Part shown: positions 1 to 64,000 of the stretch, piece by piece
Layout of the letters: every line of letters begins with the position of its first letter
How positions within the stretch are numbered: the first letter of the stretch is position 1
Assembly (NCBI GenBank): GCA_041694815.1
Contig: JBGFSC010000006.1
Span: 1-64,000 of the forward strand
Origin: Elusimicrobiota bacterium
Lineage (GTDB): Bacteria > Elusimicrobiota > Elusimicrobia > UBA1565 > JACRDR01
Reading direction: 5' to 3'
DNA length: 64,000 nt
The notes under the pieces: model-generated
Told to the model about the DNA's origin: nothing
What the model saw: the letters and a program-made list of their open reading frames with translations, nothing else
Database searches by the model: none
Program-made: the position numbers and the translations under genes

Positions 1-120
1 TTGCTCATCTTGATGACCTCGTCCATTCTGGATCGTCCCTCCGTTTTCAGAGGAACAGGGTAACCCAAAACCGGACATTTCTATTCTCGCTAAACAGGAC
101 ATATTAATTCTCGCGCGACA
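1..120 (-). mobile_element. Probable left end of an IS1202/ISNCY (IS481-like) element, with the start of its transposase (ATG at 26, MDEVIKMS..., running off the window)
   Basis: Minus strand begins TGTCGC... at 120. Two 18-bp subterminal direct repeats, ggacatttctattctcgc (73-90) and ggacatattaattctcgc (97-114), lie 24 bp apart. An SD-like gaggga precedes the ATG at 26. Confidence 0.6.
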
Positions 121-149
121 GCGGCTTTTTTCGTCTGGCGAAAACCCCG

Positions 150-1652
150 TTGGCCGGTTATACTGAGCATGTGCCCTCATCCCGAGCGCCCCTGATCCCT
201 ATTGCCATCCTCCAGCTGGCCCTATCGGCTGCTCCTACGGCGAACGCTGCGCCGGCCGTTGGGGCGCCGATTAATTCAAGCGCCTCTACCGAAGCGAGGA
301 GCGATAGCGATCGCCATTCCCTCATACTTCCCATCGAGTACGTCAGCCAGCAGAGCGAGCCTTCTCCCCCTGGCTGGAACGAATGGTACACGCCTTATTG
401 CGTGGCCACCTCGGGGCTGATGGTTATGCGTTACTTCGGCGTGCACGTTCCGCCGCCGCCGATCCGGACCCTGTTCGCTACCGGCCGGCAGGGGAACACG
501 ACGTCCGATCCGGGCATCGATCCGGACGGGGCCAGCCATATGATGCAGGCCTTCGGCGGGGAAGGGAAAATTCATGGCTACTACAGCTCGGCGGCCATGC
601 TCGAAGAGCTCGTCGGGCGTATCAACCATCGCGCGCCGGTGGTGGTCTTTGTCCAGGCCGGCAATCATGCGGTGCTCGCCTACGGCTACGAGGCGGACCG
701 AAATGGGGCGATCACCGCCATTTATGCCGCTGATCCTCTTTCCGGAGTCAATGGGCGCGTGCCCATCCATGCGTGGTTGAACTGGTATGATTGGATGGGC
801 GTTCCATTCCGGGCGCCAGGCGAGAAATGGCGTAATCAATATCTCTTCGTTTCCTACCGGGATTTTCAATCCGGAATTTTTCGTTCCAGATGGGACGCGC
901 AAAGCCCTTCCCCTTCGCTGGCCGTAGGCGAGCGCGCGCGGCTTTGGGTGCGGCTCAAAAATACCGGCCGCACCGCATGGATTCGAGGAAGCCAGAGTGA
1001 GGCGAGGCTCGGCGTAGCGCGGGACAGCACCGAGTTCTACGATCTCGGAATGACCGAAGGTTGGTCGATGCCGAATAGGCCGGCGGTGCAAACCGAGCAA
1101 CACGTAGAACCCGGGGAGAGTGCGACATTCGAATTTACCGTGAAAGGGGTCAGGTCCGGCGTGTTCCGGCTGCCGCTGCGCCCAGTGATCGATGGAGTGA
1201 CCTGGATGGACGACGAGGGGATATACTTTGACATCGCTGTCGATGCCAGTCGCGCTCCGGCCGGGGCCTTTCGTTCCAAATGGGTGGCGCAAAGCGCGTA
1301 TCCATCCGTTGCCGTTGGAGAAAGCACACGCTTATGGGTGCGGCTCAAGAATATCGGCCACTCGGCCTGGATCCGCGGCGACCGGTCGGAGGCGAGGTTG
1401 GGCGTGGTGGGAGATAGCGATGAGTTCCATCGACGCGGCATGGCAGACGGCTGGGCGCTGCCGAATAGGCCGGCGGTACAAAACGAGGCGCGCGTAGAGC
1501 CTGGTCAGGCCGCGACCTTCGAATTTTCTGTGAAGGGGGTCAACCCCGGCATGTTTCGATTGTCCCTTCGTCCGGTGGTCGACGGGGTCAGCTGGATGGA
1601 AGACGAAGGGATATATTTCGACATAACCGTCGCCGATCGTCGGCTGCGTTAA
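150..1652 (+). CDS. Secreted C39-like (papain-fold) cysteine peptidase with two tandem Ig-like (NBR1-Ig-like) domains
   Basis: Hydrophobic leader ending TANA. YCVATSGLMVM / NHAVLAYGY / IYAADP give a Cys-His-Asp triad pattern. Two ~120-aa repeats FRS.W.AQS...LKN.G..AW...PGE.ATFEF. Start codon uncertain (150 or GTG 171). Confidence 0.7.
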   Translation: MAGYTEHVPSSRAPLIPIAILQLALSAAPTANAAPAVGAPINSSASTEARSDSDRHSLILPIEYVSQQSEPSPPGWNEWYTPYCVATSGLMVMRYFGVHVPPPPIRTLFATGRQGNTTSDPGIDPDGASHMMQAFGGEGKIHGYYSSAAMLEELVGRINHRAPVVVFVQAGNHAVLAYGYEADRNGAITAIYAADPLSGVNGRVPIHAWLNWYDWMGVPFRAPGEKWRNQYLFVSYRDFQSGIFRSRWDAQSPSPSLAVGERARLWVRLKNTGRTAWIRGSQSEARLGVARDSTEFYDLGMTEGWSMPNRPAVQTEQHVEPGESATFEFTVKGVRSGVFRLPLRPVIDGVTWMDDEGIYFDIAVDASRAPAGAFRSKWVAQSAYPSVAVGESTRLWVRLKNIGHSAWIRGDRSEARLGVVGDSDEFHRRGMADGWALPNRPAVQNEARVEPGQAATFEFSVKGVNPGMFRLSLRPVVDGVSWMEDEGIYFDITVADRRLR

Positions 1653-1670
1653 ATAAAGGTTTTCGCCTTA

Positions 1671-2882
1671 ATGTCTGAATCCGTTCTAGCCCTGCGGGAT
1701 TTCCGTCTTACCCTGCTCATCCGCTTCTTCGACGGGCTCGCCCTCCAGATGCTCACCGTGGCGGCCGGCTGGCAGCTGTATCAACTGACCCGCGACCCGC
1801 TGCTTTTGGGCTTGATCGGCCTCGCGGAGGCAATACCCTATATCGCGGCGGCGCTTTGGGCCGGTGAGCTGGTCGACCGCCGCGAGAAAAGCGGCATCAT
1901 CGCCGCCGCCGAATGGGGCCAACTACTATCGGGCGCCGGGCTTGCCCTGGCGGCGGCATTGGAGCGGCCTCCGCTTCTGCCGATCTACCTTCTCATAGCC
2001 TGGAGCGGTCTGGCGCGCTGCTTCCAATGGGTCGCCATGACCGCCTACCTACAGACGGCGGTGCCAAGCCACTTGTTCCCCAAGGCAGCCGCCTGGAGCA
2101 CCAGCGTCTGGCACGCCGCGGCGATCCTCGGGCCGGCATTGGGAGGGCTCATCTACGGGGCCCGGGGCGCCGCCTCGGCATACGCGGCCGTGGCCGCGTG
2201 CTTCTTGCTGGCGGCGCTCGCCTCCAGCCGCCTGTCCACGATGCCTGGCGTTAGCGCCGCGGCGGGCTCGGCGATGGAGCGCATCGCCTCCGGGCTGCGG
2301 TTCGTGTTCTCGGAGCAGGTCATCCTCGCCGCCATGAGCCTCGACATGTTCGGCGTCCTCTTCGGCGGGGTCGACGGGGTGCTGCCCATCTTCGCGGAGA
2401 GGCTCGGCGCCGGTCCCGAGGGACTGGGGCTGCTCAAGGCGGCGCCGGCCTTAGGCGCGCTGTGCTGCTCGCTCGTCTTGACCCGGCATCAGCCCTTTAA
2501 GCGACTCGGCGCGGCCTTCATGACGGCCGTGGCGGTGTTCGGCCTTTGCATGATCCTCTTCGCGCTCTCGGAGAGCTTTTGGCTTTCGGCATTCATCCTA
2601 TGGATTTCCGGCGCCGTCGACGGCGTCGGCATGGTGATCCGGGCCAGCATCTACCAGGCCTTGACCCCGGAGGCCCTGCGCGGGCGCGTGGCCTCGGTCA
2701 ACGGCATCTTCATCCGCTCCTCCAACCAGATCGGCGCTTTCGAGTCGGGAGTGGCGGCCAAGTGGATGGGGTTGGTGCCTTCGGTCGTCTTCGGCGGCTG
2801 CGTGACCTTGGCCAGCGTAGCCGTGACCTTCTGGAAAGCGCCGAAATTATGGCACTTTCAGAACTCTCTGGAGAACTCTTGA
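1671..2882 (+). CDS. MFS transporter (EntS/DHA3-like)
   Basis: About 12 TM segments, G.LVDR motif, LRGRVASVNGIFI..SNQIGAFESG. Confidence 0.9.
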   Translation: MSESVLALRDFRLTLLIRFFDGLALQMLTVAAGWQLYQLTRDPLLLGLIGLAEAIPYIAAALWAGELVDRREKSGIIAAAEWGQLLSGAGLALAAALERPPLLPIYLLIAWSGLARCFQWVAMTAYLQTAVPSHLFPKAAAWSTSVWHAAAILGPALGGLIYGARGAASAYAAVAACFLLAALASSRLSTMPGVSAAAGSAMERIASGLRFVFSEQVILAAMSLDMFGVLFGGVDGVLPIFAERLGAGPEGLGLLKAAPALGALCCSLVLTRHQPFKRLGAAFMTAVAVFGLCMILFALSESFWLSAFILWISGAVDGVGMVIRASIYQALTPEALRGRVASVNGIFIRSSNQIGAFESGVAAKWMGLVPSVVFGGCVTLASVAVTFWKAPKLWHFQNSLENS

Positions 2883-2899
2883 AATCGAGAAACTAATAT

Positions 2900-2935
2900 T
2901 TTACAACTTATTCAGCTATATGAATAAATTGTAAA
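2900..2935. promoter_or_regulatory. AT-rich 15-bp inverted repeat (operator-like) upstream of the ATPase remnant
   Basis: tttacaacttattca-gctata-tgaataaattgtaaa, 1 mismatch. Confidence 0.5.
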
Positions 2936-2971
2936 GTATGCAAAAAATATTTACTTTACCGGCATATTTTT

Positions 2972-3351
2972 ATGACATTTAAGCGTCGGGGATACTTTTC
3001 CTCTAGAAGAAAATCTTGCCCGGCCCGTTCACGGCGCTTCGCGGGGTCCCTTTCGAAGAGACGGTTAAGGATCGATCCTTCTATGGTCGTCTCGTAGAAA
3101 ACGCTGTCGGTGCGGCGCTCATTAATGCCGGGGAGACCGTTTTCTATTGGTCCGACAGGGACAAGGAACTCGATTTCGTTGTGCAGCGAGGCACGGAGCT
3201 CTTGGCGGTCGAAGTCACGGCGGGACATAAAAAAAACGCAGTACCGGGCCTAAAAACGTTCCAGCGTCGTTATCCAGAAGCAAAGGCCGTCCGTATCGGC
3301 GGTGTCCAGGCCGACATTTCTCTGGAGCGCTTTCTGGAATCCGGATTCTAA
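2972..3351 (+). pseudogene. Internally deleted AAA+ ATPase/DUF4143 gene (only the first codons and the C-terminal nuclease-like part remain)
   Basis: ATG 2972 gives MTFKRR. A different frame carries GRLVENAV...FYWSDRDKELDFVV...LAVEV, typical of a DUF4143 C-terminus. No Walker motifs. Confidence 0.65.
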
Positions 3352-3410
3352 AAATCAGCTCGAAGTTAAAAATTAGAAGATGGCATTCTATATTTCAATG
3401 CTCGATGATT

Positions 3411-4577
3411 TTAGAGCATTTCCTGGAAAACAGATATAAAACTTTCCATGGAAAACTGACGATCCCAGAGCGCGCGCAACTGCAGTTTGGCGAAGGGACG
3501 CAGCCGCGGGTCCGTCCGCAGTGCCGCCTGCTTCAAGAATTCGATGCGCTCCGAGCCGACTTGGCTCGTGCGTTTTTCCGAATCGCTTAAGGCCGATGCG
3601 GCGGCCGCGAGAGCGGCGCCGGCATACGGGCGCAGCAATCGTTCATCGAAGAGATAGAACTCCAGCTCGAAGAGGCGTTTGGGTTCTCGGGCTAATGACA
3701 AAATGCGGCGGAGTTCCGTCCCCTGCGCGGCGAAGGCGGCGCACTGTGCCTCGAGGCGCTCTAGGCGGCGGCGCATCGATTCATCGTATCGTCCCTGCGC
3801 GGCGTAAATTTGCTTGAGGGCATCGACGGCCTCGCGCGCGTGCTCCAGGCCGAGGCGCTGGGTGGTGACATCCCAATATTGCAGCAGGTGATAGCCGAAG
3901 GCGAGCCGGCGTCGCGCCTCCACTTCCGCCGATACCAGGTTTCCCGCCCGGCGTTGCTCGTCCGCGCGTTGAGCGAAGACCTCCGCGAGGCGGCTGGCCG
4001 CCGTCAGTATAGTCAGATGCTCACTGTAACCGTCGGCGCTCTCTGTCGTCCATGACGCGTAGGGCTTTTCCACGCCGCGGCATGAGGCGCCTGCTTCTAG
4101 CGCCAAAAGAGACGCTTTATGCCGGCCCTCTTCGAGGCGCCTTCGCGCCCAAAGTCGCCGCCCGTAATCGGACAGCGCCAGGCGCCCGGCCTTTTCGTAG
4201 AACGAGCCCGCGTCGCAGTCTCGCTGCTCCGGCAGGAAGGCCTCGATCTCCGCCGGGGCCTCCAAAGGCTCGGGACGGTAGGCGGGCGCCGCCGCCCGCG
4301 GCGGCGGACCGAGGCCCTGGGATCGCACGACCGCGATCTTAAGGGAAAATAGGAAGCCCAGGCAGCTCGCCCATAGCAGGTGCCCCGCCAGGAGAAGCCC
4401 GCGCGTGTAGCGGTCATGGCGCACGGGGGCCCCGGGGAGCAGGGAGGCGAGCCGGAAGGCTCGCTCGATCAAGCGGGCGTTCAAGCGGGTGCGCGAGAGG
4501 CGGCGGCGGATCGCCTCGTCGGCTCGGCGCAGCCGAGCCCTGCGGATGCATTGCGCCAGGCGAAAGGGATCGACCAT
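3411..4577 (-). CDS. Hypothetical membrane-anchored alpha-helical protein
   Basis: 388-aa ORF, one TM near residues 60-83. Confidence 0.6.
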   Translation of the reverse strand: MVDPFRLAQCIRRARLRRADEAIRRRLSRTRLNARLIERAFRLASLLPGAPVRHDRYTRGLLLAGHLLWASCLGFLFSLKIAVVRSQGLGPPPRAAAPAYRPEPLEAPAEIEAFLPEQRDCDAGSFYEKAGRLALSDYGRRLWARRRLEEGRHKASLLALEAGASCRGVEKPYASWTTESADGYSEHLTILTAASRLAEVFAQRADEQRRAGNLVSAEVEARRRLAFGYHLLQYWDVTTQRLGLEHAREAVDALKQIYAAQGRYDESMRRRLERLEAQCAAFAAQGTELRRILSLAREPKRLFELEFYLFDERLLRPYAGAALAAAASALSDSEKRTSQVGSERIEFLKQAALRTDPRLRPFAKLQLRALWDRQFSMESFISVFQEML

Positions 4578-4640
4578 GGCTCGGAGACATTAAACCGATT
4601 CGGAATAAAGCCTTATGGACGATTATGCTACGATCATGCG

Positions 4641-5147
4641 ATGGGATCTCCGACGGTCGAGGAGCTGATCCGTCTCCATGACCTTAAACCACATCCGGAA
4701 GGCGGCTATTACAAGGAAACGTATCGTGCCCCTGCGCTCTGCGAGCGATCGGCGCTGCCGCCGGGATTTAAGGGAGACCGAAATTTCTCCACGGCCATCC
4801 TATTCCTGCTCCCAGGAGGGGCGACGTCCAAGCTGCACCGCATCCCGGCCGACGAGATGTGGCATTTTTATCTCGGCGACCCGCTGACGGTGGTGCAGAT
4901 CTCACCGCGGGGGCGGGTCGAATTGATCCGTTTGGGCCATGATTTGGGCTCTGGCCTGGCCCTGCAGCACGTGGTGCCGGCCGGTTATTGGTTCGGGGCC
5001 TACTGCAACCCCGGCGGGGCCTATTCCCTGGTGGGCTGCACCGTGTCGCCGGGCTTCGATTTCGCTGATTTCGAGCTCGGCAAGAAAGAAAATCTCTTAA
5101 GAGAGTTCCCGGCCGCGCGGGCCATCATCGAGCATTTGGGGCATTAG
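4641..5147 (+). CDS. Cupin_5 (DUF985) family protein
   Basis: LKPHPEGGYYKETYR, STAILFLL, HRI.ADEMWHFY.GDPL, LVGCTVSPGFDFADFE. Confidence 0.92.
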   Translation: MGSPTVEELIRLHDLKPHPEGGYYKETYRAPALCERSALPPGFKGDRNFSTAILFLLPGGATSKLHRIPADEMWHFYLGDPLTVVQISPRGRVELIRLGHDLGSGLALQHVVPAGYWFGAYCNPGGAYSLVGCTVSPGFDFADFELGKKENLLREFPAARAIIEHLGH

Positions 5148-5940
5148 CCCCGTACCTATAAAAGCCTTGGCCGGACTTCTTGCCTAATGCGCCGGAGCCG
5201 ACTTTTTCAACCAGCAGGGGGCAGGGGCGGTACTTTTCGTCGCCGAGCTGCCGGTGCAGGGTCTCGAGTATGGCCAGGCAGATATCGAGGCCGATGAAGT
5301 CGGCCAGGGCCAGCGGGCCCATCGGATGACCCATGCCCAATTTCATGACCGTATCGATGTCCTCGGCCGAGGCCACCTTCTCGTGTAAGGCCCAGCAGGC
5401 CTCGTTGATCATCGGCATGAGTATGCGGTTGGCGATGAAACCCGGGGCGTCACGGGAGACGACCGGCGTCTTTCCCAAGGCGATCGCCACGGAACGAGTC
5501 GTCTCGAAGGCCGTCTCGGAGGTCTCGTCGGCGGGGATGATCTCGACGAGCTTCATCACCGGGGCGGGGTTCATGAAGTGCATCCCGATCACCCTGTCCT
5601 GGCGGCGGAGCCCCTCGGCGATCTTGGAGATGGGCAGCGAGGAGGTATTGGAGGCGAGCACCGTCTCCGGCATGCAGGCGCGTTCGAGCTCGGTGAAGAG
5701 GGCCCGCTTGGCGCCCAAGTCCTCGACGATCGCCTCGACTACGAACTCAGCCCCCGAGGCGTCGGCGATGCGCTCCGACGAGGCGACCCTAGCGGCGTCC
5801 TTGATGCGGCCCATGGCCTTTCGCAGCGCCTCCGGGTCCTTGTCGATGAGCGTCGTTCGGTAGCCGGACTGGGCGAAGAGCTGGGCGATGCCTCGTCCCA
5901 TGGTGCCGGCGCCGATGACGGCGACGCGCTGGATCAGCAT
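5125..5940 (-). CDS. hbd: 3-hydroxybutyryl-CoA dehydrogenase
   Basis: GAGTMGRG Rossmann motif, LASNTSS, GMHFMNP, PGFIANR, HPMGPLALADFIGLD. Confidence 0.92.
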   Translation of the reverse strand: MLIQRVAVIGAGTMGRGIAQLFAQSGYRTTLIDKDPEALRKAMGRIKDAARVASSERIADASGAEFVVEAIVEDLGAKRALFTELERACMPETVLASNTSSLPISKIAEGLRRQDRVIGMHFMNPAPVMKLVEIIPADETSETAFETTRSVAIALGKTPVVSRDAPGFIANRILMPMINEACWALHEKVASAEDIDTVMKLGMGHPMGPLALADFIGLDICLAILETLHRQLGDEKYRPCPLLVEKVGSGALGKKSGQGFYRYGANAPNAR

Positions 5941-5978
5941 CCGGCGGTGTTAACGGCGCGGGCCGCGCGTTCCGACGG

Positions 5979-6003
5979 AGGCAATGCCTCGGGTCGTCGC
6001 CAG
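5979..6003. repeat. Half copy of a small dispersed hairpin repeat
   Basis: 25 nt aggcaatgcctcgggtcgtcgccag, identical to 23890-23914. Confidence 0.75.
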
Positions 6004-6032
6004 CGGCTTATAGACGACAGGACCCGCGCCGC

Positions 6033-8048
6033 TCATAACCCGATGCTCTTGAAAAAGGCCTCGTCGTTGGGTTCTCGGCCCAGGAAACGGCGCAGCGAGA
6101 CGGATTCCTCGATGCTGCCGCCGGGCTCCAAGATCAAGGTCCGGTACCTGCGCCCGAGCTCGGGGTTGAGGATGCCTTCCTTTTCGAAAAGCGAGAACAT
6201 GTCCTGGGCGTATACCTTTGACCACAGATAGCCGTAGTAGCCCGCGTCGTAGCCGCCCATCAGATGCCCGAATCCGGCCTCGGGATGGGTGCCCGGGCTC
6301 ATGGGTATGAGGCTGATCTTCTCCATGAACTCGGCCCAGACGGCGTTGGGGTCCTCCGGCGGCCGGAGGTGGTATTCCATGTCCACGCGGGCGAAGAAGG
6401 CCTGCCGGAGCTCCTTGAGGCCGATGTCGACGTTCTTGGCCGCGAGCATCTTCTCTAGGAGCTCCGCGGGGAGCTTGCGTGAGCCATCCGTGTAATGGCC
6501 GGAGAGCCGCTGCAAGACCGCTTCCTGCCAGACCCAGTTCTCGAGCATTTGCGAGGCGGCCTCGACGAAATCGCGGGCGACGCTGGTGCCCGAGAAGCGC
6601 TCGTACTTGGCGGTAGTCAGGACCTGGTGCATCACGTGCCCGAACTCGTGGAAGTAGGTCTCCACTTCGCGGTGAGTGAGCAGCGACGGGGCCTGCGGCG
6701 TGGGCTTGTTGAAATTGGCGACGACGGCCGAGACTGGGCGCTGGTAGCTTCCGTCCGGCAGGCGCCGCCCCTGCACCAGGGTGAAGCAGGCGGCGTGCTT
6801 GTACTTGCCCGCCCTGGGGAATAGGTCCATGTAGAAATGGGCGATGGTCCGGCTGGTGCTGGAGTCGTCGACTCGGAAAAGCTTGACGTCCGGATGCCAG
6901 GCGTCGGCGGAATCGATCTCCACGAAACGCAGGCCCAAGAGCTGCTGGTAGACGTCGAGCATCCCGCGCGTGACGGTCTCCATCGGGAAGTATTCCTTGA
7001 TCTTCTGCTCGTCGACCTGGTAGCGGCTCTTCATGAGCTGGTTGTGGTAATAGCGCCAGTCCCAGGCGCGGATGACGCCGTCGTCGCCTGGACCGAGCTC
7101 CTCCTTTTTGAGCTCGAGCAGGGTTTGCAGCTCGGGCTTCGCCTTGCGGTCCAGCTTCTCTTTGAGCCTTTCCAGGAAGGCCAGGACCTGTTTGGGTTCC
7201 TTGGCCATGCGCTCCTCGAGCGCGTAATGGGCATGCGAGGGATATCCGAGAAGGGAGGCGACGCGCGCGCGCAGGCGCAGCACCTCCTTGAGCCTGCGGG
7301 TATTCGCCTCGCCCCCGCGATTGCTGAAGAGAAATTCCAGCCGCCGCCGCGCCTCGGGATCCTTGGCGTTGTCGATGAAGGGATAATAGTCGGGATAATC
7401 GAGCGAAACGCGGTAGTACCCGTTTTCCCGTCCCAGGCGCGCGATGAAGTCCTCGGGCAGCCCGGCGAGCTCGGTCGAGGCGAAGAGGGCATAACCCCTC
7501 TCCTCGCCGAGAGCGGTGCGGTATTCGGTCTCGAGACCTACGATCTTCTCCTTGAGCTCGCGCACCTCCCCGCGCCGGCGCGCTGTAAGCTCCAGGCCGT
7601 TGCGCTTGAACGCCAGTAAGGTCTTCTGGATGAGCCGCGCGTCCTCTCCCTGATGCTTGGGGCCCCTCGCCGAATAGGCCTTCAAGGTCTTGTAGACGTC
7701 CTCGCGCGCGAACACGCCCACCAGGTAGCGTGAAATTCGCTCGTCGCAGGCGCGGCCGCTATCGCGCACGCCGGGATCGGTCGATACCTCGCCGAGGAAG
7801 GCGGGGCCGGCTGTCTCGTCGGTCAGATCGGAGAGGATATCGGAGAAGACGACGAAGCGGTTCTCGAAGGTCGGCTCCGACTCGGCCTTCGCCAGCTGCG
7901 ACAGGCGCTCGTCGGCCTTGACCGTCGCCTGCGAGCAGATGGAGGAGATGGCTCCCGAGGAGAGTCCGAAATCGAGCCATGGGGACGGCGACGCGGCCCA
8001 TGCGGAATGGGTAAGCGCCGCGATTAGAGCGAGCAATGGGTACGTCAA
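6033..8048 (-). CDS. M3A family metallopeptidase (thimet oligopeptidase-like) with signal peptide
   Basis: FHEFGHVMH, RDFVEAASQMLENW, FGHLMGGYDAGYYGYLWS. Leader MTYPLLALIAALTHSAWA. Confidence 0.92.
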   Translation of the reverse strand: MTYPLLALIAALTHSAWAASPSPWLDFGLSSGAISSICSQATVKADERLSQLAKAESEPTFENRFVVFSDILSDLTDETAGPAFLGEVSTDPGVRDSGRACDERISRYLVGVFAREDVYKTLKAYSARGPKHQGEDARLIQKTLLAFKRNGLELTARRRGEVRELKEKIVGLETEYRTALGEERGYALFASTELAGLPEDFIARLGRENGYYRVSLDYPDYYPFIDNAKDPEARRRLEFLFSNRGGEANTRRLKEVLRLRARVASLLGYPSHAHYALEERMAKEPKQVLAFLERLKEKLDRKAKPELQTLLELKKEELGPGDDGVIRAWDWRYYHNQLMKSRYQVDEQKIKEYFPMETVTRGMLDVYQQLLGLRFVEIDSADAWHPDVKLFRVDDSSTSRTIAHFYMDLFPRAGKYKHAACFTLVQGRRLPDGSYQRPVSAVVANFNKPTPQAPSLLTHREVETYFHEFGHVMHQVLTTAKYERFSGTSVARDFVEAASQMLENWVWQEAVLQRLSGHYTDGSRKLPAELLEKMLAAKNVDIGLKELRQAFFARVDMEYHLRPPEDPNAVWAEFMEKISLIPMSPGTHPEAGFGHLMGGYDAGYYGYLWSKVYAQDMFSLFEKEGILNPELGRRYRTLILEPGGSIEESVSLRRFLGREPNDEAFFKSIGL

Positions 8049-9343
8049 GACGCGTTGCCGACGGCGGCTCGGTAAGGGTTGTCGGCCAGGTCGATCAAGT
8101 ACAGCGCGGGGGCGATGTTCTTCTGGAAGGTCGGTTCGATGGCGCCCGCGCCGGGATAAAAGCCGCCCTCATCTAAGCCCTTGGGCGTGAGCTCGAAGGT
8201 AAAGGCGAAGATCTTCTTGGCCCCCCAGGCCCAGTCGGTGGTGTCCCCGCTGGCGATATAGAGCTCCGAGGATTGCTGCGGGGTGTAGCCCGTCATGGCG
8301 GCCATTTTCTCGGCCATCGCGCGGTAGGCCGCAAGCGCCTTGCCGTCCTCGATGGGGGAATGCGTGTGCCCCCATGGGTAGAGGATGAGCTCGCTGAAGG
8401 TATGGTAGCTCAGCAAGATCTTGAGATTGGGATGGGACTCGACGAAATTTTTGACGGCCTGCGTCTCGGGCTCGGAGAAGGCGTGGGGGCCGCGGTAGGT
8501 ATCGGACCCCGGGTCCTTGGAAGCCCCGCCTCCTCCCCAGCCGAAGCCGTAATTGCGGTTTAAGTCCACGCCGAGCGAGCCGTCCTCGTTCTTGCGCATG
8601 TTCTTGCGCTGCCAGCGGTAGTTGCCGCTGGAATGGTCGTATTCGGCCCCGTCGGGATTGACCAGCGGGATGATGAAAATCTCGCGGTTCTCCAGTAGTT
8701 TCTTGATCTCGGGCTTGGTGCGGTTCTCGGCTAGCCAGCGGGCGAGCTTGAGCGGCACCTCGGTGGAGAGATGCTCGCGCGCGTGATGGGTGCCGAGGAA
8801 CGCGATGGCGGGCTTCTTGAAGAACTTGCGCCAGGGGCCGTTGGAAAGGCCCGAGTTGAGCGTCAGCCGTATCCCGCTGATATCGCGTCCCTGCACGCTG
8901 GTCCCGATGGAGAACAGCGTGGCGGCGTCCTTATTCGAGGAGGCGATGGAGGCGAGTTCCGACTGCACCTCCGCGTAATCATGGAAGGCCTTATCCGGCT
9001 CCGGGAATTGCTCGAGGCCGAACTGCTCGAGCGCCGTCTTCTTCTCGACCCGTATGCCCAATTCGCCCAGCCGGCGCAGGGCGCGCACCGTGGCGACTCC
9101 GCCGATCTTGCCCGGGGAGATCTGTTCGATCGAGACGCCGGCGTCGGCGATGCGGGAGCGGGCGTCGACGTCGGAGGCCGGGACTACAACCCAGTAGCGG
9201 CCGTTGAGATCGAAGCCGGTGACTTCCGGAGCGGGAAGGGGGCGGCCTTCGGCTGCGGAATCATCGAAGAAAGGGTCTTCCCATCCCGCCCTCGCGCCCA
9301 GGGCAAAAGCTAAGACCAGAGTCGCGGCGAGGAATCTGCGCAT
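8045..9343 (-). CDS. Secreted M14 zinc carboxypeptidase (carboxypeptidase T-like)
   Basis: HHAREH, NPDG, RKN, GVDLNRNY, FSEPET, SYHT, FTFEL. Signal peptide MRRFLAATLVLAFALGARA. Confidence 0.92.
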   Translation of the reverse strand: MRRFLAATLVLAFALGARAGWEDPFFDDSAAEGRPLPAPEVTGFDLNGRYWVVVPASDVDARSRIADAGVSIEQISPGKIGGVATVRALRRLGELGIRVEKKTALEQFGLEQFPEPDKAFHDYAEVQSELASIASSNKDAATLFSIGTSVQGRDISGIRLTLNSGLSNGPWRKFFKKPAIAFLGTHHAREHLSTEVPLKLARWLAENRTKPEIKKLLENREIFIIPLVNPDGAEYDHSSGNYRWQRKNMRKNEDGSLGVDLNRNYGFGWGGGGASKDPGSDTYRGPHAFSEPETQAVKNFVESHPNLKILLSYHTFSELILYPWGHTHSPIEDGKALAAYRAMAEKMAAMTGYTPQQSSELYIASGDTTDWAWGAKKIFAFTFELTPKGLDEGGFYPGAGAIEPTFQKNIAPALYLIDLADNPYRAAVGNAS

Positions 9344-9375
9344 AGGGCCTCCGGAGGGGTTTAAGACGAGAATTC

Positions 9376-9393
9376 TAGGACTTTCGGGCCCTA
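9376..9393. promoter_or_regulatory. Palindromic operator box upstream of the M14/M3 peptidase genes
   Basis: taggactttcgggcccta; variant spacing relative to the consensus. Confidence 0.5.
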
Positions 9394-9840
9394 TCTGTCA
9401 ATTGGAGAGCCGCCGCCGCGCCGGCCCTCGGGCTTTCCGATGAGGGCCGGGGTGGCGCCCTCGCCCAGCGGGACCGAAGAGGATTCGGGTGCCAATTGCT
9501 CCTGCTGGCGGCGCAATTGGCGGCTCATGCGCTTCATGTGGGCCTTGGCCTCGGCCTCCGACATCGGGCCGAGCTCGGCGGGGGCCGCGTCCTTGTCCGG
9601 GGGCACGATCTCGACGATGCCCATCTTTTTCTTCTCCTTCTCTAGGAAATCGTGGATCATCTCGTTGTTGACCGGAGGTGCGGGCTCGGCCAAGGCCGGC
9701 CCATCCATGGGGCCGGCGGGCCCCGCAGGGCCCGGGTTTTCTACGTACGGCAGGGGTTCAGGCCGGTGCAGGAAGGCGTAGAGCGCAGCACAGAGGAAGG
9801 CGGCGGCCGCCGCCCAGGCGACGGCGCGCAGGCGAGGCAT
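9391..9840 (-). CDS. Hypothetical membrane-anchored Pro-rich protein
   Basis: N-terminal TM; start codon overlaps the coaD stop. Confidence 0.65.
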   Translation of the reverse strand: MPRLRAVAWAAAAAFLCAALYAFLHRPEPLPYVENPGPAGPAGPMDGPALAEPAPPVNNEMIHDFLEKEKKKMGIVEIVPPDKDAAPAELGPMSEAEAKAHMKRMSRQLRRQQEQLAPESSSVPLGEGATPALIGKPEGRRGGGSPIDR

Positions 9841-10325
9841 TAGCTCCTTGTCTTGAACTTAACGCGCATCTGGCGCGCTACGACCGGTGGCACCATTTCG
9901 TCCAACTTCGATCCCATGCGCCCCACCTCCTTGACCATCGAGGAGGAAAGGTAGGTGTATTGCTCGTCGGGCATGAGAAAAACGGTCTCGACCTTCGGGT
10001 AGAGACGGCGGTTCATGGAGGCCATCTGGAACTCGTAGTCCAAATCCGAGACGGCGCGAAGGCCGCGGATGACGATATGCGCGTTCTTGAGCTTCAAATA
10101 GTCCACCAGCAGCCCGCTGAAGGTGTCGACCTCGGCCTGGGGGATGCCCCGGACGCTTTTTTCGAGCATGTCGAGCCGCTCGTGCACGCTGAAGGTATGC
10201 TTTTTAGACGGGTTATTGGACACCGCGATGATTACACGGTCGAACATGCGGCAGGCGCGGGCGATCAGGTCCAGGTGGCCGAGAGTGACGGGATCGAAAC
10301 TGCCAGGATAAACCGCTACGGTCAT
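9840..10325 (-). CDS. coaD: Phosphopantetheine adenylyltransferase
   Basis: AVYPGSFDPVTLGH, RGLRAVSDLDYEFQMA.MN, SSSMVKE. Confidence 0.97.
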   Translation of the reverse strand: MTVAVYPGSFDPVTLGHLDLIARACRMFDRVIIAVSNNPSKKHTFSVHERLDMLEKSVRGIPQAEVDTFSGLLVDYLKLKNAHIVIRGLRAVSDLDYEFQMASMNRRLYPKVETVFLMPDEQYTYLSSSMVKEVGRMGSKLDEMVPPVVARQMRVKFKTRS

Positions 10326-10408
10326 GGTGCCAGGCATCCACTTTCTACACTTTATTAACTTTCTTCCTTGAGAAGTTGAGAAAGTGAAGAAAGTGGATGC
10401 CTGGCACC
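10326..10408. repeat. REP/MITE-like palindromic element, family A
   Basis: Ends ggtgccaggcatccactttc ... gaaagtggatgcctggcacc; ACTTT subrepeats every 9 bp. Confidence 0.9.
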
Positions 10409-10414
10409 AATGTA

Positions 10415-10969
10415 CTAATTATCGGCGGCTTTTCGCCAGAGAGGCAGGGCGGCGGAGGCGATGGCGATCTTGACGCAGTCGCCGGGAATGAAGGGAAGAA
10501 GCCCCGCCGAGAGAAGGTTGGTCCCGGGCAAGAGGAAGCGCGACAGCCAGGCGAGCCCGCAGGTGAAGATGACGGCGCTGCCCAAGGCCAGCATCGCGAC
10601 GGTTTTGCCGGGCGAACGGTCCCAGCCGGACTCGGCGAGCCGGCCCACGAGCCAGGCGGCGGGCACGAAGCCGATGAGGTATCCTCCCGTCGGCCCCAGA
10701 AGATGCCAGAGGCCGAAAGCCCCGCCGGCAAAAAACGGCAATCCCGAGGCGCCCTCCAGGAGGTAGAGCGCCGTCGAAAAAGAGCCCCATCGGCTACCCA
10801 GCGCGGCGCCGGCGAAAAGCACCGCCAGGCTTTGGCCGGTCACGGGCACCACGGTCCAGGGCAGGCGGACCTCTATCTGCGCGCAGAGGCCTATCAAAAA
10901 GCTGAACGCCACAGCCTCCACGGCCCGGACGCCCGGGGCCCGCGTTTGGGCTATTGTCGCGCTAATCAT
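10415..10969 (-). CDS. bioY: Biotin transporter BioY
   Basis: VPVTGQSLAV, YLLEGASGLPFFAGG, GPTGGYLIGF, PFIPGD..K. Confidence 0.93.
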   Translation of the reverse strand: MISATIAQTRAPGVRAVEAVAFSFLIGLCAQIEVRLPWTVVPVTGQSLAVLFAGAALGSRWGSFSTALYLLEGASGLPFFAGGAFGLWHLLGPTGGYLIGFVPAAWLVGRLAESGWDRSPGKTVAMLALGSAVIFTCGLAWLSRFLLPGTNLLSAGLLPFIPGDCVKIAIASAALPLWRKAADN

Positions 10970-10986
10970 CGCGCGTATGCTAACAA

Positions 10987-11101
10987 ATGTTGGTGCCAGG
11001 CATCCACTTTCTTATGTTGGTGCCAGGCATCCACTTTCTTTACTTTCTCAACTTCCTAAGGCAGAAAGTCAACAAAGTGTAGAAAGTGGATGCCTGGCAC
11101 C
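10987..11101. repeat. Family A palindromic element (11019-11101) with a 27-bp tandem duplication of its left end
   Basis: atgttggtgccaggcatccactttctt occurs at 10987-11013 and 11014-11040; right end gaaagtggatgcctggcacc. Confidence 0.9.
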
Positions 11102-14100
11102 TTAGGCGGAGACGGTGTCCCCAACGGAAAAGTAGCGGGCCTGGGGGTGGTGGAACACGAGCGCCGAGACCGAGGCCTCGGGCTCCATCATGTAGCCTTC
11201 GGTTAGTTCGACGCCGATATGCCGGGTCGGATCGAGCAATTGGAAGAGCTTCTCCTGGTCCTTGAGCTCGGGGCAGGCGGGGTAGCCGAAGCTAACGCGC
11301 AGGCCGCGGTAGCGGGCCTGGAACTTCTCCTTGAGCGTCATCTGGGCCGGGTCGGGGAAGCCCCACATCGCGCGCAGACGCTCATGCAAAAGCTCCGCGA
11401 AGGCCTCGGCGCTCTCGATCGCGATGGCCTGCAGGGCGTGGGACTTGAGGTACTCGCCCGAGTCGCGGTAGCGCTCGGAGAGCTCGCGTATGCCGGCGCC
11501 GCAGGTGACGACGAAAAGGGCCACGAAGTCCATGCGTCCGGAGGCCTTGGGCGAGACGAAATCGGCCAGGCAAAGCCTTTCGCCGCCGCTCTGGCGGGAA
11601 AAATGGAAGATTTCGGTAGCGCGCGCGTCGGCGGGCGAGTCGTAGAGCAAGAGCGAGTCTCCCTCCGCCTGGGCGGGGAAGAAGCGGAACACCGCCTTGG
11701 CCTGCATCGCCCTGCTCGAGAGCATCTCCTCCTGTATCCCCTCGACGCGCTTGTAAAGCTCGACGGCCTTGGGGTGATTCTCCTGGAGCAGGCGCTCGGC
11801 GGACTTAAGCCCCAGATGCTTGCCGTAGAGCATGATGGGATTGATGTAGCGGAATATGTCCTCGACGGCGAAATCGGAAAGGACGTGCAGCTTGAGGTCG
11901 GGGGGCGTGGGGATGTCGCCGTGCAGGATCTTCGCTGCGGCGGGGGCCGAGCCGTTGAGCGCGGCGGCGGGAGCCGGCGCGTCGGAGCTCAAATGCGCCT
12001 GCACCTGCTTGTTCTTCTCGAGCAGCGCGGGGCGCCGCGCGGGGTCCTGGAGGTTGTTGGCGAGATCCAAGCCGAGCATGGCGTCCTTGGCGTAGAGGAC
12101 CGGGCCGGGGTAGCGCGGCGCGATCTTGGAAGCCGTGAATTTGGCGGAAAGGGCGGCGCCGCCGACGAGCACGGGGATGTCGATGCCAGCGTTCTTTAAA
12201 TCCTCCGCCGTCACCACCATCTGCTGCGCCGATTTTACGAGCAGCCCCGAGAGACCGATGATATGGGGGGCCACGCGCTTGATCGCCTCGATGAGCGTCT
12301 CCGGGGCCACCTTGATGCCCAGGTCGGTCACCTCGTAGCCGTTGTTCTTGAGGATGATGTGGACCAGGTTCTTGCCGATATCGTGCACGTCGCCCTTGAC
12401 GGTCGCCAGCAGCACCTTGCCCCGTGATGATGTTTGGCTGTGATCCATATGCGGCTCGAGAAACCCGACCGCCGCCTTCATGACCTCCGCCGACTGAAGC
12501 ACCTCGGCGACGATAAGGTCGTTGTTGGCGAACAGACGGCCCACCTCGTCCATCCCCTTCATGAGCGGCCCGTTGATGATCTCCAGGGGCCGGCGGGTTT
12601 TAAGCAGCTCCGCTAAGTCCTCCAGCAGCCCCTCCTTCGAGCCCTCGACGACGTTGCGCGCGACCCTCTCGTCGATGGGCAGGGAGGCGCGGGAGGGCCC
12701 CCGCTGGGCCGCCGGCTTGGCCTCCCGGAAATGTGCCGAGAATTCGGCCACCGCGTCGAAGCCGGCGGGGTGCGCCGGGTCCCCCGGCCCCTTCCAATGG
12801 AGCAGGGCCTCGGCCAGCCGCTTTTCTTCATCCGGAATCGTCGCGTAGCGGGCGATCTTTTCGGAGTTCACGAGGGCGAGGTCCAGGCCGGCCTGCACGC
12901 AATGGTGCAGGAACACCGCGTTGAGCACCTCGCGCCCAGCCGCGGGGAGCCCGAAAGAAACATTGGAGATGCCGAGCGCGGTCTTGCAGCCCGGCAGGGC
13001 CGCCTTGATGAGGCGCAAGCCCTCGATCGTCTCGACCGCCGAGCCGAAATAATTCTTGTCCCCGGTCGCGCACGGGAAGACGAGGGGGTCGAAGTAGAGA
13101 TCCTCGCTGGAGAGGCCGTATTTGCCGGTCAAGAGTTCGTGCGAGCGTTGGGCGATGGCGAGCTTGCGCTCTCGGGACACCGCCATGCCCTGCTTTTTGT
13201 CCTCGTCGATGGTGCCGACGATCACCGCGCCGCCGTAGCGCTTGAGTAGCGGCACGATTTTCTCGAAGCGCTCCTCGCCATCCTCGAGGTTGATCGAATT
13301 GATGATGCACTTGCCCGGACAGCGCTTGAGCGCCTCCTCGATGACCGTCGCGTCGGTGGAGTCGATCATGAGAGGGACTTTCACCTTCTTGGTGAGAAAA
13401 TCCAGGAAGCGGAGCATGTCCGCCTTCTCGTCGCGGTCGGGGTTGGCGAGGCAGACGTCGAGCACCTGCGCGCCGTGGCGCACCTGCCGCCGTCCGATCT
13501 CGGAGGCCTCCTCGAAGCCGCCCCGCACGATCATGTCCTTGAACAGCCTCGAGCCGATCACGTTGGTGCGCTCGCCGACGATGACGGGACGCTTGTCCTC
13601 CTCCACCGCGCAGCACTCCAGGCCCGAAACCGAGGAGCGGCGCGACGCGGAGGGCTGGCGGGGTTTCTTGCCTTGCGCCATCTGGCTGATGAGGCGGATA
13701 TGCTCGGGCGTCGTGCCGCAGCAGCCTCCCAAAATGTTCACCCAGCCCTCGTCGCAGAAGCGCTCGAGCTTCTTGGCGATCATCTCGGGGGTCTCATTGT
13801 AGCGGCCGTTCTCGTCCGGCAGCCCGGCGTTCGGGAAACAGGAGATGAAGAATTTGGAGAGCCCCGACAAGGTGCGTATATGGTCGGTCATGAAGTCGGG
13901 CCCCGTCGCGCAATTGAGCCCGACGCCCAGGAGGTCCCAATGGGCGACGGAGTCGTAGAGGGCCTCGGCCGTCTGCCCGCCCAGCATCACGCCCATGGTC
14001 TCGATGGAGGCCGACAGCACCACGGGGATCGAGCGGCCGAGCGCCGCGAAGGCGTTGTCGATGCCGATAAGGGAGGCCTTCACGTTCAAGGTATCCTGCT

Positions 14101-14614
14101 GCGTTTCCAGGAATAATAGGTCCGCGCCGCCCTCCAGGAGGCCTCGCGCCGCCTCCTCGTAATTCGTCGCGACCTCATCGAAGGTGATTCCGCCCGTTAC
14201 GGAGATCGTTTTGGTCCCCGGCCCCAGCGAGCCCGCGACGAAGCGGGGCTTGGTCGGAGTGGAGTATTTTTGAGCAGCTTTACGGGCGAGCCGGGCGGCG
14301 GCCCTGCTGAGCTCCAAGGTCTTATCCTGGAGCTCGTACTCGGCCAGCACATGCCGGATAGAGCCGAAGCTATTGGTCTCGATGATGTCGGCGCCGGCCT
14401 CGAGATAAGCCTCGTGGATGTCGTAGATCACGTCCGGCCTGGTCAAGACTAGGTTCTCGTTGCAGCCCTCCAAGGCGTGCCCCCCGAAGTCCTCGGGGCG
14501 CAGGTGACGCGCCTGGATGGCGGTGCCCATGGCGCCGTCGAGCACAAGCAGGCGGCGTTGCAGAAGCTCGCGCAGCTCGGGTTCCCTTCCGCGGTTCGTG
14601 AATTGAGCGTTCAT
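11102..14614 (-). CDS. metH: Cobalamin-dependent methionine synthase
   Basis: LDGAMGT, LNCATGP, GGCCGTTP, GERTN, TVKGDVHDIGKNLV (B12 binding), SFGYPACP. Confidence 0.97.
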   Translation of the reverse strand: MNAQFTNRGREPELRELLQRRLLVLDGAMGTAIQARHLRPEDFGGHALEGCNENLVLTRPDVIYDIHEAYLEAGADIIETNSFGSIRHVLAEYELQDKTLELSRAAARLARKAAQKYSTPTKPRFVAGSLGPGTKTISVTGGITFDEVATNYEEAARGLLEGGADLLFLETQQDTLNVKASLIGIDNAFAALGRSIPVVLSASIETMGVMLGGQTAEALYDSVAHWDLLGVGLNCATGPDFMTDHIRTLSGLSKFFISCFPNAGLPDENGRYNETPEMIAKKLERFCDEGWVNILGGCCGTTPEHIRLISQMAQGKKPRQPSASRRSSVSGLECCAVEEDKRPVIVGERTNVIGSRLFKDMIVRGGFEEASEIGRRQVRHGAQVLDVCLANPDRDEKADMLRFLDFLTKKVKVPLMIDSTDATVIEEALKRCPGKCIINSINLEDGEERFEKIVPLLKRYGGAVIVGTIDEDKKQGMAVSRERKLAIAQRSHELLTGKYGLSSEDLYFDPLVFPCATGDKNYFGSAVETIEGLRLIKAALPGCKTALGISNVSFGLPAAGREVLNAVFLHHCVQAGLDLALVNSEKIARYATIPDEEKRLAEALLHWKGPGDPAHPAGFDAVAEFSAHFREAKPAAQRGPSRASLPIDERVARNVVEGSKEGLLEDLAELLKTRRPLEIINGPLMKGMDEVGRLFANNDLIVAEVLQSAEVMKAAVGFLEPHMDHSQTSSRGKVLLATVKGDVHDIGKNLVHIILKNNGYEVTDLGIKVAPETLIEAIKRVAPHIIGLSGLLVKSAQQMVVTAEDLKNAGIDIPVLVGGAALSAKFTASKIAPRYPGPVLYAKDAMLGLDLANNLQDPARRPALLEKNKQVQAHLSSDAPAPAAALNGSAPAAAKILHGDIPTPPDLKLHVLSDFAVEDIFRYINPIMLYGKHLGLKSAERLLQENHPKAVELYKRVEGIQEEMLSSRAMQAKAVFRFFPAQAEGDSLLLYDSPADARATEIFHFSRQSGGERLCLADFVSPKASGRMDFVALFVVTCGAGIRELSERYRDSGEYLKSHALQAIAIESAEAFAELLHERLRAMWGFPDPAQMTLKEKFQARYRGLRVSFGYPACPELKDQEKLFQLLDPTRHIGVELTEGYMMEPEASVSALVFHHPQARYFSVGDTVSA

Positions 14615-14615
14615 T

Positions 14616-14642
14616 AAAAAACCCACGCCTTAGGCGTGGGTT
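14616..14642 (-). promoter_or_regulatory. Hairpin plus U-tract immediately before the metH ATG
   Basis: Minus strand aacccacgcc-taa-ggcgtgggtt-tttt-a-ATG. Confidence 0.7.
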
Positions 14643-14645
14643 GTT

Positions 14646-14697
14646 CTCCTCTTTAGCGCCCTGTAGGCCGGGGCAATTCGGATCAAATCCTCGCCGA
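14646..14697 (-). ncRNA. SAM-II-like riboswitch
   Basis: Minus strand ggcgagGATTTGAtCCGaATTGCcccggcctacagggcGCTAAAgaGGag resembles the SAM-II core (GAUUU..CCG.AUUGC...GCUAAA..GG); located upstream of metH. Confidence 0.7.
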
Positions 14698-14742
14698 AGC
14701 TGCCAATAGAATAGCGTCTTTCGACGGGAAAATCAATGGTTT

Positions 14743-15534
14743 TTAAAGCCCAACCGGCAGACCGACCGCCTGCTTCGGGCGCCATTTCTTCCAGGCCGTT
14801 TCGAAGGATTCTAGATTAGAATATCCGTAAACGGCATAGAGTGCCCGATCCAACCCCTCGCCTTCGCGCAGCTTGGCACAGAAATCGACGAAGCTGTTTT
14901 CGATATGCCCGCGTTTGATGAAGCGCACCACGCTGTGGGCCTGTTGGTACCAGGCGCTCACGCGGGCCTTGGGCGTGTCCAGGCGTGGCGCGGTTTTAAA
15001 AAAATCCTCCAATGGAATCGGAGCGTCGAGCACGGGTCCCTTGTCGCGGGGATCGGGGAAGGCGAGGGTCTCGTTCTCCAGCATCCCCGCCAGGCCTTCG
15101 TCGAGCCATCGCGGGGGCACGCCGCCTTTTTCCTTGAAGAAAGAGTGGAGGTATAGATGCGTCAGCTCGTGGGCGACAACGGCGGTTTCAACCGGCTCGT
15201 ATAGCGCGACCGCCCTTTCGGCGATGTTGAACAAGCCTCCGGACCATGGCGGTGGCCTAAAGCGCCCGCGGAGATAGGCGTCATGATCCTTATAAAAATA
15301 GACATGGGTCTTGTCCTGATCTATCCAGCTGACGAGCTTTCCCATCTCGCCGCGCATGGCCTCGAAGACGCGGTCGAGGCGGTTAAAATCTCCAAGCGCG
15401 GAATCCCTCTTCTCATGGTGGACAACGAAGTGCAGGGAGTCGTCGGAGCTCCAGTTTTTTTCCGATGAATCCTGGGCGGTCGTCGGGGGAGCCAGCAGCA
15501 GAAGCGTGAGGAGGGACGCCTTTCTGGGGTTCAT
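14743..15534 (-). CDS. Secreted peptidase MA-like zinc metalloprotease domain protein
   Basis: AHELTH...PRWLDEGLA...WYQQA; signal peptide. Confidence 0.8.
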   Translation of the reverse strand: MNPRKASLLTLLLLAPPTTAQDSSEKNWSSDDSLHFVVHHEKRDSALGDFNRLDRVFEAMRGEMGKLVSWIDQDKTHVYFYKDHDAYLRGRFRPPPWSGGLFNIAERAVALYEPVETAVVAHELTHLYLHSFFKEKGGVPPRWLDEGLAGMLENETLAFPDPRDKGPVLDAPIPLEDFFKTAPRLDTPKARVSAWYQQAHSVVRFIKRGHIENSFVDFCAKLREGEGLDRALYAVYGYSNLESFETAWKKWRPKQAVGLPVGL

Positions 15535-15595
15535 GCCTAACCGCTAGGGTAAATCGAAGTCCGCCGCTTGTCAACGGGAGATTGGTTATAAAGCG

Positions 15596-15625
15596 AACGG
15601 CGCCGGAGCTTGCTCCGGCGCCGTT
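15596..15625. terminator. GC-rich hairpin downstream of the 15643-16371 gene
   Basis: aacggcgccggag-cttg-ctccggcgccgtt. Confidence 0.65.
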
Positions 15626-15642
15626 GGTCGGAAAGAACGGCT

Positions 15643-16371
15643 TTAACGATTGCGAATCTTGTCGATGAGCACGCCACCCGCGCCGATGGCCGCGCCGACG
15701 ACGGCGCCACCGATCACTCCGGTGCCGAGCAGGAAGCCCAGCGCCGCGCCCGCGACGATGCCTGCACCCAGGATGCGGGTGCGGTTGACACCGGCGTCAG
15801 ACTGCACGCCCACCTTGTTGGCCACCAGCGAGCCGAGCCCGAGGCCCAGGACGCCGGCGCCCAAACCGAAGAGCGTGGTGATGGCCACGTTCTGGGCGAC
15901 GAACGGGATGATCTCGCCCAAGCCGATCGTGATTCCGAAGAACGCGGCCATTTGCTGATAGGCCGCGACCGTCTGGAGCGAGCTGACCAAGCCCAAAGCG
16001 GCTCCGACCACTGCGGAAACGCCATGGGCCGTGCCGTTGCCCTTGCGGTTGGCTTTCGGCGCATCCGGCGGGGGAACCTCGCCGTTGCCGCCGTCGCCCT
16101 CGTTCGAAACGTACTTGAAGCTGCGGCCCTTGAGCCCGAACCGAGCCGCGACCCCGCCTTTGACGTTCTTGGCCGCGATGCCCGTCAGGGCTCGCTCGGC
16201 CTCGAGCGCTCCGGCGTGCATTCCCTCGGCGCTGCCCACTCCGGCCAGCTGCGAGGAGATTCCTGCGGCATTCTCCAGGTTGGTCGACAGGCCGCCCTGC
16301 GCGTAGCTCACGTTGCCGTAAGGCATGATCGCGAGCGCCGCCACTACGACTATCATGTTTTTCATTTTCAT
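15643..16371 (-). CDS. Secreted protein with C-terminal glycine-zipper hydrophobic helices
   Basis: SD ggaaggag; signal MKMKNMIVVVAALAIMPYGNVSYA; GAGIVAGAALGFLLG, GGAVVGAAIGAGG. Confidence 0.75.
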   Translation of the reverse strand: MKMKNMIVVVAALAIMPYGNVSYAQGGLSTNLENAAGISSQLAGVGSAEGMHAGALEAERALTGIAAKNVKGGVAARFGLKGRSFKYVSNEGDGGNGEVPPPDAPKANRKGNGTAHGVSAVVGAALGLVSSLQTVAAYQQMAAFFGITIGLGEIIPFVAQNVAITTLFGLGAGVLGLGLGSLVANKVGVQSDAGVNRTRILGAGIVAGAALGFLLGTGVIGGAVVGAAIGAGGVLIDKIRNR

Positions 16372-16457
16372 GCTCCTTCCTAAATCACTCCCAACCCCCC
16401 GGAGTGAGATCATGTTCAAGCGGGGCCTATTATAAGAACCATGGCCCAAAAATGACA

Positions 16458-16518
16458 TGGGCCTTGCGGCCCGCCGGGAAAGGTCTTTTGGCCTATGCGC
16501 CATAGGACCTTGGACCTG
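16458..16518. promoter_or_regulatory. Three tandem palindromic boxes in a divergent promoter
   Basis: tgggcc-ttgc-ggcccg (16458), aaggtc-tttt-ggccta (16480), taggac-cttg-gacctg (16503). Confidence 0.75.
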
Positions 16519-16539
16519 GTATGTTGTATATTCGCTTGA

Positions 16540-17142
16540 ATGGGCATCCGTAGCGCTTTGCTGCTTCTTCTCCTTGCCTCCACGGCGTCGAGGGCCGCCG
16601 AGGTCCCGGAGGGAGGCTGGCTTGTCGGCGTGGGCGCCGGGCTGGGCATGCCGTACGGGCCGGCGCAGGATAAGCTGGGATCGCCCATGCTCTTGGGTGG
16701 CCAAGCGATCTTCCACCGGCGCAAGGAATGGAGCGTCGGCGCCCAGCTTGACCGGCTCGCATTCAAATCCAAGGGAGGCAGTCGGGCCAACATGACCGCG
16801 GCCCTGGCCGTGCTGCGGGGGAATATCGGGATGGATTTCGAAAAATCGGTGCCGTACATGCTGTTCGGGGTCGGCTATTCCGAAAGCCACGCCGATGTGG
16901 CCGCGGGCGGAGAAGACCGCGGCGCCGGTCCCGCTTTCTGCCTAGGACTGGGGTTGGATTACGCGCTGGCTGGCCCGTTGGGTACTGGCTGGGAAGTGAA
17001 ATTCCAGAGAATGTCGGCGCCGTTGGGCAGGCTCGGTTTGACGGGAGCCACGGTGATCGCCTTCTACTTGAGGCTTAATTTTGGATGGGGACCGGGAGGA
17101 GATCCCTTCGAATCGGCCCCCAGGTCCCTTCACCAAAATTAA
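16540..17142 (+). CDS. Outer-membrane beta-barrel protein (OmpA/OmpW-like, 8-stranded)
   Basis: Signal peptide, PYMLFGVGY, LGLGLDY, alternating beta pattern. Confidence 0.7.
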   Translation: MGIRSALLLLLLASTASRAAEVPEGGWLVGVGAGLGMPYGPAQDKLGSPMLLGGQAIFHRRKEWSVGAQLDRLAFKSKGGSRANMTAALAVLRGNIGMDFEKSVPYMLFGVGYSESHADVAAGGEDRGAGPAFCLGLGLDYALAGPLGTGWEVKFQRMSAPLGRLGLTGATVIAFYLRLNFGWGPGGDPFESAPRSLHQN

Positions 17143-17156
17143 CGACCTTTAGGGAT

Positions 17157-17606
17157 TTATTGAAGAACCCAGGCCTGCGCCTCTTCGACGGATTCGGGTG
17201 CGCCGGCGAGCTGTCGCACGAGATTCCCTTCGGAGTCGGAGAGAAAGAATTGCGGTACGGCGCTGATGCCGACCTTGTTCTCGGGGTCGAGGAGCGTATC
17301 GGGGCCGAACACGCGCGCGTACTCCTGCAGCGATTGCAGTCCGTCCATGCCCACGGCCACCCGGGTCGGCACTCCCTTGGCCTTGAGAGATTCGCGGAGC
17401 TTGATGATCAGCGGCGTCGCGCGACGGCAATAACCGCACCAGGGCGCGAGATAGACGGTCAGGCATTTGGAGCTCGGGCAGGAGGCGAGCTCCACCGTGC
17501 TTCCCGAGAGGGTGGGGAGCGAGACCCCCTTGAGCCGCCCTTGCTCGGGCGGGGTTCCGGAGCAGCCGGAAAAAATGAGGAGGACGGCGAGAATACCCGG
17601 CAGCAT
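17157..17606 (-). CDS. Thioredoxin-like (TlpA-type) lipoprotein
   Basis: Lipobox FSGC, APWCGYC, ISAVPQFF. Confidence 0.85.
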   Translation of the reverse strand: MLPGILAVLLIFSGCSGTPPEQGRLKGVSLPTLSGSTVELASCPSSKCLTVYLAPWCGYCRRATPLIIKLRESLKAKGVPTRVAVGMDGLQSLQEYARVFGPDTLLDPENKVGISAVPQFFLSDSEGNLVRQLAGAPESVEEAQAWVLQ

Positions 17607-17628
17607 GGCCTATATGGTACAATATTCC

Positions 17629-17991
17629 GCGAAGCGGCTGGGGGGTCGCTCCGGTTTTTGCCGGAGAGGAACTTCCGGACTCCTAGAGCAGGGCGCCCGC
17701 CGAAAGGCGGGGCTCCGGGGCCGCAAGGCCTCGGAGACGGAAAGTGCCACAGAGAACATACCGCTCGGCCTTCGGGCCGTGCAAGGGTGAAAAGGCGAGG
17801 TAAGAGCTCACCGCTGACGCCGCGAGGCGCAGGCATGGCAAACCCCGCTCGGAGCAAGGCAGCAGGACGGTCGCGCGGCTCGCGCGGGTCCGGGTGCACG
17901 TGGCCTGGACCGGCCGTCCGGTAGCCGCATAGAGAAATGATCCCCGCTCGGCGCGAGCCGAGCACAGGATCCGGGGTATAGGCCGCTTCGC
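17629..17991 (+). ncRNA. rnpB: RNase P RNA, class A
   Basis: P1 gcgaagcggc/gccgcttcgc; GAGGAActtCCGGAC; GAAAGTGCCACAGA; GGGTGAAAAGGCGAGGTAAGAGC; GGCAAACCCC...GGAGCAAGG; ACAGGATCCGGggTA; TGgTACAAT promoter at 17615. Confidence 0.93.
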
Positions 17992-17997
17992 TATTTA

Positions 17998-18678
17998 ATG
18001 CCGAATACGATTCTACTCGTCGAGGACGACGCCCAGACCCGCGGCATGGTGCAGGCGGCGCTTTCCGGCGTCGGGCACCGGGTGCTGGCCACCGACGGGG
18101 CAAAATCGGGCTGGCATCTGTTCTCCTCCGAGAAGCCGGATTTGGCCGTGCTCGATTTGGAGCTGGCCGACGGCAACGGCCTGGATTTCTGCAAGAAGAT
18201 CCGGGAGCACAAGGAGCTTCACCATACGCCCGTGATCATCCTGACCGGAGCCTCCGAGCTCGACAGCAAGGTTTCGGGCTTCGCCGCGGGCGCCGATCAG
18301 TACCTCGTTAAACCGGTGCCTCCCCAGGAACTGCTCTTGTGGGTGGACGCGCTGCTGCGCCGAGTGTCTTATGAAAAGGAAGAGGGGGATGTGCTCAAGG
18401 CCGGCGACTGCGAGATCGACATCAAGTCGCATCTGGTACGATTTAAGGGCGCCCTTATCCCGAATCTCACGGTCAAGGAATTCGAGCTGCTCTATTTCCT
18501 GGTCAAGCGCCGGCCGAACGTGTTCAGCCGCAAGGCCATCCTCTCGACGCTCTGGCACACCATCACGGTCGACCATGTCGTCGACACCCACCTGACCAAT
18601 CTTCGCAAGAAGCTTCCGCGCGAATTAGCCGATAAACTTCAAACCATTCCTGGCAAAGGGTTCCGTTTCTTGGAGTAA
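17998..18678 (+). CDS. OmpR-family response regulator
   Basis: ILLVEDD, PDLAVLD, GADQYLVKP, LTVKEFELL, VDTHLTNLRKKL..TIPGKGF. Confidence 0.93.
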   Translation: MPNTILLVEDDAQTRGMVQAALSGVGHRVLATDGAKSGWHLFSSEKPDLAVLDLELADGNGLDFCKKIREHKELHHTPVIILTGASELDSKVSGFAAGADQYLVKPVPPQELLLWVDALLRRVSYEKEEGDVLKAGDCEIDIKSHLVRFKGALIPNLTVKEFELLYFLVKRRPNVFSRKAILSTLWHTITVDHVVDTHLTNLRKKLPRELADKLQTIPGKGFRFLE

Positions 18679-18725
18679 GCGCGTAAAAGCTGTCGTTCCC
18701 TTTCCTTTATATAGATATACAGGAG

Positions 18726-20156
18726 CTAACTTTCGATATGCGGCTTCGATTCCGACCACCCGGCCGGGGTGATGCGGACGAACTTGACCTTCTTCCACAG
18801 CGTGGGCAGGTCCTTGGCGCCCGAGTAGCTCATGCCCGAGCGCAGGCCCCCGGCGAGTTGGTGGATCACCTCCACCGCGTGGCCGCGGTAGGGGACCAGG
18901 GCCTCCACCCCTTCCGGCACCACTTCTAGAATTTCCTCGCGTTCGAGCTCCGCGTTCCCGCGCTCTTTTTGCTTCTTGGAAATCGTCGCCGCCAGGGAGG
19001 CCATCCCTCGGTAAGCCTTGTACTTCATGCCCTTGCGCACCACGGTCCAGCCGGGGCTCTCCTCCGTGCCCGCCAATAGGCTTCCGATCATGACGCAGGA
19101 CGCCCCGCCGGCCAAGGCCTTGGTGATGTCGCCCGAGTCGCGGATGCCGCCATCGGCGGTGATCGGCACGCCCTTGCTCTTGGTGATGCGGGCGCAATCC
19201 ATGATCGCCGAGAGCTGGGGAACCCCGGAGCCCGTGACGATGCGCGTCGAGCAGGTGGCCCCGGGGCCCACGCCCACCTTGACGCCGTCGGCGCCGGCCG
19301 CGGCCAGGTCCCGCGCTCCCTCGAAGGTCGCCACGTTGCCGGCCACGATCTCGATCTCCGGCCAGCGCGATTTGATCTTCTCGACCGCGAGGGTGACGTG
19401 GTCGGCATGCCCGTGCGCCACGTCGACGACCAGCACGTCGGCGCCGGCCTCCCGCAGCGCGGCGCTTCGGTCGATGTAGTCGCCCACGACGCCGACCGCG
19501 GCGCCGACCAAAAGGCGTCCCTTCTTGTCGAGCGAGGCGTAGGGGTAGCGCCGTTTTTTGAGCAGGTCCTTGGCCGTAATGAGCCCCTTGAGCGTCCCGG
19601 TCGCGTCCACCAAGGGTAGCTTTTCCACCTTGTGCTCGTTGAGTATTTTCTCGGCCTCGGAGAGGCTGACTCCAGGCTTGGCGGTGACTAGCTTTCGAGT
19701 CATGACCGAGCCGATCGGCTTGGGGTCGGCACTTTTGGGCTGGAACTGCAGGTCGCGCTGGGTCACGATGCCGACCAGGCGCCTCTGGCCGTCTACGACC
19801 AGCAGGCCACCCACTTGCCAACGGCGCATGAGCTCGCGCGCGCCCGAGACGGTATCGTTCGGCGAGAGGGTGTAGGGCGATTCGATGACGATGCTCTCGG
19901 CGCGCTTGACCTTGGCGACCTCGGCCACCTCCTCCTCGATCGTCAAGAAGCGGTGGATAACCCCCAGGCCGCCATGCTGCGCCATGGCGATGGCCATCTC
20001 TGCCTCGGTCACCGTGTCCATGTTGGCCGAGACGATGGGACACTTGAGCGCGATGCGCCGCGAGAAGCGGCCCGTCGTGTCGACATGCTTGCGCGAGACG
20101 ATGGAGGACCTTTGCGGGACCAGCAGCACGTCGCTGAAGGTATAGGCTTCCTTCAT
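18726..20156 (-). CDS. guaB: IMP dehydrogenase
   Basis: [12 protein letters not shown] pair, [34 protein letters not shown]. Confidence 0.97.
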
Positions 20157-20177
20157 GAGCGCGAATTATACCATGTT

Positions 20178-20257
20178 GGTGCCAGGTATCCACTTTCTAC
20201 ACTTTCTCAACTTTCCTGGGAATTTCAACAAAGTGAAGAAAGTGGATGCCTGGCACC
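20178..20257. repeat. Family A palindromic element
   Basis: ggtgccaggtatccactttc ... gaaagtggatgcctggcacc. Confidence 0.9.
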
Positions 20258-20270
20258 GCCAGCAAGAACG

Positions 20271-20309
20271 TAGGCCCTTGGGCCCTATTATTTTTGCACG
20301 CAAGGCCCA
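20271..20309. promoter_or_regulatory. Palindromic box plus a half box 23 bp downstream, upstream of the FtsH-like gene
   Basis: taggcc-cttg-ggccct (20271), ttgcac-gcaa-ggccca (20294); TGcTAAAAT at about 20330. Confidence 0.7.
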
Positions 20310-20393
20310 TGTCGATTTTGGGCGAGCGTTGCTAAAATCCACAACGTTGTTTTCGTACCTTGCGCGCAAGCCAAGGCAACTCGGGAGGTGGAA

Positions 20394-22460
20394 ATGCTTC
20401 TGTCACAGACTCGGCGGTTTTGGCTGGCCGCGCTCGCCGCGGCCCTCCTCGGAACGTCCGCGCATGCGGTAGGGCGTTCCGACATCGAAATGCTGCTGCG
20501 GCGCCGTGACGCCGCGACCGCAAGGAATCTCACCCTTCTCGTCCGTGACCGTGGGCAGAATTTCCTTGCCAAGATCACGGCCGGCAGGCCGGATTCCGAC
20601 AAGGCCGTGCACGCCTGGGCCTTCGCGCATCCCGAGACCGCGGCCGATCTTTACTCCCTCCTGATTCAACGCGGCCGTGCCGGAGCCGAGGCGTTCGCGC
20701 GTCCGGAGTCCACTTATAAGGGAATCGAAGGCCACGCGCAGATGGTGGCCGACGACAAGAAGGCGTCGGCCGAGCAGGCCAACGGCAACGCGGGCAAGCC
20801 GTTCGACGGCTCAAGCAAGAAGGACGGATCGCTTCCCGTCAATACGGGCCCGGTCGCGAAGCCCAACGGCCAGCCGTCCGCCCAGAAGAAACCGGACAAT
20901 CTCCTCGAGCGCTTGAGGAAGTGGATGGATGATGAGCGCGACGGCGTCCCCGGCTCGAGCGGCAAGCGCGAGAGCGGCAAGGTCACCTTCAAGGATGTCA
21001 TCGGCCTCAAGGAAGCCAAGGCGCAGATCATACAGTTCGTCGACATACTCAAGAATCCCGAGAAGTACGCGCGCCTGGGCGCGGAGGTGCCGCGTGGCAT
21101 CCTGATGGTGGGGCCTCCCGGCAACGGCAAGACCCTTCTGGGCAAGGCTCTCGCCAACGAGGCGGGCTTCTCCTGCTTCATCGCGAAAGCGGGTCCTGAG
21201 TTCTCCAGTAAATGGGTCGGCGAGAGCGCGGCCGAGATCCGCCGCACCTTCGAGCAGGCCCGTGCGCAGGAGCCCTGCATCATCTTCATCGACGAATTGG
21301 ACGGCTTGGCGGCGGCCCGCACCGGCATCGACCAGTCCGTGGCCCGCGAATACAACTCCACCGTCGAGCAGCTGCTCGTCGAGATGGACGGCTTGACCGA
21401 GCACAGCAAGAACGGCAAGGTGCCGAAGGTCTTCGTCATCGGCGCCACGAACCGGCCGGACCTTCTCGACCCTGCGGTCATGCGCCCCGGGCGCCTGGAC
21501 CTGCATGTCGTGATCACCTCGCCCGACATCAAGGATCGCGAGGAGATGATCAAGTACTACGTCAAGAAGAAGAAAGTCCCGGCCAACGCCGACGTGGACT
21601 TCAAGATCCTGGCTGGCCGCACCACCGGCATGTCCGGAGCCGCGATCAAGGACTTCGTCAACAAGGCCGCCTTGGTGGCCGCGGAGGAGAACGCCCAGGA
21701 TGTCACGCTCAAGCATTTTCTCAAGGCCCTCGACCGGCTGCAAATCGGCGGCGAGCGGCGCATGGTGCTTAGCGACGCCGAGAAGATCATTACCGCGCGC
21801 CATGAGCTGGGCCACGCCCTGGTCGCCACCTATACGAAGGGCGGCGATCCCGTAGGCAAGATCACGATCATCCCGCGCGACATCGGCGCGCTCGGCGTGA
21901 CGACCTCCGAGCCGCCGGAAGACCGGAAGAATTGGAGCAAGACCCAGCTCCTCAACCAGATCGCCATGGCCATGGGAGGGCGCGTCGCTGAGAAGATTTT
22001 CTACAACGACGAGACCACCGGCGCCGCGAGCGACCTGGAGAATTCCCAGAACCTCGCCTGGCAGATGGTCGTGCGCTTCGGCATGAGCGAAAAGCTGGGG
22101 CCGGTTTCCTTCGTCAAGACCGCCCAGGGCAATTATCTCTCCGGCGGAGCCTCGATGCAGCCTGTTAGCGAAGAAATTCAAAAGCTCATCGACTCCGAGG
22201 TCAAGCGCTTCCTGCTCGAGGCCGAGCAGCGGGCCATGGCCATCCTTACCGCCAAGAAGGATGTCTTGGACAAGGTGGTGCCATACCTGATCAAACAGGA
22301 AACCATGGAGGGTTCGGACCTGCGCAAGCTGCTCAAGGAGTTAGACACGAACCCGGGAGAGTATCCCGTGCAGGACCCCCCGCCGCAACAGCCGGGCTCG
22401 GATAAGCCCTTCGCGACCACCCCGACCAATCTAGGGTGCTCGGCAGGCAGGCTGTATTAA
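20394..22460 (+). CDS. ftsH: FtsH-like AAA+ zinc protease with a cleavable signal peptide and no TM anchor
   Basis: GPPGNGKT, IIFIDELD, ATNRPDLLDPAVMRPGRLD, HELGH, GGRVAE, TTGAASDL. Leader MLLSQTRRFWLAALAAALLGTSAHA; SD ggagg. Confidence 0.9.
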   Translation: MLLSQTRRFWLAALAAALLGTSAHAVGRSDIEMLLRRRDAATARNLTLLVRDRGQNFLAKITAGRPDSDKAVHAWAFAHPETAADLYSLLIQRGRAGAEAFARPESTYKGIEGHAQMVADDKKASAEQANGNAGKPFDGSSKKDGSLPVNTGPVAKPNGQPSAQKKPDNLLERLRKWMDDERDGVPGSSGKRESGKVTFKDVIGLKEAKAQIIQFVDILKNPEKYARLGAEVPRGILMVGPPGNGKTLLGKALANEAGFSCFIAKAGPEFSSKWVGESAAEIRRTFEQARAQEPCIIFIDELDGLAAARTGIDQSVAREYNSTVEQLLVEMDGLTEHSKNGKVPKVFVIGATNRPDLLDPAVMRPGRLDLHVVITSPDIKDREEMIKYYVKKKKVPANADVDFKILAGRTTGMSGAAIKDFVNKAALVAAEENAQDVTLKHFLKALDRLQIGGERRMVLSDAEKIITARHELGHALVATYTKGGDPVGKITIIPRDIGALGVTTSEPPEDRKNWSKTQLLNQIAMAMGGRVAEKIFYNDETTGAASDLENSQNLAWQMVVRFGMSEKLGPVSFVKTAQGNYLSGGASMQPVSEEIQKLIDSEVKRFLLEAEQRAMAILTAKKDVLDKVVPYLIKQETMEGSDLRKLLKELDTNPGEYPVQDPPPQQPGSDKPFATTPTNLGCSAGRLY

Positions 22461-22482
22461 AGAGTAGAACTCCTCGCGGCTG

Positions 22483-23826
22483 ATGGATCAGCCCGCCGGG
22501 GCTTCAGACGACGCGCTCGGGGCTAAAAGCTCCGAGCGCGTCGTCGCTTTTCTGCTGTTTCTCTGGCTTTTTTCCATCATCTGTTCGTATTACATCCTGC
22601 GCCCCGTCCGCAGCGCGCTGATCCTCTCGGAGTTCGGGCCCAAGGCTCTCCCCTGGGCGTACATGGGCACGGCGCTGTTTACCGGCATCGCGGTCTGGAT
22701 TTACACCCAGTTCACGTACCTGCCGCGTAAGACGCTGCTTACCCGCGTGATCCTGTTTTTTATCTCCAATTTCGCCGTGTTGTGGTGGATCGTCAGCAGG
22801 CGCATCCCTTGGTCGGCCGGCATTTTTTACGTCTGGACGGACATTTTCTCCATCATGGCCGTGACGGTTTTTTGGATGTACGTAAACGACGTCTTTCCCT
22901 CGAAGTCCGCCAAGCGGAGCTTCGGCATCATCGGTTCGGCAGGCCCGGCCGGCGCCATCGCCGGCGCCGCCTTGATCAAAATTTTCGTCCGCCGTGTGGG
23001 CGTGGAGCAGATGCTGCTGGTCGCTGGCGGATTCTTCGGCTTAGGGCTGTTGATTTTTTGGGCGCTCGAGTTCCTCACCGGTGGACGATCGGCTGAGCGC
23101 AAGAAGGCGATAGAGAAATTCGAGCAATACAATTTTTCCGAGTTTTCCAGCTTGATGCGTTCCGTGGCGCGATCAAGGGTGCTGACCCTGTTGACGGTCG
23201 CCGTGTGCTTCGAGCGTTTCGCGCCGGATTTCGTTGATTACGTGTTTTCGGCGGCCCTGCATCATGCCTATCCGGACAAGCTCGGCTACGCGGCCGTCTT
23301 CGCCACCTTCGAGTTCTGGCGCAACGTGCTCGTGTTCATCGCCACGCTGTCGCTCACCTCGACCATCCTGCGCACGCTCGGAGTGCACGTGGCCATTACC
23401 GCCGTGCCGATGACCATCCTCATCGGTGGCGCGGCCTACGCGCTGTTCCCGTTCCTGGGGGTGGCCATCGCCTTGAAGGGCTTGGAGGAGGGCCAGCGGC
23501 ATGCGTGGTTTAAGGCGGGCAAGGAAGTGATCTATACGGCCACGCATTCCGACGTCATCTACAAGGTCAAGGGCTATCTCGAGATGTTCCTCTACCGTTT
23601 TTCGCGGGGTCTGGCTGGCCTCATCATCTTGTTCTTGACCAGCGGTCTGGGTCTGGGCGCCGTCGGCGTGGCCTGGGCCGTGGTCCCGCTGGCCGCGCTG
23701 TGGGCGGTCGTGACCTGGAAGCTGGGCAAGGCGTACGAAACCAGCGAGGCCGGAGCGGCCGATAAAGAGGAGCCCGCTCTCCCCTTGGGCAAAGAGGCGT
23801 CAATATCTCAAGGTGCCAGGGATTGA
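22483..23826 (+). CDS. NTT/TLC-family (ATP/ADP translocase-like) MFS-fold transporter
   Basis: About 12 TM; YYILRPVRSAL, FYVWTDIF, FW..VNDVF...AKR.FG.IG..G..G, KEVIY......YKVKGYLEMFLYR match NTT-family signature spacing. Confidence 0.78.
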   Translation: MDQPAGASDDALGAKSSERVVAFLLFLWLFSIICSYYILRPVRSALILSEFGPKALPWAYMGTALFTGIAVWIYTQFTYLPRKTLLTRVILFFISNFAVLWWIVSRRIPWSAGIFYVWTDIFSIMAVTVFWMYVNDVFPSKSAKRSFGIIGSAGPAGAIAGAALIKIFVRRVGVEQMLLVAGGFFGLGLLIFWALEFLTGGRSAERKKAIEKFEQYNFSEFSSLMRSVARSRVLTLLTVAVCFERFAPDFVDYVFSAALHHAYPDKLGYAAVFATFEFWRNVLVFIATLSLTSTILRTLGVHVAITAVPMTILIGGAAYALFPFLGVAIALKGLEEGQRHAWFKAGKEVIYTATHSDVIYKVKGYLEMFLYRFSRGLAGLIILFLTSGLGLGAVGVAWAVVPLAALWAVVTWKLGKAYETSEAGAADKEEPALPLGKEASISQGARD

Positions 23827-23859
23827 CTTTCGCCTAGGCGAAAGTCAATCCCTGGCACC
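23812..23859. repeat. Perfect 48-bp palindrome, family B
   Basis: ggtgccagggattgactttcgcct|aggcgaaagtcaatccctggcacc; contains the TGA stop of the NTT gene. Confidence 0.95.
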
Positions 23860-23875
23860 GTTGCTACTCAGTATG

Positions 23876-23914
23876 CTGGCGACGACCCCAGGCAATGCCT
23901 CGGGTCGTCGCCAG
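23876..23914. repeat. Hairpin repeat between convergent genes
   Basis: ctggcgacgaccc-c-aggc-aat-gcct-c-gggtcgtcgccag. Confidence 0.75.
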
Positions 23915-23920
23915 ACTTGG

Positions 23921-24331
23921 CTAGTGGCGCTTGCGGACGTCGGCTTCGCGCAGCCTGCGCTCGGCCTCCTTGATCGCCAGCCAATTGCGCTTCACCTCGG
24001 CCGTGCTCTTCGCCCGCCGGCCGCCGAAGACATGCGGGTGGCGGCGCTTGAGTTTAAGGGCTTGGCTCCTGGCGACGTCCTCGATGTCGAAGCGCCCCTT
24101 TTCGCTTTCGATCTGCGCGTGCAGTAGGACCTGCAGAAGCACGTCTCCCAGCTCGTCCTCGATCTCATGCCATCGTCCCCGCTCGAGGGCCCGCTCGAGC
24201 TCCTTGGCCTCCTCGCGCAGGTAAGGGATCAGCGAGCGATGCGTCTGCCGCCTGTCCCAGGGGCAGCCGTTCGGCGCCCGCAACCGTGCGATGAGGGCCT
24301 TCAGGCGCTCAAATTGGCTTGGGCGAGGCAT
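23921..24331 (-). CDS. mazG: MazG nucleotide pyrophosphohydrolase (single domain)
   Basis: RLRAPNGCPWDRRQTHRSL, EDELGDVLLQV, KLKRRHPHVF. Confidence 0.92.
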   Translation of the reverse strand: MPRPSQFERLKALIARLRAPNGCPWDRRQTHRSLIPYLREEAKELERALERGRWHEIEDELGDVLLQVLLHAQIESEKGRFDIEDVARSQALKLKRRHPHVFGGRRAKSTAEVKRNWLAIKEAERRLREADVRKRH

Positions 24332-24382
24332 GAGGGGGCAGTATAGGAAATTTTCCCCGGCCGATAAGATATACTTTCCGGC

Positions 24383-27300
24383 ATGGCGCCACGCCTGTTC
24401 TGCGGCGCGTTCCAGCCGGCTCTCGAGGACGCCTTCTGCGAGCGCTTGGAGAGCCTTAGGCCCGGCCCGGGGCGTCGGGTCATGGTCGTAGCGCCTTCCC
24501 GCCGAATGGCCGAGAGGCTCGAGCGGCTCATCGCCTTCGAGCGAGGGCTCGGTTTCCTGGAACTGCGCGTGCACACCTTCTACAGCCTGGCCCTGGAGAT
24601 TTTGACCTCCTGCGGGCCCGAGCCCTGGATCCTCGCGGCGGACGCCCAAATCCAGGAGCTTCTGGTGCGGGGCTTGCTTACGAGTTCGCGGAGCTTGTCC
24701 CGCGGCCTCGCCGGCGCCTATAGCTCCAGCCTCAAGGACTTAGCCGACGCTGGTGTCGACCCCGAGTCTTTGAGACTGCATTTCGCGGAATGGTTCGAGG
24801 AGCCCCAGCGCTCGCTTCTTAACTCCCTGCTGGAGTTGCTGCAGGCCTATGAGCGGCGCCGGCGCGAGACCGGCCTGGCCTCCTCCTTCGATCTCGTGCA
24901 GCGCGCGACGAGGGTCGTCGAGGAAGGCCGCGAGAACCTGCTGGGTGGCTACCAAGAGATACTTTATTACGGCTTCTACGACTTAACCGGAGCCCAGGCC
25001 GATTTTTTCAACGCGGTCGCCGGCGCCTACCCGTGTTCGGTGTTCTTCCCGTATGTTAAAGGATACCCGGCCTTCAAATTCGTCGAACGCTTCTACGAAC
25101 TGCGCCTTTCGAGAGGCTCCGGGGCGCGGCACCTGCCTCCGGACTGGGGCGGCCGGGCCTTGGGCGAAGGGTTGGGCTGCCTGTTCAATCCCGGCCGGCA
25201 AGCGAGCCTTCCCGAGGGGAGGCTGCGGCTGATCAACGTCTCGGGCTCCAGAGACGAAGTGTGGGCCACCGCCAAGGGAATATTGGCCGCTAGGGAAGAG
25301 GACCCTTCTCTGAGCTTCGACGAGATAGGCGTGGTAGCCAGGTCCCTGGAGCCCTATCGCGCGCTCTTGGCGGAGGTCTTCGAAGAAAACGAAATTCCCT
25401 TCTCCATGGAGGAGGGCGAGCCGTTGTTGAGGCATCCCCTCGCCAAGCTGGCCCTGAACCTGCTCAACCTGGCGCGCATGGATTTTCCGGCGTCCGCGGT
25501 GCAGGACCTGTTGCGTTCGCCCTATCTTCGAGTCAAGGCCTTCGGCTCGGCCCAGCGGCAGGAAAGCGCCTGCCGCGTCATCGCCGCCCTGGGCATCCAT
25601 TCCGGATGGTCGCAATGGGAAGGAATATTCGGCGCGCAGGCCGGACGAGACCCGGACTCGAAAGCCATTTGGGAATGGCTTAGCTCCTTGCGCCAAAGCC
25701 TGCGGGTCGCATCCCCGCCCAGCTGGGCCGGAGCCTCGGCGCATTGGATGACGCTGCTCCAGGACCATTTCCACGTGCCGGTGGGCGATCCCGCCGCCGG
25801 CGTATGGGAGGCGATGCTCGCCGCCACGCAGGAGCTAGCCACCTTCGACCGCGCCGCCGCCGGCGCGGACTATCCAGAGATGCTCGAGGCCCTCGAGCGG
25901 CGTTGGCGCGGCCGCGCGATCCCAGCGCCAGACAGGCGCGGGGTGCGCGTCTTGGGCGCGATGGACGCCCGCGGTCATTCCTTCCGACGCCTGTTTCTAA
26001 TCGGGCTGCAGGAGGGCGTGTTCCCGCGCCAAGTGCGCGAGGATCCCCTGTTGCCGGACGACCTGCGGGCCAGGCTCGCGCATCCGGCGGGCTATTGGAT
26101 CCGGCCCAAGCTCGAAGGTTACGACGAGGAAAGGCTTTTGTTCGCTTTGCTCGTCTCCTCCGCTTCCGAGCGTCTCGTCTGCGTATACCAGCGCTCCGAC
26201 GATGCCGGGAGGGCAACGGTACCATCCTCCTACCTTCGGGAGCTCTGTAGGGCCTGCGGCGTCGACTTCTCCGGCGAGGCCAACCGCCGGGTGCCGCGCC
26301 AGCCATTGGTCAAGGTACGCGAATCGCCCCTCCTCTCGTGGTCTCCCGATGAGATGGCCTTGGCGGCCTGCGCCGCGGGCTCCGACCCCGCGCCCGCCTT
26401 GAGCGCGCTGGGGGAGGAAGCCGGCGCCCTGGCCGAGGTCCTGCGACGCAGCGCCGAGCTCAACCGCCAGGGCGGCCCTGGCCCCATGGACGGCGTCGTC
26501 GGCCCCCCGCGGCATTACCTGCGGCGCTACCGAGCGCGCGGTCGTTCCCCGAGCGAGCTCCAGGAGTACACCCGCTGCCCTTTCCGCTTCTTCATGTCCC
26601 GCGTGCTCCAGATACCGGAACCCGAAGAGGCGGCCCAGCGCGGCGCCTTGAGCGCCGAGAGGCGCGGCCGACTCTACCATGCGGCGCTCCGCCGCTTTCA
26701 TTCGCGCTTGGGCGAAAGCGGCTATTGGAGCGCGCAGGCGGCGGATTGGGTACCCGTGCTCGAGGAGGCCATCGAGGCCGAGATGGGCGCCGCGTCGTGG
26801 AAGACATTGGGCCTTTACCCGGTGCTTTGGGAGGCGATCCGGCGGACGATGACGGAGTACCTGCGCGAGTTCGTCAGCTGGGACTTGGCGGAGCTGCGTC
26901 GCAGCGGATTTAAGCCGGCGCGCTTCGAGGAGGAAGTTTCCTGCACCGTGGACGGGCTCGCCCTGCAGGGAAGGATCGACCGGCTCGACGTCGACGCCGC
27001 CGGAGGGCGTTTTCGGGTGATCGATTACAAATCCCGATCTTCCCGCCGCAGCCTGATGGAGGAAATCGCCGAGCTCCGCAAGCTGCAATTGCCTCTCTAC
27101 CTGGCCATGGCCGAGGCCTCGAGTCTCGGAGGCAAGGACGCCAAGGCCGCCGGCGGCGCGCTCTACGGCATCGAGGCCGAGGGGGATGGAGCCCGGGTCG
27201 AGTCGCTTGGCTCCACCGACTTCGAGCGCCTGCGCCGCGGGCTTTGGGAAGACCTTAAGGAGTACGATCGGCTTATCGCGAAGGGCTTCTTTCCCATCCG

Positions 27301-27406
27301 CCCCGAGGAAGGCATCGGGGGCCACTGCCAGTACTGCGCCTATTCCGGGGCCTGCCGCAAGGCCCACGCCCCCACGCGCGCGAGGGCTCAGCGGGCCGGC
27401 CTATGA
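24383..27406 (+). CDS. addB: AddB-like helicase/nuclease subunit
   Basis: Degenerate helicase N-terminus; RCPFRFF...GRIDRLD...VIDYKS...CQYCAYSGAC (4-Cys Fe-S nuclease). Confidence 0.85.
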   Translation: MAPRLFCGAFQPALEDAFCERLESLRPGPGRRVMVVAPSRRMAERLERLIAFERGLGFLELRVHTFYSLALEILTSCGPEPWILAADAQIQELLVRGLLTSSRSLSRGLAGAYSSSLKDLADAGVDPESLRLHFAEWFEEPQRSLLNSLLELLQAYERRRRETGLASSFDLVQRATRVVEEGRENLLGGYQEILYYGFYDLTGAQADFFNAVAGAYPCSVFFPYVKGYPAFKFVERFYELRLSRGSGARHLPPDWGGRALGEGLGCLFNPGRQASLPEGRLRLINVSGSRDEVWATAKGILAAREEDPSLSFDEIGVVARSLEPYRALLAEVFEENEIPFSMEEGEPLLRHPLAKLALNLLNLARMDFPASAVQDLLRSPYLRVKAFGSAQRQESACRVIAALGIHSGWSQWEGIFGAQAGRDPDSKAIWEWLSSLRQSLRVASPPSWAGASAHWMTLLQDHFHVPVGDPAAGVWEAMLAATQELATFDRAAAGADYPEMLEALERRWRGRAIPAPDRRGVRVLGAMDARGHSFRRLFLIGLQEGVFPRQVREDPLLPDDLRARLAHPAGYWIRPKLEGYDEERLLFALLVSSASERLVCVYQRSDDAGRATVPSSYLRELCRACGVDFSGEANRRVPRQPLVKVRESPLLSWSPDEMALAACAAGSDPAPALSALGEEAGALAEVLRRSAELNRQGGPGPMDGVVGPPRHYLRRYRARGRSPSELQEYTRCPFRFFMSRVLQIPEPEEAAQRGALSAERRGRLYHAALRRFHSRLGESGYWSAQAADWVPVLEEAIEAEMGAASWKTLGLYPVLWEAIRRTMTEYLREFVSWDLAELRRSGFKPARFEEEVSCTVDGLALQGRIDRLDVDAAGGRFRVIDYKSRSSRRSLMEEIAELRKLQLPLYLAMAEASSLGGKDAKAAGGALYGIEAEGDGARVESLGSTDFERLRRGLWEDLKEYDRLIAKGFFPIRPEEGIGGHCQYCAYSGACRKAHAPTRARAQRAGL

Positions 27407-30400
27407 CTGAGGCATTGCTAGACCAGCCGGCCCGCGACGCGGCGCGCTTCGAGCTGGGGCGCAACATCGTCGTCGAGGCGGGCGCCGGCACCGGCAAGAC
27501 ATCGCTTCTGACCGAGCGCATCCTGTTCCTTTTGGCGGCCGGAGGCCCGCAAGGCCGGGGGATCGACATTACTCGCATCGTGGCGCTCACCTTCACCGAG
27601 AAGGCCGCCGCCGAGATACAGTGGAGGCTCTCCTCGAGGCTCGCGGACCTGACGGCGGCGATTGACGGCACCTTGCGCGACCCGGGCCGGCTGCAGGAAT
27701 GCCGGCGATGGATTTCGGAAGTCGGGCGGCGTTTCGGCCGTCAGGGAGAGGAGTTGCGGCGCGCTCTGGCGGAGGCCAGCGAGAAAATGGAGCGAGCCTC
27801 TATCGGCACCATCCATCGCTTCGCCGCGCAGCTGTTGCGCCTGCATCCCTTGGAGAGCGGCGTCGACCCCGCCTTCGAGGTGGACCCGGGGCCCGCCTTC
27901 GAGGAAAATTTCGAGTCGCATTGGCAGCGCTGGCTCGTGGAGGAGCTCGGCGAAGAAGCGCCGCGGCGCGAGTCCTGGCTCGAGCTGCTGGCCATCGTCG
28001 ACTTGGAGGATCTAAGGCTCTTAGCGCGCGCGCTATGCTCCGAGGAGTGCGCGGGCGCGACGCCTGCATCGCCTCAGCTGGAGCGCCGCCTGCGCGCCTT
28101 GGCCGAGGCCTTCGAGACCTTCGCGCGCAAGCCCGCGCCCGCGCGCAGCAAGGTACAAGAGCGGTGCCTGCAGGCGAAGGAAAGGCTGCGCCGCCTCGCG
28201 GAGGCTTTTTCCGGCGGGGGGGCTTTGGCTCGGCGACTTCCGGCGCCGCTTAAGGTCGGGCAATGGCCGCAGGCCTGGGGGGAGGGCGAGGAGAGGGAGC
28301 TCTTCGAGGCGGGCGCGTGGCTGGCCGAGCGCGCCTCGGCCGAAAGCGAGAGTCTGTTGCGCCGTGCCGCCGGGCTGCTGGAGCCTTTTTGCAGGCGTTT
28401 TCGAGCGGAATACAGCAGGCGCGGCCATGTGGGCTTTTCGGGCCTGTTGCGGCACGCGCGGGACCTGGTGCGCGACGATCCCGACGTCCGCTCGAGGCTC
28501 AAGCGCCGCTTCGACGTTCTGCTCATCGACGAGTTCCAGGATACCGACCCCCTGCAGGGCGAGCTGCTGCTGTTTTTGGCCGAACGGCCCGGCGACGCCG
28601 CGGCGCAGTGGCGGAAAATACGCCTGGAGCCCGGGCGCCTGTTCATCGTCGGGGATCCTAAGCAGTCGATCTATCGTTTCCGCGGAGCCGACATCCGCGC
28701 CTACGAGGAGTTCGCGCGCCTCCTGCTCGAGCAGGGCGCTCTTCGCTGCGACCTGCAGACGAGTTTTCGGAGCCATTCGGGGGTGATCGCTCCGATCAAC
28801 GCGGTTTTCGCCTCCGCCATGCGGGCCAAGGCCGGACTGCAGCCTCCATACCTCCCGATCCATCCGCGTCCGGACGGCGGCGGCTCGGCCGGGGTGGAGC
28901 TTGTCGTCTTCGAGGAGGCCGACGAGCCGGGGCCGCGTGCCGAGGCCCTGCGCCGGGCGGAGGCCGCGTGGATCGCGCGCTGGATCTCCGAGCGGGACGC
29001 GCGTTGGAAGTTTCGGGACGTCGCGATACTCATGCGCTCGACGAACGCCTTAGACATCTACCTTTCGGCGCTCAGGGCCCAGGGAATCCCGTACGCGGTC
29101 GAGGCGGACCGCCGATTCTTCGGTACCCAGGAGATACTCGATTGCGTCAATCTGCTGAGGGTCCTGGAGGACCCCGGCGACGCTATAGCGCTGGTGGGCC
29201 TGCTCCGTTCGCCGGCCGCGGCCTTAAGCGACCGGGATATCCTGGAGCTGAGGGAATCCGGTTCTCTTTCGATATTCGCGGATCCACCCGAGGGTCTGGA
29301 CCGCGAAGCGCGCCGGCGCGCTTGCGCGCTCTTTGATGAGTTGCGCGGGCTGCGCGAGCGGGTGGGCCGCGAGCCTTTGGCGGATTTCGTGCGCCGCGCG
29401 ATGCGGCGCACGCGTATGACGGAGCTTTGCGCCCAGGCGTATCACGGCGAGCAGACCGTCTCGAACCTGCTCAAGTTCCAACGCATCGCCGACGAGGCCG
29501 CAGACACGCGGGGCAGCACCTTGCGGGAGTTCCTGCTGCAGCTGGGCCGCTCTATCGAGGATTCGGCGGAGGAGGGGGAAAGCCCTCTGGCCGACGATCA
29601 TCTCGACGCCGTGCGCATCCTGACCATCCATAAGGCCAAGGGTTTGGAGTTCCCAATCGTATTCTTGCCCAATCTGGGGGCGCCGATCCGCTCCGGCGAA
29701 CCGCCGGTTTTCATGGCCGAGTGGCGCACGCAGGCGGCCGGATTCCGCCTTCCCAAGGCGAAGGCCGCGGATGCGGCCATGGCGCTGCTCCAATGGGATG
29801 AGAACCGCCGGATCCGCGAGGAATCCGTGCGCCTGCTCTACGTCGCCATGACCCGCGCGCGCGAGCGGCTGTTCCTTTTAGGCGCGGAGGCCCCCGGCCA
29901 TGCGGGTACTTTCTCTAATATATTGGCCGCGGCCGGAGCCTGGCCCCAGGGGCAAGCGGGTTCGTTGTCCATAGGCTCCCATTCCGTGCCCGTGCGGCGA
30001 GTCTCCGGGGACCGCCTTGCCGCCCCGCGGAGAAGGCGCGGCGAGGCCTGGAGCGTCGATGCGCGGGCCTGGTCGAGGGTATGGGCCGCCCGCCGCGCCG
30101 AGCGGTCGCGATGGAGCGGGGGCCTTTTCGCCAGCCCTACCGACTATCAGGCGGAGATCCAGAAGCTCCCGGCGCTCGAAGAGGGCGCGGGGCCGCCGGC
30201 GGATTGGATCGGCCGGCTCTGCCACCGCGTGCTGGAGAAGTGGGATTTCGCGCGCCCGCCGGATTTGGGCGAGGCGCTGGCCTCGGCCTGCCGCAACCTC
30301 GCCTGGCTGGAATCGGGCGTCCCGTGGAAGGCCGTCGCCGAGGAGGGATGGAGGATACTCGAAGGGTTCTTGGAGTCGGAGGCGGCCCGGGAATTGGCCG

Positions 30401-30675
30401 ATTCGGAGATACTGGGCCGCGAAATGCCCTTCTTATATCCTCGCGAAGGACGGGTGATGCGCGGCAGCCTGGACCTGCTCTACCGCCGGGGCGGAAAGCT
30501 TTGGGTAGCCGATTATAAGACGGGGAAACCGCTGCTGGACATCCGCGAAGCGCTCCGCCGCTACGGCCCCCAGGCCGGGGCCTATGTGGAGGCCGTCGAG
30601 CGCGGCCTGGGAGAAAGGCCGGGATTCAAATTATTGTGGCTGCGCGGCGGAAAATCCATCGAGCTGCCGATTTGA
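27403..30675 (+). CDS. addA: AddA-like UvrD helicase/nuclease
   Basis: [62 protein letters not shown]...ADYKT. Confidence 0.92.
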
Positions 30676-30686
30676 TAGAATGCGCC

Positions 30687-31661
30687 ATGGCCTTCCCGGC
30701 AACGAGGCTGAGGCGCTTGCGCTCGAGCCCGGCCCTAAGATCGCTGGTCCGCCAGACGCGGCTTGCCGGAGAGGACCTGGTCCTTCCCTTGTTCGTGCGC
30801 CCCGGTAAAGGCGAGCGGCGGCCGATCGCCTCCATGCCAGGGCATTTCCAGTATTCCGTCGACACGGCGGTCAAGGCCGCCAAGGAAGCGGCCGCGGCGG
30901 GCCTCCCCGCCATCCTCCTTTTCGGCATACCGGAGCGCAAGGACTCCAGGGCCAGCGGCGCCTACGCCGCAGGCGGGATCGCGCAGAGGGCGGCCTCGGC
31001 CATCAAGCAGGCCCTTCCCGAGCTGCTAGTCATCGCCGATCTCTGCTTTTGCGAATACACCGATCACGGGCATTGCGGCGTCTTGAAGGGCCGGCGCGTC
31101 GACAACGACGCCACGCTCCTTTTGGCCGGGAAAACGGCGGCGAGCCAGGCCAAGGCCGGGGCCGACATCATCGCGCCCAGCGGCATGATGGACGGCCAGG
31201 TGGCGGCCATACGCTCGGCCTTGGATCGCGCCGGATACAAGAATACCCCGATCCTCGCCTATACGGCCAAGTTCGCCTCCGCTTTTTACGGGCCGTTCCG
31301 GGAGGCCGCCGAATCCCCGCCCTCCTTCGGCGACCGCTCCGGCTATCAAATGGACCCGGCCAACGCGCGCGAGGCAATCCGCGAGGCGGAGCTCGACGTG
31401 CAGGAGGGCGCCGACATGCTGATGGTCAAGCCGGCCATGGCCTACCTCGACGTGCTCGCCGAGTTGCGGCGCCGCTTCCCGCTGCCTCTGGCGGCCTACA
31501 GCGTATCCGGGGAATTCGCGATGATCAAGGCGGCGGCGGCCCAGGGATGGGTCGACGAGCGCAAGGTCGTGCTTGAATCGCTCGCGTCGATCAAGCGGGC
31601 CGGGGCGGATTTCATCATCAGCTACCACGCCTTGGAAGCGGCGCGCTGGCTGGCGGAATGA
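30687..31661 (+). CDS. hemB: Porphobilinogen synthase
   Basis: [39 protein letters not shown]. Confidence 0.97.
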
Positions 31662-31954
31662 GCGCCTCTCGGGCGGCCTTCGCCGCCGGGGCCCTGGCCT
31701 GCTGGGCGGCCTGTCTCGCGCTGGACTATTTTTCCCTGGGCCGGATAGCCCCTAAGGTGCTTTTCATTTGCCGCTTTTACGTGGCGGCCATTTTAATGCT
31801 CACTCCGATGGTGCTCTACTGGGATGAAACGCGATACGCCGTATTCTACGCGGACCGGCGCGTTATATGGAGCATACTGTCGAGCGCCGTCTGCGGCGCC
31901 GCGGGCCTGTTTCTATGGTACCGGGCCTTAGGCGGACCTGATGGAAAAATCTGA
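31658..31954 (+). CDS. Small membrane protein (EamA-like half domain)
   Basis: 3 hydrophobic segments; translationally coupled between hemB and hemL. Confidence 0.6.
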
Positions 31955-33230
31955 TCGTTTATTCCGCCGGGCTTGCGGACTGCTGCCAGGCGGGGTCAAT
32001 TCGCCGGTGAGGGCCTTCAAGGCGGTCGGCGGCACTCCGCGCTTTATCCGCTCAGGCAAGGGAGCTCGAATTTTAGATGAGGATGGGCGTTCCTATATCG
32101 ATTATTGCCTTTCCTGGGGACCTCTTATCCTAGGCCATGCCCACCCCGCCGTCGTCGCCGCAGCGTCTCGCGCACTGAAAAGGGGATCGAGCTTCGGCGC
32201 GCCGACCGAGGCCGAATCGCGGCTGGCCGAGTTGATCCGCTCCGCCTTGCCCTCGATGCGTATGCTGAGGCTGACGAGCTCAGGCACCGAGGCCGTCATG
32301 AGCGCCCTGCGCCTGGCCCGCGCCTTCACGAGGCGTGACTGGATCGTGAAGTTCTCGGGATGCTATCACGGTCATGTCGACAGCCTGCTGGTCTCCGCTG
32401 GCTCAGGCGCTATGACATTAGGCAGTCCGGATTCCGCGGGCGTACCCGAATCTTGGGCCCGGATGACGCTTTCTTTGTCTTACAACGATGTCGCTTCCGT
32501 CGAGAACGCGTTCGCCCAATATGGCGGGCGCATCGCCGCCGTCATCATCGAGCCGCTGGCCGCGAACATGGGAGTCGTGGCGCCGCGCGAAGGATTTCTC
32601 AAGGCCTTGCGCGAGATCACCCGGCGGCACGGGGCCTTGCTTATCTTCGACGAGGTGGTGACCGGCTTCCGTCTGGAGTTCGGCGGCGCCCAGACGCTCT
32701 GGAAGATAGAGCCCGATCTGACCTGCCTGGGAAAAATTATTGGAGGGGGATTTCCAATCGGCGCTTACGGGGGGCGGCGCGAAATCATGGAGATGGTAGC
32801 GCCTTTGGGGCCGGTGTATCAGGCGGGGACCCTCTCCGGCAACCCCGTCGCCGTCGCCGCCGGCATCGCCTGTCTCGAGACTCTCCGCCGCCAGAAGCCG
32901 TACGCGCGCATGGCGCGTCTGGCCTCGCGGCTCGCCGAGGGGTTGCGCCGGCAGGCGTCGGGACTGGGCGTGCCCTTGACCGTCCAGCAATTCGCCTCTA
33001 TGCTGACCCCTTTCTTTCACGCAGGACCGATCAGCGATTACGCCAGCGCGAAGGCGGCCGACACCCGGGCTTACGCCCGATTCTTCCATGCCATGCTTCG
33101 CGAGGGAATATACCTGCCTCCGGCGCAATTCGAGGCCGCCTTCCTGTCAGCCGCGCATACCGAAAAGGACGTCGATCTCAGCTTGAGGGCAGCGGGTAGG
33201 GCGCTGGATTCGCTAACGCGAAGGACTTAG
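31941..33230 (+). CDS. hemL: Glutamate-1-semialdehyde 2,1-aminomutase
   Basis: PGGVNSPVRAF, SWGPLILGH, SGTEA, FDEVVTGFR, GKIIGGG, YQAGTLSGNP. Confidence 0.97.
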   Translation: MEKSDRLFRRACGLLPGGVNSPVRAFKAVGGTPRFIRSGKGARILDEDGRSYIDYCLSWGPLILGHAHPAVVAAASRALKRGSSFGAPTEAESRLAELIRSALPSMRMLRLTSSGTEAVMSALRLARAFTRRDWIVKFSGCYHGHVDSLLVSAGSGAMTLGSPDSAGVPESWARMTLSLSYNDVASVENAFAQYGGRIAAVIIEPLAANMGVVAPREGFLKALREITRRHGALLIFDEVVTGFRLEFGGAQTLWKIEPDLTCLGKIIGGGFPIGAYGGRREIMEMVAPLGPVYQAGTLSGNPVAVAAGIACLETLRRQKPYARMARLASRLAEGLRRQASGLGVPLTVQQFASMLTPFFHAGPISDYASAKAADTRAYARFFHAMLREGIYLPPAQFEAAFLSAAHTEKDVDLSLRAAGRALDSLTRRT

Positions 33231-33824
33231 CGAGACGAGCACTGGAAGGCCTTTGTAGAAAAAAACGAGGACGCCTTCCGGCAAGCCCATGGCGGCTCTC
33301 TGATCGGCGGACGCTTCCTTGACGCCAGCTACCTTGCGGATGGCCATGAGTACGCGCGACTGAGTCGCGATCCCGCTGTCGATGCCCACGAGTATCGCGG
33401 GGGGCGCGGGGATGACGCCGATGCTTACCCGCGGCCTATCTCCGTCATCGTAAACGGGGATCGGTATGCGATTCAAGGCGTCCGCGAATTCCTTCGCGGT
33501 CCGGAGCAGGTCTTCTTCTTTTGGTGCGCCTCCGCCGAACATGGTCGATAGAATTTGCTCCATCAGCTTGTTCTGATCCGAGCCGCGGCCCTGCGGAGCC
33601 GCTTGGATTTTCGGGATTTCCAGAAGCGGCAGTTTCCCATCCGCATCAGCCAGATTTGCCGGTCCTTCCTTTGTATAGCCTTCCGGCAAGGTGAGTAAGG
33701 GCAGTTTTCCCTGCTCGTCGAATTGGGCATCGCCCTGTTGCCTGGCATCCTCCGGGCTTTCGGCGAAGCAGGGAACGCCCGCTAAGAATACGGCGCTTAC
33801 GGCGAGAGTGAATATGGAGTTCAT
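33213..33824 (-). CDS. Secreted hypothetical protein with the SxExA..FD / KLPLL N-terminal module
   Basis: Signal MNSIFTLAVSAVFLAGVPCFA; N-terminal module paralogous to 35667-36278. Confidence 0.75.
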   Translation of the reverse strand: MNSIFTLAVSAVFLAGVPCFAESPEDARQQGDAQFDEQGKLPLLTLPEGYTKEGPANLADADGKLPLLEIPKIQAAPQGRGSDQNKLMEQILSTMFGGGAPKEEDLLRTAKEFADALNRIPIPVYDDGDRPRVSIGVIPAPPAILVGIDSGIATQSRVLMAIRKVAGVKEASADQRAAMGLPEGVLVFFYKGLPVLVSLSPSR

Positions 33825-33858
33825 GCCTCCAGTATGGGCCTTATTCCTCCGCGGCGCA

Positions 33859-33921
33859 TGAGTCCCAAGACCTAAATCGTCTGGGTCCTTGGGCCCCGAG
33901 AATTTAGGACCAAAAGGCCCT
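33859..33921. promoter_or_regulatory. Three tandem palindromic boxes (23-bp period) in a divergent promoter
   Basis: tgagtc-ccaa-gaccta (33859), tgggtc-cttg-ggcccc (33882), taggac-caaaa-ggccct (33905). Confidence 0.75.
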
Positions 33922-33954
33922 CGCGATTTGCTGCCGCTCCGCTAAACTAGTCAT

Positions 33955-35664
33955 ATGAAAAAACTACCCGTCGTACTCGCCCTCTTCACCGTATTATCCG
34001 TCGCGCCCAGCCCACGCTCCTATGCCCAGTTCGGCAATCCGTTCGCCGCGCAGGAGGAGCAACATAAGAAGGTCGTAGGAAGGCTCGGCGAAGCGCTCAA
34101 TGCCAAGCAGTCCGAGATGCCTAAGGATGTTTGGAAGAGAGTCCATGAGGAATATAACCGCCTCCTTAATATGCAGCCCCACAATCCCGAGGCCCAGAAA
34201 TCGATAGATTACCTGCAATGGTTCATCGATCTTCCTTGGGGAAAAGAGACCCAGGATCGATTCGACCTGGCGGAGGCTCAAAAGATATTAGACCGCGATC
34301 ATTACGGGCTCGACCAGGTCAAGGAGCGTGTCATCGAGTACCTGGCGGTCCGCAAGAGAACCGCCTCGCAGAAGGGAGGCATTCTCTGCTTCGTGGGGCC
34401 CAAGGGAACCGGGAAAACCTCCATCGCCAAGGCCATCGCCGAGTCCATGGGCCGCAGCTTCGTCCGCTTGTCTCTGGGCGGAGTCAATAACGAGGCGGAA
34501 TTGCGCGGGTTTCAGAGGACCTATATGGGATCACGGCCGGGCAGCATCATCACCCAGATGAAGAACGCCAAGACGATAAACCCCGTGATGCTCATGGACG
34601 AGGTGGACAAGCTGGCCGATGGCAGTCACTACGGCGATCCTCGGGCGGCGCTCTTGGAGATCCTCGACCCGGAGCAAAATAATACCTTCCGGGACCATTA
34701 TATGGATGTCCCCTATGATTTGTCGAAGGTGCTCTTCATCCTCACGGCCAACGATATGAGGAGGATCCCACCGCCCCTGCTCGACCGCGTGGAGATCATC
34801 GAGTTCTCGGCCTACACGGTGCGCGAGAAGGTGGGCATAGCCCAGCACCATATCGTGGGCCGTAAGCAGCGCGAATGCGGCATCAAGCCGGGCTCCTGCG
34901 AGCTCACCGTCGCGGCCATCGAGCAGATCATCGACGGCTACACGATGGAGGCCGGGGTGCGCAACCTGCAGGAGAACATCGGCGGCGTCTACCGCAAGGC
35001 CGCCGCCTGGGAGGAGACCAAGGGCCTGCCCATCCCCAAGAAGATCGATCATGGGCAGGTGAAGGATTACCTGGGAGCCCCGCGCTACGGCCACCGCATC
35101 ATGGAGGAAAACGGCGTCGGGGTCGGCACGGGCTTGGCGGTCAGCGACAACGGCGGGAGCACGCTCAACGTCGAGGTGCTCAAGGTGCCCGGAGACGGCA
35201 AGGTCCGCACCCGTGAGTTGATGGAGAAGATGTTCCAGGATTCCGCCGACAATGCCGTGGCCTACGTCAAGTCCAAGGCCGTGGAACTGGGCATCGATCC
35301 GGAGGATTTCAAGAAATACGATCTGGAGATCGCGATAGCTCCCGCGATTCCGGTCGACGGGCCTTCGGCGGGTACCGCCATGACCACGGCGATCGCGAGC
35401 AGCTTGAGCGGCCGCAGGATCCGTAAGGGAGTAGCCATGACCGGCGAGGTCACGTTGACCGGCAAGGTGCTCCCGATCGGTGGGCTCAAGCAGAAGGTGA
35501 TGGCGGCCGAGCGCATGGGCTACGACACGGTGCTTTTCCCCGCCGCCAACGAGCATGAGCTCGAGGAGATTTCCCCCGAAGTGCGCAAGAAGATGACATT
35601 GGTGCCCGTCAAGACGATGGACGAGGTCTTGAATCTGGCCTTGGAGCCCCGGCCCCAGGCCTGA
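33955..35664 (+). CDS. lon: Lon protease lacking the LON_N substrate domain, with signal peptide
   Basis: LD.DHYGL..VKERV.EYLAV, GPKGTGKTS, MDEVDK, ALLEILDPEQN..F.DHY, DGPSAG (Ser), PIGGLKQK (Lys). Leader MKKLPVVLALFTVLSVAPSPRSYA. Confidence 0.92.
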   Translation: MKKLPVVLALFTVLSVAPSPRSYAQFGNPFAAQEEQHKKVVGRLGEALNAKQSEMPKDVWKRVHEEYNRLLNMQPHNPEAQKSIDYLQWFIDLPWGKETQDRFDLAEAQKILDRDHYGLDQVKERVIEYLAVRKRTASQKGGILCFVGPKGTGKTSIAKAIAESMGRSFVRLSLGGVNNEAELRGFQRTYMGSRPGSIITQMKNAKTINPVMLMDEVDKLADGSHYGDPRAALLEILDPEQNNTFRDHYMDVPYDLSKVLFILTANDMRRIPPPLLDRVEIIEFSAYTVREKVGIAQHHIVGRKQRECGIKPGSCELTVAAIEQIIDGYTMEAGVRNLQENIGGVYRKAAAWEETKGLPIPKKIDHGQVKDYLGAPRYGHRIMEENGVGVGTGLAVSDNGGSTLNVEVLKVPGDGKVRTRELMEKMFQDSADNAVAYVKSKAVELGIDPEDFKKYDLEIAIAPAIPVDGPSAGTAMTTAIASSLSGRRIRKGVAMTGEVTLTGKVLPIGGLKQKVMAAERMGYDTVLFPAANEHELEEISPEVRKKMTLVPVKTMDEVLNLALEPRPQA

Positions 35665-35666
35665 TC

Positions 35667-36278
35667 ATGAGCAAGGCCACGGCAAGCTACTGGCTCGCCT
35701 TAGCCATTATCGCGCTCTCTGCGGTTGGCCGCGCGGCGGAGACCGCCAAAAGCGACGAGGAGGCCAAGCAGCAGGCTGACCTCCAATTCGATGAGTCGGG
35801 CAAACTGCCCCTACTTACCTTACCGAAAGGGTATAAAGCGGAAAGACCGGCGATGGGCAGTCTCGGAACAGCTCCTCTTAATATCACCGATGCGCAGGAC
35901 AAGCTTCCGCTCTTGCCGATCCCTTCACCGGCTCCAGCCCGACGCGCCGGGCCGAACGTGCTTGAAGGGCTTATCGGCAGCTTGATCGGCTCCGCCATCG
36001 GCAGCCATGTATTTGTCAATGTCTTTACCCCGATGTTCTCGGCGCAGCCGCTGCTGATCCCCATCGTCGCGGCTATTTTCGGCATGTCCATGGGGACTCG
36101 CATGGCCATGCCGATGGCGATGTTGATAAGGCGTCGCTGGCCCATGATCGTTATGCCCCTGTTGCTCGGAGCCGTTTGCTTCCTGATCCCTCCCATGGGT
36201 GGAGCGATATGGGGAATGATGATTCTGGGACCGCTATTCGCCCGCCTTTTGGCTAAACTCGGGTCTTTAAAGAAGTAA
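35667..36278 (+). CDS. Secreted/membrane protein with the SxExA..FD / KLPLL module and a hydrophobic Met/Gly-rich C-terminus
   Basis: Signal peptide; 2 bp after lon; several C-terminal hydrophobic helices. Confidence 0.75.
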   Translation: MSKATASYWLALAIIALSAVGRAAETAKSDEEAKQQADLQFDESGKLPLLTLPKGYKAERPAMGSLGTAPLNITDAQDKLPLLPIPSPAPARRAGPNVLEGLIGSLIGSAIGSHVFVNVFTPMFSAQPLLIPIVAAIFGMSMGTRMAMPMAMLIRRRWPMIVMPLLLGAVCFLIPPMGGAIWGMMILGPLFARLLAKLGSLKK

Positions 36279-36292
36279 AAAACGGCGGGGCT

Positions 36293-37933
36293 CTACATCC
36301 GTTCCGGCGCCGAAACGCCCAATAGCCCCAATCCCTCGGCGATCACGGCGCGCACCCCTCCGCAGAGAGCCAGGCGCGCGCGTGACAACTCCGCTTGAAC
36401 CGCGTCGACGACGCGGCATTTCTCGTAGAAGGGGTGGAACAAGCCGGCGAGCTCCAGCAGGTAGTTGGCCAAGAAATGCGGGGAGAGTTCCGCCTCGCAG
36501 CTGCGCAGGGCCGCCGGAAACCAGGCCGTCTTGGCCAATAGGGCGCGCTCCTCCGGGGAGCGGAGCATCGCCGCGTCGAATTCCGCCCTCTTCTCTCCCA
36601 GGACCTTTTCCGCCTCCCGAAAAATCGAGCAGATCCTGGCGTGCACGTACTGGACATAATAGACCGGATTCTCCTGGGACTGCTTCTTGGCCAATTCCAG
36701 ATCGAAATTCATGTGGGAGTTGGCCGTGCGCAGGGCGAAGAAGAATCGGCAGGCGTCCCGGCCGACTTCCTCGACCACCTCGCGCAAAGTGACGAACTCG
36801 CCGGCGCGCTTGGACATCTTGACCGCCGTCGTTCCGCGGTAGAGGTGCACCAGCTGGTGGATGATGGCGTGGAAGTATTCCGGGGGACGGCACAGCGCCG
36901 CGATCGCCGCGCGCATGCGCGGCACGTAGCCGTGATGGTCGGCCCCCCAGATGTCGACGAGCTCCGTCCAACCGCGGTCGAACTTGTTCTTGTGGTAGGC
37001 GATGTCCGGAAGGAAGTAAGTGGGATTGCCGTCCGATTTGACGAGGACGCGGTCCTTGTCGTCGGCCCCCGCCTCCAGCTGGCTGGTGCCGAGCCACACG
37101 GCCCCCTCTTTTTCGTATACCATCCCGCGCTTCCTTAAGTAGTCGAGGGTCGACTCGACGGCCTTGGAGGCGTAGAGCTCGCTCTCGCGGAACCAGCGGT
37201 CGAAGGCGACCCCGAAGGCGTCCATATCCGCCTTGTGGGAGGCGAGCATCAGCTCCATGGCGTAGCGCCCCCATGCGTGCTCATCCCAGCCAGCGGCCTC
37301 GGGAGGGGCTGCGGCCGCGACCTCCTTTAGGTATTCGCCTTGGTAGCCGTCCGTCGGGACTTCCGCGGGCTTTCCTTGAAGCTGCAGGTAGCGCGCTTGG
37401 GCGGAGCGGCCGAGAAGCTCCGCGCGGGCACCCCCGTCATTGATGTAACATTCGCAGCCGACCTTATGGCCGATGCGGCGGAGTATCTTGGCCAAGCTGT
37501 CGCCCAGCGTGGCTCCCCGCCCGGAGGCCAGGTGCAGCGGGCCGGTGGGATTGGCCGAGACGAACTCGATCAAGAGGGAACGGGCCGCGACATCCGGGTC
37601 GCGCCCGTACTCGCCGGGCTTGGCGAGCAGCGCGCGTAGATTTTCCGCCAGCGCCTCCGGCCGCAGCTTGAAATTGACGAAGCCAGGCGCGACGGCCTGC
37701 GGCGTCTCGACGCCGCCCAAATCCCGCAGTGCCTCGGCCAATTGGGCCGCTACCTCCAGCGGCTTGCGGCCCATGGCCTTGGCCAGTGAGAGGGGCCAAG
37801 GCAGGGAAAAATCCGCGGGGACGTGGGCCGGCGCCGGAGCGAATGTGAAATGCCGGGGGGCCTCGACGCCTTGGCCCTGCGCCCAAGCCTTAAGCCGCGA
37901 GGCCGCTTCCCGTTGAACCCTTTCGATGATCAC
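36293..37933 (-). CDS. argS: Arginine--tRNA ligase
   Basis: EFVSANPTGPLH, GADHHGY, KMSKRAG, NPVYYVQYVHARICS, LGVSAPERM. Confidence 0.97.
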   Translation of the reverse strand: MIIERVQREAASRLKAWAQGQGVEAPRHFTFAPAPAHVPADFSLPWPLSLAKAMGRKPLEVAAQLAEALRDLGGVETPQAVAPGFVNFKLRPEALAENLRALLAKPGEYGRDPDVAARSLLIEFVSANPTGPLHLASGRGATLGDSLAKILRRIGHKVGCECYINDGGARAELLGRSAQARYLQLQGKPAEVPTDGYQGEYLKEVAAAAPPEAAGWDEHAWGRYAMELMLASHKADMDAFGVAFDRWFRESELYASKAVESTLDYLRKRGMVYEKEGAVWLGTSQLEAGADDKDRVLVKSDGNPTYFLPDIAYHKNKFDRGWTELVDIWGADHHGYVPRMRAAIAALCRPPEYFHAIIHQLVHLYRGTTAVKMSKRAGEFVTLREVVEEVGRDACRFFFALRTANSHMNFDLELAKKQSQENPVYYVQYVHARICSIFREAEKVLGEKRAEFDAAMLRSPEERALLAKTAWFPAALRSCEAELSPHFLANYLLELAGLFHPFYEKCRVVDAVQAELSRARLALCGGVRAVIAEGLGLLGVSAPERM

Positions 37934-38298
37934 GCCTTTTTCCGCGCGCGGGGCTGCCAGCGCTGCTTGGGCGCGTCCCGGTAGAGCTTGTCGAGCGCGT
38001 AGAAGGCGCGCGCCTCGGGGTGCGTCAGGTGCACGATCAGGCCGCCGAAGTCGAGCACGCGCCAGAGCCCGCTGTGGGCGCCGTCTCGGTGTAGCAGCTC
38101 CACGCCGGAGCCCTCGAGGAGCTCGCTGACGGCGGCCTCGACGGCCTCCAGATGGGCGGGGGACTGCACGTCAACGAGCAGGGCGTAATCGGCCAGGGAG
38201 CTTAAGCGGTGTATGTCGAGGAGCACGATGTTTTCCGCCTTCTTGTCGTAAGCGGCGCGGGCCGCGTGGGTCGCGAGGCTACGGAAGGCCGAGGGCAC
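37930..38298 (-). CDS. rsfS: Ribosome silencing factor
   Basis: DKKAENIVLLD, LADY, WRVLDFGGLIVH....R.FYALDKLY; GTG start overlaps the pilT stop. Confidence 0.9.
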   Translation of the reverse strand: MPSAFRSLATHAARAAYDKKAENIVLLDIHRLSSLADYALLVDVQSPAHLEAVEAAVSELLEGSGVELLHRDGAHSGLWRVLDFGGLIVHLTHPEARAFYALDKLYRDAPKQRWQPRARKKA

Positions 38299-39386
38299 TA
38301 TCCGATGAGTTGCGCCCTGGGGCCGCCCGTGTAGCCGGTGAGCATCTTGAAGCCCTCGAGGTTGTGGGCGCGCGACATCGCCTCCTCCGGGCTCACCAGC
38401 CCGCCCTTGACCAGGTCGGCCAAGGCCTTGTCCATGGGGATCATGCCGAACTTGGCGCCGGTATCGATGGCCCCGTAGAGCATGTGCGTCTTGCCCTCGC
38501 GGATGAGATTGCTGATGGCCGGGGTCATCACCATGACCTCGCGGGCGGCGATGCGGCCCTGCCCGTCGCGGCGCGGGAGCAGAAGCTGCGAGACGACCCC
38601 CTGCAGGGCCGTCGAGAGCATCACGCGGATCTGCTGCTGCTGGTGCGGAGGAAACACGTCGATGATGCGGTCGATCGTCGACGGCGCGTCCTGGGTGTGC
38701 AGGGTGCCGAAGCAGAGATGCCCCGTCTCGGCGGCGGTGAGCGCCAGGGAGATGGTCTCCAAGTCGCGCATCTCGCCGATCAAGATGACGTCCGGGTCCT
38801 GCCGCAGGGCGTGCTTTAGGGCGTCGTTGAAACTCTTGGTATTTTGCCCCACCTCGCGCTGGCGGAAGACGCATTGCTTGGATTCGTAGACGAACTCGAT
38901 CGGGTCCTCGATCGTGAGCACGTGGCATTTGTACTTTTGGTTAATGAGCTCCATGATCGCGGCGAGCGTAGTCGACTTGCCCGAGCCGGTGGGGCCGGTG
39001 ACGAGCACGAGGCCGCGCGGCAGGTCGGCGAACTCGACGACCGTCTTGGGCAGGCGCAACTGCTCCGGTGTGGGGATATTGGAGGAGATGACGCGCATGA
39101 CCGCCTCCACGCCCGTGCGTTGGGCCAGCACGTTGACGCGGAAGCGCGCCAAGCCCGACACGGCGAAGGAGCAGTCGAGCTCCCAATGCTCCTCGAACTT
39201 GGCGCGCTGCTCCTCGTAGAGGATCGAGTAGATCAAGCGCTTGGACTCGTCGGCGTTGATCGAGGGAAAGCCTGGGATCTCGGCCATGTCGCCGTCGAGG
39301 CGCATCATGGGGGGCTTGCCGATGACGATGTGGATATCGCTCGCTCCGGCCTGCACCGCGGCTTTAAGCACCTCGACTAATTCCAT
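38298..39386 (-). CDS. pilT: Type IV pilus retraction ATPase
   Basis: ASDIHI, RFRVN, TGPTGSGKSTTLAA, TIEDPIE, ALRQDPDVILIGEMRD.ET, AAETGHL..GTLHT. Confidence 0.95.
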   Translation of the reverse strand: MELVEVLKAAVQAGASDIHIVIGKPPMMRLDGDMAEIPGFPSINADESKRLIYSILYEEQRAKFEEHWELDCSFAVSGLARFRVNVLAQRTGVEAVMRVISSNIPTPEQLRLPKTVVEFADLPRGLVLVTGPTGSGKSTTLAAIMELINQKYKCHVLTIEDPIEFVYESKQCVFRQREVGQNTKSFNDALKHALRQDPDVILIGEMRDLETISLALTAAETGHLCFGTLHTQDAPSTIDRIIDVFPPHQQQQIRVMLSTALQGVVSQLLLPRRDGQGRIAAREVMVMTPAISNLIREGKTHMLYGAIDTGAKFGMIPMDKALADLVKGGLVSPEEAMSRAHNLEGFKMLTGYTGGPRAQLIG

Positions 39387-39479
39387 GAAGCCTCCCGGGT
39401 CCCTTTGCTTTGCGGCGGGTTCTGCCACGCCACCCCGCCGCATTTCAAGCATAAAGGATGCACGGTAATGCCAATCCTG

Positions 39480-40331
39480 TCAAGGAGAGATTTTCTTGCA
39501 GCGCTTAAAATCCCGGCCGAACACGATCGCCACGGGCGCGGCCGCGCGGGGGTCGGGCCGCGCGAGCACCTCGGCGTCCGGGCAGCCGATGGCCCGGGCG
39601 GCGCGCTCGGCCCGAGCGGGCCAGGCGCCTCGGTCGATGAGCAGGGTCGTCTCTTCCTCCGTCGGGGCGTTGCCGAAGGCGACCACGTCGAGGCCCTGCG
39701 CCCGCAGGGCCTTCGTGGCGGCGAGGGCCAACCCCTGCCTGCCCGAGGCGTTGAGGAGTTCGACCTGGAGGAGGCCCCCGGGTTCGTCCTCAGGACCTAG
39801 GATCCGACGCACGGTCTCGGGCACGTCGTCGGGCGACCCAAGCCAATGCAGGCGGATCGCGCGTGGAGAAGTCCGATACGCCTCGAGGACGAGCAGGAGA
39901 CGGTCGAAGGCGCGCAATGGGAACGCGCCGTCGAGCCGGCCGAGCAGCGCCGACAGCCGGCCCCAGAAGCGCAAATCCCTGGAAGCGTCCGCGAGTCGGG
40001 CGCGCAGACGCCGGGGGGAAGGCGCATCGCCGGGAACGTCGATCGAGAGCCCGAAACGCGGTTCGGGCAGGGCGAGAATCCATTCCTCGATGCCCTTATT
40101 GCCCGAGGCTACGTAGAGCAGGGACAATTCCGAACGCGCCGGCAGATAGAGCAGCGCGTATATTTGGGCCTGCAAGGCGTTAGGGCGCAGGGTCAGCAGG
40201 CAGGAGAGCGGGGCCCCGGAGCGCAGATGCGCGGCCATCCTTGAGCGAGCGGTGAGAAAGGCGAGGGCGGCGACGCCCGCGAGCAATAGGGCGGCGAGCC
40301 ATGCTTCCCTTTTTCTTTCGGGGCCGTTCAT
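39480..40331 (-). CDS. LytR C-terminal domain membrane protein
   Basis: N-terminal TM; VELLNASGRQGLA...GLDVVAFGNA...IVFGRDF. Confidence 0.8.
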   Translation of the reverse strand: MNGPERKREAWLAALLLAGVAALAFLTARSRMAAHLRSGAPLSCLLTLRPNALQAQIYALLYLPARSELSLLYVASGNKGIEEWILALPEPRFGLSIDVPGDAPSPRRLRARLADASRDLRFWGRLSALLGRLDGAFPLRAFDRLLLVLEAYRTSPRAIRLHWLGSPDDVPETVRRILGPEDEPGGLLQVELLNASGRQGLALAATKALRAQGLDVVAFGNAPTEEETTLLIDRGAWPARAERAARAIGCPDAEVLARPDPRAAAPVAIVFGRDFKRCKKISP

Positions 40332-41452
40332 GGGATGGAGCGCAGCAGAGCCGCCCCCATGGGGTGCTCCCAATGCCCCATCGACCTGGCGTGCCGCAGC
40401 TTCATTCGCGCCGCCCGCTTGAAGGCCGAGTCGAGATCGCGCATGGCCAGCGCCCTCAGCGGCGCGGCCTCAGGGAAGTTCCTGTCCGGAGAAGCGGCGT
40501 CGGCCACGTACAGAAGGCGCTCGAGGCGGCTAAGGCCGGGCTTGCCCAGGGTATGATGCGCGATGGCGCCCAAGACCGCGGCGTCGGAAACGCCGAAGCG
40601 GCGGCGGGCCATGTCCGCGCTGATATAGGCATGCGCCAAGAGCGGGGCGTGCCGTAAGGTTTTGGATTTGGCGGGAATTGGAAGGCGCCGTCTTAGGGCA
40701 TAGCGGCGCATCTGCGCCGGATCGAGCGATCTCCCGCAGTCGTGCAATAGCCCGGCGCGGGCCGCGGACTCGATATTTTCGCCGTGCGCGCGGGCCAGGC
40801 GCGCGGCCAGCCCCGCGACGGCCAAGCTGTGGCGGTAGCGCTCGGGCTTGAGCTCCCGGCGGAGCGCCTCGCGGATGCCGGCTCCGTAGAGGCCGTTGCG
40901 CCGGATATACCGCAGGACCGGCGCGGGGATTTGCGCGGAGCAGTCCTCTCCTAGGAGCAGTCGCGCGCGCAGTTCGCTCGAGGAGATGTCGGGGAAAACC
41001 CCCGGCAGTAGGAGGTCGGGTCGGCCGAAGGCGGCGGCGCCGGGCCGCCGGCCGACCGCCCATCGGAATCCTTTGCGCAATTCGGCCTGGCGCTTCCAGC
41101 CGCCTAGCGCCGCGAAACAGTCGCTTCCGCAAAGAAACCACAGCTGCTCCGAGGGAAACCTCGAGCGGAGGCGGCGCAGCAGCTGGTAGGTGTAGGTCCG
41201 CCCCTGGCGTTCGAGCTCGAATCGGTCGATCGCCGGCCGCTGCCCGCGGGCGGCCTTTTCCTCGAGCATGAGAGAGAGCATGCGCAGGCGATGGGGGACG
41301 CTCGCGGCGTGAGACTTTTTGAACGGCGAAAGCTTGGAGGGAACGACGATGGTCCGAGACGGCCTAAGCGCCCGGATGCCGGCTTGGAGCAGGCGCGAAT
41401 GCCCCCGGTGGGGGGGATCGAAGCTCCCGCCGAAGACCAGGACGCGGCGCAC
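40328..41452 (-). CDS. nadD: NadD-YqeK fusion (nicotinate-nucleotide adenylyltransferase plus HD-domain Ap4A hydrolase)
   Basis: FGGSFDPPHRGH, GSD, ISSSELR, then RYRHSLAV, GLLHDCG, AIAHHT, YVAD. Confidence 0.9.
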   Translation of the reverse strand: MRRVLVFGGSFDPPHRGHSRLLQAGIRALRPSRTIVVPSKLSPFKKSHAASVPHRLRMLSLMLEEKAARGQRPAIDRFELERQGRTYTYQLLRRLRSRFPSEQLWFLCGSDCFAALGGWKRQAELRKGFRWAVGRRPGAAAFGRPDLLLPGVFPDISSSELRARLLLGEDCSAQIPAPVLRYIRRNGLYGAGIREALRRELKPERYRHSLAVAGLAARLARAHGENIESAARAGLLHDCGRSLDPAQMRRYALRRRLPIPAKSKTLRHAPLLAHAYISADMARRRFGVSDAAVLGAIAHHTLGKPGLSRLERLLYVADAASPDRNFPEAAPLRALAMRDLDSAFKRAARMKLRHARSMGHWEHPMGAALLRSIP

Positions 41453-41514
41453 TCGAATATCCTATCAAACTTGACAAAGGCGGCGGAATTCTGGGATTAT
41501 CGCCGTATTCCCCG

Positions 41515-42681
41515 ATGCTCAAAATACTGCCTTTTTCCGCCGTCCGCTATGACCCGCGCAAGGTTCCCTTGAGTCGGGTTCTTTGCCCGCCCTATGATGT
41601 CATCAGCGAGAGCGCGGCCGCGCGCCTGAGGGCGTGGAAATACAACGCCATTCATCTGGAGTCTCCTAACGGCGGCCCGGGCCGCTACGTACGAGCGGCG
41701 GCGGCCTTCAAGCGCTGGATGCGCGATGGCGTGCTGCGGGCCGACGAGAGGCCTGGCTACTACTTAGTGGAGCAGCGCTTTCGCTTCGCGGGGAAAACCC
41801 GTCGCCGAGTGGGCCTTTTGGCGGCCCTCGGCCTGGATGCCGCGGGACCGGGAAACGTCCGCCCTCATGAGAAGACGCTCACCAAGCCCAAGAAGGATAG
41901 GCTACGCGTTCTATCCACGCTCAAGGTCAATACCAGCCCCATCTTCGGGCTCTACAGCGACTCCTCCGCCTCCTTGCGCCGGATTTTCCTTGGGTCGATG
42001 CAAGGCAGGCCCATCGCCGCCGGCAGGGCCCTGGGGGGGGAAGCCTTCCGCGTATGGAGAATCGCCGATAGCAAAGCCGCTACGGTGGGGCGTTTGTTCA
42101 AGCCCAAAAAAATATTCATCGCCGATGGGCATCATCGCTTCGAGGTCGCCAAGGCCTACTGGCGGCGCGGTCATCGCCGCGCCGGGCGGATGCTGATCTA
42201 TCTCTGCGCCGAGGAGGATCCGGGCTTGTTGGTCTTGCCCACCCATCGGGTGTTGGTGCCCCCCGGTCCGGCGTGGGAGAGGGTGCGGGCGCTTTGCCGC
42301 CTTTCACCTTGCCCGCTGCGGCACCTGGAAGGCAGGCTGGCCAGGAGATCCTCGCCATACGCCTTCGGCGTTTGCGATGACTCAGGGCGGGTTTGGATCG
42401 CCGTGCCCAAGAGCGCCGGGGGCGCGCGCAGCGGCCTCGTCGTCGAATGGCTGGCCCGGAATCTCGCGGCCGATGTGGACCCGCACCGCATCCTATATAC
42501 CCATGAACTCCGGGAGGCCGTACGCATCGCGCGGAGGGAGAAGGGCCTGGCCTTGATCGTGCCCGCCGTCGGCGTGCGCGCCATCCGGAAGGCGGCCGAC
42601 GCCATAGGCCTTCTCCCGCAGAAGTCGACCTATTTCTATCCGAAGATAGCCACCGGACTGGCCTTCCACAGGCTTTCATGA
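41515..42681 (+). CDS. DUF1015 family protein
   Basis: PPYDVI, PHEKT, SPIFGLY, IADGHHRFE, PTHRV, PQKSTYFYPK. Confidence 0.9.
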   Translation: MLKILPFSAVRYDPRKVPLSRVLCPPYDVISESAAARLRAWKYNAIHLESPNGGPGRYVRAAAAFKRWMRDGVLRADERPGYYLVEQRFRFAGKTRRRVGLLAALGLDAAGPGNVRPHEKTLTKPKKDRLRVLSTLKVNTSPIFGLYSDSSASLRRIFLGSMQGRPIAAGRALGGEAFRVWRIADSKAATVGRLFKPKKIFIADGHHRFEVAKAYWRRGHRRAGRMLIYLCAEEDPGLLVLPTHRVLVPPGPAWERVRALCRLSPCPLRHLEGRLARRSSPYAFGVCDDSGRVWIAVPKSAGGARSGLVVEWLARNLAADVDPHRILYTHELREAVRIARREKGLALIVPAVGVRAIRKAADAIGLLPQKSTYFYPKIATGLAFHRLS

Positions 42682-43469
42682 GATTCTCCGTCATCATGCC
42701 GACTTGGAACGAGGGGGCCCAGATCGGCTCCGCGCTCAAGCGCCTGCGCGAAATCTCGGACGAGTCCTCGATGGAGATCATCCTGGTTGACGGGGGAAGC
42801 ACCGATAAGACCGTCGAGCACGCCAAGGACTGGGTCGACCAGCTGAAGGTGCTGGAATCCCCCAATCGAGGAGCCCAGCTGCACGCCGGGGCGGGGCTGG
42901 CCAAGGGTGACCTGTTATTCTTCCTGCATGCCGACACCCAGCCTCCCGGACATTGGCAGGAGCGCTTGGAGAAGGCGTGGCTGGGAGACCCGCACGACTC
43001 CTTGGCGGCGACGGTGTTCTCGGTGGATTACGGTTCCCGGCTTCCCTTGCGGCTCGTGGCTGCGGGCCAAAACTGGCGCGCCCGATGCTTCGGCCTGGCG
43101 TACGGGGATCAGGGTTTTTGCGTCTCCTCCGAGATTTACGCCAAGACGGGCGGCTTCCCCCAGCAACCACTCATGGAGGATATCGAGTTCTGCAACCGGC
43201 TGCGGCGCTTCGGCCGCATCCAGCTCCTGCCGGAGCTCATACGGCCCTCCGCGCGGAGGCTGCAGCGTTCGGGCCCATTGCTCAATTCCCTGCGCAACCA
43301 ATGGATATTCCTGCGCTATGTGTTGGGCGCCGACCCGCAAAAACTATGGCGCCATTACTACAAGAAGGACTTGAAGGAAGCGCCGCCGCCGGCGCCGGAC
43401 ACCGGGGATCCGAGCCGGCATCCCTTCGCGTATTTACGCGAAAAAAAGAGCGAAAACAGGAAGAGGTGA
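42678..43469 (+). CDS. GT2 glycosyltransferase (TIGR04283-like)
   Basis: SVIMPTWNE, VDGGSTD, FLHADT, YGDQG, PLMEDIEF, SARR. Confidence 0.88.
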   Translation: MRFSVIMPTWNEGAQIGSALKRLREISDESSMEIILVDGGSTDKTVEHAKDWVDQLKVLESPNRGAQLHAGAGLAKGDLLFFLHADTQPPGHWQERLEKAWLGDPHDSLAATVFSVDYGSRLPLRLVAAGQNWRARCFGLAYGDQGFCVSSEIYAKTGGFPQQPLMEDIEFCNRLRRFGRIQLLPELIRPSARRLQRSGPLLNSLRNQWIFLRYVLGADPQKLWRHYYKKDLKEAPPPAPDTGDPSRHPFAYLREKKSENRKR

Positions 43470-43470
43470 A

Positions 43471-43695
43471 ATGATCAAGCTACTGATCGCCGCCGTCGTC
43501 TGCGCCGCGCTGTATGTGGGCTTGTCGAAGTTTTGGACGAAGGAAAAGGTGATGGAAAGCGCCCCGGTGCAGTACACCCAAGGCCTGCAGCAGAACGTGG
43601 AGAAGGCGGAAAAGTCCGCCGCGGCCGCCAACCAAAAGATCGCCGAGATGCAGCGGCAGGCCGACGCCTTCCGCCAACCATCTTCCGGCGAGTAG
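43471..43695 (+). CDS. Small membrane-anchored hypothetical protein
   Basis: SD gaggtg, N-terminal TM, coiled coil. Confidence 0.65.
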   Translation: MIKLLIAAVVCAALYVGLSKFWTKEKVMESAPVQYTQGLQQNVEKAEKSAAAANQKIAEMQRQADAFRQPSSGE

Positions 43696-43712
43696 CTGTA
43701 TTTCTGAAAACC

Positions 43713-43775
43713 TAGTACTTTAGGCCTATCCTGGCTGGGAACAAAAAAAGGTCCAAAATTGGACCTTTCGACCCA
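43713..43775. promoter_or_regulatory. Palindromic boxes upstream of the 43832 gene
   Basis: tagtac-ttta-ggccta (43713) and ttggac-ctttc-gaccca (43759, +46); degenerate site at +23. Confidence 0.65.
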
Positions 43776-43831
43776 TGCGCTCAGCCGATTTTCAAGGCAT
43801 ATTTTTATTGAATGGCAGTTTGGGAGGAAAA

Positions 43832-44356
43832 ATGAATTCAAAATCGTTCGTTGTTGCCGCTCTCATGACCTTATGTTGTGTTTCGGGCAGCAATGCCGTC
43901 GATAATAGCGATATCGCCGAGGATATTCGGAAAATCCACAAACACTTTCAGGAGAATGGATTCCGGCATCAGCCGGCCGGATTGCCGCCTCTCAACGGGA
44001 GACGCCAGGACTGGGTTGTCGTGGATCGAATGAACGAGATCATCAAGCATTGCATCACTTATAACTATTGGATCTTGAACCGGCCGGGGGGATTGAACGT
44101 TTTCGGAATGAGCCATACGGATCTGTCCCGTTCGTCCATCGTCTCTTATCTGATGAGCATAGACAGCTATGTGATGGATGCTCGGGAGAAGGCGTGGAAC
44201 CCGAATGCTCGGAATATTCTACAAACGCTTCACGAGCACATCATGCTGCGTGCCCATGCAGCGCCGTTGCGTAGCAAAGACGGTCATTTGCTGACCATTT
44301 ATCATGAGATTTTGGATCTTGCCCAAAAGGCGAAAGAAGCTGAACGTGGTTATTGA
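43832..44356 (+). CDS. Secreted hypothetical protein (lower GC than its surroundings)
   Basis: SD gggagg; signal MNSKSFVVAALMTLCCVSGSNA. Confidence 0.75.
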   Translation: MNSKSFVVAALMTLCCVSGSNAVDNSDIAEDIRKIHKHFQENGFRHQPAGLPPLNGRRQDWVVVDRMNEIIKHCITYNYWILNRPGGLNVFGMSHTDLSRSSIVSYLMSIDSYVMDAREKAWNPNARNILQTLHEHIMLRAHAAPLRSKDGHLLTIYHEILDLAQKAKEAERGY

Positions 44357-44384
44357 TTAGTTCGGTTCCGCACGTCTTCCTAAC

Positions 44385-44447
44385 TAGGCATAAAGGCCTA
44401 ATCATTCCTGGGCCGAAAGACCCGGACTCTTTAGGCCCTTTGTATCC
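44385..44447. promoter_or_regulatory. Three tandem palindromic boxes upstream of the PK-like gene
   Basis: taggca-taaa-ggccta (44385), tgggcc-gaaa-gacccg (44409), taggcc-cttt-gtatcc (44432). Confidence 0.75.
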
Positions 44448-44482
44448 TGCGCCCGACCCCTTTCGCCTGTAAAGTAAAAGGG

Positions 44483-45616
44483 ATGACGCTACGTGTCGCG
44501 TTCGCCTTGTGGTTGGCTTGCTCGCCTGGGGGGTGGGCCCAGGATGCGATTGATCAACTTCGGGAAGCCGCGTTGGCATCAGCTTCCCGGCAGCCCGAGG
44601 CGCCGCCATATGCGGTCGGGCGCTCAATCGGGCTCATCGTTGCCCTGGGACCGGCGTCTTTCGATCCCGAGGTAATCAAAGGGATCGTCCGGGCCGGGGC
44701 CGTCGGGCTTCGGCTCAATATGGCGCACATGGACCGGTCTAAGACGGGGCTAGTGAGCGGAGCGATCGCCGAGGCCCTCAGGGCCGTTGGCCGCGCGACA
44801 ATGCCCGTGCTCTATGATTTGCCCGGTGGCAAGGTGCGTACGGGTCCCGCGCCCGAGGCAGGAAGCGTCGCTCTCCAGGCGGGCCAAGCCTTCGTCTTGT
44901 TCTACGGCGGAAAGCTCGTCTCCTCGACGGCGGATCAAGCGAGCATCGACTATCCGGATTTAGCACCCCATATCAAAATCGGCGATCGCGTGCGGATATA
45001 TCAAGGCGAGATCGAGTTGCTGGTCACCGCGATGTCCGCGGGACGCATCGAGACGAGGGTGCTTCGAGGCGGGAATCTGCGCGGGCATGCGACCGTCGAC
45101 TTCCCCGCGCGGGAACTTCCGTTTCCGCGCATGCGCGAGGAGGATCGGCAAAAACTGCGGATCGCCGTGGAGAACGGCGCCCTGTATATCGGCGTCTCCA
45201 TGGTGCAGAGGCCGGATCAAATGGACGCGATGCGAGAGGAGCTGCTCCGGTTGGGGGCTCCGCATGCCAAGCTGGTGGCCAAGATCGAGACTTTGTCCGC
45301 GCTGGAAAACCTGGACGCTATCGTCGAGCGATCGGACATGGTCATGATCGCGGGAGGAGATCTTTCGGCCGCCGTCGGCGACCAGGAGGCGCTATTGGCG
45401 GCCGAAGGCAAAATCGCCGAGGCGGCCGTTCGGCACGGAAAGCCCCTTATCGCGGCGACGATCTATGAAGGCCCCGACGCCCCGCGGAAAGTCAGGCGGG
45501 CGGCCTCCTTCGGCGCCGATTACATCATGCTCGAGTCGACGGCGATGGCCTCCGACCCCGTGGGCCTCGTTTCCGGTTTTCAGGCCGTCTTAGGCGAGAG
45601 CGGCGCGAGGTTCTGA
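44483..45616 (+). CDS. Divergent pyruvate kinase-like protein with signal peptide and no C-terminal regulatory domain
   Basis: LGPAS, RLNMAH, DLPGGKVRT, AKIET..ALENLDAIV..SDMVMIAGGDL, PLIAAT, ADYIML. Leader MTLRVAFALWLACSPGGWA. Confidence 0.85.
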   Translation: MTLRVAFALWLACSPGGWAQDAIDQLREAALASASRQPEAPPYAVGRSIGLIVALGPASFDPEVIKGIVRAGAVGLRLNMAHMDRSKTGLVSGAIAEALRAVGRATMPVLYDLPGGKVRTGPAPEAGSVALQAGQAFVLFYGGKLVSSTADQASIDYPDLAPHIKIGDRVRIYQGEIELLVTAMSAGRIETRVLRGGNLRGHATVDFPARELPFPRMREEDRQKLRIAVENGALYIGVSMVQRPDQMDAMREELLRLGAPHAKLVAKIETLSALENLDAIVERSDMVMIAGGDLSAAVGDQEALLAAEGKIAEAAVRHGKPLIAATIYEGPDAPRKVRRAASFGADYIMLESTAMASDPVGLVSGFQAVLGESGARF

Positions 45617-47128
45617 TTTTTTAGGCTCATTAGGGTCGAGCACCGGCCCCAGCGCCCAGGACAGCGCGAAGGTGCCAAAGGTTCCCAGGATCACCAGCCA
45701 GCTCCAGCCGAGCGGGAACACCTTGATCTCGGAGAGATGTAGCAGCCAAGCGTTGAGCATGGCCATCAAGACCATCGAGGCCACGTTCGCGTTATCGGCT
45801 CGCCTCTGAGTCAACAGGCCGAAAAGAAAGACGCCCAAAAGCGAGCCGAAGGTGACGCCTCCGATCTTGAAGGCGAGCCAGAGCATTCGGTCGAAAAAAC
45901 TGAAGTAATAGGCGATGGCGCCGAGCAGAACCGCGAAGACGGCTACCGCCGCGCGCGAGACGATAAGGTAATGCCGCTGGCTGGCGTCGGAGCTAATTAG
46001 CGGTTTATAAATGTCGGTGACGAATACCGCGGTCAACGAGGCCAGCGGCGAATCAATGGAGGCCATGATGATCGCGGCCAGCACGAGGCCTCGGAGCAGA
46101 GACGGCATCACCGTGGCGGCGAAGTGAGGATAAATCTTGTCGAGTTTTTCGGGAAGCGCCATGCCTGGGTTGAGCTTGTAGAAGGCGACGAGCTCGGTGC
46201 CGATGAACATGAACAGGATCAAGACCACGAAGCTGCCGAGTATGCTCCAGACCATGGTCCTCTGGCTCTCGCCGCGGGTCTCGACGGTCAATAATTTCTG
46301 CATCAGTTCGTGGTCGGTCCCGAAGGCGGCCATGGAGCCGAAGAAGCCGTTGAGTACGGCCACCCAGAGTATGTTGGGGTCCGAAAAGAATTTCTTGAGG
46401 AAGCCCGGCTCGCCCAGGGGAGGGCCCCAATTCCACAGCTGAAGCTGCCCCGCCTCGCCGGCGATCTTGAAGACGGCGGCCATGCCGCCCTCGATATTCC
46501 AGGCGAGGTAGAAGACGGTCGCCAGGCCCGCCCCGATGAAGGTCAGCGCCTGGAGCACGTTGGTCCAGACCACCGCCTTGATGCCCCCGTACCCGATATA
46601 AAGCATGCCGATGAGGGAAAAGAGCGCGATGACGGGGACCAGGTGCCAGCCGAGCAGCACGCTGACCGCCAGACAGGCGGCCATCAGGCGGACGCCGGAG
46701 GCGAGCAATCGGGTCACGAAGAAGAAGCAGGTCGCCGTGTATTGGGTGCGCCTCCCGAAACGGTGGAGCAGGAACTCGTAGATCGTCGTGCACTTGAATT
46801 TATAGAAGGCCGGTATGAAGAGGAAGGCGATCACGATCTTGGAGGAAGCCGATCCGATGAAGAATTGGGCGTAGTTCCAATTCTCGCGGAACGTGGTGGC
46901 CGGAACCCCGACGATCGTCATGGCCGATATCTCGGTCGCGACGATGGAAAGGCAGGCGACGAACACGGGGATCTCGCGCCGGCCGAGGAAAAAGTCCTCG
47001 GTGGAGAACTGCCTCCTGCCGAAATACCAGCCGACGAAAAACATGAAGGCGAGGATCCCGCCGACGACGGCCATGTCGGCGCCGCCGAGATTGGTCTGAC
47101 CCGAGAAGTACGACGTCCAGTCGTTCAA
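45590..47128 (-). CDS. Sodium:solute symporter
   Basis: EDFFLGRR, SIVATEISAMT..GVP, TIYEFL..RFG, GGIKAVVWT, GTDHELMQKLL; TTG start overlapping the upstream stop is inferred. Confidence 0.9.
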   Translation of the reverse strand: MNDWTSYFSGQTNLGGADMAVVGGILAFMFFVGWYFGRRQFSTEDFFLGRREIPVFVACLSIVATEISAMTIVGVPATTFRENWNYAQFFIGSASSKIVIAFLFIPAFYKFKCTTIYEFLLHRFGRRTQYTATCFFFVTRLLASGVRLMAACLAVSVLLGWHLVPVIALFSLIGMLYIGYGGIKAVVWTNVLQALTFIGAGLATVFYLAWNIEGGMAAVFKIAGEAGQLQLWNWGPPLGEPGFLKKFFSDPNILWVAVLNGFFGSMAAFGTDHELMQKLLTVETRGESQRTMVWSILGSFVVLILFMFIGTELVAFYKLNPGMALPEKLDKIYPHFAATVMPSLLRGLVLAAIIMASIDSPLASLTAVFVTDIYKPLISSDASQRHYLIVSRAAVAVFAVLLGAIAYYFSFFDRMLWLAFKIGGVTFGSLLGVFLFGLLTQRRADNANVASMVLMAMLNAWLLHLSEIKVFPLGWSWLVILGTFGTFALSWALGPVLDPNEPKKSEPRAALA

Positions 47129-47640
47129 CGCGTCTCCAGGGTCTCGAGCAGGGCCCGGCAGAAGGCGGGGAGGTCGTCGGGCTTGCGCGCGGTGATGAGA
47201 TTGCCGTCCACGCACGTTTCCTCGTCGACCCAGCGCGCCCCGGCGGCCTCCAGGTCCGCGCGGATCGCGAAGAAGGAGGTCACGGTCCGGCCCCGCAAGA
47301 TGCCGGCGGAGACGAGCACGGAGCCAGCATGGCAGATGGCGGCGACGGTCTTGCCAGCCTTGAAGCAGTCGCGGACCAGGGCGACGACGCTCTCGTGCCT
47401 CCTGAGGAAATCGGGGGCCCAGCCTCCCGGGATCAAGACGGCGTCCAGATCGCCGACCTTCACGTCGCCCGCCGAAAGCTCCGCCTCGATCGGGTATCCG
47501 TATTTTCCCTTGTATAGCTTCGCCGAGCCGGAGCCGATCACGCGGACGCGGTGACCGGCTTCCCGAAGCCGGTAATAAGGGTACCAGACTTCGAGATCCT
47601 GGTAATCCTGCTCGACGAGCAGGCCGATGGTCTTAGCCAT
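47125..47640 (-). CDS. PfpI/DJ-1 family protein
   Basis: YQDLEVWYP, IPGGWAPD.LR, AAICHA, VDGNLITAR.PDDLPAF. Confidence 0.92.
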   Translation of the reverse strand: MAKTIGLLVEQDYQDLEVWYPYYRLREAGHRVRVIGSGSAKLYKGKYGYPIEAELSAGDVKVGDLDAVLIPGGWAPDFLRRHESVVALVRDCFKAGKTVAAICHAGSVLVSAGILRGRTVTSFFAIRADLEAAGARWVDEETCVDGNLITARKPDDLPAFCRALLETLETR

Positions 47641-48038
47641 CAATGGTGCAGGTAGGGCCGGGGAAGCGGCCGGCGCCCGGCGAAACCCTCATCCATGCCG
47701 TGATAATGTCGGATGTTCTTTTCACCCTCGCGCCAGCACAGGTACACATCTTCTCCGCCCAGGCGGTGGGGAAAATCGACTAAGGCAGGGTCGAGGCCCT
47801 TGAGCACCGCGCCCATCGTCTCGATGCCTCGCAAATTCTGCTCTAGACACTGGGCGAGAAACTCAAGCTGCGATTTCTCGATGGCGATCTGGGCCGGGTC
47901 GGTCGCCGCCGCCTCCTCCAGGAGGCGGATGCGACCCAGCTTGTCCTGGGCCTTGGAGCGTATTTCGTGCGCCAGGGCGAAAATCTTCTCCAACTCGGGG
48001 ATGCGTTGCTGTGCCTCCTCGTGCGAGAAATATTTCAC
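47640..48038 (-). CDS. DUF2203 family protein
   Basis: LKGLDPALVDFP....VYLCWREGE....YH....GFAGRRP. Confidence 0.88.
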   Translation of the reverse strand: MKYFSHEEAQQRIPELEKIFALAHEIRSKAQDKLGRIRLLEEAAATDPAQIAIEKSQLEFLAQCLEQNLRGIETMGAVLKGLDPALVDFPHRLGGEDVYLCWREGEKNIRHYHGMDEGFAGRRPLPRPYLHH

Positions 48039-48059
48039 CGTCCGGATTATACCTAATCG

Positions 48060-48572
48060 TCATCTTGTTGTCCCCTTGGGGGATGTTTCAGCAGGCGCGC
48101 CGTCGACGATCCTGCCAATGAGTATCTCAGCGGCGGCCAGCGGCAGCCCGTTGAGGTTGAAGAAGGCCGAGACGATCCCCGCGAAGGCGCCGCCGGCCGC
48201 CACGGCGAGAAGCGTTCCGGCGAGGCCCAGGGCTAGCGCGCCGCCGGCGCCCGGGGCGCCCATGCGGCTGCAATGGGCCCACCCTCCCAGGGGAAGCGCC
48301 GAAAGGGCGCAGAGCATCCACGGGAAAAACGCCCAGTAGAACCAATGGCTTGGGCGACGCTCCAAGGCGGCCCAAAAGGCCAGGACCAGGCCCGCGCACC
48401 ACAACGTTAGCGCGAAGGTGGGGATCGGCTCGCGCAGCAGCGACGGAGAAATCAGGACTAGGAGCGCCCCGGCGCCAGCATAGGCGTACGCCAGCCCGCG
48501 CGCGCCGCGGCGCGAGAGGAATAGGGAATCGCGCGCGGATTTGAGGGCGCCTAGCGTCGCGATCAGCCTCAT
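48060..48572 (-). CDS. Hypothetical membrane protein
   Basis: About 4 hydrophobic segments. Confidence 0.55.
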   Translation of the reverse strand: MRLIATLGALKSARDSLFLSRRGARGLAYAYAGAGALLVLISPSLLREPIPTFALTLWCAGLVLAFWAALERRPSHWFYWAFFPWMLCALSALPLGGWAHCSRMGAPGAGGALALGLAGTLLAVAAGGAFAGIVSAFFNLNGLPLAAAEILIGRIVDGAPAETSPKGTTR

Positions 48573-48678
48573 GGGGTTCGGCCCGATAGGGCCATTATAG
48601 GCGCGTGACTTAAGCGTCGAGCATGCGTGGTGCGTAAATTGTTTATCGGCTCCGAGTGAAGATGCTAAAATACGGCCT

Positions 48679-48978
48679 ATGCCCGAGCCTTCTGATGAGC
48701 TACTGAGACAGATTGAGGCTGCCTACGACTACCGCGGCCACGTGACCTTGCGCCTGCTCGGCGGGGAGACCATCGAGGGTTTCGTCTACAACCGCGAGGG
48801 CCGCAATCCGCGCGCCCGCGAGGACCGATTTATCGACGTGATGGTCAAGGACAGCGATTTAAGGCGGCGCATCCGCTTCTCGGAGCTGGCCTCGATCGCG
48901 TTGACCGGCGAGGATTTCGCCGCCGGAAAATCCTACGAAGACTACCTAAAGAAGAAGCAGCAGGGCCTGGCCCCTTAG
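48679..48978 (+). CDS. Hypothetical protein
   Basis: 99-aa ORF with an extended -10 directly upstream; AYDYRGHVTL...LTGEDFAAGKSYE. Confidence 0.7.
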   Translation: MPEPSDELLRQIEAAYDYRGHVTLRLLGGETIEGFVYNREGRNPRAREDRFIDVMVKDSDLRRRIRFSELASIALTGEDFAAGKSYEDYLKKKQQGLAP

Positions 48979-50384
48979 TCGGCGTGGCCGATAGGCCTTA
49001 GGTCCCCGGGCTCTTTTCCGCCGGAGGGCAGAGAGAAGCTATGGGGCCTGGAGAGCTCGACCTGCCTGAGCAGGCGCGCCGAGAGCTCGTGCACGATTTC
49101 CGGATGCTCCCGGCTGACCTCGCGAAGCTCTTGGGGGTCGTTTTGTAGATCGTAGAGCTCGTAGCGGTCCTTGTCGAGACGCCAGATGAGCTTCCACCGC
49201 TTATCGCGGATTACGCGTTCATCAATCGTCAAATCGGTGCTGGAGGCCATATTCCGCTTGGAGCTCGCGTAGGCGTACGGGCGATGGGGGGCCGAGGGGT
49301 CGCGCAGCAGTGGGAGAAGGCTTTGGCCTTGCAATTCGGCGCCATCATGAGGGGCTTGGGCAATGTCGAGTATGGTGGGTACCAGGTCGATGCGCTGCAC
49401 GGGCTCCGATACGCGGCGCCCCGCCGATTGGGGAAAGCCAGGGTGGCGGATGAGCAACGGGACACGCAGCACCGGCTCGTAGAGGCCTTCGGTGTGGCCT
49501 AGCAGCCCGTGCTCGCCGAGCAGCTCGCCGTGGTCGGCGGTCACGATAAGGACGGTGTTCTCCCACAGGCCCAGGGCCTTGAGCCGCTGGGTAAAGCGGG
49601 CGACGAGCCGGTCGACCGAATGCAGGGCGGCGTCGTAATGGGCGCTCAGGTGTTTTAAATGCTTTGGGTCTTGCCGGAATATCGCCAGCTTGCGGTCCAG
49701 TTCCTCTTTCTCCGGCAGGGTCTCGCCGTTAAAGGCCCTAAAGAAGCGCACGTTGAGCGTCGCGGTGTCATGGACGATCCCCTCGTATCCCGGATCGAAC
49801 CGCTCGGGATCCTCCGACTGGTAAGGCGCGTGCAGGTCATCGACGGCGGCGTAGACGAAGAACGGCGATTTCTTATTGGCCTTCACCCAGTCGACGATCT
49901 TGGGCGAAAGCTCGGCGAAGGAGCGGGGCATCGCGGTCGCCGTCGAGAAAAGATTTACGTATTCGTCGAAGCCGCGCTGCAGGCCCCAGGCGGGCATGAG
50001 GTAGATGCCGCCGCTGAAGGCCGCCGTGCGGTAGCCCGCCTCCCCGAGCCGCGAGGCGAGGGTCGTCTCGAAATCCGCCAGCTTTCGGAACGGGAGGTTC
50101 GTGTACTGCCCGTGCACCTCGGGGGTATGCCCTGTGAATAAGCTGGCGTAATTCGGCAGGCACCAGGAGGATTGGGCGATCGCCTGGTCGAAGACCAGCG
50201 AATCCTTGGCCAGCGCATCGATGCCGGGCGTCGTGGGCTTGGGGTAGCCGTAGACACCGAAGTGGTCGGCGCGCGCCGAGCAGATGTCGAGCACGACGAC
50301 GTTCTTGGGGTTCTCGGCGTAGCCGAGGGCGGGCAGCGAAAAAAGGAGTAAGGCGGCCTTAAGGGCGGAGATTCTGCTGCTCAC
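48975..50384 (-). CDS. Secreted sulfatase-like hydrolase
   Basis: NVVVLDICSARADH, SSWCLPNYASLFTG, DDLHAPY, TADHGE..GEHG..GH, ELYDLQNDPQE. Confidence 0.88.
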   Translation of the reverse strand: MSSRISALKAALLLFSLPALGYAENPKNVVVLDICSARADHFGVYGYPKPTTPGIDALAKDSLVFDQAIAQSSWCLPNYASLFTGHTPEVHGQYTNLPFRKLADFETTLASRLGEAGYRTAAFSGGIYLMPAWGLQRGFDEYVNLFSTATAMPRSFAELSPKIVDWVKANKKSPFFVYAAVDDLHAPYQSEDPERFDPGYEGIVHDTATLNVRFFRAFNGETLPEKEELDRKLAIFRQDPKHLKHLSAHYDAALHSVDRLVARFTQRLKALGLWENTVLIVTADHGELLGEHGLLGHTEGLYEPVLRVPLLIRHPGFPQSAGRRVSEPVQRIDLVPTILDIAQAPHDGAELQGQSLLPLLRDPSAPHRPYAYASSKRNMASSTDLTIDERVIRDKRWKLIWRLDKDRYELYDLQNDPQELREVSREHPEIVHELSARLLRQVELSRPHSFSLPSGGKEPGDLRPIGHAD

Positions 50385-50574
50385 GTTGCTCCAGTTGCCG
50401 CAGCTCCTCGCGGCTCTTCTGGAGGTTCTCCTCCATCGAGGCCAGGAATTTCTTGGCGTAGACTAGCTCGAGGTCGTCGGGTTTGTAGAAAGGGATCTCG
50501 TACTTAGTCCGTTCGATACCCTCCTCCAGGCCCATGATCAGCCGCTGTAGGAAGTGCCTACGGTCCATTTCCAT
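50359..50574 (-). CDS. Small hypothetical coiled-coil protein
   Basis: 71-aa ORF upstream of the sulfatase. Confidence 0.6.
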   Translation of the reverse strand: MEMDRRHFLQRLIMGLEEGIERTKYEIPFYKPDDLELVYAKKFLASMEENLQKSREELRQLEQREQQNLRP

Positions 50575-50619
50575 CCTGAATAGTCTATTCCTTAACGGAG
50601 CGCCTTTGCAAGATAGTCA

Positions 50620-50703
50620 GGTGTCAGACTTTAACTTTTTGAACTTTTGGGACTAATTCGTTCAGATAAGTTCCAAGAGTTCAAAAAGTTAAAGTCTGAC
50701 ACC
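50620..50703. repeat. Palindromic element, family C
   Basis: 26-bp perfect arms ggtgtcagactttaactttttgaact / agttcaaaaagttaaagtctgacacc. Confidence 0.9.
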
Positions 50704-51377
50704 TATCGCGAGCCGTCCCAGGGATCGCCGAAATGCTCGGCGAAGACGACGCGCGAGAGTTCGAAGCGGCCGCCGTAGGGCTTGTCGGGCTCGCGCCCGT
50801 AGCCGATCGCCAGCAGGGCGAGCACTCGGACCCTCTCGGGGATGCCGAAAGCCGCGCGCACCTTCGCCTCGTCGAACCCTTCCATGGGCGCGGTGTCGAG
50901 CCCGTAGCATTCGGCCGCGAGAAGCAGGTGGGTGAAGGCGATCAGTGTCTGGCGCGTGACCCAGATGTCGAGGTCGGTCGAGCTCAGGTAATCAGTGGCG
51001 CTTTGCCGCATGCCCGCGGCCATGCGCTCGTTATAGATGGCGCCCGCCTCCTTGCCGATGCGCAGCATTTCCTCGATATCCTCGCGCCAGGCCTGGGGGT
51101 CTCCACAGGCGATGACGACCACCGGTGCCTCCTCCACCTTCGACTGGCCGAAGGCGGCCTCGCGCAATTTCTTCCGGTTGGCGGGATCGCGGACGACGAT
51201 AAAGCGCCAAGGCTGTAGGTTGTATCCCGAGGGGGCTAGCGTCGCTAGTTCTAGTAGCTCCTGTAGCAGGGCTTCCGGCACCGGGTCGGGCTTGAAATGC
51301 GGGGTGGCCCGGCGGCGCTGTATCGCCGCGCCCAGGGCCAGTGTCTGTTGGCGAAAGGGAATGTTCAAGGTCCTCAT
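50703..51377 (-). CDS. Nitroreductase family protein
   Basis: RRA...F, APSGYNLQPWRF, GLDTAPMEGFD. Confidence 0.92.
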   Translation of the reverse strand: MRTLNIPFRQQTLALGAAIQRRRATPHFKPDPVPEALLQELLELATLAPSGYNLQPWRFIVVRDPANRKKLREAAFGQSKVEEAPVVVIACGDPQAWREDIEEMLRIGKEAGAIYNERMAAGMRQSATDYLSSTDLDIWVTRQTLIAFTHLLLAAECYGLDTAPMEGFDEAKVRAAFGIPERVRVLALLAIGYGREPDKPYGGRFELSRVVFAEHFGDPWDGSR

Positions 51378-51469
51378 GGAACCCTAGTATAGCCAGTGGC
51401 GTAGGCCGTGTCCGTCGTCATTCTGTAAATTCGAGGTATTCGGAATTTGCAATAATTCGCGGCCTGCTG

Positions 51470-53287
51470 TCAGAATTCGGGCAACGATTGACGCAGGTTT
51501 TGAAAGCGCCTCCAGGGATCTATGCCTCGCAGGCGCGGCTCGATGTTGTCGATCGTGTAAAAATCCGGTCCTGGCAACTCGGCCAGCTCCTTCCAGGAGA
51601 GCGGAGTAGCGATGGGTGCTCCGTTCTTGGCGCGGGTCGAGTACGCCGCGACGGCCGTTGCTCCCCGATTGTTGCGGAGGTAGTCGATGAATATCTTGCC
51701 GCGGCGCTGAGCCTTGCCTAGCCGGGCAGTATAGCGGTCGGGTTTTTCCAGCGCGAGGCTTTCGGCCACCGCCTTAGAAAAGGCCTTGACCCGTTCCCAG
51801 CCGTCCTTCGGGCGCAACGGTACGACTATATGCAGACCTTTGCTACCGGTGCTTTTAGGGAAGCTCTCCAGTCGAAACCCCTTGAGCTTATCGCGTAGGG
51901 CGAAGGCCGCTTCCACGACCATGCTCCAGGCCACCCCCGGCGCCGGATCGAGATCGAAGGTCATGAGATCGGGCTTGTCGACCTGCTTGATCCGGCAGCC
52001 CCAGGGATGCAGCTCGAGCGCGCCTAATTGCGCCAGATAGATCAGGCCCGCGAGATCCTTGATGTAGATGTACGTCCGGGCTTCCCCCTTTTCGTCTATC
52101 TCGATGCGGCCGATGGAGGGGGGAAAGGCCTCCTGCGCGTGCTTCTGAAAGAAACAATCGCGCCGGTGGCCTTCCGGGCAGCGCAGCAAGGCCAGCGGCC
52201 TCCGAGCCACGTGGGGGAGCATCCGTTCGGCGGCCCGCGCGTAATAATCCGCCAAAGCCCGCTTCGTGATTCCCTGCTCGGGATAGAGCACGCGTTCGGG
52301 ATGGCTCAGACGGATGCCCGCGATGATCGGCTCCGGCCGCTCGAGCACGATCTCCTCCGGGCCCTTATCCTCGCGGAGGCCCTGAAAGCGCGCTTGGCGC
52401 AGCCGGCGGTCGCGGGTCCATTCGGCGAAGTCGATCTCGGCTACCAATTCGGGCCTCACCCAATGCGCCTTAGTGGCGCCTGTTCCCTCGGGAGGCCTGG
52501 AGAAGGGGCAGGTCGCGCTGCGAATGGCCGAGAGCTTGCGGCCCAAGTCGCGGAGCATGCCCTCCGTGAAGCCCGTGCCGACCTTGCCGCAATATTCGAT
52601 TCCCCCGTCGCGTCGCAGGCCCAGGAGCAGCGAACCGAACGTCGAGCGCGCGCCGCGAGGCTCGGTGTATCCCCCGATGAGGAATTCCTGCCGCTGGATG
52701 CATTTGACCTTGAGCCAGCGGCTCGAGCGGCCCGAGACGTACGGCAGGCCCTTGCTTTTGGAAACGATGCCCTCCAGGCGGAGGCGGCAGGCTTGACGGT
52801 AGACCTGGGTCCCGCGCCCCTCCACGTGATCGCTGTAGCGCAGCTTCCCGCCGGCCGCCTCGCGCAGGAGCTCCGCGAGGCGGCGCTTGCGCTCGACTAG
52901 GGGCAGGGGGCGCAGGTCCTTGCCGTTTAGGTGGAGCAGATCGAACAAATAATAAACCAGGCGGCTGGGGTCCCGGGCGCTCAAGGCCTCCTGCATGGCG
53001 TGGAAGGAGGAGGCCCCTCGTTCGTCGAGCGCGACGATCTCGCCGTCGACGATCGCGGACGCCGCGGGCAGCCTCGCCAAGGCCTCGGCCAGCGGCGAGA
53101 ACCTGTCCGTCCAATCGTTGCCCTTGCGCGTCAGCAGCCGGGCTCTGCCGGATTCCAGGAAGCCCAGGGCCCGATATCCGTCGAACTTGACTTCGTGGAT
53201 CCAGCCTGGACCATCGGGGACCTTTTCGGCGAGCGCGGCCAACTGGGGCGCGAAGAACGCGGGCAGCGGCGGCGCTTTAGGGGCCAT
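51470..53287 (-). CDS. ligD: NHEJ DNA ligase D (ligase plus primase-polymerase domains, no phosphoesterase domain)
   Basis: EVKFDGYR, DGEIV, EGIVSK, WLKVK; then SHPERVLYP, RCPEG, FFQKH, FDLDP, GSKGLH, IFIDYLRN. Confidence 0.95.
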   Translation of the reverse strand: MAPKAPPLPAFFAPQLAALAEKVPDGPGWIHEVKFDGYRALGFLESGRARLLTRKGNDWTDRFSPLAEALARLPAASAIVDGEIVALDERGASSFHAMQEALSARDPSRLVYYLFDLLHLNGKDLRPLPLVERKRRLAELLREAAGGKLRYSDHVEGRGTQVYRQACRLRLEGIVSKSKGLPYVSGRSSRWLKVKCIQRQEFLIGGYTEPRGARSTFGSLLLGLRRDGGIEYCGKVGTGFTEGMLRDLGRKLSAIRSATCPFSRPPEGTGATKAHWVRPELVAEIDFAEWTRDRRLRQARFQGLREDKGPEEIVLERPEPIIAGIRLSHPERVLYPEQGITKRALADYYARAAERMLPHVARRPLALLRCPEGHRRDCFFQKHAQEAFPPSIGRIEIDEKGEARTYIYIKDLAGLIYLAQLGALELHPWGCRIKQVDKPDLMTFDLDPAPGVAWSMVVEAAFALRDKLKGFRLESFPKSTGSKGLHIVVPLRPKDGWERVKAFSKAVAESLALEKPDRYTARLGKAQRRGKIFIDYLRNNRGATAVAAYSTRAKNGAPIATPLSWKELAELPGPDFYTIDNIEPRLRGIDPWRRFQNLRQSLPEF

Positions 53288-54114
53288 CAATGCAGGGTTC
53301 GGGAGGCGTGAGCGCCTCGATGTCGCGTTTCCCCATGAGCCAGGCTCCGCTTGAGCAGCTGCATGATGTCGGCCGGCGGCGTCGGCGTTTTAGTCTCGGC
53401 CGGTAGGGCTAGGGGTTCGACCTTGCCCTTTTCGGCCTTTTTCCGTATGAAGGCGAGCAGTTCCTCGCGGTAGCGGTCCTTGTATTGCCGCGGGTCCCAA
53501 AGCGCGGAGAGATCGTCGATGAGGCGCTCGGCCATCTTGAGTTCCCCCTCGGATATCTTGAGCTTGCGCGGGTCGCGGGCGGGCAATTTAAGGTGGCCAG
53601 GATCGCGCAACTCCTGCTGGTAGCGCAGCAGGTTGAGCACCAGCGCCTCTTTATGCGGCACGAGCGCAGCCAGGTGCTCCTTGGCGTGCAGGACCACCGT
53701 GGCGATGCCGACCTTGCCGCTGCGCTTGAGCGCCTCGCGCAGCAGCGCGTAGGCCTTGTCGCTGCCTCCCATCGGCTCTAGGTAATACGGCTTGTCGAAA
53801 TAGACCGCTTCGATGGCCGATCGCTCAACGAAGGCCGAGATGTCGATGCGCTGGCTGCGCCCCGGAGAGGCGCGTTTCAAGTCCTCATCCGTCAACAGCA
53901 CGTACTCCCCATCGGAGATCTCGTATCCCTTGACGATCTCATCCTTGCCCACCGGCTCGCCCGTGCGTTTGTTGACCTTCCGGTAACCGACGGGGGACAT
54001 GTCGCGCTTGTCGATCCAGTTGAGGTTAAGCGCGTCCGGGTGCTCGCCCGGATGCAGCGCCACCTGGACATTCACCAGGCCGAAGCTGAGGCTTCCCTTC
54101 CATACGGCGGCCAT
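53287..54114 (-). CDS. ku: Ku protein
   Basis: WKGSLSFGLVN, IVKGYE, YFDKPYYL, AYALLREAL, YKDRYRE. Confidence 0.95.
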   Translation of the reverse strand: MAAVWKGSLSFGLVNVQVALHPGEHPDALNLNWIDKRDMSPVGYRKVNKRTGEPVGKDEIVKGYEISDGEYVLLTDEDLKRASPGRSQRIDISAFVERSAIEAVYFDKPYYLEPMGGSDKAYALLREALKRSGKVGIATVVLHAKEHLAALVPHKEALVLNLLRYQQELRDPGHLKLPARDPRKLKISEGELKMAERLIDDLSALWDPRQYKDRYREELLAFIRKKAEKGKVEPLALPAETKTPTPPADIMQLLKRSLAHGETRHRGAHASRTLH

Positions 54115-54124
54115 GTCGTCCCGC

Positions 54125-54712
54125 CTAGAAATGGAAATTCAGGCCGGCGGTCACCTGATGGCCCGCGTCGTCGAAGTCCTGGTTCGCGGTGGTGTTGGAG
54201 GCGTTGCGGCTGCGGATGTTCCCGATCCAGATATGCCGGTAGGTAGCGTCGATGGACCACTTTGGGTTCAAGAATATTTGCAGGCCTCCCCCGACATGCG
54301 GCCCGAAGCGGTTGTCGGTCTCATCGAAGCCTCCCGGACCCTCGACATGCGTGAAGTACCACCCGGCTCCCGCCAGAATGAACGGCGATATGCGGTGGCG
54401 GCCGGGCGTTAAGTACGCCAGCAGCGAGGCTTGGACCGGATAGATGTCGGCCCGCGTACCCGTGAAGGTCCGACGGCGATAATCGGCCGATCCCTCCAGG
54501 GCCCAGATGTTGCTTAAATGCAGGCGCAACTGGGCCCCCCCGAACCAATCGTCGCCGGTCCCTTGCCCGGTGTCCGCTTGGAACCAGGTCGCCCTTCCCC
54601 CGAGCGAGACTCCTCGATGCGGGTAGACGTCGTCGTAGTCCTGGGCGTAGGCGGCGCTGCCGCCCAGCGGCAAGAAGGAGAACAGCGCGAGAGCGCAAAA
54701 TGTAGATTTCAT
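54125..54712 (-). CDS. Outer-membrane beta-barrel protein
   Basis: Signal peptide, SPFILAGAGWY, GPHVGGGL, C-terminal AGLNFHF. Confidence 0.85.
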   Translation of the reverse strand: MKSTFCALALFSFLPLGGSAAYAQDYDDVYPHRGVSLGGRATWFQADTGQGTGDDWFGGAQLRLHLSNIWALEGSADYRRRTFTGTRADIYPVQASLLAYLTPGRHRISPFILAGAGWYFTHVEGPGGFDETDNRFGPHVGGGLQIFLNPKWSIDATYRHIWIGNIRSRNASNTTANQDFDDAGHQVTAGLNFHF

Positions 54713-54836
54713 GGATTCCTCCTGTCGATCTCATTATAAAGGAGAGATTCCGGAGGTTCCTATAGTTAGCCCGTCAAGGAAATATGACGTCCCTGAGAGG
54801 TGAGCGTGACGGCAAAAAGGGTACAATGGCGCCCGA

Positions 54837-55466
54837 ATGATAGAGCCGCATTGGTTCGACGCGCTCCAGAGGCGTTTCGGCTCATGGACGATCCCCGGCC
54901 TCGTGAATTTCATCGTGGGGATGAACGCCGCGGTGTGGGCGCTTTCCCTGCTCAAGCCAGAATTTCCGAGCGTGCTGGCCCTCGACCCTCATCGGGTGAT
55001 GCAGGGCGAATGGTGGAGGATCTTCACCTTCCTGTTCATTCCTCCCGCTTCCTCCCCGCTGTGGATGTTCTTATGGCTCTACCTGCTCTACACCTACGCG
55101 AGCGCCTTGGAAAGGGAATGGGGCGATTTCCGCTTCAATCTCTATTACGCGATCGGCGCCGCGTCCACGGCGGCGGCGTCTCTCGGTCTGGGGCAGGGGC
55201 TTTCCAACGCGCCGCTGAACGCCTCGATTTTCCTGGCCTTCGCGGCCCTCTACCCGGATTTCGAGCTGCTGCTATTCTTCATCCTGCCGGTCAAGGCGAA
55301 ATGGCTGGCGGCGTTGGCTTGGATCGGCATCGCCTGGTCGGCGATATTCGGCCATTGGGCGGTTCGCGTCGCGCTGTCGGCCGGCCTCGTCAATTACGCG
55401 CTTTTTTTCGGCAAGGACCATGCCCTGTCTCTCCGTTATCGCTGGAGGCGCTGGCGTGAGCGATAG
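54837..55466 (+). CDS. Rhomboid-like membrane protein
   Basis: GEWWRIFTFLFIP, LEREWG.FRFNLYY, FAALYPD...LLFFILPVKAKW. Confidence 0.8.
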   Translation: MIEPHWFDALQRRFGSWTIPGLVNFIVGMNAAVWALSLLKPEFPSVLALDPHRVMQGEWWRIFTFLFIPPASSPLWMFLWLYLLYTYASALEREWGDFRFNLYYAIGAASTAAASLGLGQGLSNAPLNASIFLAFAALYPDFELLLFFILPVKAKWLAALAWIGIAWSAIFGHWAVRVALSAGLVNYALFFGKDHALSLRYRWRRWRER

Positions 55467-55788
55467 GATCGTCTACTCGAGCGACCCGGACTTCTGCTCC
55501 GCCTGCGGCCATTCCCCCTGCCGTTGCCAGGCGCCGGCGACCCGCCGCCAGGCGGAACCCCTGCGCCTCTCTTTCGCCCGCGGCGTCAAGGGCAGCGGGG
55601 TGACGCGCATCGAGCGGCTCGTCCTGCACCCGACGCTCAAGGAGCAGATGCTTCAAAAATTCAAGAAGCGGCTCGGCTGCGGCGGAGCGGTCAAGGAAGG
55701 TGCCTTGGAGCTGCAAGGCGATCATCGCGATTTCCTGGAAGGGGCGCTCAAGGCGGAGGGTTTCAAGGTCCGCCGCGTCGGCGGCTAG
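55456..55788 (+). CDS. yciH: SUI1/YciH family translation factor
   Basis: VYSSD, KG.GVTRI, KKRLGCGGAVKEG.LELQGDHRD. Confidence 0.9.
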   Translation: MSDRIVYSSDPDFCSACGHSPCRCQAPATRRQAEPLRLSFARGVKGSGVTRIERLVLHPTLKEQMLQKFKKRLGCGGAVKEGALELQGDHRDFLEGALKAEGFKVRRVGG

Positions 55789-55808
55789 AGTAGGTCCATC
55801 GCTCTTAC

Positions 55809-55856
55809 GGTGCCAGGGATTGACTTTCGCCTAGGCGAAAGTCAATCCCTGGCACC
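55809..55856. repeat. Perfect 48-bp palindrome, family B
   Basis: Identical to 23812-23859. Confidence 0.95.
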
Positions 55857-56325
55857 ATTGTTACAAAGGCGATGGGTCCCATGCCCGCCACCCGCGCCTA
55901 CAGCACGCCGTTCATCCGTCGCCTATCCAATATTCACCGAGCCTATATGGAGTCTCGCGCGGCGCGGCGATTACAATGCCCCCATGACAGGAGGTGTCTA
56001 TGAGGTCGCATAAGGGACCCCGGGGCGGCAAGACCATACTGATGGTCGACGACGAGCCGGACATGCTGTCGGTGCTCGAGCCGATGCTCAGCGCCGAGGG
56101 CTACCGTGTCGAGACGGCTTCCGACGGCGAGCAGGCCTTAAGGCGCATCCACGCGAGAAAGCCCGACTTGGTCCTGCTCGACCTCAAAATGCCCGGACTG
56201 GGCGGGCGGGCCGCCCTAGAGGAGCTTCGCCGCAATGCCTCGACCCGCTCGCTGCCTGTGATCATGCTCACGGGCAAGGCCGAGCCGGCCGACGAGATCA
56301 GCTCCCTCGAGCACGGGGCGGACGA

Positions 56326-59091
<2,766 letters not shown>

Positions 59092-59124
59092 ATAAGGAGG
59101 TCCTCCGCCTTATTGTATCAATTT

Positions 59125-59271
59125 GGTGCCAGGCATCCACTTTCTACACTTTCTTGACTTTCGAAGATATTGTCGTCAAGAGAAATGAGAAAGTATATTC
59201 CAGATTTGGTGCTAAAAGTACCGAACCTGGAGAGAAAGTGTAGAAAGTAGAGAAAGTGGATGCCTGGCACC
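59125..59271. repeat. Family A palindromic element (long 147-bp variant)
   Basis: Same terminal arms; longer internal spacer. Confidence 0.9.
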
Positions 59272-59299
59272 CGGATAACGAAGTTGGTAAAATGACCCG

Positions 59300-60070
59300 A
59301 TGGTCCGGCTGCTCTCTTGGAACGTCAACGGGATCCGCGCCGCCGAGCGCAAGGGCCTCCTCGATTGGTTCAAGAAGGAGGCGCCCGACGTCCTCTGCCT
59401 GCAGGAGACCAAGGCCATGCCCGAGCAGGTCAGCCCCGCGCTGCGCGAGGTCTCTGGGTATGCGGTCGAATGGCACTGGGCGGAGAAGAAGGGCTATAGC
59501 GGCGTAGCCACCTACAGCAGGCCGAGGTTCGAAAGGGCTACGCGCGGCTGCGGGATCGCGCGCTACGATTGCGAAGGGCGCGTGCTCGTGGCCGATTATC
59601 CGAAGTTCACCTTATTCAACGTTTACTTTCCCAACGGCAAGCGCGACCAGGAGCGCCTGGCCTACAAGATGGATTTCTACGAGGATTTCCTCAAGATCCT
59701 CCAGGGCGCCCGGGAGTCCGGCAGGCGCAACCTCGTCGTGTGCGGGGACGTCAACACCGCTCATCGCGAGATCGACCTGGCCAGGCCCAAGGAGAACCGG
59801 AAGGTCTCCGGATTCCTCCCGGAGGAATGCGCCTGGATCGACAAGTTGCTTTCCGCCGGCTTCGTCGACACCTTCCGCGAGTTCGAGAGCTCCGGGGGCC
59901 ATTACACCTGGTGGGACCAGCTCACGCGGGCGCGGGAGAGGAATGTCGGCTGGCGCATCGATTACTTCTTCGTCTCGGAGGAGCTTCGCCGCTCGCTTAA
60001 GAGCGCCTTCATCCTGCCCGAGGTGCTCGGCTCCGACCATTGCCCGGTCGGTATCGAGCTGGACATATGA
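59300..60070 (+). CDS. xth: Exodeoxyribonuclease III
   Basis: SWNVNGIRA, LCLQETK, GYSGVA, YFPNG, GDVNTAH, VGWRIDYF, GSDHCP. Confidence 0.96.
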   Translation: MVRLLSWNVNGIRAAERKGLLDWFKKEAPDVLCLQETKAMPEQVSPALREVSGYAVEWHWAEKKGYSGVATYSRPRFERATRGCGIARYDCEGRVLVADYPKFTLFNVYFPNGKRDQERLAYKMDFYEDFLKILQGARESGRRNLVVCGDVNTAHREIDLARPKENRKVSGFLPEECAWIDKLLSAGFVDTFREFESSGGHYTWWDQLTRARERNVGWRIDYFFVSEELRRSLKSAFILPEVLGSDHCPVGIELDI

Positions 60071-60474
60071 GGGGCCATCCGGGCCCTGGCGAGGCCGCCG
60101 TGCTGATCCTCGCGTTGTCGGCGTTGTTCGGCGCGAACGCGCTGGCGAGCGGCCTCGACGGGTCGCGGTGGAAGCTGCGGGAGAACACCTTCAAGTCCAA
60201 GATATTCTTTTGGAGCTATGACCATCTCGCTTTCCGGGACGGGATATTCGAGTCGACGCATTGCCGCTTGAAGGATTTCCCGCCCGTCGTCTACGCCTCC
60301 TCCGAGTCGAACGGCGTCATCCGATGGAGCGCCACCGCGACGGGTCCGCGCGGGAAGATGGTCTGGGAGGGGCGCAGCCAAGGCGACCGGATGGAGGGCC
60401 GCCGCACCTGGATACGCCCCGACGACCGCACCCGCGCCGTCTTTTGGACCGGCAAACGCTCGTCACCGAAGTAG
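60067..60474 (+). CDS. Secreted hypothetical protein
   Basis: Signal-like leader ending ANALA; beta-rich; ATGA overlap with xth. Confidence 0.6.
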   Translation: MRGHPGPGEAAVLILALSALFGANALASGLDGSRWKLRENTFKSKIFFWSYDHLAFRDGIFESTHCRLKDFPPVVYASSESNGVIRWSATATGPRGKMVWEGRSQGDRMEGRRTWIRPDDRTRAVFWTGKRSSPK

Positions 60475-60523
60475 CGCGCCGTTCGTAACGGGCCCGACGT
60501 TTCGAATTTAGTAAAATTTCCCC

Positions 60524-62668
60524 ATGAGCGAATCCGGCTCCGCCAACGGCGCCGATATCTATCTGCCGGAGCGTTTAACCCGGCTCAAGGACCTGGCCTA
60601 CAACCTGTGGTGGAGCTGGCACCCGGACGCGAGGGCCTTGTTCAAGGCCGTCGACCGCACGTTATGGAAGAACAGCAACCACAACCCGGTCAAGCTGCTC
60701 GGCTCCATCGCGGCCGAGAAGCTCAACGCCCTGGCCAAGGACGCCGCCTTCCTGCGCTACTACGACGCGGTCATCAGCGATTTCGACGCCTACCTCGCCG
60801 ACCAGCAGACCTGGTTCAAGACGAGCTATCCCGGGGAAACCCAGCCGATCGCCTATTTCTCGGCGGAGTTCGGCGTCCATAACTCCCTGCCGATATACTC
60901 CGGGGGCCTTGGCATACTCGCCGGCGACCACTGCAAATCAGCCAGCGACCTGGGCGTGCCCCTGGTGGGGGTCGGCTTCATGTACCCGCAGGGCTACGTC
61001 CACCAAAAGGTCGGCATCGAGGGATGGCAGCAGAATATCTACGACCTCATCGACTGGAATGCCGCCCCGGTCCGTCCCGCCCGGACGCCTTCGGGCGAGC
61101 GCTGCGTGCTCAACGTGACCTTGGCGGGCTGGTCCCTGCATTTGGCCGTATTCAAGGTCGTCGTCGGCCGGGTGCCGCTCTACCTGATGGATACCAACGT
61201 CGAGGGCAATACCCCCGGGGACCGGGAGGTGTCGGGGCGCCTTTACGGCGGCGACCAGACGATGCGGCTTCGCCAGGAGATTGTGCTCGGCATCGGCGGG
61301 GTGCGCATCCTGCGCGCCCTTGGAGTGGCCCCGAAGGTCCTTCACATCAACGAGGGGCACGCCGCTTTCGCCTTCCTCGAGCGCGTGCGCGAGCTGGTGT
61401 CCGAGGGCAAGACATTCGACGAGGCCGTGGCGGCGCTGCGCGACTCCACGGTATTTACGACCCACACGCCGGTTCCCGCCGGGCACGACGTCTTTCCCGA
61501 ACCCCTCATCGAGGAGTACTTCAAGCATTATTGGCCCGCCTTGGGGATCGACCGGGAACGCTTCCTGGAATTGGGCCGCTTCAACGGGCAGCCGGGTTGG
61601 AACATGACGGCCCTGGCCCTGCGCCTGTCGGGAAAGAGCAACGGGGTCAGCCGCCGGCACGGCGCGGTCTCTCGGGCGATGTGGAAGACGCTCTGGCCCG
61701 CGCGTCCGGAGGAAGCCCCGATCACCTCGGTGACCAACGGGGTACATCTGCCGACCTGGGTCAACCAGAACATCGCCTCGATCTACACCCGCTATCTCGG
61801 GCAGGGCTGGCAGGCGCGCCAGGACGACTCGAGGCTCTGGAGCAAGGTCGACGACATCCCGGACGCCGAGCTCTGGAACGCCCATCTCAACTGCAAGCGC
61901 GAGCTCATCAATCTCGTCCGCCAGAAGGTGCGTCAGCGCTGGATGCAGGACCGCGTCGATCCCGCGCAGGTCTTGGCCGGCGGCTCGCTGCTAGACCCCG
62001 AGGCATTGACCATCGGCTTCGCCAGGCGATTCGCCAGCTACAAGCGCGCGACCCTTATCTTGAGCGACCTGGAGCGGTTGAGAAAGATTCTGATGGATCC
62101 TTGGCGCCCCGTCCAGATACTCTTCGCCGGCAAGGCCCACCCCGCTGACGACGTGGGCAAGTCGCTCATCCAACAGGTCTACAACCTGGCCAAGGATCCT
62201 TCCTTCGGGGGGCATATCGCCTTCGTCGAGGACTACGATATGCACGTCGCCCGGTACTTCGTGCAGGGTTGCGACCTCTGGCTCAACACGCCCCTGCCTC
62301 CCCTGGAGGCCTGCGGCACCAGCGGGCAAAAGGCAGCGGCCAACGGCGTTCCCAACTGCAGCGTGCTCGACGGCTGGTGGGAGGAGGGCTTCAACCACCA
62401 TAACGGATGGGCCATCTCTGAGGGCTTGAGCCCCAACGCCGACAGGCGGGACGCGCAGGACGCCGACTCCCTCTACCGCCTGCTGGAGGAAAAGATCATA
62501 CCGCTCTATTACGAGCACGACCTGCACGATTCGCCGCAGGGCTGGATCGAAGTGATGCGCCAGTCCATCCGGACCGTCGCGCCCATGTTCTGCGCCGACC
62601 GCATGGTCAAGGATTACACTCGCGAGATGTACCTGGGCGCCGCGCCCGCGCCGGCCGCCGCCCGCTGA
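60524..62668 (+). CDS. glgP: Alpha-glucan (glycogen/maltodextrin) phosphorylase
   Basis: AYNLWWSW, YFSAEFG, YSGGLGILAGD, NEGH, FTTHTPVPAGHD, FARRFASYKR, EACGTSGQK. Confidence 0.95.
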   Translation: MSESGSANGADIYLPERLTRLKDLAYNLWWSWHPDARALFKAVDRTLWKNSNHNPVKLLGSIAAEKLNALAKDAAFLRYYDAVISDFDAYLADQQTWFKTSYPGETQPIAYFSAEFGVHNSLPIYSGGLGILAGDHCKSASDLGVPLVGVGFMYPQGYVHQKVGIEGWQQNIYDLIDWNAAPVRPARTPSGERCVLNVTLAGWSLHLAVFKVVVGRVPLYLMDTNVEGNTPGDREVSGRLYGGDQTMRLRQEIVLGIGGVRILRALGVAPKVLHINEGHAAFAFLERVRELVSEGKTFDEAVAALRDSTVFTTHTPVPAGHDVFPEPLIEEYFKHYWPALGIDRERFLELGRFNGQPGWNMTALALRLSGKSNGVSRRHGAVSRAMWKTLWPARPEEAPITSVTNGVHLPTWVNQNIASIYTRYLGQGWQARQDDSRLWSKVDDIPDAELWNAHLNCKRELINLVRQKVRQRWMQDRVDPAQVLAGGSLLDPEALTIGFARRFASYKRATLILSDLERLRKILMDPWRPVQILFAGKAHPADDVGKSLIQQVYNLAKDPSFGGHIAFVEDYDMHVARYFVQGCDLWLNTPLPPLEACGTSGQKAAANGVPNCSVLDGWWEEGFNHHNGWAISEGLSPNADRRDAQDADSLYRLLEEKIIPLYYEHDLHDSPQGWIEVMRQSIRTVAPMFCADRMVKDYTREMYLGAAPAPAAAR

Positions 62669-62680
62669 GGACCAGGGTCC

Positions 62681-63418
62681 ATGCGTGCCAAGAGCGGAAT
62701 CGAGATATTCCGGCGCCAGGGCCTCCGCCTGATCGGGATATGGACACGCCCCCTGGCCACGACCCCCCGCTTCCCGGCGGTTTTATTCCTGCACGGCTTT
62801 CCCGGCGCCGAAAAAAACGTCGACATCCAGCGCGCCCTGCTCGAGCGGGGCATAGCGAGCTTCGCGCTGCATTTTCGGGGCTCCTGGGGTAGCGAGGGGA
62901 CATACCGCTTCTCGCATCTCTTAGGAGACGCCCGAGCTGCGCTGGGCCGCCTGCGCCGCCTCGAAGGGGTCGACGAAAGGCGCCTGGCCGTCTTCGGCTT
63001 CAGCATGGGGGGCTGGACCGCGATCCACCTGGCCGCGCGCGAGAGGGTGCGCGCGGTGGCCGCCGTCGCCCCGGTCGGCGGCGCCGAGATGTTGCGCCCG
63101 GGCACCCGCGAGAATCTCGCCCGGCTGGGAGCCGCCCTGCGTATCGATGGCGCCGACTCGCTCTACCGAGATTTTTCCGAGACCGTCCGCCGTTTGGACC
63201 CCGCCCGCAGCGCAGCCCGGCTAAAATGCCCGCTGTTGCTGGTGCACGGTCGTAACGACGAGATCGTTCCCTGCGGCGTGTCCGAGCGCATCTACGCCGC
63301 GGCGCGTGGACCCAAGACGCGCAAGCTCGTGGGTGGCGCCTTCCACGATTTTCTGGAGCAGCGCGCGGCCCTGTCGCGCATCGTCTCGCGCTGGCTTTCC
63401 GAGCGGCTGCGGGCATGA
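62681..63418 (+). CDS. Alpha/beta hydrolase
   Basis: LHGFPG, GFSMGG nucleophile elbow, VHGRNDEIV, GAFH. Confidence 0.9.
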   Translation: MRAKSGIEIFRRQGLRLIGIWTRPLATTPRFPAVLFLHGFPGAEKNVDIQRALLERGIASFALHFRGSWGSEGTYRFSHLLGDARAALGRLRRLEGVDERRLAVFGFSMGGWTAIHLAARERVRAVAAVAPVGGAEMLRPGTRENLARLGAALRIDGADSLYRDFSETVRRLDPARSAARLKCPLLLVHGRNDEIVPCGVSERIYAAARGPKTRKLVGGAFHDFLEQRAALSRIVSRWLSERLRA

Positions 63419-63449
63419 CGATTGTGATAGAATCCCATGGGAGGGCTTT

Positions 63450-64000
63450 ATGAAGATCATTTTAAGGATAGCTGCGGCGTTTCTCGTTCTTTTCTTGGCC
63501 GTGGAGGCGTCGTTTAGGCTCTTCGTGACCCAGGACGCCCTGGTCTACCAGGACAGCCGCGACGGAAACCTGCTCTTCGAGCTCAAGCCTGGCGCGGCGG
63601 GCCGGAAATTCGGAACCTTCGTGCAGATCAATCGGGCGGGCCTGAGGGAGCGGGAATTGCCGGAACGCAAGCCTGCCGACGAGTTCAGGATCGTCGTCGT
63701 GGGCGATCAATTCACCTTCGGCTTGGGGATTCCGGTCGAACAAAGCTACGTGCGCCTGCTGGAATCCATGCTGGCGCGTGCCCAAGACAAGAAAGTGCGC
63801 ACGATCAATCTCTCGATGTACAGTTATAACTTTCGACAAAAACTGGCCCTGCTGCGCTCTCGCGGCCTTCGCTATGAGCCCGATGCGGTGGTCTTTCAAG
63901 TCTACTCCAAGGATTTTAAGGATCTGCCCGACGCGCTGGTGCAGATGCCGGGACTTAAAAACTGGCTGAGGGATCACAGCGCCTTTCTGCGTTGGCTTTT
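63450..64000 (+). CDS. Membrane-anchored SGNH/GDSL-like protein (partial; runs off the window; absent from the ORF track)
   Basis: Own translation: MKIILRIAAAFLVLFLAVE..FR...INRAGLRERE...RIVVVGDQFTFG...INLSMYSYN...YEPDAVV. Confidence 0.8.
   Translation, partial: MKIILRIAAAFLVLFLAVEASFRLFVTQDALVYQDSRDGNLLFELKPGAAGRKFGTFVQINRAGLRERELPERKPADEFRIVVVGDQFTFGLGIPVEQSYVRLLESMLARAQDKKVRTINLSMYSYNFRQKLALLRSRGLRYEPDAVVFQVYSKDFKDLPDALVQMPGLKNWLRDHSAFLRWL

Follow-up and report, generated by a model that had tools for sequence, protein, structure and literature searches.

The motif S.E.A...[AG]...FD, shared by an FtsH-like protease and two further proteins (P2 and P3) in a 64,000-nucleotide window, the whole stretch of Elusimicrobiota DNA that was analysed, forms the core of an N-terminal tag that is specific to one uncultured bacterial lineage and sits on its exported proteins. 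This tag, of about 16 residues, follows signal peptides, shows purifying selection, precedes diverse cargo and occurs in one part of the phylum only. There is little doubt that it is real and selected, and it would most likely be an address or docking label.

Composition and abundance of the tag

The tag is acidic, has small residues at every fourth position and ends in F-[D/T/G/E]-G. In a MAFFT alignment of 23 signal-peptide-plus-tag N-termini from this Elusimicrobiota genome, a set that does not include FtsH, E at position -10 and F at position 0 are invariant (23/23), with S at -12, A at -8, A or G at -4, and D, T, G or E and then G after F 0. The segment may be a short acidic helix with the small residues (S -12, A -8, A/G -4, F 0) on one face. 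P2, P3 and FtsH share a common ungapped register and fit E -10, F 0, the small residues at -12, -8 and -4 and the pattern after F, and ungapped alignment places 11 further proteins of this genome in the same register. In most carriers, the tag starts 0-8 residues past a Sec-type signal-peptide cleavage site. Signal peptides were called by inspection (for the 23-sequence alignment and the N-termini of FtsH and Lon) together with a crude script; on inspection, they have the Sec/SPase I features: the n-region is basic, the h-region has 10-15 residues, a helix breaker is present and the residues at -3 and -1 are small. For FtsH, P2 and P3, reading of the N-termini gives an n-h-c segment ending small-x-small, at AHA↓V, CFA↓E and GRA↓A, respectively. 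No Pfam or NCBIfam model corresponds to the tag, and literature searches found no account of it.

The regular expression S.E.A...[AG]...FD gives four matches in the crude proteome (2,384 ORFs, 823,610 aa), the expectation being 0.13 by composition and the mean of 200 shuffles 0.14 (maximum 2), and the identical four are recovered from all six-frame ORFs of at least 50 aa. Three of the four had defined the expression; the one unbiased match (G000:C17:1853-2308) immediately follows a signal peptide and, as in P2, stands in a CFAES context. Among the five best non-seed matches to a tag-only profile, four have a hydrophobic h-region just upstream, compared with 11% of random positions (binomial p 7e-4), and four are signal-peptide-like according to a crude whole-protein predictor, compared with 405 of 2,368 other proteins (Fisher p 0.004), this predictor recognising 7 of the 11 seeds and missing the other 4. 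The enrichment among signal-peptide proteins that the sequence-only reading of this DNA had anticipated is therefore borne out for the best-scoring profile matches, being lost at lower score thresholds. Because the tag is enriched behind signal peptides and precedes diverse cargo, the lack of enrichment among secreted proteins, named in that reading as the outcome that would speak against it, is not what was found. The further claim of a shared module between signal peptide and cargo also holds.

At E<=0.1, a profile of the 23 N-termini finds 43 matches in this genome and 0-10 in each of 40 relatives. In a six-frame hmmsearch of this genome, the tag stands directly behind a cleavable-looking signal peptide in about 45 ORFs (matches 1-46, less three LTDG variants on C24), which corresponds to about 2% of its ORFs.

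Tag copies at the P2-Lon-P3 and FtsH loci

P2 (33213..33824, minus strand) and P3 (35667..36278, plus strand) lie on either side of a short Lon-like protease of 569 aa (33955..35664, plus strand; Lon_C 4e-61, AAA 4e-25), with P3 starting 3 nt past the Lon stop codon. Both have a signal peptide, a tag and a linker with two KLPLL repeats, followed by a soluble C-terminal domain in P2 and by three hydrophobic segments in P3, and their description as paralogues is confirmed (phmmer E 3.6e-15; 54% identity over residues 7-97). The tag copies are SPEDARQQGDAQFDE in P2 (residues 23-37; 33714..33758, minus strand) and SDEEAKQQADLQFDE in P3 (residues 29-43; 35751..35795, plus strand), each placed by both the ungapped and the MAFFT alignment. 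In P2, the tag starts one residue past the predicted cleavage site CFA↓E. A single-sequence AlphaFold2 model of P2 has pLDDT below 50 over residues 1-94, with a short helix at residues 23-28, and 58-89 per 10-residue block (mostly 72-89) over residues 100-200; the C-terminal domain, of about 100 residues, matched no Pfam or NCBIfam family. The Lon-like protease scores 633 bits with TIGR00763, the match starting at profile position 249, and by reading its N-terminus is signal-peptide-like (MKKLPVVLALFTVLSVAPSPRSYA↓Q). The protease itself is tag-less. Signal-peptide Lon orthologues from a related genus conserve [NR]FDG within an otherwise variable Ala/Pro extension, aligned in five of six and displaced in the sixth.

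The FtsH-like AAA+/M41 protease of 690 aa (20388..22460, plus strand; PF00004 2e-37, PF01434 7e-58) reads GPPGNGKT, IIFIDELD and HELGHA, and both the AAA module and the M41 peptidase with HEXXH are present. Its TIGR01241 score of 486.6 bits is under the curated 600. The classical FtsH layout, in which a periplasmic domain lies between two N-terminal transmembrane helices and the catalytic domains are cytoplasmic, does not apply: there is only one N-terminal hydrophobic segment, reading of residues 28-200 reveals no second hydrophobic stretch, and Pfam gives no FtsH_ext match. Residues 1-27 read as a signal-peptide-like segment (...SAHA↓VG; 20388..20468, plus strand), which is also found in the orthologues of genomes G001 and G005 and in P0019. 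The tag copy, SAEQANGNAGKPFDG, occupies residues 127-141 (20766..20810, plus strand; ungapped alignment) and a low-complexity linker leads from it to the AAA module; unlike those of P2 and P3, it lies about 100 residues past AHA↓V, well outside the 8-residue distance. The motif positions and letters first given for FtsH, P2 and P3 are exact. The GxLP said to follow in ungapped alignment is present in all three, although GKLP stands 2 residues past FD in P2 and P3 and GSLP 7 residues past FD in FtsH, so that this part of the FtsH alignment needs a gap.

The sequence evidence suggests that the FtsH copy is probably a genuine tag. With profiles built without it, FtsH scores 9.0 bits (E 0.21) and 6.6 bits (E 1.7), and the iterated profile ranks it 25 (E 2.3), values at which about one such match is expected per proteome. 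These values would suit a chance match, the motif then being only a shuffled N-terminal module spread by lineage duplication, with no FtsH role, as would the atypical position, the similar scores of two unrelated HD-domain proteins after iteration, and the N-terminal 215 residues, for which no relative was detected (1 of 41 genomes, its own, and only itself in a 5.8-billion-protein search). Such a coincidence seems improbable, however, as FtsH ranks fourth of 2,373 non-seed proteins with the tag-only profile, the other four of the top five being clear members, and fits all seven consensus positions, both invariant ones included. Moreover, F(M)D[GN] ahead of the AAA module sets the signal-peptide FtsH clade apart, being found in 3/3 signal-peptide FtsH representatives vs 0/118 other AAA modules (FM?D[GN] within 80 aa upstream of the AAA module; 121 modules from the 150 best FtsH-like representatives; Fisher 3.5e-6, with the kinship of the sequences ignored), and the P0019 FtsH has SASEAIEDAAGAFDGG at the corresponding place.

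Behind FtsH, 23 nt away and on the same strand, lies a TLC/NTT-like nucleotide exchanger homologue of 447 aa (22483..23826, plus strand; PF03219 2e-10, partial). This gene order is repeated in G001 and G005, being thus found in 3/3 genomes having the signal-peptide FtsH. The match to PF03219 covers profile positions 138-370 of 491 and TIGR00769 gives 34 bits; with a cut-off of 387, the protein does not qualify as a full-length TLC/NTT ATP:ADP antiporter and, by its sequence, is a distant TLC/NTT relative only. In a related genus the exchanger, a multi-pass transporter of the 12-helix type, has a tag-like motif of its own. Signal peptides are found on FtsH-, Lon- and Clp-like proteins, the FtsH adjoining the nucleotide-exchanger-like gene. 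With the profile from this genome, the presumed tag sites in FtsH orthologues score below 0 bits and the Lon and transporter sites at most 3.9 bits (E at least 14); because these scores are so low, all three kinds of presumed site depend on a core of 3-4 residues and its context.

Tether, cargo and competing roles

After the tag, an Ala/Pro/Ser/Gly-rich tether (median 56 residues in membrane-anchored members) leads to unrelated cargo. The linker spans 49-95 residues, 51% of which are A, P, S or G vs 32% in the proteome. Hydrophobic transmembrane segments follow in 22 of the 23 aligned members of this genome, P2 being the exception, and in these 22 there are 59 K/R in the 15 residues preceding the first post-linker segment vs 14 in the 15 that follow. 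Under the positive-inside rule, the excess before the segment would put the tether end in the cytoplasm, whereas an outside location is indicated by the signal peptide and by the acidic tag, which would amount to a topology paradox.

The diverse cargo expected behind the tag is indeed present in related genomes, where it comprises glycosidases, M14/M48/M50 peptidases, an oxidase, a cupredoxin and small membrane proteins. For 26 tagged ORFs of relatives, the Pfam families are Glycoamylase (2), alpha-amylase (2), FAD_binding_4 (1), M48 (2), M50 (1), M14 (1) and cupredoxin (1), with none in 16. Tag N-termini were also inspected in five further alpha-amylase orthologues, and in 7 orthologous amylases E..R..A.A.FDG is conserved while the signal peptide before it and the linker behind it vary. 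In a phylum survey that scored only 24 candidates per genome, 22 of 301 sampled genomes match at E<=5e-4, including 7 of 27 in family f2, 11 of 22 in f5, 1 of 88 in f4 and 1 of 89 in f14.

The sequence-only reading proposed a two-step secretion or surface-exposure signal, the tag directing proteins after Sec export to an outer-membrane translocon or the cell surface. The position directly behind the signal peptide and ahead of a flexible linker would agree with this, and so would the soluble cargo of relatives (glucoamylase-like, alpha-amylase, M14 carboxypeptidase), typical of secreted or displayed proteins; post-signal-peptide precedents are CsgA N22 and the TPS domains. Another is the Bacteroidetes lipoprotein export signal (LES; PMC5080379). 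Nonetheless, this role is unlikely. The strongly hydrophobic segments in 22/23 aligned members should stop transfer in the inner membrane, AAA+ proteases, among which FtsH carries the tag, have no ATP outside the cell, and a multi-pass transporter has a tag-like motif in one genus. An outer-membrane secretion role therefore fits poorly with cargo that includes multi-pass membrane proteins and ATP-dependent proteases. Also, the outer-membrane or pilus machinery that was expected to co-occur did not emerge from a Pfam scan of 116 neighbouring ORFs, in which no secretin, pilus, usher-type or other outer-membrane machine gene recurs.

On a second alternative, which seems distinctly doubtful, the tag would be a degron or adaptor handle for the signal-peptide AAA+ proteases, with tag and unstructured tether serving as the engagement site at which FtsH-, Lon- or Clp-like unfoldases would pull tagged membrane proteins out and degrade them. 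The geometry that AAA+ unfoldases need, a principle established for ssrA-type tags, is offered by a terminal tag with 49-95 disordered residues behind it. Moreover, tagged genes repeatedly lie beside proteases: P2 and P3 flank Lon, the tagged C2_22004 adjoins a signal-peptide Clp-like ATPase, an M48 peptidase adjoins C6_93596 and an M28 peptidase C29_46196. However, the proteases themselves bear the tag, stable enzymes such as amylases and glucoamylases keep it as a conserved feature, and ATP would be needed on the tag's side of the membrane.

Docking, related systems and significance

Overall, the best explanation, which we hold at about an even chance of being correct, is a lineage-specific tag, borne on a flexible tether, for docking or co-localisation; the choice of docking or co-localisation over a secretion signal or a degron is made tentatively, from sequence evidence. 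After export, the tag would be displayed at the tip of the tether, where it would bind other tagged proteins or a common partner in the envelope, so that membrane-anchored small proteins, hydrolases and AAA+ proteases with signal peptides would be brought to a single site. In this case, Lon, which is tag-less, would be served in trans by the tags of its neighbours P2 and P3, whereas FtsH would carry the tag in cis. We infer the helicity of the tag, its side of export, its binding and the identity of any partner. Counting against docking are the topology paradox and the chance-level profile scores of FtsH; in addition, AAA+ proteases outside the cytoplasm would be without ATP unless it is supplied there. 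A more specific proposal, quite improbable as it stands, is that the tag marks parts and clients of ATP-dependent proteolysis outside the cytoplasmic membrane, in which signal-peptide-bearing FtsH-, Lon- and Clp-like machines would receive ATP from a dedicated TLC/NTT-like exchanger, with the tag keeping the proteases, the exchanger and the tethered membrane substrates close to one another.

Short linear peptides that dock onto an envelope partner are represented by the TolA box at the mature TolB N-terminus and by TonB boxes. Like the tag, they would lie near the N-terminus of an exported protein and be exposed on a flexible stretch; unlike it, they bind as β-strands, whereas the tag looks helical, has many copies (about 45 per genome) and precedes many cargo types. 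Because there is no sequence resemblance, the comparison is one of analogy only. CsgA N22 (curli, type VIII secretion) and the TPS domains of two-partner secretion are second-step N-terminal signals behind a Sec signal peptide. For each, a neighbouring gene encodes an outer-membrane partner of its own (CsgG, TpsB), whereas none was found among the 116 ORFs scanned near tagged genes; N22 is rich in Gly and Asn and the TPS element folds as a domain of 250 residues, both unlike the tag. The mitochondrial i-AAA protease (Yme1) works alongside the ADP/ATP carrier, and FtsH with its exchanger gene may be analogous in having catalytic domains facing outside an energy-transducing membrane, next to a nucleotide exchanger, although the FtsH N-terminus is not homologous to that of Yme1 and the exchanger is TLC/NTT-like rather than a mitochondrial carrier.

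The LES of Bacteroidetes is K-(D/E)2 or Q-A-(D/E)2 and, like the tag, is acidic, directly behind the signal-peptide cleavage site, lineage-restricted and present on many hydrolases, deciding the final location of the protein (PMC5080379). It needs a lipidated Cys at +1 and has 3-5 residues, whereas the tag is an apparent helix of about 16 residues ending in FDG, with cargo that includes inner-membrane proteins and AAA+ proteases. The tag does not qualify as an LES: there is no lipobox before it, cleavage sites are of the AxA type and Cys, where present, is at -3 (CFA↓E). The systems LPXTG/sortase, PEP-CTERM/exosortase and GlyGly-CTERM/rhombosortase came from genome-wide motif counting (bioRxiv 10.1101/2023.06.07.544157). 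They share with the tag a short motif in many copies per genome, unrelated cargo and a restricted taxonomic range. These sorting domains are C-terminal, combine a motif with a transmembrane helix and a basic tail, and have a known cleaving enzyme, whereas the tag is N-terminal.

Cells address their exported proteins by short sorting or docking tags, earlier examples of which led to new machines, such as sortases, exosortases, type IX secretion and the lipoprotein export signal. The tag carriers are thus a ready list of proteins expected to share a location or a partner in an uncultured phylum. To our knowledge, the old assumption is that the bacterial periplasm is without ATP-driven proteolysis; a tag on exported-looking ATP-dependent proteases, one of them beside a nucleotide-exchanger gene, makes this assumption testable. 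If true, extracytoplasmic FtsH, Lon and Clp together with the exchanger would be a bacterial counterpart of the i-AAA protease and the ADP/ATP carrier.

Sequence family and architecture of the tag

The three stretches that defined the motif lie, letter for letter in the ORF translations, where the sequence-only reading had placed them: SAEQANGNAGKPFDG at residues 127-141 (nt 20766-20810) of an FtsH-like AAA+/M41 protein (ORF 20388-22460, + strand), SPEDARQQGDAQFDE at residues 23-37 of the small protein P2 (ORF 33213-33824, - strand), and SDEEAKQQADLQFDE at residues 29-43 of P3 (ORF 35667-36278, + strand). P2 and P3, whose genes flank a Lon-like gene (33955-35664, + strand), are indeed paralogous (phmmer E 3.6e-15 over the first ~100 residues; 54% identity over residues 7-97). 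The GxLP said to follow every copy is found in the same register in P2 and P3 but five residues further on in FtsH. In a crude, home-made set of gene calls (2,384 ORFs), the exact motif expression gives four matches, against 0.13 expected by composition and a maximum of two in 200 shuffles. Since three of them had defined the expression, the fourth, on contig C17, is the informative one; it lies immediately after a signal peptide, and its CFAES junction is identical to that of P2. Signal peptides and helicity were assessed by eye throughout, and protein locations are predicted.

With the C17 protein, P2, and P3 as queries, phmmer recovered further small proteins, 11 of which align without gaps on the Phe. 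In a MAFFT alignment of 23 N-termini comprising signal peptide plus tag, two columns are invariant, those of Glu -10 and Phe 0. Also, small residues at -12, -8, and -4 fall on one helix face, and the Phe is followed by D/T/G/E and then mostly by G, the tag starting 0-8 residues past an AxA-type cleavage site. A lipoprotein-type signal was rejected, no lipobox being present ahead of the tag in this alignment. At E<=0.1 the corresponding profile matches 43 times in this genome versus 0-10 times per genome in 40 relatives, and a six-frame hmmsearch gives about 45 tagged ORFs here, several of which are absent from the GC3-filtered gene set because the islands that contain them have an atypical composition. 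Tagged proteins are usually built of a signal peptide, the tag, a tether, a basic patch in many cases rich in Pro, hydrophobic segments (one to several), and a variable C-terminus. The tether spans 49-95 residues (median 56), with Ala/Pro/Ser/Gly making up 51% of it versus 32% of the proteome. No Pfam/NCBIfam family was detected in any tagged member scanned in this genome.

Two variations accompany this family. Three tandem paralogous ORFs of 339-357 aa (G000:C24:36310-39463, G000 being this genome) carry after their signal peptides a variant, SPE[TS]QH[AT]QAAALTDG, in which Leu-Thr replaces x-Phe. Moreover, three tagged membrane proteins (loci L057:4005-4619, L052:3455-4078, and L062:1613-2197) terminate in [DK]RF[KR]L, so that the N-terminal tag and this C-terminal tail co-occur on the same proteins.

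For the C-terminal part of P2, the ESM Atlas returned nothing usable for residues 80-203. A single-sequence AlphaFold2 model (mean pLDDT 58.4) predicts with moderate confidence an alpha/beta unit at residues 100-203 (window 33213-33524), with no Foldseek match in the PDB at E<=0.001. A nucleotidyltransferase fold appeared only in the best weak Foldseek rows (E>=0.06) and was not trusted. Among the 40 relatives, homologues of P2 amount to a single weak C-terminal match (E 0.0016).

Cargo and taxonomic range in relatives

In the relatives the tag is rarer, yet the matched loci show it heading unrelated cargo. Among 26 tagged ORFs scanned with Pfam, we found Glycoamylase (2), alpha-amylase (2, with five more orthologues seen among the matched loci), FAD_binding_4 (1), Peptidase_M48 (2), Peptidase_M50 (1), Peptidase_M14 (1), and cupredoxin (1), the remaining 16 being family-less and for the most part small membrane proteins. 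E..R..A.A.FDG forms an island of identity in seven amylase orthologues from family f5, with a variable signal peptide on one side and a variable linker on the other; the tag itself is thus under selection. Across a phylum sample, 22 of 301 genomes have a match at E<=5e-4, a lower bound, as are the family counts, because 24 candidates were scored per genome. These matches are concentrated in families f2 (7/27) and f5 (11/22), and the two largest families are nearly free of the tag (1/88 and 1/89).

The FtsH-like protein and other AAA+ machines

Whether FtsH carries a true copy is a question that cuts across all readings of the tag's function, and the profile score alone cannot settle it. Against profiles built without FtsH, its stretch reaches 9.0 bits (E 0.21), the tag-only version giving 6.6 bits (E 1.7) and the iterated one E 2.3, a level at which about one chance match is expected per proteome. 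With the tag-only profile, however, FtsH ranks 4 among 2,373 non-seed proteins, and the rest of the top five are clear members with the tag immediately behind a signal peptide. The FtsH motif also satisfies every consensus position, and a signal peptide is present in this protein as well, as is a low-complexity stretch past the motif. Residues 1-215 of FtsH match only themselves in 41 genomes and in a search of 5.8 billion proteins. Orthologues of this form occur in only two of the 40 relatives, G001 (53% identity) and G005 (51%), and among 1.84 billion representatives only P0015 and P0019 stand out. These rare forms (G001, G005/P0015, and P0019) all have a signal peptide and lack the second transmembrane helix, and ~30 residues ahead of the AAA module they present DKIFDNS, GRFMDGS, and SASEAIEDAAGAFDGG, respectively. 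An FM?D[GN] site within 80 residues upstream of the module is found in 3 of 121 modules from the 150 best representatives, and its carriers are precisely the three signal-peptide forms (Fisher 3.5e-6, for carriers that are kin). This kinship points to retention in a diverged region rather than to three independent events. On the other hand, the orthologue sites score below 0 bits with the profile from this genome, and in a MAFFT alignment of the three FtsH N-termini the FD sites do not align with each other. Taken together, we consider that the FtsH stretch is probably a true copy and that a coincidence is unlikely.

The gene 23 nt past FtsH (22483-23826, + strand) encodes a distant homologue of TLC/NTT-type exchangers, and this order is kept in G001 and G005. 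Its orthologues in genus g11 (38-39% identity) bring a signal peptide of their own, and between it and the first transporter helix lie a Ser/Pro/Ala stretch and GKKAGDEVFSGD. A crude hydropathy script yielded only nine segments for the TLC-like protein, unusable for topology. In genus g13, a ~916-aa ORF (L120, G019:C131) has a TLC-like transporter fused behind a signal peptide, the upstream part containing an Ala/Pro stretch with QVFDAS and, by reading, an endonuclease/exonuclease/phosphatase-like domain. NTT homologues are frequent in free-living bacteria, where their role is not known (PMC5381601).

The Lon-like protein between P2 and P3 (569 aa) has a signal-peptide-like start and lacks both the usual Lon N-domain and the tag. 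In its closest relatives, from genera g11 and g18 (54-56% identity), a signal peptide is followed by a long run of Ala/Pro and then by [NR]FDG or SFDA, after which acidic residues precede a full Lon; [NR]FDG aligns as an island in five of six. A ClpB/ClpA-like ATPase on contig C2 adjoins a tagged gene and shows a signal peptide and then NDPFTGG ahead of a Pro run. The tag-like sites in the orthologues of FtsH, Lon, and the transporter, in Clp, and in a WD40 protein on contig C54 were identified by eye plus context; with the profile from this genome, those of Clp and the WD40 protein are missed, and those of Lon and the transporter score <=3.9 bits and are therefore leads, not members. The TLC-like gene was also considered as an obligatory partner of signal-peptide Lon, but this did not hold: a search at E<=1e-10 gave no match to it in G030, G034, G028, G008, or G037, all with close Lon relatives, those of G037 and G008 having transmembrane anchors instead of the signal peptide.

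This genome contains three AAA+ machines with signal-peptide-like starts, FtsH-like, short Lon-like, and ClpB/ClpA-like (G000:C2:22715-25135, equivalent to L057:4716-7133), none with a further membrane helix. Besides these, it has two further loci of the FtsH-like kind and a further one of the Lon-like kind.

Possible roles of the tag

The sequence-only reading had proposed a two-step secretion signal and named a co-occurring outer-membrane or pilus machinery as a check. By Pfam, no such machine recurs among 116 neighbouring ORFs. Moreover, the cargo includes hydrophobic multi-pass proteins and ATP-dependent proteases, which are not secretion substrates, and this speaks against a signal that takes proteins across the outer membrane; we regard a second-step secretion or surface role as rather unlikely.

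What does recur near tagged genes are proteases (M48, M28, DUF4157/eCIS-core metallopeptidase-like, Lon, and a Clp-like ATPase) and WD40 propellers, interleaved with the tagged genes at three loci (contigs C6, C38, and C54), often with overlapping stop/start codons. That the tag would be a recognition handle for exported AAA+ proteases seems to us improbable. The exported propellers alternating with tagged membrane-protein genes are at L050:4111-5232, L053:1418-2560 and 4254-5243, and L056:4787-6037, and the one on C54 opens, by eye, with a tag-like stretch. As a universal receptor, the propellers are weakened as candidates, tagged proteins without a WD40 neighbour being common. Directly past two tagged genes, a stator-like module stands in an unusual context (L058:5379-8367; G000:C15:13378-16367), in the order FliG_M/FliG_C-like membrane protein with a signal-peptide-like start, MotA/ExbB-like, and MotB/OmpA-like.

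Upstream of FtsH there is a GGCCC-TT-GGGCC palindrome (window 20273-20284), and an imperfect GGTCC-TT-GGGCC lies in the divergent P2/Lon intergenic region (33884-33895). The strict palindrome has 21 sites genome-wide. It occurs in the 250 nt preceding the start of 2 of 45 tagged or AAA genes versus 7 of all 2,384 genes, the half-site GGCCCT[AT] being upstream of 13/45 versus 223/2,384. This enrichment is modest; the palindrome may be the DNA box of the sequence-only reading and a shared operator.

The reading we favour, tentatively, is that of a docking or co-localisation label. A helix at the end of a long flexible tether, common to membrane-anchored proteins, soluble enzymes, and proteases, would bring its carriers to one common partner or to other tags, and the S-x3-A-x3-[AG]-x3-F face would be suited to tight helix-helix packing.

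Nonetheless, one observation fits none of the readings cleanly. In 22 members (for example, window 35667-36278, L049:4397-4825, and L047:1853-2305), 59 Lys/Arg fall in the 15 residues preceding the first hydrophobic segment past the tether versus 14 in the 15 after it, and in five or six members a lipobox-like L-x-[GA]-C closes this segment. By the usual rules, this would place the tether end inside the cell, although the acidic tag, like the signal peptide ahead of it, points outside. In one subfamily (L058:3568-4362, L058:4131-5177, L048:3365-4300, L051:3757-4659, and L051:4659-5516), the tether is followed by a basic patch and a hydrophobic stretch ending LLTGC/LAAC/LGAC, and then by a domain in which two Cys are conserved (DPC ... 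CGPEA); this stretch looks like a second, lipoprotein-type signal within the same ORF.

Among known systems, the CsgA N22 segment is placed like the tag, and sortase/exosortase-type sorting domains match its genomic signature. In action, the tag may be likened to the TolA box of TolB and the TonB box, as a terminal docking peptide. A comparable placement is that of the Bacteroidetes lipoprotein export signal (PMC5080379). However, the tag belongs to none of these classes, being set apart by the absence of sequence similarity, of a lipobox, and of a dedicated neighbouring machine, and by its N-terminal position. No Pfam/NCBIfam model covers it, and the openly accessible literature yielded nothing about the tag, nor about the export of AAA+ proteases in Elusimicrobia. 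The contribution of this analysis lies in how far the tag extends, which cargo it heads, where it occurs taxonomically, and how it is linked to AAA+ proteases with signal peptides.

Follow-up and report, generated by a model that had tools for sequence, protein, structure and literature searches.

The N-domain-less Lon protease encoded in the analyzed stretch of DNA from an uncultured Elusimicrobiota bacterium (64,000 nucleotides; hereafter the window) is not a lone oddity but falls within a LonA clade of the Elusimicrobiota, nearly all of whose members carry signal-peptide-like leaders. The gene is flanked by two others, A and C, whose products share an N-terminal segment (the module). The best explanation, to which we assign a probability of about 0.4, is that all three proteins are exported and that A and C are linked to the headless Lon by the segment they have in common.

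The gene of the window Lon (33955..35664, plus strand; 569 aa) encodes a leader followed by a three-helix bundle, an AAA+ module, and a protease domain. Pfam profiles place AAA (PF00004) at residues 144–284, Lon_lid at 307–350, and Lon_C (PF05362) at 363–564 (E = 3.6e-61); the LON N-domain (PF02190) has no match at E values up to 1. The score against TIGR00763 (633.4 bits) exceeds the cut-off of 608.05, with an alignment that spans only positions 249–795 of the profile. The ATPase core (34384..34806, plus strand) contains Walker A residues K154 and T155 and Walker B residues D215 and E216, which are invariant with 27 other LonA proteins; the columns of the catalytic Ser471 and Lys514 in the proteolytic domain (35041..35646, plus strand) are likewise invariant. 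All of the approximately 110 columns that are invariant across the 28 LonA proteins, including these sites, are retained. Judged by its reading frame and catalytic residues, the window Lon is an intact LonA-type ATP-dependent protease. Solved LonA chains of 523–555 residues cover the same extent (residues 47–567 of the query) with six chains per entry (e.g., 3m6a, 4ypl, and 6on2), which is consistent with assembly of a Lon without the N-domain.

The leader of the window Lon (residues 1–24; 33955..34026, plus strand), as read from the sequence, consists of an n-region with two lysines but no twin arginine, a hydrophobic core of 14 residues, and the residues S-Y-A followed by Q. No in-frame ATG, GTG, or TTG codon lies between codon 1 and codon 55. 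By inspection, A and C also begin with a hydrophobic stretch of modest length and a small-x-small site behind it, and all three N-termini would fit a Sec-type signal peptide (a positively charged n-region, a core of 10–15 residues, and small residues at positions −3 and −1). The leader found by inspection and the missing match to PF02190 agree with the description of this gene in an earlier note, made from the sequence alone, as a Lon with a signal peptide and without an N-domain.

In a maximum-likelihood tree of 71 sequences (IQ-TREE), the window Lon is placed inside a clade of 46 with full support (UFBoot/SH-aLRT 100/100), apart from the canonical Lon1 of the same genome and from other LonA proteins. 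Its branch is long (0.91, compared with a median of 0.061), so its exact position within the clade is uncertain; the branch length may also reflect relaxed constraint. The clade members, annotated in public records merely as 'endopeptidase La', comprise 800–990 residues and are 54–60% identical to the window Lon over the AAA+ and protease part. Of the clade proteins, 39 start with methionine and reach 800 aa or more; among these, and with search patterns chosen after viewing the sequences, the motif x-x-[AS]-Q occurs at residues 18–36 in 36 (0/66 in other LonA) and a twin arginine within the first 25 residues in 27; the S-Y-A-Q at residues 22–25 of the window Lon is a small-x-[AS]-Q site of the same type. 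Four more clade genes (from G188, G212, G206, and G028) likewise begin with leaders. Because of these Sec- or Tat-like signal peptides, the proteins of the clade are predicted to be extracytoplasmic.

The other members of the clade possess an N-domain and an Ala/Pro-rich linker of approximately 100–150 residues, with an FDG motif conserved in 37 of the 39 proteins. The window Lon has neither the linker nor the motif nor the N-domain; the loss of the linker and the substrate-binding domain amounts to roughly 370–400 residues. Since its relatives retain the N-domain, the window Lon represents a derived deletion rather than a primitively headless form.

Genes A (33213..33824, minus strand) and C (35667..36278, plus strand) each encode 203 aa. 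Their products are similar only at the N-terminus (40 of 79 residues identical by BLASTP, E = 1e-18), in a segment of 54–66 residues that follows the leader: residues 22–75 of A (33600..33761, minus strand), after a leader of residues 1–21, and residues 25–90 of C (35739..35936, plus strand), after a leader of residues 1–24. Along 54 residues of A, 34 alignment columns are invariant. The module carries the motifs FDE.GK and, twice, KLPLLx[IL]P and is predicted to be disordered in both proteins. It is encoded by an inverted repeat of 108 nt, whose arms (33658..33765 and 35744..35851) are 77% complementary. Over 52 codons of the module, dN is 0.25, dS is 0.95, and dN/dS is 0.26, which points to purifying selection; for the leaders and the C-terminal parts, by contrast, the comparison reaches saturation. 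Such similarity, far beyond chance, together with the low dN/dS indicates that both frames are coding, and A and C apparently go back to an old duplication that was both partial and inverted. That the two genes are paralogous in the N-module but unrelated at their C-termini, as had been claimed before, thus stands.

A soluble end in one protein and Gly/Met-rich hydrophobic helices in the other had also been noted, and the predictions agree. AlphaFold2 assigns pLDDT values below 50 to residues 1–95 of A and values of 61–89 to blocks across residues 101–200, where a small α/β domain (approximately residues 100–200) is predicted to fold from the single sequence at a pLDDT of 70–89. The corresponding part of C (approximately residues 96–202) is helical and hydrophobic, rich in Gly and Met, with four GxxxG motifs that resemble a glycine zipper.

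A and C are orphans. No relative of either was found in 5.8 billion clustered proteins, in 1.84 billion representatives searched with a profile, in 40 related genomes, or in a metagenome scan. The earlier note had proposed such a search for the module and had considered that its confinement to these two genes, combined with a lack of interaction or co-expression with Lon, would speak against the idea of a joint system; confinement, the first half of that statement, is what was found.

The three genes are located, as the earlier note had stated, between hemL (upstream) and argS (downstream). The last 18 nt of gene A overlap the 3' end of hemL, and A is divergent from Lon across an intergenic region of 130 bp (33825..33954). 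The ATG of C follows the stop codon of Lon by 2 nt, which is a hint of co-expression with Lon for C alone. A three-box divergent promoter had been proposed for the intergenic region but could not be reproduced: a repeat finder applied to 33815–33965 detected no direct repeats, only an imperfect palindrome of 18 nt (33871–33888 / 33891–33908, 78%) and a 7-nt repeat pair, and no sigma-70-like site was found between A and Lon. The palindrome is a possible operator, and this divergent layout, like the short gap between Lon and C, would favor a coupling of the three genes.

The leaders on all three proteins suggest that A, Lon, and C would reach one common extracytoplasmic compartment, where ATP would have to be available to the exported Lon. 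The headless protease may contact the shared segment as a linear element for docking or recognition. A and C could then be either dedicated substrates of Lon or stand-ins for its lost N-domain, A as a soluble one and C as one that would be anchored in the membrane by its glycine-zipper-like helices. The proposal of the earlier note that A and C are adaptors replacing the missing domain would be one form of the same explanation.

The differing GC3 values of A (0.67) and C (0.70) on the one hand and Lon (0.82, resembling the neighboring genes) on the other argue against a shared history of the three genes. They are compatible with a somewhat unlikely alternative, in which A and C are orphan proteins exported to the envelope and no more than neighbors of Lon, the segment has a role independent of Lon, such as docking onto a different partner in the periplasm or envelope, and the duplication arose incidentally when a rearrangement brought Lon into this variable slot. 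The islet is lineage-specific: between hemL and argS, G002 has a lipoprotein-like gene, G004 one for a HAD hydrolase, and G019 a gap of 5.4 kb. No A- or C-like neighbors were detected beside other clade members at seven loci (tblastn, E above 1). However, the module was not found elsewhere in the genome, both genes that encode it directly flank the sole Lon without an N-domain, and the gap between Lon and C is only 2 nt.

Alternatively, the leader could be an uncleaved anchor that keeps Lon and its clade on the cytoplasmic face, as a membrane-tethered quality-control system with normal access to ATP, like FtsH and archaeal LonB. According to textbooks, the periplasm holds no ATP, which counts against export; moreover, the ATPase motifs are all conserved, membrane-anchored AAA+ proteases such as FtsH and LonB are known, and the long Ala/Pro-rich linkers of the clade could serve as tethers. 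This alternative is nevertheless improbable. By the positive-inside rule, the KK or RR preceding the core would place the body of the protein outside; the hydrophobic core comprises only about 12–14 residues; and the site with small residues and Q that follows it in 36 of the 39 proteins would be needless for an anchor. No window of 19 residues anywhere in the Lon protein reaches a mean hydropathy of 1.6, so the core falls short of the length that a membrane anchor usually has, and a cleaved signal fits its 14 residues better.

It is more improbable still that the islet is a decaying remnant, consisting of a horizontally acquired clade gene that lost its 5' half through a rearrangement and of fast-evolving leftovers or young genes (A and C) without a joint function. 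The GC content of the islet (0.56–0.62) differs from that of its flanks (0.63–0.73), the clade was not found in the five other genomes of the same family, and both the long branch of Lon and the orphan status of A and C would accord with decay. By contrast, the frame of Lon is open, with every invariant residue kept and the high GC3 mentioned above; the selection on the module persists at a nearly saturated dS; and the C-terminal domain of A is predicted to fold with good pLDDT. The polymorphic effector cassette envisaged in the earlier note, with a conserved trafficking module, variable toxic C-termini, and a Lon that matures or controls them, would match the layout of A and C and the GxxxG motifs of C, a trait of some pore-forming effectors, but is unsupported and very improbable, as the module occurs in two proteins rather than many, neither A nor C matches any family in Pfam, NCBIfam, PADLOC, or PHROGs (including those of toxins, immunity proteins, and defense systems), and no secretion-system, mobile-element, Rhs, PAAR, or CdiB-type genes flank the islet.

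Wider support for the export of AAA+ proteins comes from the same genome, in which at least six AAA+ machines begin with export-type leaders, namely the FtsH and Lon proteases and four ATPases of the Clp/Hsp100 type. The FtsH-type protease in the window (20388–22460, plus strand; Pfam AAA and Peptidase_M41) has a leader (TRRFWL... AHA) and, in the linker preceding the AAA domain, a KPFDGS motif that resembles the FDG of the Lon clade. Directly downstream lies a gene for a TLC-type nucleotide carrier (22483–23826, plus strand; PF03219, 40.4 bits, cut-off 21), and the pair is conserved in G001 and G005. Genes for TatC (186.3 bits) and TatA (63 bits) are adjacent on contig C20 of the genome. The Pfam profile TAT_signal matched none of five N-termini (three clade members, FtsH, and the window Lon) at E values up to 10, which counts against export, although such short profiles often miss true cases.

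Strong matches to TLC-type carriers (E at most 1e-59) occur in 12 of 19 genomes that encode the Lon clade by a strict definition and in 11 of 62 others, or in 12 of 23 and 11 of 58, respectively, once the members with 49–52% identity (G188, G212, G037, and G008) are counted in; the cut-offs were chosen with the data already in view, and the related genomes are not independent. The carriers are therefore not required by the Lon clade. A broader proposal, which we regard as tentative and rather doubtful, is that this lineage unfolds and degrades proteins at the expense of ATP outside its cytoplasm, with the headless Lon aimed by partners that act in trans. The carriers would then supply the periplasm with ATP or be the sign of an ATP-rich habitat. 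The KLPLL segment of A and C would be a docking code, to which the FDG/FDE element that it has in common with the linkers of exported proteases may also belong.

AAA+ proteases are textbook machines of the cytoplasm, or at least face it, since ATP is taken to be absent from the bacterial periplasm. A conserved LonA clade that combines export-type leaders with fully conserved ATPase motifs challenges this rule, as do the leader-bearing FtsH, the Clp/Hsp100 relatives, and the TLC-type carriers of the same genome; the other possible outcome would be an unrecognized way of anchoring such enzymes. A natural Lon without an N-domain, accompanied by two private neighbors that bear the module, provides a compact system for studying how such a protease locates targets when the substrate-binding head is gone.

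Among known systems, the S16 peptidases of the SepM/YlbL type show that a protease domain of the Lon type can work outside the cytoplasm. They have PDZ domains and no AAA+ module, and an identity with SepM was rejected (NF041438, 33.9 bits, cut-off 200). Archaeal LonB and bacterial FtsH are, likewise, AAA+ proteases tied to the membrane or envelope by hydrophobic sequence. The transmembrane helices of LonB lie within its AAA+ module and the two of FtsH at the N-terminus, with both catalytic bodies in the cytoplasm, whereas the window Lon begins with a single short leader that has a site of the cleavage type; an identity with LonB was dismissed (TIGR00764, 108.9 bits, cut-off 516.6; no hydrophobic 19-residue window). 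The FtsH in the window represents a second AAA+ protease family with an export-type leader but belongs to family M41 and adjoins a nucleotide carrier, which the Lon islet does not. Canonical LonA proteins (TIGR00763; e.g., 3m6a, 6u5z, and 7p6u) have the three-helix bundle, AAA+ module, lid, and S16 Ser-Lys domain in common with the window Lon (46–60% identity; PDB LonA chains at E = 1e-138 to 1e-144) but possess an N-domain where the latter starts with a signal-peptide-like leader. Its own genome also encodes a normal Lon1, to which this second copy is 48% identical. With the leader-bearing clade ('Lon2', e.g., P0006–P0047), the window Lon shares the small-x-small-Q leader, differing in the KK that takes the place of RR.

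The islet consists of three closely spaced genes that lie between hemL (31941-33230, plus strand) and argS (36293-37933, minus strand): A (33213-33824, minus strand, 203 aa), Lon (33955-35664, plus strand, 569 aa), and C (35667-36278, plus strand, 203 aa). The Lon stop codon and the start of C are 2 nt apart. A is convergent with hemL, whose end it overlaps by 18 nt (33213-33230); C and argS are also convergent, with 14 nt between their ends and a 13-nt palindrome at the junction (36300-36317). The 130-bp spacer between A and Lon contains an 18-nt imperfect palindrome and a 7-nt pair, and a search for repeats and promoters found neither direct repeats nor a sigma-70-type match in it; the three-box divergent promoter of the earlier note could not be reproduced.

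The synteny around hemL and argS holds for the flanking blocks (hemB-orf98-hemL and argS-rsfS-pilT), which are conserved in genomes of the same family, but not for the content of the interval. Among these relatives, G002 has a lipoprotein-like gene at this place and G004 a HAD-type hydrolase, and the interval of G019 spans 5.4 kb; argS was not found within the 7 kb fetched from G001, G005, G007, and G015. Because this space is not conserved in the family, the islet occupies a variable slot. A 98-aa hydrophobic ORF between hemB and hemL (31658-31954, plus strand) recurs in G002 and G005 with ~39% identity, and its conservation in the family makes a genuine gene for a small membrane protein probable. 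The genome itself is a metagenome assembly (2.77 Mb in 54 contigs, 97.8% complete).

A and C can be aligned only in their N-terminal parts (40 of 79 residues identical, E = 1e-18), which confirms that the genes flanking Lon are paralogous, but in this segment only. Without the leaders, the shared module has 34 invariant columns over 54 residues of A and includes the motif Q-F-D-E-x-G-K and two copies of K-L-P-L-L-x-[IL]-P; its DNA forms an inverted repeat of 108 nt (77%; 33658-33765 and 35744-35851). In a codon comparison, the 52 codons of the module yield a dN of 0.25 and a dS of 0.95 (dN/dS 0.26), whereas the leaders and everything downstream are saturated. These values show an old duplication, the translation of both frames, and a segment that was kept by selection.

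The module is predicted to be disordered in both proteins (AlphaFold2, single sequences), followed by a small alpha/beta domain in A (residues 100-200, pLDDT 61-89) and by helices in C (residues 96-202), which has three hydrophobic stretches and four GxxxG motifs. The best match of the C-terminal domain of A in VIA-align is a Pol X palm or nucleotidyltransferase-like fold (Z 7.9, rmsd 3.8, 92 aligned); further chains with a nucleotidyltransferase, BON, or OsmC fold reached Z 5-7. Foldseek gave no match to this domain at E up to 0.001 (best 0.016), a nucleotidyltransferase motif was not found by eye, and the sequence of A has no match in the PDB.

In their own genome, A and C each match only the other, and the matches in 40 related genomes are at chance level (E = 0.0016 in G021 and ~1e-4 in G031 and G039). 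A word-indexed search of 5.8 billion clusters returned only the query itself, and a profile of the module recovered, apart from A and C themselves, only three repeat proteins (ankyrin, Rib-like, and DUF11-like) from 1.84 billion representatives, all of them unrelated. None of the 600 pattern matches in a metagenome scan is a relative, and the ESM Atlas held no usable match for A or C. Relatives of the module, for which the earlier note had suggested database searches, were not found beyond the pair, and as far as these searches reach, A and C are orphans. The proteins matched in G031 and G039 (L011, 1331-1963, plus strand; L012, 1471-2103, minus strand) are 210 aa long, adjoin a LemA-type gene, and have a leader and Gly/Ala-rich C-terminal hydrophobic helices. 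The module is absent from them, and their weak similarity to residues 34-191 of C (E ~1e-4) is probably compositional.

The Lon of the islet consists of AAA (residues 144-284), Lon_lid (307-350), and Lon_C (363-564) domains; the LON N-domain, which recognizes substrates in LonA, is absent from the Pfam scan. In the reading that we prefer, with a probability of about 0.4, A, Lon, and C would all be exported, and a Lon without its substrate-recognizing domain would use the linear segment shared by A and C. The module could represent the degrons of two dedicated substrates; alternatively, it could provide handles, with a soluble A and a membrane-anchored C standing in for the missing head of Lon, similar to the adaptors suggested in the earlier note. 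The neighbors of seven related Lon genes in other genomes are mutually unrelated and include no A- or C-like gene. This is also what would be expected if A and C were merely neighbors of Lon without any functional link, which is somewhat less probable for a Lon gene packed between two carriers of the same selected segment.

The N-terminus of Lon comprises M-K-K, a 14-residue hydrophobic core, and S-Y-A followed by Q. There is no alternative in-frame start codon ahead of codon 55, and no 19-residue window of the whole protein reaches a mean hydropathy of 1.6. Because of the short core, the S-Y-A-Q site, and the low hydropathy, the N-terminus looks like a cleavable signal rather than a membrane anchor, in agreement with the signal-peptide Lon lacking an N-domain that was described in the earlier note. 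A and C have N-terminal leaders as well, and we infer the export of all three proteins from leader features and from the established positive-inside and -3/-1 rules. An uncleaved leader that anchors a cytoplasmic Lon body appears improbable.

Despite a long branch, Lon has kept all columns that are invariant across 28 aligned LonA, and retains Walker A (K154, T155), Walker B (D215, E216), and the catalytic Ser471 and Lys514. Its residues 47-567 match the extent of solved LonA chains (523-555 residues; 3m6a, 4ypl, 6on2, and 6v11), and since each of these deposited entries contains six LonA chains, a LonA of such length can, by analogy, assemble. With all these residues of Lon intact, it is very improbable that the islet is a decaying remnant. 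The effector cassette proposed in the earlier note deserves hardly any credence; for A and C, whose C-terminal parts do diverge, Pfam, NCBIfam, PADLOC, and PHROGs yielded no meaningful family match.

The closest relatives of the islet Lon are Elusimicrobiota proteins of ~800-990 residues (54-60% identity), which are recorded as 'endopeptidase La' only or without a name and whose N-termini, on reading, show a signal-peptide-like leader in nearly all cases. Among 39 proteins of this clade (at least 800 residues, M start), a small-x-[AS]-Q site at residues 18-36 is present in 36, compared with 0 of the 66 remaining full-length LonA that this search returned; RR occurs within the first 25 residues of 27, and one [FY]DG within the first 330 residues of 37 (FDG: 0 of 66 in the other LonA), all patterns having been written after viewing the sequences. 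The leader is followed by an Ala/Pro-rich linker of ~100-150 residues, a conserved FDG, and an N-domain that starts with A-P-V-L-x-L-x-x-x-F-F-P-G; PF02190 is recorded for most of the proteins. Leaders are present also in further clade genes (G188, G212, G206, and G028; G012, G020, and G008).

In a careful IQ-TREE analysis (71 rows, region common to the window protein, rows for G020 and G001 left out), the islet Lon falls inside a 46-row clade (support 100/100), apart from a 25-row group that contains the canonical Lon1 of the same genome and other LonA. Its end branch is long (0.91 vs. a median of 0.061), and its sister relationship with P0039 (93/77) may be due to long-branch joining. These results show the putative leader to be ancestral in the clade to which the islet Lon belongs. 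One member deep in the clade (P0044, 793 aa) yet has a canonical LonA N-terminus without a leader, which could reflect either a chimeric assembly or a reversion. At the level of the order, clade genes occur mainly in one other family, and none was found in the remaining five genomes of the family to which the window belongs; together with the lower GC content of the islet (0.56-0.62 vs. 0.63-0.73 in the flanks), this fits an acquisition from another Elusimicrobiota lineage, the alternative being a loss of the clade Lon elsewhere in the family.

In 37 of the 39 leader-bearing Lon (P0006-P0047), the [FY]DG motif has a single conserved position within the otherwise low-complexity linker; it is absent from the islet Lon, and the module of A and C carries F-D-E at its start in place of FDG. 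The motif is found also in the pre-AAA linker of a leader-bearing FtsH of the window (20388-22460; K-P-F-D-G-S, residues ~136-141) and in two of four leader-bearing Clp-type proteins (L054, around residue 150; L056, around residue 74), and the short [FY]DG or FDE may be a processing or docking element. Genome-wide, [FY]DG[SGD] occurs in the first 240 residues of 12 of 546 leader-like ORFs vs. 8 of 2,057 others, an association that is suggestive, with small numbers and a pattern chosen after seeing the data. Four other leader-bearing proteins of the genome have x-F/Y-D-G-S/G 10-25 residues past the leader: a 220-aa protein with C-terminal hydrophobic helices (C6:95231-95893), a 447-aa helical protein (C14:28043-29386), an M13 peptidase (C14:5445-7604), and a WD40 protein (C19:25129-26364) that ends in an AEERFK..W tail. 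A derivation of the module from the FDG ... PVLxL region of the clade Lon was rejected: three HMMs of this region had no match, even at E = 1000, either among 25,281 stop-to-stop ORFs of the genome or directly in A and C, and hhalign gave a probability of 0.2-0.65%.

A survey of AAA+ proteins in the genome (PF00004 scan, reading of N-termini, then Pfam) indicates that leaders are not restricted to Lon. The FtsH (AAA and Peptidase_M41), encoded 11-13 kb upstream of the islet, lacks the usual two-helix anchor, and its N-terminus is of the T-R-R-F-W-L ... A-H-A type. It is adjacent to a TLC-like carrier (22483-23826; PF03219, TLC ATP/ADP transporter, 40.4 bits, cut-off 21), and the two genes are neighbors in G001 and G005 as well. 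Four further leader-bearing proteins are double-AAA+ proteins of the Clp/Hsp100 type (AAA, AAA_lid_9, AAA_2, and ClpB_D2-small; loci L053-L056, C2:22715-25135, C15:3073-5367, C25:55338-58088, and C9:74955-79676), of which that on C25 has a second TLC-like gene at a distance of 5.4 kb (C25:48785-49972). FtsH and Lon1 occur in the genome in normal cytoplasmic form as well, as does a ClpB/C-like protein. Contig C20 carries the genes for TatA and TatC, but none of the five leaders tested gave a match to the Pfam TAT_signal profile.

TLC carriers are known as ATP importers of intracellular bacteria. In the order (81 genomes), 12 of 19 genomes that have a clear clade Lon also give a strong TLC-like match (E at most 1e-59), vs. 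11 of 62 others; the inclusion of four more distant members of the clade changes these figures to 12 of 23 vs. 11 of 58, with thresholds set after the data were seen and related genomes that are not independent. Such a carrier is clearly not obligatory for the Lon clade. If Lon is exported with A and C, extracytoplasmic ATP could be supplied via TLC-type carriers or by ATP-rich surroundings, with ATP passing the outer membrane.

Should ATP-driven proteolysis indeed take place outside the cytoplasm, its novelty would far exceed that of a LonA variant. A full-text literature search, judged at listing level, brought up no paper that describes a signal-peptide LonA; the only passage matched in PMC2605481 concerns subtilisin and is unrelated. 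By score (TIGR00763, endopeptidase La, 633.4 bits, cut-off 608.05, with only profile positions 249-795 aligned) and by catalytic residues, the islet Lon is a LonA and should work like one. It is neither a LonB (108.9 bits, cut-off 516.6) nor a SepM-type peptidase (33.9 bits, cut-off 200), and it shares 48% identity with Lon1 of the same genome (contig C3, 800 aa), which has a normal N-terminus. The islet Lon differs from canonical LonA in that the N-domain, one of their defining features, is missing, and the leader is its own departure.

Follow-up and report, generated by a model that had tools for sequence, protein, structure and literature searches.

A LonA-type protease paralog with a predicted signal peptide and no LON N-domain in an Elusimicrobiota bacterium, and its possible export

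A LonA-type protease with an intact catalytic core and no LON N-domain

The window analysed here is a 64,000-nucleotide stretch of an Elusimicrobiota genome (assembly GCA_041694815.1, contig JBGFSC010000006.1), which encodes a 569-aa Lon paralog flanked by two orphan genes (nbA and nbB) and, elsewhere, an FtsH-like protease next to a homolog of the TLC (ATP/ADP transporter) family (Table 1). The lon frame opens with an ATG that is preceded, three codons upstream, by an in-frame stop. A Pfam search recovers the AAA+, Lon_lid and Lon_C domains in the 569-aa protein and returns no match to the LON N-domain (PF02190). The NCBIfam equivalog model TIGR00763 ('endopeptidase La') gives 633.4 bits, above its cut-off of 608.05, with the match limited to model positions 249-795 of 795 (protein residues 35-563); the helical segment ahead of the AAA+ module (residues 35-143) is thus homologous to LonA model positions 249 onward. 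When this protein is aligned with the canonical Lon of the same genome and 10 Lons of the signal-peptide type, the invariant columns comprise the Walker A motif (GPKGTGKT, including K154 and T155), Walker B D215 and E216, the pore-loop Y190, sensor-1 N266, the Arg finger R278, sensor-2 R336, and the catalytic Ser471 and Lys514 (the motif names being our own labels). The gene therefore encodes a genuine LonA-type protease paralog with intact ATPase and Ser-Lys motifs, which bears out the sequence-only reading with respect to both the missing N-domain and the preserved Walker and dyad residues. A promoter/terminator scan of the locus gave two promoter-like sites against 1.0 expected, both of them within the lon gene.

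Table 1. Features of the lon locus and of the FtsH-like/TLC gene pair, in positions of the window
Feature	Coordinates	Strand	Basis or remark
FtsH-like AAA+/M41 protease	20388..22460	+	signal-peptide-like N-terminus (by eye)
TLC (ATP/ADP transporter) family homolog	22483..23826	+	23 nt downstream of the FtsH-like gene
nbA, 203-aa orphan, divergent neighbour	33213..33824	-	signal-peptide-like start, acidic region with GKLPLL
Signal-peptide LonA paralog gene without N-domain, 569 aa	33955..35664	+	Pfam, NCBIfam, ORF
Codons 1-25, Sec/SPase-I-type signal peptide (predicted)	33955..34029	+	by eye; coding-type GC periodicity
Residues 35-143, helical remnant of the LonA N-terminal region before the AAA+ module	34057..34383	+	homology, alignment
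AAA+ alpha/beta domain, residues 144-284	34384..34806	+	Pfam AAA, 3.5e-25
Walker A GPKGTGKT, residues 148-155	34396-34419	+	alignment
Walker B D215/E216	34597-34602	+	alignment
Lon AAA+ lid (Lon_lid), residues 307-350	34873..35004	+	Pfam
S16 Lon protease domain (Lon_C), residues 363-564	35041..35646	+	Pfam, 3.6e-61
Catalytic Ser471	35365-35367	+	alignment
Catalytic Lys514	35494-35496	+	alignment
nbB, 203-aa orphan, downstream neighbour	35667..36278	+	signal-peptide-like start

Among the known Lon types, the protein is closest in organization to LonA (endopeptidase La, MEROPS S16, e.g., E. coli Lon), with which it shares the AAA+ module, the lid, the S16 Ser-Lys dyad, the Walker A-to-B spacing, the helical segment that leads into the AAA+ module and a TIGR00763 score above the cut-off; it differs in having a Sec-type signal peptide and no PF02190. 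LonA is described as soluble and cytoplasmic (PMC9569914). LonBA (the B. subtilis 'LonB', MEROPS S16.005) is likewise short, lacks the LonA N-region and has a hydrophobic N-terminus, a helix described as a probable anchor of an enzyme thought to be cytoplasmic; the distance from the Walker A Lys to the Walker B Asp is 82 residues in LonBA versus 60 in LonA (PMC9569914). In the short Lon this distance (K154 to D215) is of the LonA type, and TIGR02902 yields 97.2 bits against a cut-off of 723.3, which rules out LonBA. Archaeal LonB, a membrane-attached AAA+ protease similar in kind, has its anchor inserted between Walker A and B; the short Lon has no such insert and scores 108.9 bits with TIGR00764 (cut-off 516.6). 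Identity with LonC, whose ATPase motifs are degenerate, is rejected given the intact Walker A/B motifs and a TIGR02903 score of 102.5 bits versus 678.8.

A predicted Sec signal peptide translated as part of the gene

The N-terminus reads MKK-LPVVLALFTVLSVA-PSPRSYA/Q, the slash marking the predicted cleavage site. Signal peptides were judged by eye on a positive n-region, a hydrophobic core of 7-15 residues, small residues at -3 and -1, and the absence of a lipobox or twin arginine. By these features the 569-aa Lon starts with a Sec/signal peptidase I-type segment: MKK supplies the positive n-region, LPVVLALFTVLSVA a 14-residue h-region and SYA the small residues at -3 and -1, and neither a lipobox Cys nor a twin arginine is present. 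The tripartite signal peptide noticed in the sequence-only reading is upheld on this basis. The genome has three matches to signal peptidase I and four to Omp85, which indicates a diderm with a periplasm. An HMM was built from 34 N-termini of a family (f3) whose N-terminal module comprises a conserved signal peptide, a low-complexity linker and an FDG motif; run against the six-frame ORFs of genome G000, it found nothing significant (best E 0.043), and the 569-aa Lon was not listed at E<10. As this model misses the signal peptide of the short Lon, homology between that peptide and the f3 module was set aside, and the two are linked by resemblance only.

A soluble cytoplasmic Lon would result if translation began at Met55 (MPKDVW), leaving the upstream 54 codons untranslated, a case that the sequence-only reading had named as one that would overturn it. 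The absence of a Shine-Dalgarno motif ahead of the ATG at 33955 would suit such a start; however, Met55 itself also lacks one, and genome-wide only 530 of the 2273 called genes carry this motif. Since the homology to LonA already starts at residue 35, initiation at Met55 would truncate a conserved helix; nor does any in-frame ATG, GTG or TTG lie between codons 1 and 55. The GC content by codon position over codons 1-54 (0.65/0.40/0.72) is of the coding type, as in the remainder of the gene (0.60/0.39/0.83), and unlike that of the spacer upstream of lon (0.60/0.62/0.50). Hydrophobic N-termini are also conserved in the relatives of the protein. The signal-peptide region must accordingly be translated, and we regard initiation at Met55 as highly improbable.

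A clade of signal-peptide LonA paralogs in Elusimicrobiota

In two trees built on the AAA+ and protease region, one of 40 rows and one of 58, the 569-aa Lon is nested within a clade whose members are Lons of the signal-peptide type (stem SH-aLRT 100 and 99, respectively) and stands apart from the canonical Elusimicrobiota Lons; its branch is long in both trees (0.76 and 0.57, in the same order). A search for homologs, as the sequence-only reading had suggested, showed that 38 of the 46 closest matches open with a signal-peptide-like segment whose last residues are [FWY]-[AS]-Q; the other eight consist of six N-terminally truncated records and two without such a segment. There is thus a strongly supported clade of signal-peptide LonA paralogs in the source's own order of Elusimicrobiota that coexists with canonical Lon: the canonical gene of the source genome is located after tig-clpP, and a second Lon match is present in 16 of the 17 genomes that contain a high-scoring signal-peptide Lon.

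The long signal-peptide Lons (about 870-990 aa, 43-60% identical to the 569-aa Lon, annotated 'endopeptidase La') carry a linker followed by the N-domain or another N-region, and most clade members retain PF02190 behind an Ala/Pro/Ser/Gly-rich linker. Such long forms are present in the same-family genomes G404 and G398; no other short form was found among the 120 and 150 best matches or in five same-family genomes. The prevalence of long forms with PF02190 indicates that the short Lon is a deletion derivative that lost the linker and the N-domain. The earlier idea of a signal peptide replacing the N-domain is thereby displaced, most clade members having both. The short and long paralogs share their clade, a signal-peptide-like start closed by aromatic-[AS]-Q, and the presence of a canonical Lon alongside, and the short one differs in the absence of the linker and N-region and in its cysteines. 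In 41 of 45 long signal-peptide Lons, Cys is absent from the last 515 aa (likewise 41/45 after residue 40); 73 other Lons have 1-5 Cys each, and the short Lon, unlike those 41 clade members, has three (C145, C308 and C315). Among 419 large proteins of the source genome, the 41 that are Cys-free mostly have signal-peptide-like starts by eye, and the near-absence of Cys in the long signal-peptide Lons matches this tendency of exported proteins here.

Flanking orphans and the low-GC island

The short Lon lies in a three-gene island with a GC content of 0.55-0.63, as against 0.65-0.70 in the flanks. nbB, which begins 3 nt after the lon stop, is a paralog of nbA; it combines an acidic/KLPLL region like that of nbA with a hydrophobic, multi-pass C-terminal half. 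Neither protein belongs to a Pfam or NCBIfam family, and neither gave a tblastn match in 12 long signal-peptide-Lon loci or any match across a further 60 genomes of the order. As partners conserved with the signal-peptide Lons they are rejected, being private orphans; as predicted exported proteins they would still be candidate partners or substrates of the short Lon in particular.

These features also bear on whether an exported Lon would need ATP at all. It might act as an ATP-independent peptidase or holdase, or be a degenerating copy within a recently acquired island, as its status as a singleton on a long branch within this low-GC island would allow. Pointing the same way, its Walker A motif differs at two normally conserved positions (GPKGTGKT vs GPPGVGKT), periplasmic ATP is not known, and the N-domain, on which processive proteolysis by E. 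coli Lon depends, has been lost. However, the frame is open over 569 codons with all the catalytic residues checked intact, the third-position GC (GC3) is 0.83, and the score exceeds a curated equivalog cut-off for endopeptidase La. Loss of ATP-driven function hence appears unlikely to us.

Further ATP-dependent enzymes with signal-peptide-like starts

The Lon paralog is accompanied in the source genome by other ATP-dependent enzymes with signal-peptide-like starts, namely an FtsH-like protease, four Clp/Hsp100-like ATPases and a second adenylate kinase (G000 C9:74299-74958), and signal-less counterparts of FtsH, ClpC and adenylate kinase are encoded elsewhere in it. Three of the four Clp-like proteins have intact Walker motifs in both ATPase rings. 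By eye, the FtsH-like protein has its signal-peptide-like N-terminus where a membrane-spanning N-terminal segment is usual. The genes for these enzymes share operons with those of other signal-peptide proteins, some of them soluble. In G000, G402 and G404 the FtsH-like gene, with its signal peptide conserved in all three, is followed by the TLC homolog. The matches of the TLC homologs of this order to the Pfam model are weak (20-58 bits), strong ones being confined to small-genome lineages, and an orthologous carrier was found in seven and not found in the other seven of 14 sampled signal-peptide-Lon genomes of the order; the carrier was consequently rejected as a marker of the system, as it does not track the signal-peptide Lon. 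Taken together, the signal-peptide ATP enzymes, the signal-peptide adenylate kinase among them, and the TLC homolog offer circumstantial support for export and for activity in an ATP-containing compartment or another cell, as the sequence-only reading had proposed.

Export or a membrane tether

FtsH, a cytoplasm-facing AAA+ protease with two membrane helices, is likewise attached to the membrane and alike in kind. The hydrophobic N-terminus of the short Lon could similarly target or anchor it at the inner membrane with no translocation of the catalytic part, so that cytoplasmic ATP would be used on membrane proteins, as in FtsH, archaeal LonB and probably B. subtilis LonBA. This arrangement would agree with ATP being established in the cytoplasm only, with the conservation of every ATPase residue, with the three Cys of the short Lon and with the hydrophobic N-terminal helix of LonBA as a probable anchor (PMC9569914). 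A cytoplasmic catalytic domain would also fit two members of the clade, P0047 and L043, in which additional hydrophobic segments precede stretches rich in Lys and Arg. Furthermore, an MFS_1 transporter carries the same kind of N-terminal module as the signal-peptide Lons; its first helix is predicted, from crude hydropathy only, to begin on the cytoplasmic side, so that the module would lie inside with a cytoplasmic linker, an arrangement that argues against export of the module. Such crude hydropathy and topology counts, made partly by eye on the MFS-like fusions and nbB, gave ambiguous readings.

Against a tether, the 14-residue hydrophobic segment is short, with Lys-Lys before it and a small-x-small site after it; together with the positive-inside rule, the Lys-Lys and the short segment predict an N-in/C-out orientation, in which the catalytic part would be outside. 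No second hydrophobic segment occurs across the 569 aa, the long relatives are Cys-free like exported proteins, and the operon partners include soluble signal-peptide proteins. A cytoplasmic Lon held at the membrane consequently seems to us an unlikely account.

Possible export and ATP use outside the cytoplasm

Our preferred reading, to which we give a probability of roughly 0.45, is that of an exported short Lon that draws on ATP outside the cytoplasm. Having lost the ancestral low-complexity linker and the substrate-binding N-domain, it would have retained, or formed anew, a cleavable Sec signal peptide immediately ahead of the last N-region helices. Sec would carry it across the inner membrane, with the cut after SYA25, and it would assemble outside the cytoplasm and degrade exported or membrane proteins with ATP. 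To our knowledge, an extracytoplasmic pool of ATP has not been established for any bacterium; the ATP might come from the cell itself via the TLC-family carrier homologs, buffered by the predicted exported adenylate kinase, or, alternatively, from a host or prey cell.

In eukaryotes, AAA+ proteins do occur behind targeting signals, such as the i-AAA protease Yme1, which has adenylate kinase 2 alongside it in the mitochondrial intermembrane space, the Torsins in the ER, and Plasmodium HSP101 of PTEX. The intermembrane space is topologically equivalent to the periplasm, and these eukaryotic compartments have known ATP carriers. The likeness lies in a targeting signal placed on an AAA+ machine that works in a compartment other than the cytosol and supplied with ATP, and would be one of analogy rather than homology. 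More speculatively still, and with less confidence than we attach to the export of the short Lon itself, this bacterium and its order might run ATP-dependent unfolding and degradation outside the cytoplasmic membrane by means of Lon, FtsH-like and Clp/Hsp100-like enzymes with adenylate kinase, fed by an outward-acting TLC carrier or by host or prey ATP. In bacteria, such a system would parallel the mitochondrial intermembrane space, with the N-domain-less Lon as a stripped-down member, possibly guided by nbA and nbB.

In the textbook view the periplasm is without ATP, and for this reason envelope proteases such as DegP are ATP-independent. A literature search for export of Lon or for exported bacterial AAA+ proteins found no description. 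A paper on the Dependentiae does place M41 peptidases among the predicted secreted proteinases, with lon counted as cytoplasmic in the same account. A set of ATP-dependent enzymes with export-type signals is puzzling, since bacteria are not known to have extracytoplasmic ATP. If these proteins were instead tethered at the membrane on its cytoplasmic side, they would still represent an undescribed mode of anchoring for LonA, Clp and adenylate kinase. If they are truly exported and active, there would have to be ATP outside the cytoplasm in these bacteria, or else they would act in another cell; either outcome, if true, would alter the understanding of envelope proteostasis or of microbial interactions.

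Gene structure and start of the window's Lon

The window's lon is a 569-codon open frame whose ATG start lies three codons past a stop. Its product displays the Pfam AAA, Lon_lid and Lon_C domains (Table) with no Pfam match to the LON N-domain, and scores 633.4 bits against the NCBIfam endopeptidase La model (cut-off 608.05), which is covered only from position 249 of 795, corresponding to residues 35-563 of the protein. The Walker A motif (GPKGTGKT), Walker B D215/E216, Y190, N266, R278, R336, Ser471 and Lys514, whose functional names are labels of our own assignment, all occupy invariant columns in an alignment of this protein with ten signal-peptide-type Lons and the canonical Lon of the same genome. 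By eye, residues 1-25 (MKK, a 14-residue hydrophobic core and SYA followed by Q) obey the Sec/signal-peptidase-I rules, with neither a lipobox nor a twin arginine. These domain matches, the alignment and the inspected N-terminus bear out the sequence-only reading of a LonA with a Sec-type signal peptide and unbroken catalytic motifs.

That reading had named translation from a downstream methionine as counting against it. A start at Met55 is highly improbable: it draws on the missing Shine-Dalgarno motif before the upstream ATG, a motif carried by just 530 of the 2273 genes roughly called in this genome, and is opposed by LonA homology from residue 35 onward and by the GC content of the three codon positions in codons 1-54 (0.65/0.40/0.72; remainder of the gene, 0.60/0.39/0.83; upstream spacer, 0.60/0.62/0.50). 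Since no in-frame ATG, GTG or TTG occurs between codon 1 and Met55 either, the signal-peptide region is translated.

Features of the window and of its genome (C numbers, contigs of the genome; L numbers, loci examined)
Feature	Location	Note
Window's Lon	window 33955-35664(+)	569 aa
AAA	window's Lon, residues 144-284	Pfam
Lon_lid	window's Lon, residues 307-350	Pfam
Lon_C	window's Lon, residues 363-564	Pfam
FtsH-like AAA+/M41 protease	window 20388-22460	signal-peptide-like start …FWLAALAAALLGTSAHA followed by VG; no membrane-helix pair
FtsH-like/TLC gene pair	window 20388-23826	
Clp/Hsp100-like, 764 aa	C15:3073-5367 (L056)	signal-peptide-like start
Clp/Hsp100-like, 806 aa	C2:22715-25135 (L057:6716-9136)	signal-peptide-like start
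Clp/Hsp100-like, 916 aa	C25:55338-58088 (L058:7339-10089)	signal-peptide-like start
Clp/Hsp100-like, 1573 aa	C9:74955-79676 (L059:6956-11677)	signal-peptide-like start
Second adenylate kinase	C9:74299-74958 (L059:6300-6959)	Pfam ADK 7e-37 from residue 34

A clade of signal-peptide LonA proteins

The closest database relatives of the window's Lon are Elusimicrobiota proteins annotated as 'endopeptidase La' (51-60% identity). Among the 46 best matches (P0002-P0047), mostly 870-990 aa in length, the search for homologs proposed by the earlier reading recovered 38 with a signal-peptide-like start (e.g., ...RALLAAFLVTLPGSREAFA or ...ARLTLAAFAATLPGPAAWA, each followed by Q); six are N-terminally truncated records and two (P0042, P0046) have no such segment. 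In the long forms, an Ala/Pro/Ser/Gly-rich stretch of ~150 residues precedes PF02190 or a different N-region, which the AAA+ and protease parts follow. A 40-Lon tree places the window's protein inside a clade of all 23 signal-peptide-type sequences (stem SH-aLRT 100, length 0.57), separate from the canonical Elusimicrobiota Lons including that of its own genome; a 58-sequence tree recovers the same clade (26 sequences, SH-aLRT 99). The branch of the window's Lon is long (0.76 and 0.57, respectively) and its position within the clade is not settled. P0042, with 793 aa, a canonical-looking N-terminus, no signal and no cysteine, also falls inside the clade in the 40-sequence tree; it could be an assembly chimera or represent a reversal.

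Matches of at least 550 bits occur in 17 other genomes among 401 Elusimicrobiota, all of one family (f3) of the window's order, a threshold that undercounts, given that the long signal-peptide Lons of same-family G404 and G398 score only 525 and 362 bits; N-termini were inspected in 11 of the 17, and 16 of the 17 have a second Lon match. No second short form was found among the 120 best matches, where entries below 650 aa are fragments or signal-less, or in five same-family genomes, which have only canonical or long Lons. With its relatives being long forms, the window's Lon has evidently lost the linker and N-domain. Hence, the proposal of a signal peptide in place of the N-domain holds for the presence of the one and absence of the other, and not for a replacement. 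A hidden Markov model of the f3 N-terminal module (signal peptide, low-complexity linker and FDG motif) did not detect the signal peptide of the window's Lon; accordingly, the shared aromatic-[AS]-Q ending is a resemblance rather than proof of homology.

The signal-peptide LonA clade is undescribed, and no account of bacterial Lon or Clp export emerged from the literature searched. PMC9569914 treats LonA and LonC as soluble cytoplasmic enzymes and LonB as membrane-bound, and assigns to LonBA a probable anchor at the N-terminus and a Walker spacing of 82 residues; the window's Lon differs from LonBA in its LonA Walker spacing and from LonA in its signal-peptide-like N-terminus. Beyond the phylum, an exhaustive search also uncovered a second clade of Lon-like proteins (tree support 97; P0121-P0124, P0126, P0140, P0174, P0219, P0262), which lack the classical N-domain and have hydrophobic N-termini. 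Some contain Lon-type AAA+ modules in two or three copies, and one contains ankyrin repeats; the names of two refer them to Dependentiae/Babeliales. For a cultured Dependentiae parasite, PMC6561590 lists M41 peptidases among the proteinases predicted to be secreted, with lon counted as cytoplasmic.

The lon locus and its neighbors

The three-gene lon locus (33100-36400) has a GC content of 0.55-0.63 against 0.65-0.70 in its flanks, and lies between hemL-like and argS-like genes (named by eye); its low GC and position suggest an acquired or fast-evolving island. The 203-aa orphans on either side of lon (33213-33824(-) and 35667-36278(+)) are paralogs over ~80-105 residues (43-51% identity); both open with a signal-peptide-like segment and contain GKLPLL[TE][LI]P within an acidic stretch, and the topology of the downstream one is ambiguous. 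Neither has a Pfam or NCBIfam family, or relatives in 60 further genomes from the order. Elsewhere, an S1/P1 nuclease that starts with a signal-peptide-like segment adjoins the signal-peptide Lon in two genomes (L041:7804-8949(-), L042:7271-8377(-)), and in a third a PMT_2-type glycosyltransferase gene (L035:6511-8670(+)) is convergent with it; the Ser/Thr/Pro/Ala-rich linker could be a glycosylation target.

Other ATP-dependent enzymes with signal-peptide-like starts

The genome (2.77 Mb, 97.8% complete) retains a canonical 800-aa Lon encoded after tig-clpP, together with canonical FtsH, ClpC and adenylate kinase (the latter in a secY-adk-map cluster on C48); the one Clp in which Clp_N-type repeats were recognized by eye, on C35, is signal-less. 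It additionally encodes the FtsH-like, Clp/Hsp100-like and adenylate kinase proteins of the Table, in lower-GC operons beside further signal-peptide proteins. Three of the four Clp/Hsp100-like ATPases have unbroken Walker motifs in both rings. The second adenylate kinase starts with a signal-peptide-like extension of 30 residues, and its gene abuts that of the 1573-aa Clp-like protein. Kinases of the same type, which have N-extensions rich in Ala/Pro/Ser and carry an 'FDG' motif, occur in 27 of 60 further genomes from the order; at least three of these 27 loci show a clear signal-peptide-like start, and most have long Ala/Pro/Ser-rich upstream frames in which the start codon is not fixed. Directly upstream of the C2 Clp-like gene (L057:4048-6622) lie genes for a WD40 protein and for a pair of membrane proteins, each of 205 aa, ending in ...AE[DE]RFKL(Q); this tail, present on three proteins of that island, could be a tag read by the Clp-like ATPase.

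In five f3 genomes, the N-terminal module is private to Lon and a ClpB-like paralog (one or two strong matches per genome), whose genes are often adjacent. The first 35 residues of ClpB-like double-ring ATPases (L037:12346-15471(-), L045:360-3575(-), L038:11455-13359(+)) are nearly identical to those of the adjacent Lon, with a similar low-complexity linker and no cysteine in either.

A homolog of the TLC family of ATP/ADP transporters (Pfam 40 bits, cut-off 21) is encoded 23 nt 3' of the FtsH-like gene, with a second copy on C25. The pair, with its signal peptide, is kept in same-family G402 and G404 and in none of the other 27 loci viewed with 1.5-kb flanks. TLC matches above 500 bits are confined to small-genome lineages of the phylum, the window's order having weak ones; an orthologous carrier (at least 200 bits) occurs in 17 of 60 further genomes from this order. 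Of the 14 genomes in that sample of 60 that have a signal-peptide Lon, it was found in seven and not in the other seven. The weak matches and this 7/14 occurrence argue against a tight link between carrier and signal-peptide Lon. That the window's Lon would be exported but either ATP-independent or a decaying copy strikes us as unlikely.

Cysteine depletion and cellular location

Of 45 signal-peptide-clade Lons, 41 lack cysteine in their final 515 residues and four have one there, against 1-5 (median 3) in 73 other Lons (P0048-P0120); the 41 remain cysteine-free from residue 41 onward. Eleven further clade representatives have none (six), one (four) or three (one), and two ClpB-like neighbors above 1000 aa have none. 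The window's short Lon is exceptional in having three (145, 308, 315), and the Dependentiae-like group is not depleted (2-10). Cysteine makes up 1.04% of residues in the genome, where 41 of 419 proteins of at least 500 aa are cysteine-free, the majority with signal-peptide-like starts (by eye). The depletion fits exported proteins.

Polytopic membrane proteins with the same kind of N-terminal module are encoded near signal-peptide Lons (L035:12201-14222(+), L040:6360-8750(-), L040:15505-18999(+)). One is an MFS_1 transporter, whose Pfam match begins at the first helix, and the first helix of such transporters normally begins in the cytoplasm; the expected topology of these proteins is at odds with export of the module, a conflict that a proline-rich hydrophobic stretch of the linker, seen in a crude hydropathy analysis, might resolve. 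Further against export, two members of the clade, P0047 and L043, contain additional hydrophobic segments with Lys/Arg-rich stretches behind them, resembling membrane-anchored enzymes with cytoplasmic domains. For the window's protein, a membrane-tethered, cytoplasmic Lon is unlikely. The genome encodes signal peptidase I and Omp85. On the sequence evidence, we favor, at a probability of roughly 0.45, that the window's protein would be an exported, ATP-using Lon paralog of this signal-peptide LonA clade.

Follow-up and report, generated by a model that had tools for sequence, protein, structure and literature searches.

The gene at positions 44483..45616 (+) of the window, by which the whole analysed stretch of 64,000 nucleotides is meant, raises the question of what a pyruvate kinase (PK) homologue that carries a putative export signal, and is built of an A barrel and a B lid without a C domain, could be doing. 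Its reading frame of 377 codons plus a stop is uninterrupted and lies exactly where an earlier reading made from the sequence alone (the sequence-only reading) had placed it. The composition of the gene is host-like (GC z 0.1, GC3 z -1.0), and a scan of positions 43300-45900 for promoters and terminators revealed nothing usable on the plus strand ahead of it.

The relationship to pyruvate kinase is clear at the level of sequence and fold. The Pfam PK barrel PF00224 matches with an E-value of 3.3e-40 (138.6 bits against a cutoff of 30), Escherichia coli PykF (1pky) matches with an E-value of 3.2e-32, and the AlphaFold (AF2) model (pLDDT 89.7, pTM 0.83) contains a complete (beta/alpha)8 barrel, modelled confidently throughout, with an inserted lid. 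Among the matches listed by Foldseek, all are pyruvate kinases, with TMq of 0.72-0.81. The first part of the A barrel (44624..44839, residues 48-119) is followed by the all-beta B or lid domain (44840..45118, residues about 120-212) and by the second part of the barrel (45119..45613, residues about 213-377), in agreement with the barrel-plus-lid architecture proposed earlier. The allosteric C domain is indeed gone: no match to PF02887, the C-terminal alpha/beta effector and tetramer domain, was found in the protein, which terminates about 25 residues past the equivalent of the MLSGETA motif, right after the last barrel helix (359-372). With all seven NCBIfam PK models the score falls well short of the cutoff (for example, TIGR01064 165 against 306.4 and NF004491 183.3 against 432). 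The short PK model NF005234 (PRK06739, 352 positions) also has barrel-plus-lid length and lacks the C domain, but the protein is not a member of it, scoring 132.3 bits against a cutoff of 564. Residues 225-342 show weak similarity to the HpcH/HpaI aldolase/citrate lyase beta family (PF03328; E-value 3.8e-4, 20.3 bits, under the cutoff of 25), which shares the same PEP/pyruvate-binding barrel superfamily; since the protein has the lid domain and the PK catalytic residues, PK is clearly the nearer relative. A canonical pyk, whose presence elsewhere in the genome had been named as a point to establish, exists as a 478-aa open reading frame on a separate contig (C21).

The active site combines a preserved half with a rebuilt one. 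Rabbit numbering, which we take to be R72, N74, D112, R119, K269, E271, D295 and T327 for the residues concerned, is used below for canonical PKs. Positions were mapped through the match to E. coli PykF and through PMC8835810, and residue counts refer to an alignment of 21 family members, described below, and 61 canonical PKs. All residues for Mg2+, PEP and phosphoryl transfer are present in the protein (R77, N79, D112, R119, K267, E269, D293 and T326), and the motifs that the sequence-only reading regarded as retained, RLN..H, KIE, GDL and the AT threonine, are borne out by sequence and alignment as R77-L-N79-M-A-H82, K267-I-E269, D293-L294 and A325-T326. Eleven positions (R77, N79, H82, D112, K117, R119, S239, K267, E269, G292 and D293) do not vary among the 21 family members, and position 326 is threonine in 19 and serine in two. 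The first part of the barrel also carries the K+-independent-type loop DLPGGKVR with L113 and K117; this pair, found in every one of the 21 aligned members, is the signature of K+-independent PKs according to PMC8835810.

Replacements are found at several further positions. The equivalent of S361 is serine in 61 of 61 canonical PKs and K, N or E in all 21 family members (E351 here), and that of E363 is glutamate in all 61 canonical PKs and in only nine of the 21 (S352 here). The position of Q328, glutamine in 55/61 canonical PKs, is occupied by G, N, I or A in the family (I327 here), while K206, which is K or R in 49/61, is replaced by A, M or I in 21/21; in the lid of this protein it is Ala203. 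In canonical PKs this lysine touches the nucleotide ribose on lid closure, according to PMC4284704. In the T-x-G-P motif, Thr and Pro, both invariant in the 61 canonical PKs, vary in the family. The arginine of ARGDL, likewise present in 61/61, is G291 here (A290-G291-G292-D293-L294), confirming the predicted change to AGGDL, a state shared with two other members only. Judged by the alignment, the nucleotide side is the least conserved part of the family active site, so a true PK reaction is not assured. The QMLxSM...PTRAE segment, which had been described as missing, is changed rather than simply deleted: residues 327-342 (45461..45508), reading IYEGPDAPRKVRRAAS, replace QMLESM...PTRAE...DVANA and fall 10 columns short of the canonical length (alignment columns about 366-385). 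The barrel still ends with IMLESTA (348-354) and the last helix despite this shortened loop, and the region of the canonical A-A subunit contact is altered.

Among characterised enzymes, the K+-independent Lys117-type PKs, such as that of Mycobacterium tuberculosis (5ws8; Foldseek TMq 0.79 to 5ws8_A), have the same A barrel and B lid and share the equivalents of R72, N74, D112, R119, K269, E271, D295 and T327 together with L113/K117. They differ from the present protein in possessing the C domain and lacking a predicted N-terminal signal peptide, in an alpha6'/PTRAE segment longer by 10 residues, and in S361, E363, Q328 and K206, the equivalents of which are replaced here; the identity of the protein to them is only 25-34%.

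The closest relationships are instead with an unnamed metagenomic family, comprising P0002-P0015, P0041-P0046, P0048, P0188, the gene at 4335..5417 of locus L003, and the window protein, which shares with the others the clade, the predicted signal peptide, the DLPGGK and GVSMVQ motifs, the replacement of S-G-E-T-A by [KNE]-x-T-A with loss of S361 and K206, and the missing C domain. All 14 homologues with 43-52% identity to the window protein lack PF02887. The family is rare, with about 23 members recognised here: a scan of 1.84 billion representatives yielded eight full-length clusters scoring at least 397 bits, against at most 276 bits for canonical PKs. Between these ranges fall a fragment (314), P0048 (298), and P0047 (300) and P0049 (287), the latter two being long proteins that contain ordinary PK repeats. 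Among the 80 loci retained from at least 600 matching stretches of genome contigs, and the 80 from at least 598 of metagenome contigs, there was one family member each (L003 and L094, respectively), and none of the 31 pattern matches on viral contigs encoded a relative. In a quick IQ-TREE search a branch with SH-aLRT support of 100 separated the 21 family sequences from canonical PKs, with which the canonical pyk of the same genome clusters. At 59% identity, the C-terminal half of P0042 comes closest to the window protein, to which it is also sister in the tree (support 99); among homologues for which DNA sequence is available, the closest have 43-44% protein identity. The shortened loop is common to a nine-member clade, and AGGDL also occurs in P0042 and P0005, so that neither feature represents private decay of the window gene. 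P0012 and P0188 have a C-terminal extension with faint helix-turn-helix matches (E-values 0.08-0.47, below threshold). A search of a limited literature collection found no report of an exported or C-domain-less PK family. Existing annotations should be read with caution, since family proteins are named 'pyruvate kinase' in the sources and one public gene call truncates the window protein.

The N-terminus of the protein is, by our own reading, a plausible Sec/signal peptidase I signal, as had been suggested before: residues 1-19 (44483..44539), MTLRVAFALWLACSPGGWA, consist of MTLR, the hydrophobic stretch VAFALWLAC and SPGGWA, with cleavage predicted after Ala19 (GWA|QD). A 28-residue linker (44540..44623, residues 20-47) follows, modelled as a low-confidence helix and then disorder (pLDDT 51-77, below 50 at residues 35-45); a linker of this kind had been anticipated, but it is only partly Ala/Pro-rich. 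The same type of hydrophobic leader, mostly ending in A-x-A, was recognised by heuristic reading in 20 of 22 family members and in none of 11 canonical PKs examined, and 10 of 20 family PK parts contain no cysteine, which is true of 4 of 60 canonical PKs. That the host is diderm is indicated by a gene for an outer-membrane beta-barrel protein within the window. Lipoprotein processing at L-A-C13 was considered and rejected, given that too few leader residues precede the cysteine, the hydrophobic stretch contains Arg4, and the A-x-A sites of relatives come without a lipobox. Tat export was likewise rejected, as a twin-arginine motif is absent from the family leaders inspected.

It is highly improbable that the protein is instead a cytoplasmic, unregulated second PK whose true start lies elsewhere or whose N-terminus is a membrane anchor or functionless. 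The h-region of the leader, identified by reading alone, is short (about nine residues), no clear Shine-Dalgarno spacing precedes the ATG, and a public gene call for the same locus (P0001, 298 aa) begins at Met80. Translation from Met80 would, however, remove the first two barrel strands (residues 48-79), which align well with all relatives, and the start must thus lie upstream of residue 48. The recurrence of the leader and its A-x-A sites across the family also speaks against this, as does the fused protein P0042, whose leader stands at the extreme N-terminus, ahead of a nucleotidyltransferase part. The locus holds a genuine gene with an intact frame, which encodes a PK-like enzyme with an export signal and without a regulatory domain; the product is probably exported.

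Comparison of the relatives revealed a linkage that is a new finding of this study: in all four other members with readable flanks or full length, the PK-like part adjoins (L003, L094) or is fused with (P0042, P0006) a putatively exported nucleotidyltransferase, in contrast to the window gene, with which none was found. In L003 the nucleotidyltransferase gene lies directly upstream of the PK-like gene with a 4-base overlap, and in L094 with a 12-base gap. The partner was identified solely via fold search and Atlas, its fold resembling those of CCA-adding enzymes and FAM46/TENT5; by sequence there is no Pfam match even at an E-value of 5 and no meaningful PDB match. It retains GGS, RDxD and a third Asp. 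Single-protein and two-row profile searches did not find the partner in the genome carrying the window (97.8% complete), their sole match being a cytoplasmic CCA-type protein on contig C27 (E-value 3.6e-4).

As to the surroundings of the window gene, a 193-aa open reading frame (43775..44356, +; likely start Met20, position 43832), whose N-terminus resembles a signal peptide and whose AT-rich composition is strongly atypical, occupies the position held by the nucleotidyltransferase gene in relatives, yet is unrelated to that gene: it has no Pfam or NCBIfam match and no similarity to P0042, and its best Atlas score is 0.80. On the other side, the 3' end of a convergent sodium:solute symporter gene (45590..47215, -), orthologues of which in relatives have 60-67% identity, overlaps the 3' end of the PK-like gene by 27 bases. 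Twelve other window genes, queried against six regions from six relatives' genomes (three of 12-13 kb and three of about 4 kb), gave no match.

Within the phylum of the host, a family-level match was found in one of 401 sampled genomes, namely that carrying the window itself, and its 40 nearest relatives had none; the phylum of the L003 genome likewise has a match in 1/401 genomes. This rarity in the host phylum fits horizontal acquisition, as does the grouping of the genome's own pyk with canonical PKs, and the gene appears to have entered the genome in this way, although its host-like GC and GC3 indicate that any transfer was not recent.

Taken together, we tentatively favour the interpretation that the protein is an exported, unregulated (non-allosteric) PEP-dependent phosphotransferase on the PK A+B scaffold, orphaned in this genome. 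The Sec signal peptide would carry it out of the diderm cytoplasm, to the periplasm or beyond. As all residues for Mg2+, PEP and the phosphoryl group are kept along with K117, which may stand in for the K+ cofactor, the reaction is most likely still phosphoryl transfer from PEP; to judge from the residues present, the acceptor would most likely be of the nucleotide type (NDP to NTP). With the effector-binding C domain gone and the A-A contact segment changed, activity would be constitutive. The adjacency or fusion with a nucleotidyltransferase in relatives suggests that the ancestral role was probably one shared with that enzyme, for instance supplying its NTP substrate where an ATP pool is absent, and the window gene would then be a horizontally acquired orphan without its partner. 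Extracytoplasmic supplies of PEP or NDP are not known to us. Since nucleotidyltransferases release pyrophosphate instead of NDP, a simple recycling loop would stay open, and, as the partner was not found here, the proposed coupling cannot operate in this genome. The effect of unregulated PK in the cytoplasm is illustrated by Bacillus subtilis Pyk: according to PMC11834443, the enzyme without its extra C-terminal domain is constitutively active, prevents PEP pool build-up and causes pyruvate overflow. This bears on the earlier idea of a PEP drain in a target cell, but that mutant, as described there, is engineered, cytoplasmic and tetrameric and keeps the canonical C domain, whereas the present protein is natural and putatively exported.

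The evidence from the active site also bears on whether the scaffold has acquired a new function, in which it would still bind Mg2+ together with PEP, or with a different 2-oxo or enol acid, and use another phosphoryl acceptor or other enolate chemistry, outside EC 2.7.1.40. One candidate acceptor is whatever the partner nucleotidyltransferase uses or makes, perhaps the end of a nucleic acid. Such a change of function, which we regard as rather unlikely, would account for the clustering of replacements on the acceptor and proton-relay side (K206, S361, E363, Q328, T-x-G-P) beside an invariant PEP/metal side, and for their conservation in the new state, with GVSMVQ and DLPGGK in 20-21 of 21 members, which looks like selection. 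The partner's fold, that of RNA 3'-end nucleotidyltransferases, is in line with it, as are the helix-turn-helix and aldolase similarities, but these two lie below any threshold. Against it, all 21 members retain the parts that serve the nucleotide in canonical PKs, namely R119, H82 and the entire lid; a basic residue one position before the lost K206 in 20/21 could substitute for it; and no PF00224 member is known to us to carry out a reaction other than that of PK.

That the protein lost its function after transfer without the partner, leaving an open frame or a binding protein, seems quite improbable. The failure to find the partner in this genome and the private states A54, I327, E351 and S352 (each 1/21) at four family-conserved positions, together with G291, are compatible with such a loss; no sequencing run that might reveal expression was listed for positions 43400-45700. 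Against it stand the intact frame, the retention of all 11 core catalytic residues, a terminal branch (0.57) similar to that of the sister P0042 (0.48), the confidently modelled barrel, and a host-like composition suggesting long residence with the frame maintained. Of the three functions that the sequence-only reading had offered, an unregulated monomeric PK, an enzyme of altered specificity and a pseudoenzyme, the first two are both compatible with the present data. In its interpretation that reading held for export, on sequence grounds, and for the barrel and lid, the missing allosteric domain and the changed A-A region, while the decaying pseudogene without homologues that it had envisaged does not agree with the homologues found, the intact frame and a catalytic core invariant across the family.

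A more far-reaching proposal, which we consider doubtful, is that the PK-like part and the CCA-adding/TENT5-like nucleotidyltransferase constitute an undescribed exported two-enzyme module with its own PEP-driven phosphoryl-transfer step, performing nucleotide addition outside the producer's cytoplasm, of which the window gene is an orphaned copy. The module, sometimes a single fused polypeptide, could act in the periplasm, in vesicles or in another cell; in another cell it might add tails to RNA ends or block them. If this were true, a PK scaffold would have been put to use in nucleotide chemistry outside the cytoplasm or between cells.

Pyruvate kinase is among the most studied cytoplasmic enzymes, and to our knowledge every characterised PF00224 member catalyses the same glycolytic step. 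The family described here has export signals, has dropped the regulatory domain, has an acceptor side rebuilt around a frozen PEP/metal side, and is linked to an exported RNA-type nucleotidyltransferase. Together these features suggest that phosphoryl or nucleotide chemistry driven by PEP takes place outside the cytoplasm, where we know of no substrate supply. If the enzyme is active, either PEP and nucleotides would be present outside the cytoplasm, or the pair would act inside another cell, or the PK scaffold would support a new reaction.

The gene at 44483..45616 (+) is an ORF of 377 codons with an unbroken frame. The Pfam model of the pyruvate kinase (PK) barrel, PF00224, covers residues 49-326 of its product (E 3.3e-40, 138.6 bits), and no Pfam match to the PK C-terminal domain was found, in agreement with the sequence-only reading, which had described an exported PK homologue stripped of that domain. 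All 7 NCBIfam pyruvate kinase models matched, all far under cutoff, the top one being NF004491 (183.3 vs 432), with TIGR01064 at 165 vs 306.4. Among PDB sequences, E. coli PykF matches best (1pky, E 3.2e-32), and residues 51-346 fall onto its chain residues 6-300. Structure prediction, proposed earlier as a check, gave a confident AlphaFold2 model (mean pLDDT 89.7, pTM 0.83; input, a 14-row family alignment) with eight strand-helix units and an all-beta insertion at residues ~120 to 212. As modelled, the protein is a complete A barrel with a B lid, the last helix (359-372) closing the chain, and the Foldseek matches listed for it are all pyruvate kinases (TMq 0.72-0.81, identity 23-29%). At its 3' end the gene overlaps a convergent sodium:solute symporter gene by 27 bases (45590-45616).

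The public gene call of the same locus (P0001, window 44720-45616) is 298 aa long and begins at Met80. Such a start would delete the first two barrel strands, which are aligned with all relatives and modelled with pLDDT >95, so the true start must lie upstream of residue 48; P0001, without signal peptide and these strands, likely represents a mis-called start. From the first in-frame start, the N-terminus reads MTLR-VAFALWLAC-SPGGWA, followed by QD after the cleavage point. The n-region is positive, the hydrophobic core short, and the cleavage site of the small-x-small type. In 20/22 family members, a hydrophobic N-terminal stretch precedes the barrel (Kyte-Doolittle mean over 10 residues at least about 2.0), in most cases with A-x-A after it. 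The exceptions are P0015 and P0006; the latter is a fragment whose contig edge falls within a fused upstream domain. No leader of this type is present in the 11 canonical PKs examined. The PK part is free of cysteine in 10/20 family members, including the window protein, vs 4/60 canonical PKs. The signal peptide proposed earlier is therefore retained as a prediction, based on this leader and its counterparts in the family, and a non-exported protein is considered very unlikely. An outer-membrane beta-barrel protein encoded at 54125-54712 indicates a diderm host, and the first destination of the exported protein would be the periplasm.

A lack of homologues, named in the sequence-only reading as a mark of a decaying pseudogene, is not what was found. 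A word-based search of 5.8 billion proteins revealed 14 relatives (43-52% identity, 347-504 aa), all with the PK barrel and none with PF02887, followed by ordinary PKs at <=34% identity. When 1.84 billion cluster representatives were searched exhaustively with a profile, 24,779 matched; 8 full-length clusters scored 397-547 bits, and canonical PKs started at 276 bits. The band of 287-314 bits includes P0046 (a 221-aa fragment, 314), P0048 (a more distant exported member, 298), and the long proteins P0047 (300) and P0049 (287), which contain ordinary PK repeats. The 90%-identity clusters of ten family members hold just 1-4 sequences apiece. On a quick maximum-likelihood tree of 58 rows (21 family and 37 canonical, leaving out the near-duplicates or fragments P0011, P0014 and P0046), the family is separated from canonical PKs by a branch with SH-aLRT 100. 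The sister of the window protein is the C-terminal half of P0042 (support 99), and both sit within a 9-row clade sharing a short loop (support 95).

The genome (97.8% complete) also carries a canonical pyk elsewhere, as the earlier reading had suggested checking; this 478-aa gene on contig C21 has all usual motifs and falls among canonical PKs in the tree, distant from the window protein. The window gene is neither the cell's pyruvate kinase nor a recent copy of it. With the top five first-look candidates scored per genome, a family-level match (E <= 1e-95 with profile A5) was found in 1/401 sampled genomes of the phylum, namely this genome itself, or in 1/293 when counting genomes >=90% complete and <=5% contaminated. 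The best matches in its 40 nearest relatives are ordinary PKs (26-36% identity). The phylum of the genome carrying L003, a family locus described below, likewise gave 1/401 genomes at family level (476 bits), the next match being 293.5, about the canonical level. In composition, the window gene resembles its host (GC 0.646, z 0.1; GC3 0.759, z -1.0, vs 42 window genes). This sporadic distribution and host-like composition suggest that the gene was acquired horizontally long ago and has been kept ever since.

Directly upstream is an orphan 193-aa ORF (43775-44356 (+), likely start 43832) with a signal-peptide-like N-terminus (MNSKSFVVAALMTLCCVSGSNA, then VD). It has no Pfam or NCBIfam match, its best Atlas score is 0.80, and with a strongly atypical composition (GC 0.495, z -4.9; GC3 0.583, z -4.3) it may be a recent foreign gene. 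It is preceded by a 74-aa ORF with a single N-terminal hydrophobic helix (43471-43695 (+)) and a 10-pair palindrome resembling a two-way terminator (43746-43769, GAAAGGTCCAATTTTGGACCTTTT). Elsewhere in the window, LigD (ligase and primase-polymerase) lies beside Ku, forming a bacterial non-homologous end-joining pair (51470-54114 (-)), and adjoining large genes for a PD-(D/E)XK nuclease (1007 aa) and a UvrD-type helicase-nuclease (1090 aa) make an AddAB/RexAB-like pair (24383-30675 (+)).

The main new finding of the analysis is the linkage of the family to a nucleotidyltransferase. Among the matches listed, L003 is the sole family locus in species-representative genomes; it comes from a MAG labelled Haliangium ochraceum and placed by tree in Kofleriaceae, Myxococcota. 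Its PK-like gene (4335..5417) shares its first 4 bases with the end of a 336-aa gene (3328..4338) whose product carries a signal peptide as well. In L094, the one metagenomic locus among the matches listed, a gene of the same type (P0189, 3044..4300) stops 12 bases ahead of the PK-like gene P0188. P0042, a complete ORF of 801 aa on a 2,753-base contig, joins signal peptide, partner domain and PK-like part in this order, the latter being 59% identical to the window protein. The first 120 residues of P0006, from the contig edge on, share 40% identity with the C-terminal part of P0189 and lead directly into the PK-like part of P0006. The PK-like enzyme is thus linked to the partner in 4/4 other members with readable flanks or full length, from different tree branches. 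A fifth pair is probably formed by the partner homologue P0195 and the PK-like P0015, as judged only from both being on one 3,564-base contig. In L094, a B12-binding radical SAM gene (5775-8084 (+)) lies immediately downstream of the pair; it was not seen in L003. P0188 (L094 4313-5668) and P0012 bear a ~70-residue C-terminal extension with faint helix-turn-helix matches (HTH_20 E 0.08, Crp-like 0.11), which hints at nucleic-acid binding by the exported enzyme.

The partner has no Pfam match and no PDB sequence match. GGS, R-D-x-D and one more Asp are conserved across its nine aligned sequences, as in polymerase-beta-type nucleotidyltransferases. Its confident model (pLDDT 89.0, pTM 0.84) matches class II CCA-adding and A-adding enzymes (3h3a, 1vfg, 4wby; E about 2e-7, TM 0.43-0.50) and FAM46/TENT5 poly(A) polymerases, and its ESM Atlas look-alikes include PolyA_pol clusters at 0.91. 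The partner is read here as a nucleotidyltransferase of RNA type that is exported. Among the members examined for this linkage, the window gene is the exception: the gene upstream is unrelated to the partner, and searches of the genome with the L003 protein and with a two-row profile both failed to find a partner, the sole match being a leaderless CCA-type protein on contig C27 (E 3.6e-4).

Regarding the active site, 21 family rows were aligned with 61 canonical PKs (12 chosen from P0016-P0039, P0050-P0099 minus the giants P0055 and P0087, and the genome's own pyk). All family rows keep R77, N79, H82, D112, L113, K117, R119, D221, S239, K267, E269, A290, G292, D293, A325, T353 and A354; position 326 is T in 19/21 and S in 2/21. 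The roles given to rabbit R72, N74, D112, R119, K269, E271, D295 and T327 follow the PK literature. Through the PykF alignment and rabbit-muscle numbering (PMC8835810), the kept residues correspond to the catalytic lysine and to those that bind phosphate and metal. L113 and K117 correspond to the K+-independent signature described in PMC8835810, where lysine stands in for the monovalent cation.

Other positions (rabbit numbering) differ. P116 (P in 58/61 canonical enzymes) is G in 20/21 family rows, and R245 (R in 45/61) is Q in 20/21. S361 and E363, which take part in enolpyruvate protonation, are invariant in the 61 canonical enzymes, whereas the former is K, N or E in 21/21 family rows and the latter is E in 9/21 and Ser in the window protein. 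Q328 (55/61) is replaced by G, N, I or A, and M329 (58/61) by F, Y or L. In the T-x-G-P motif, invariant in canonical enzymes at Thr and Pro (61/61 each), the family has a variable first position and P in 13/21. K206 (K in 41/61, R in 8/61) is A, M or I in 21/21, the preceding residue being R, H or K in 20/21; PMC4284704 describes a 10.4 Å shift of K206 upon lid closure and its coordination of the nucleotide ribose. Overall, the PEP and metal side is frozen, and the side of the acceptor and proton relay has been remodelled.

The motifs listed from sequence (RLNMAH, KIE, AGGDL, AAT) are all present in the window protein, and the QMLESM...PTRAE segment reported as missing is a 10-column gap relative to canonical enzymes. 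The R of ARGDL, invariant in the 61 canonical enzymes, is G in 3/21 family rows (the window protein, P0042 and P0005). AGGDL and the short loop are lineage features, not private damage. A pseudoenzyme is regarded as improbable. The PTRAE arginine of PykF sits at the A-A subunit contact, and its loss with that of the C domain would fit a different oligomeric state; the PykF R292D mutant structure (1e0t) is among the PDB sequence and Foldseek matches.

The reading tentatively preferred here, at less than even confidence, is that the protein would be an exported, unregulated, K+-independent, PEP-dependent phosphotransferase on a PK scaffold, with an NDP as the most likely acceptor, which ancestrally served the exported nucleotidyltransferase and is orphaned in the present genome. 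Its chief rival, possible and somewhat less probable, takes the remodelled acceptor side to mean a new acceptor or a new reaction. For an exported phosphotransferase, the supply of PEP and nucleotide outside the cytoplasm is a problem, and action inside another cell is one hypothetical way out; in B. subtilis, an unregulated PK in the cytoplasm is reported to collapse the PEP pool (PMC11834443).

A full-text search of a limited literature collection turned up no account of a PK family that is exported or lacks the C domain. The fold and homology of the protein are ordinary; its architecture, location, altered active-site rim and partner are not. The window also encodes a 447-aa membrane protein (22483-23826 (+)) with a weak, partial match (E 2.2e-10, model 138-370 of 491) to the TLC ATP/ADP transporter family. 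Should this be a nucleotide importer, its presence alongside an exported PK-like enzyme in a genome of 2.77 Mb would be of interest.
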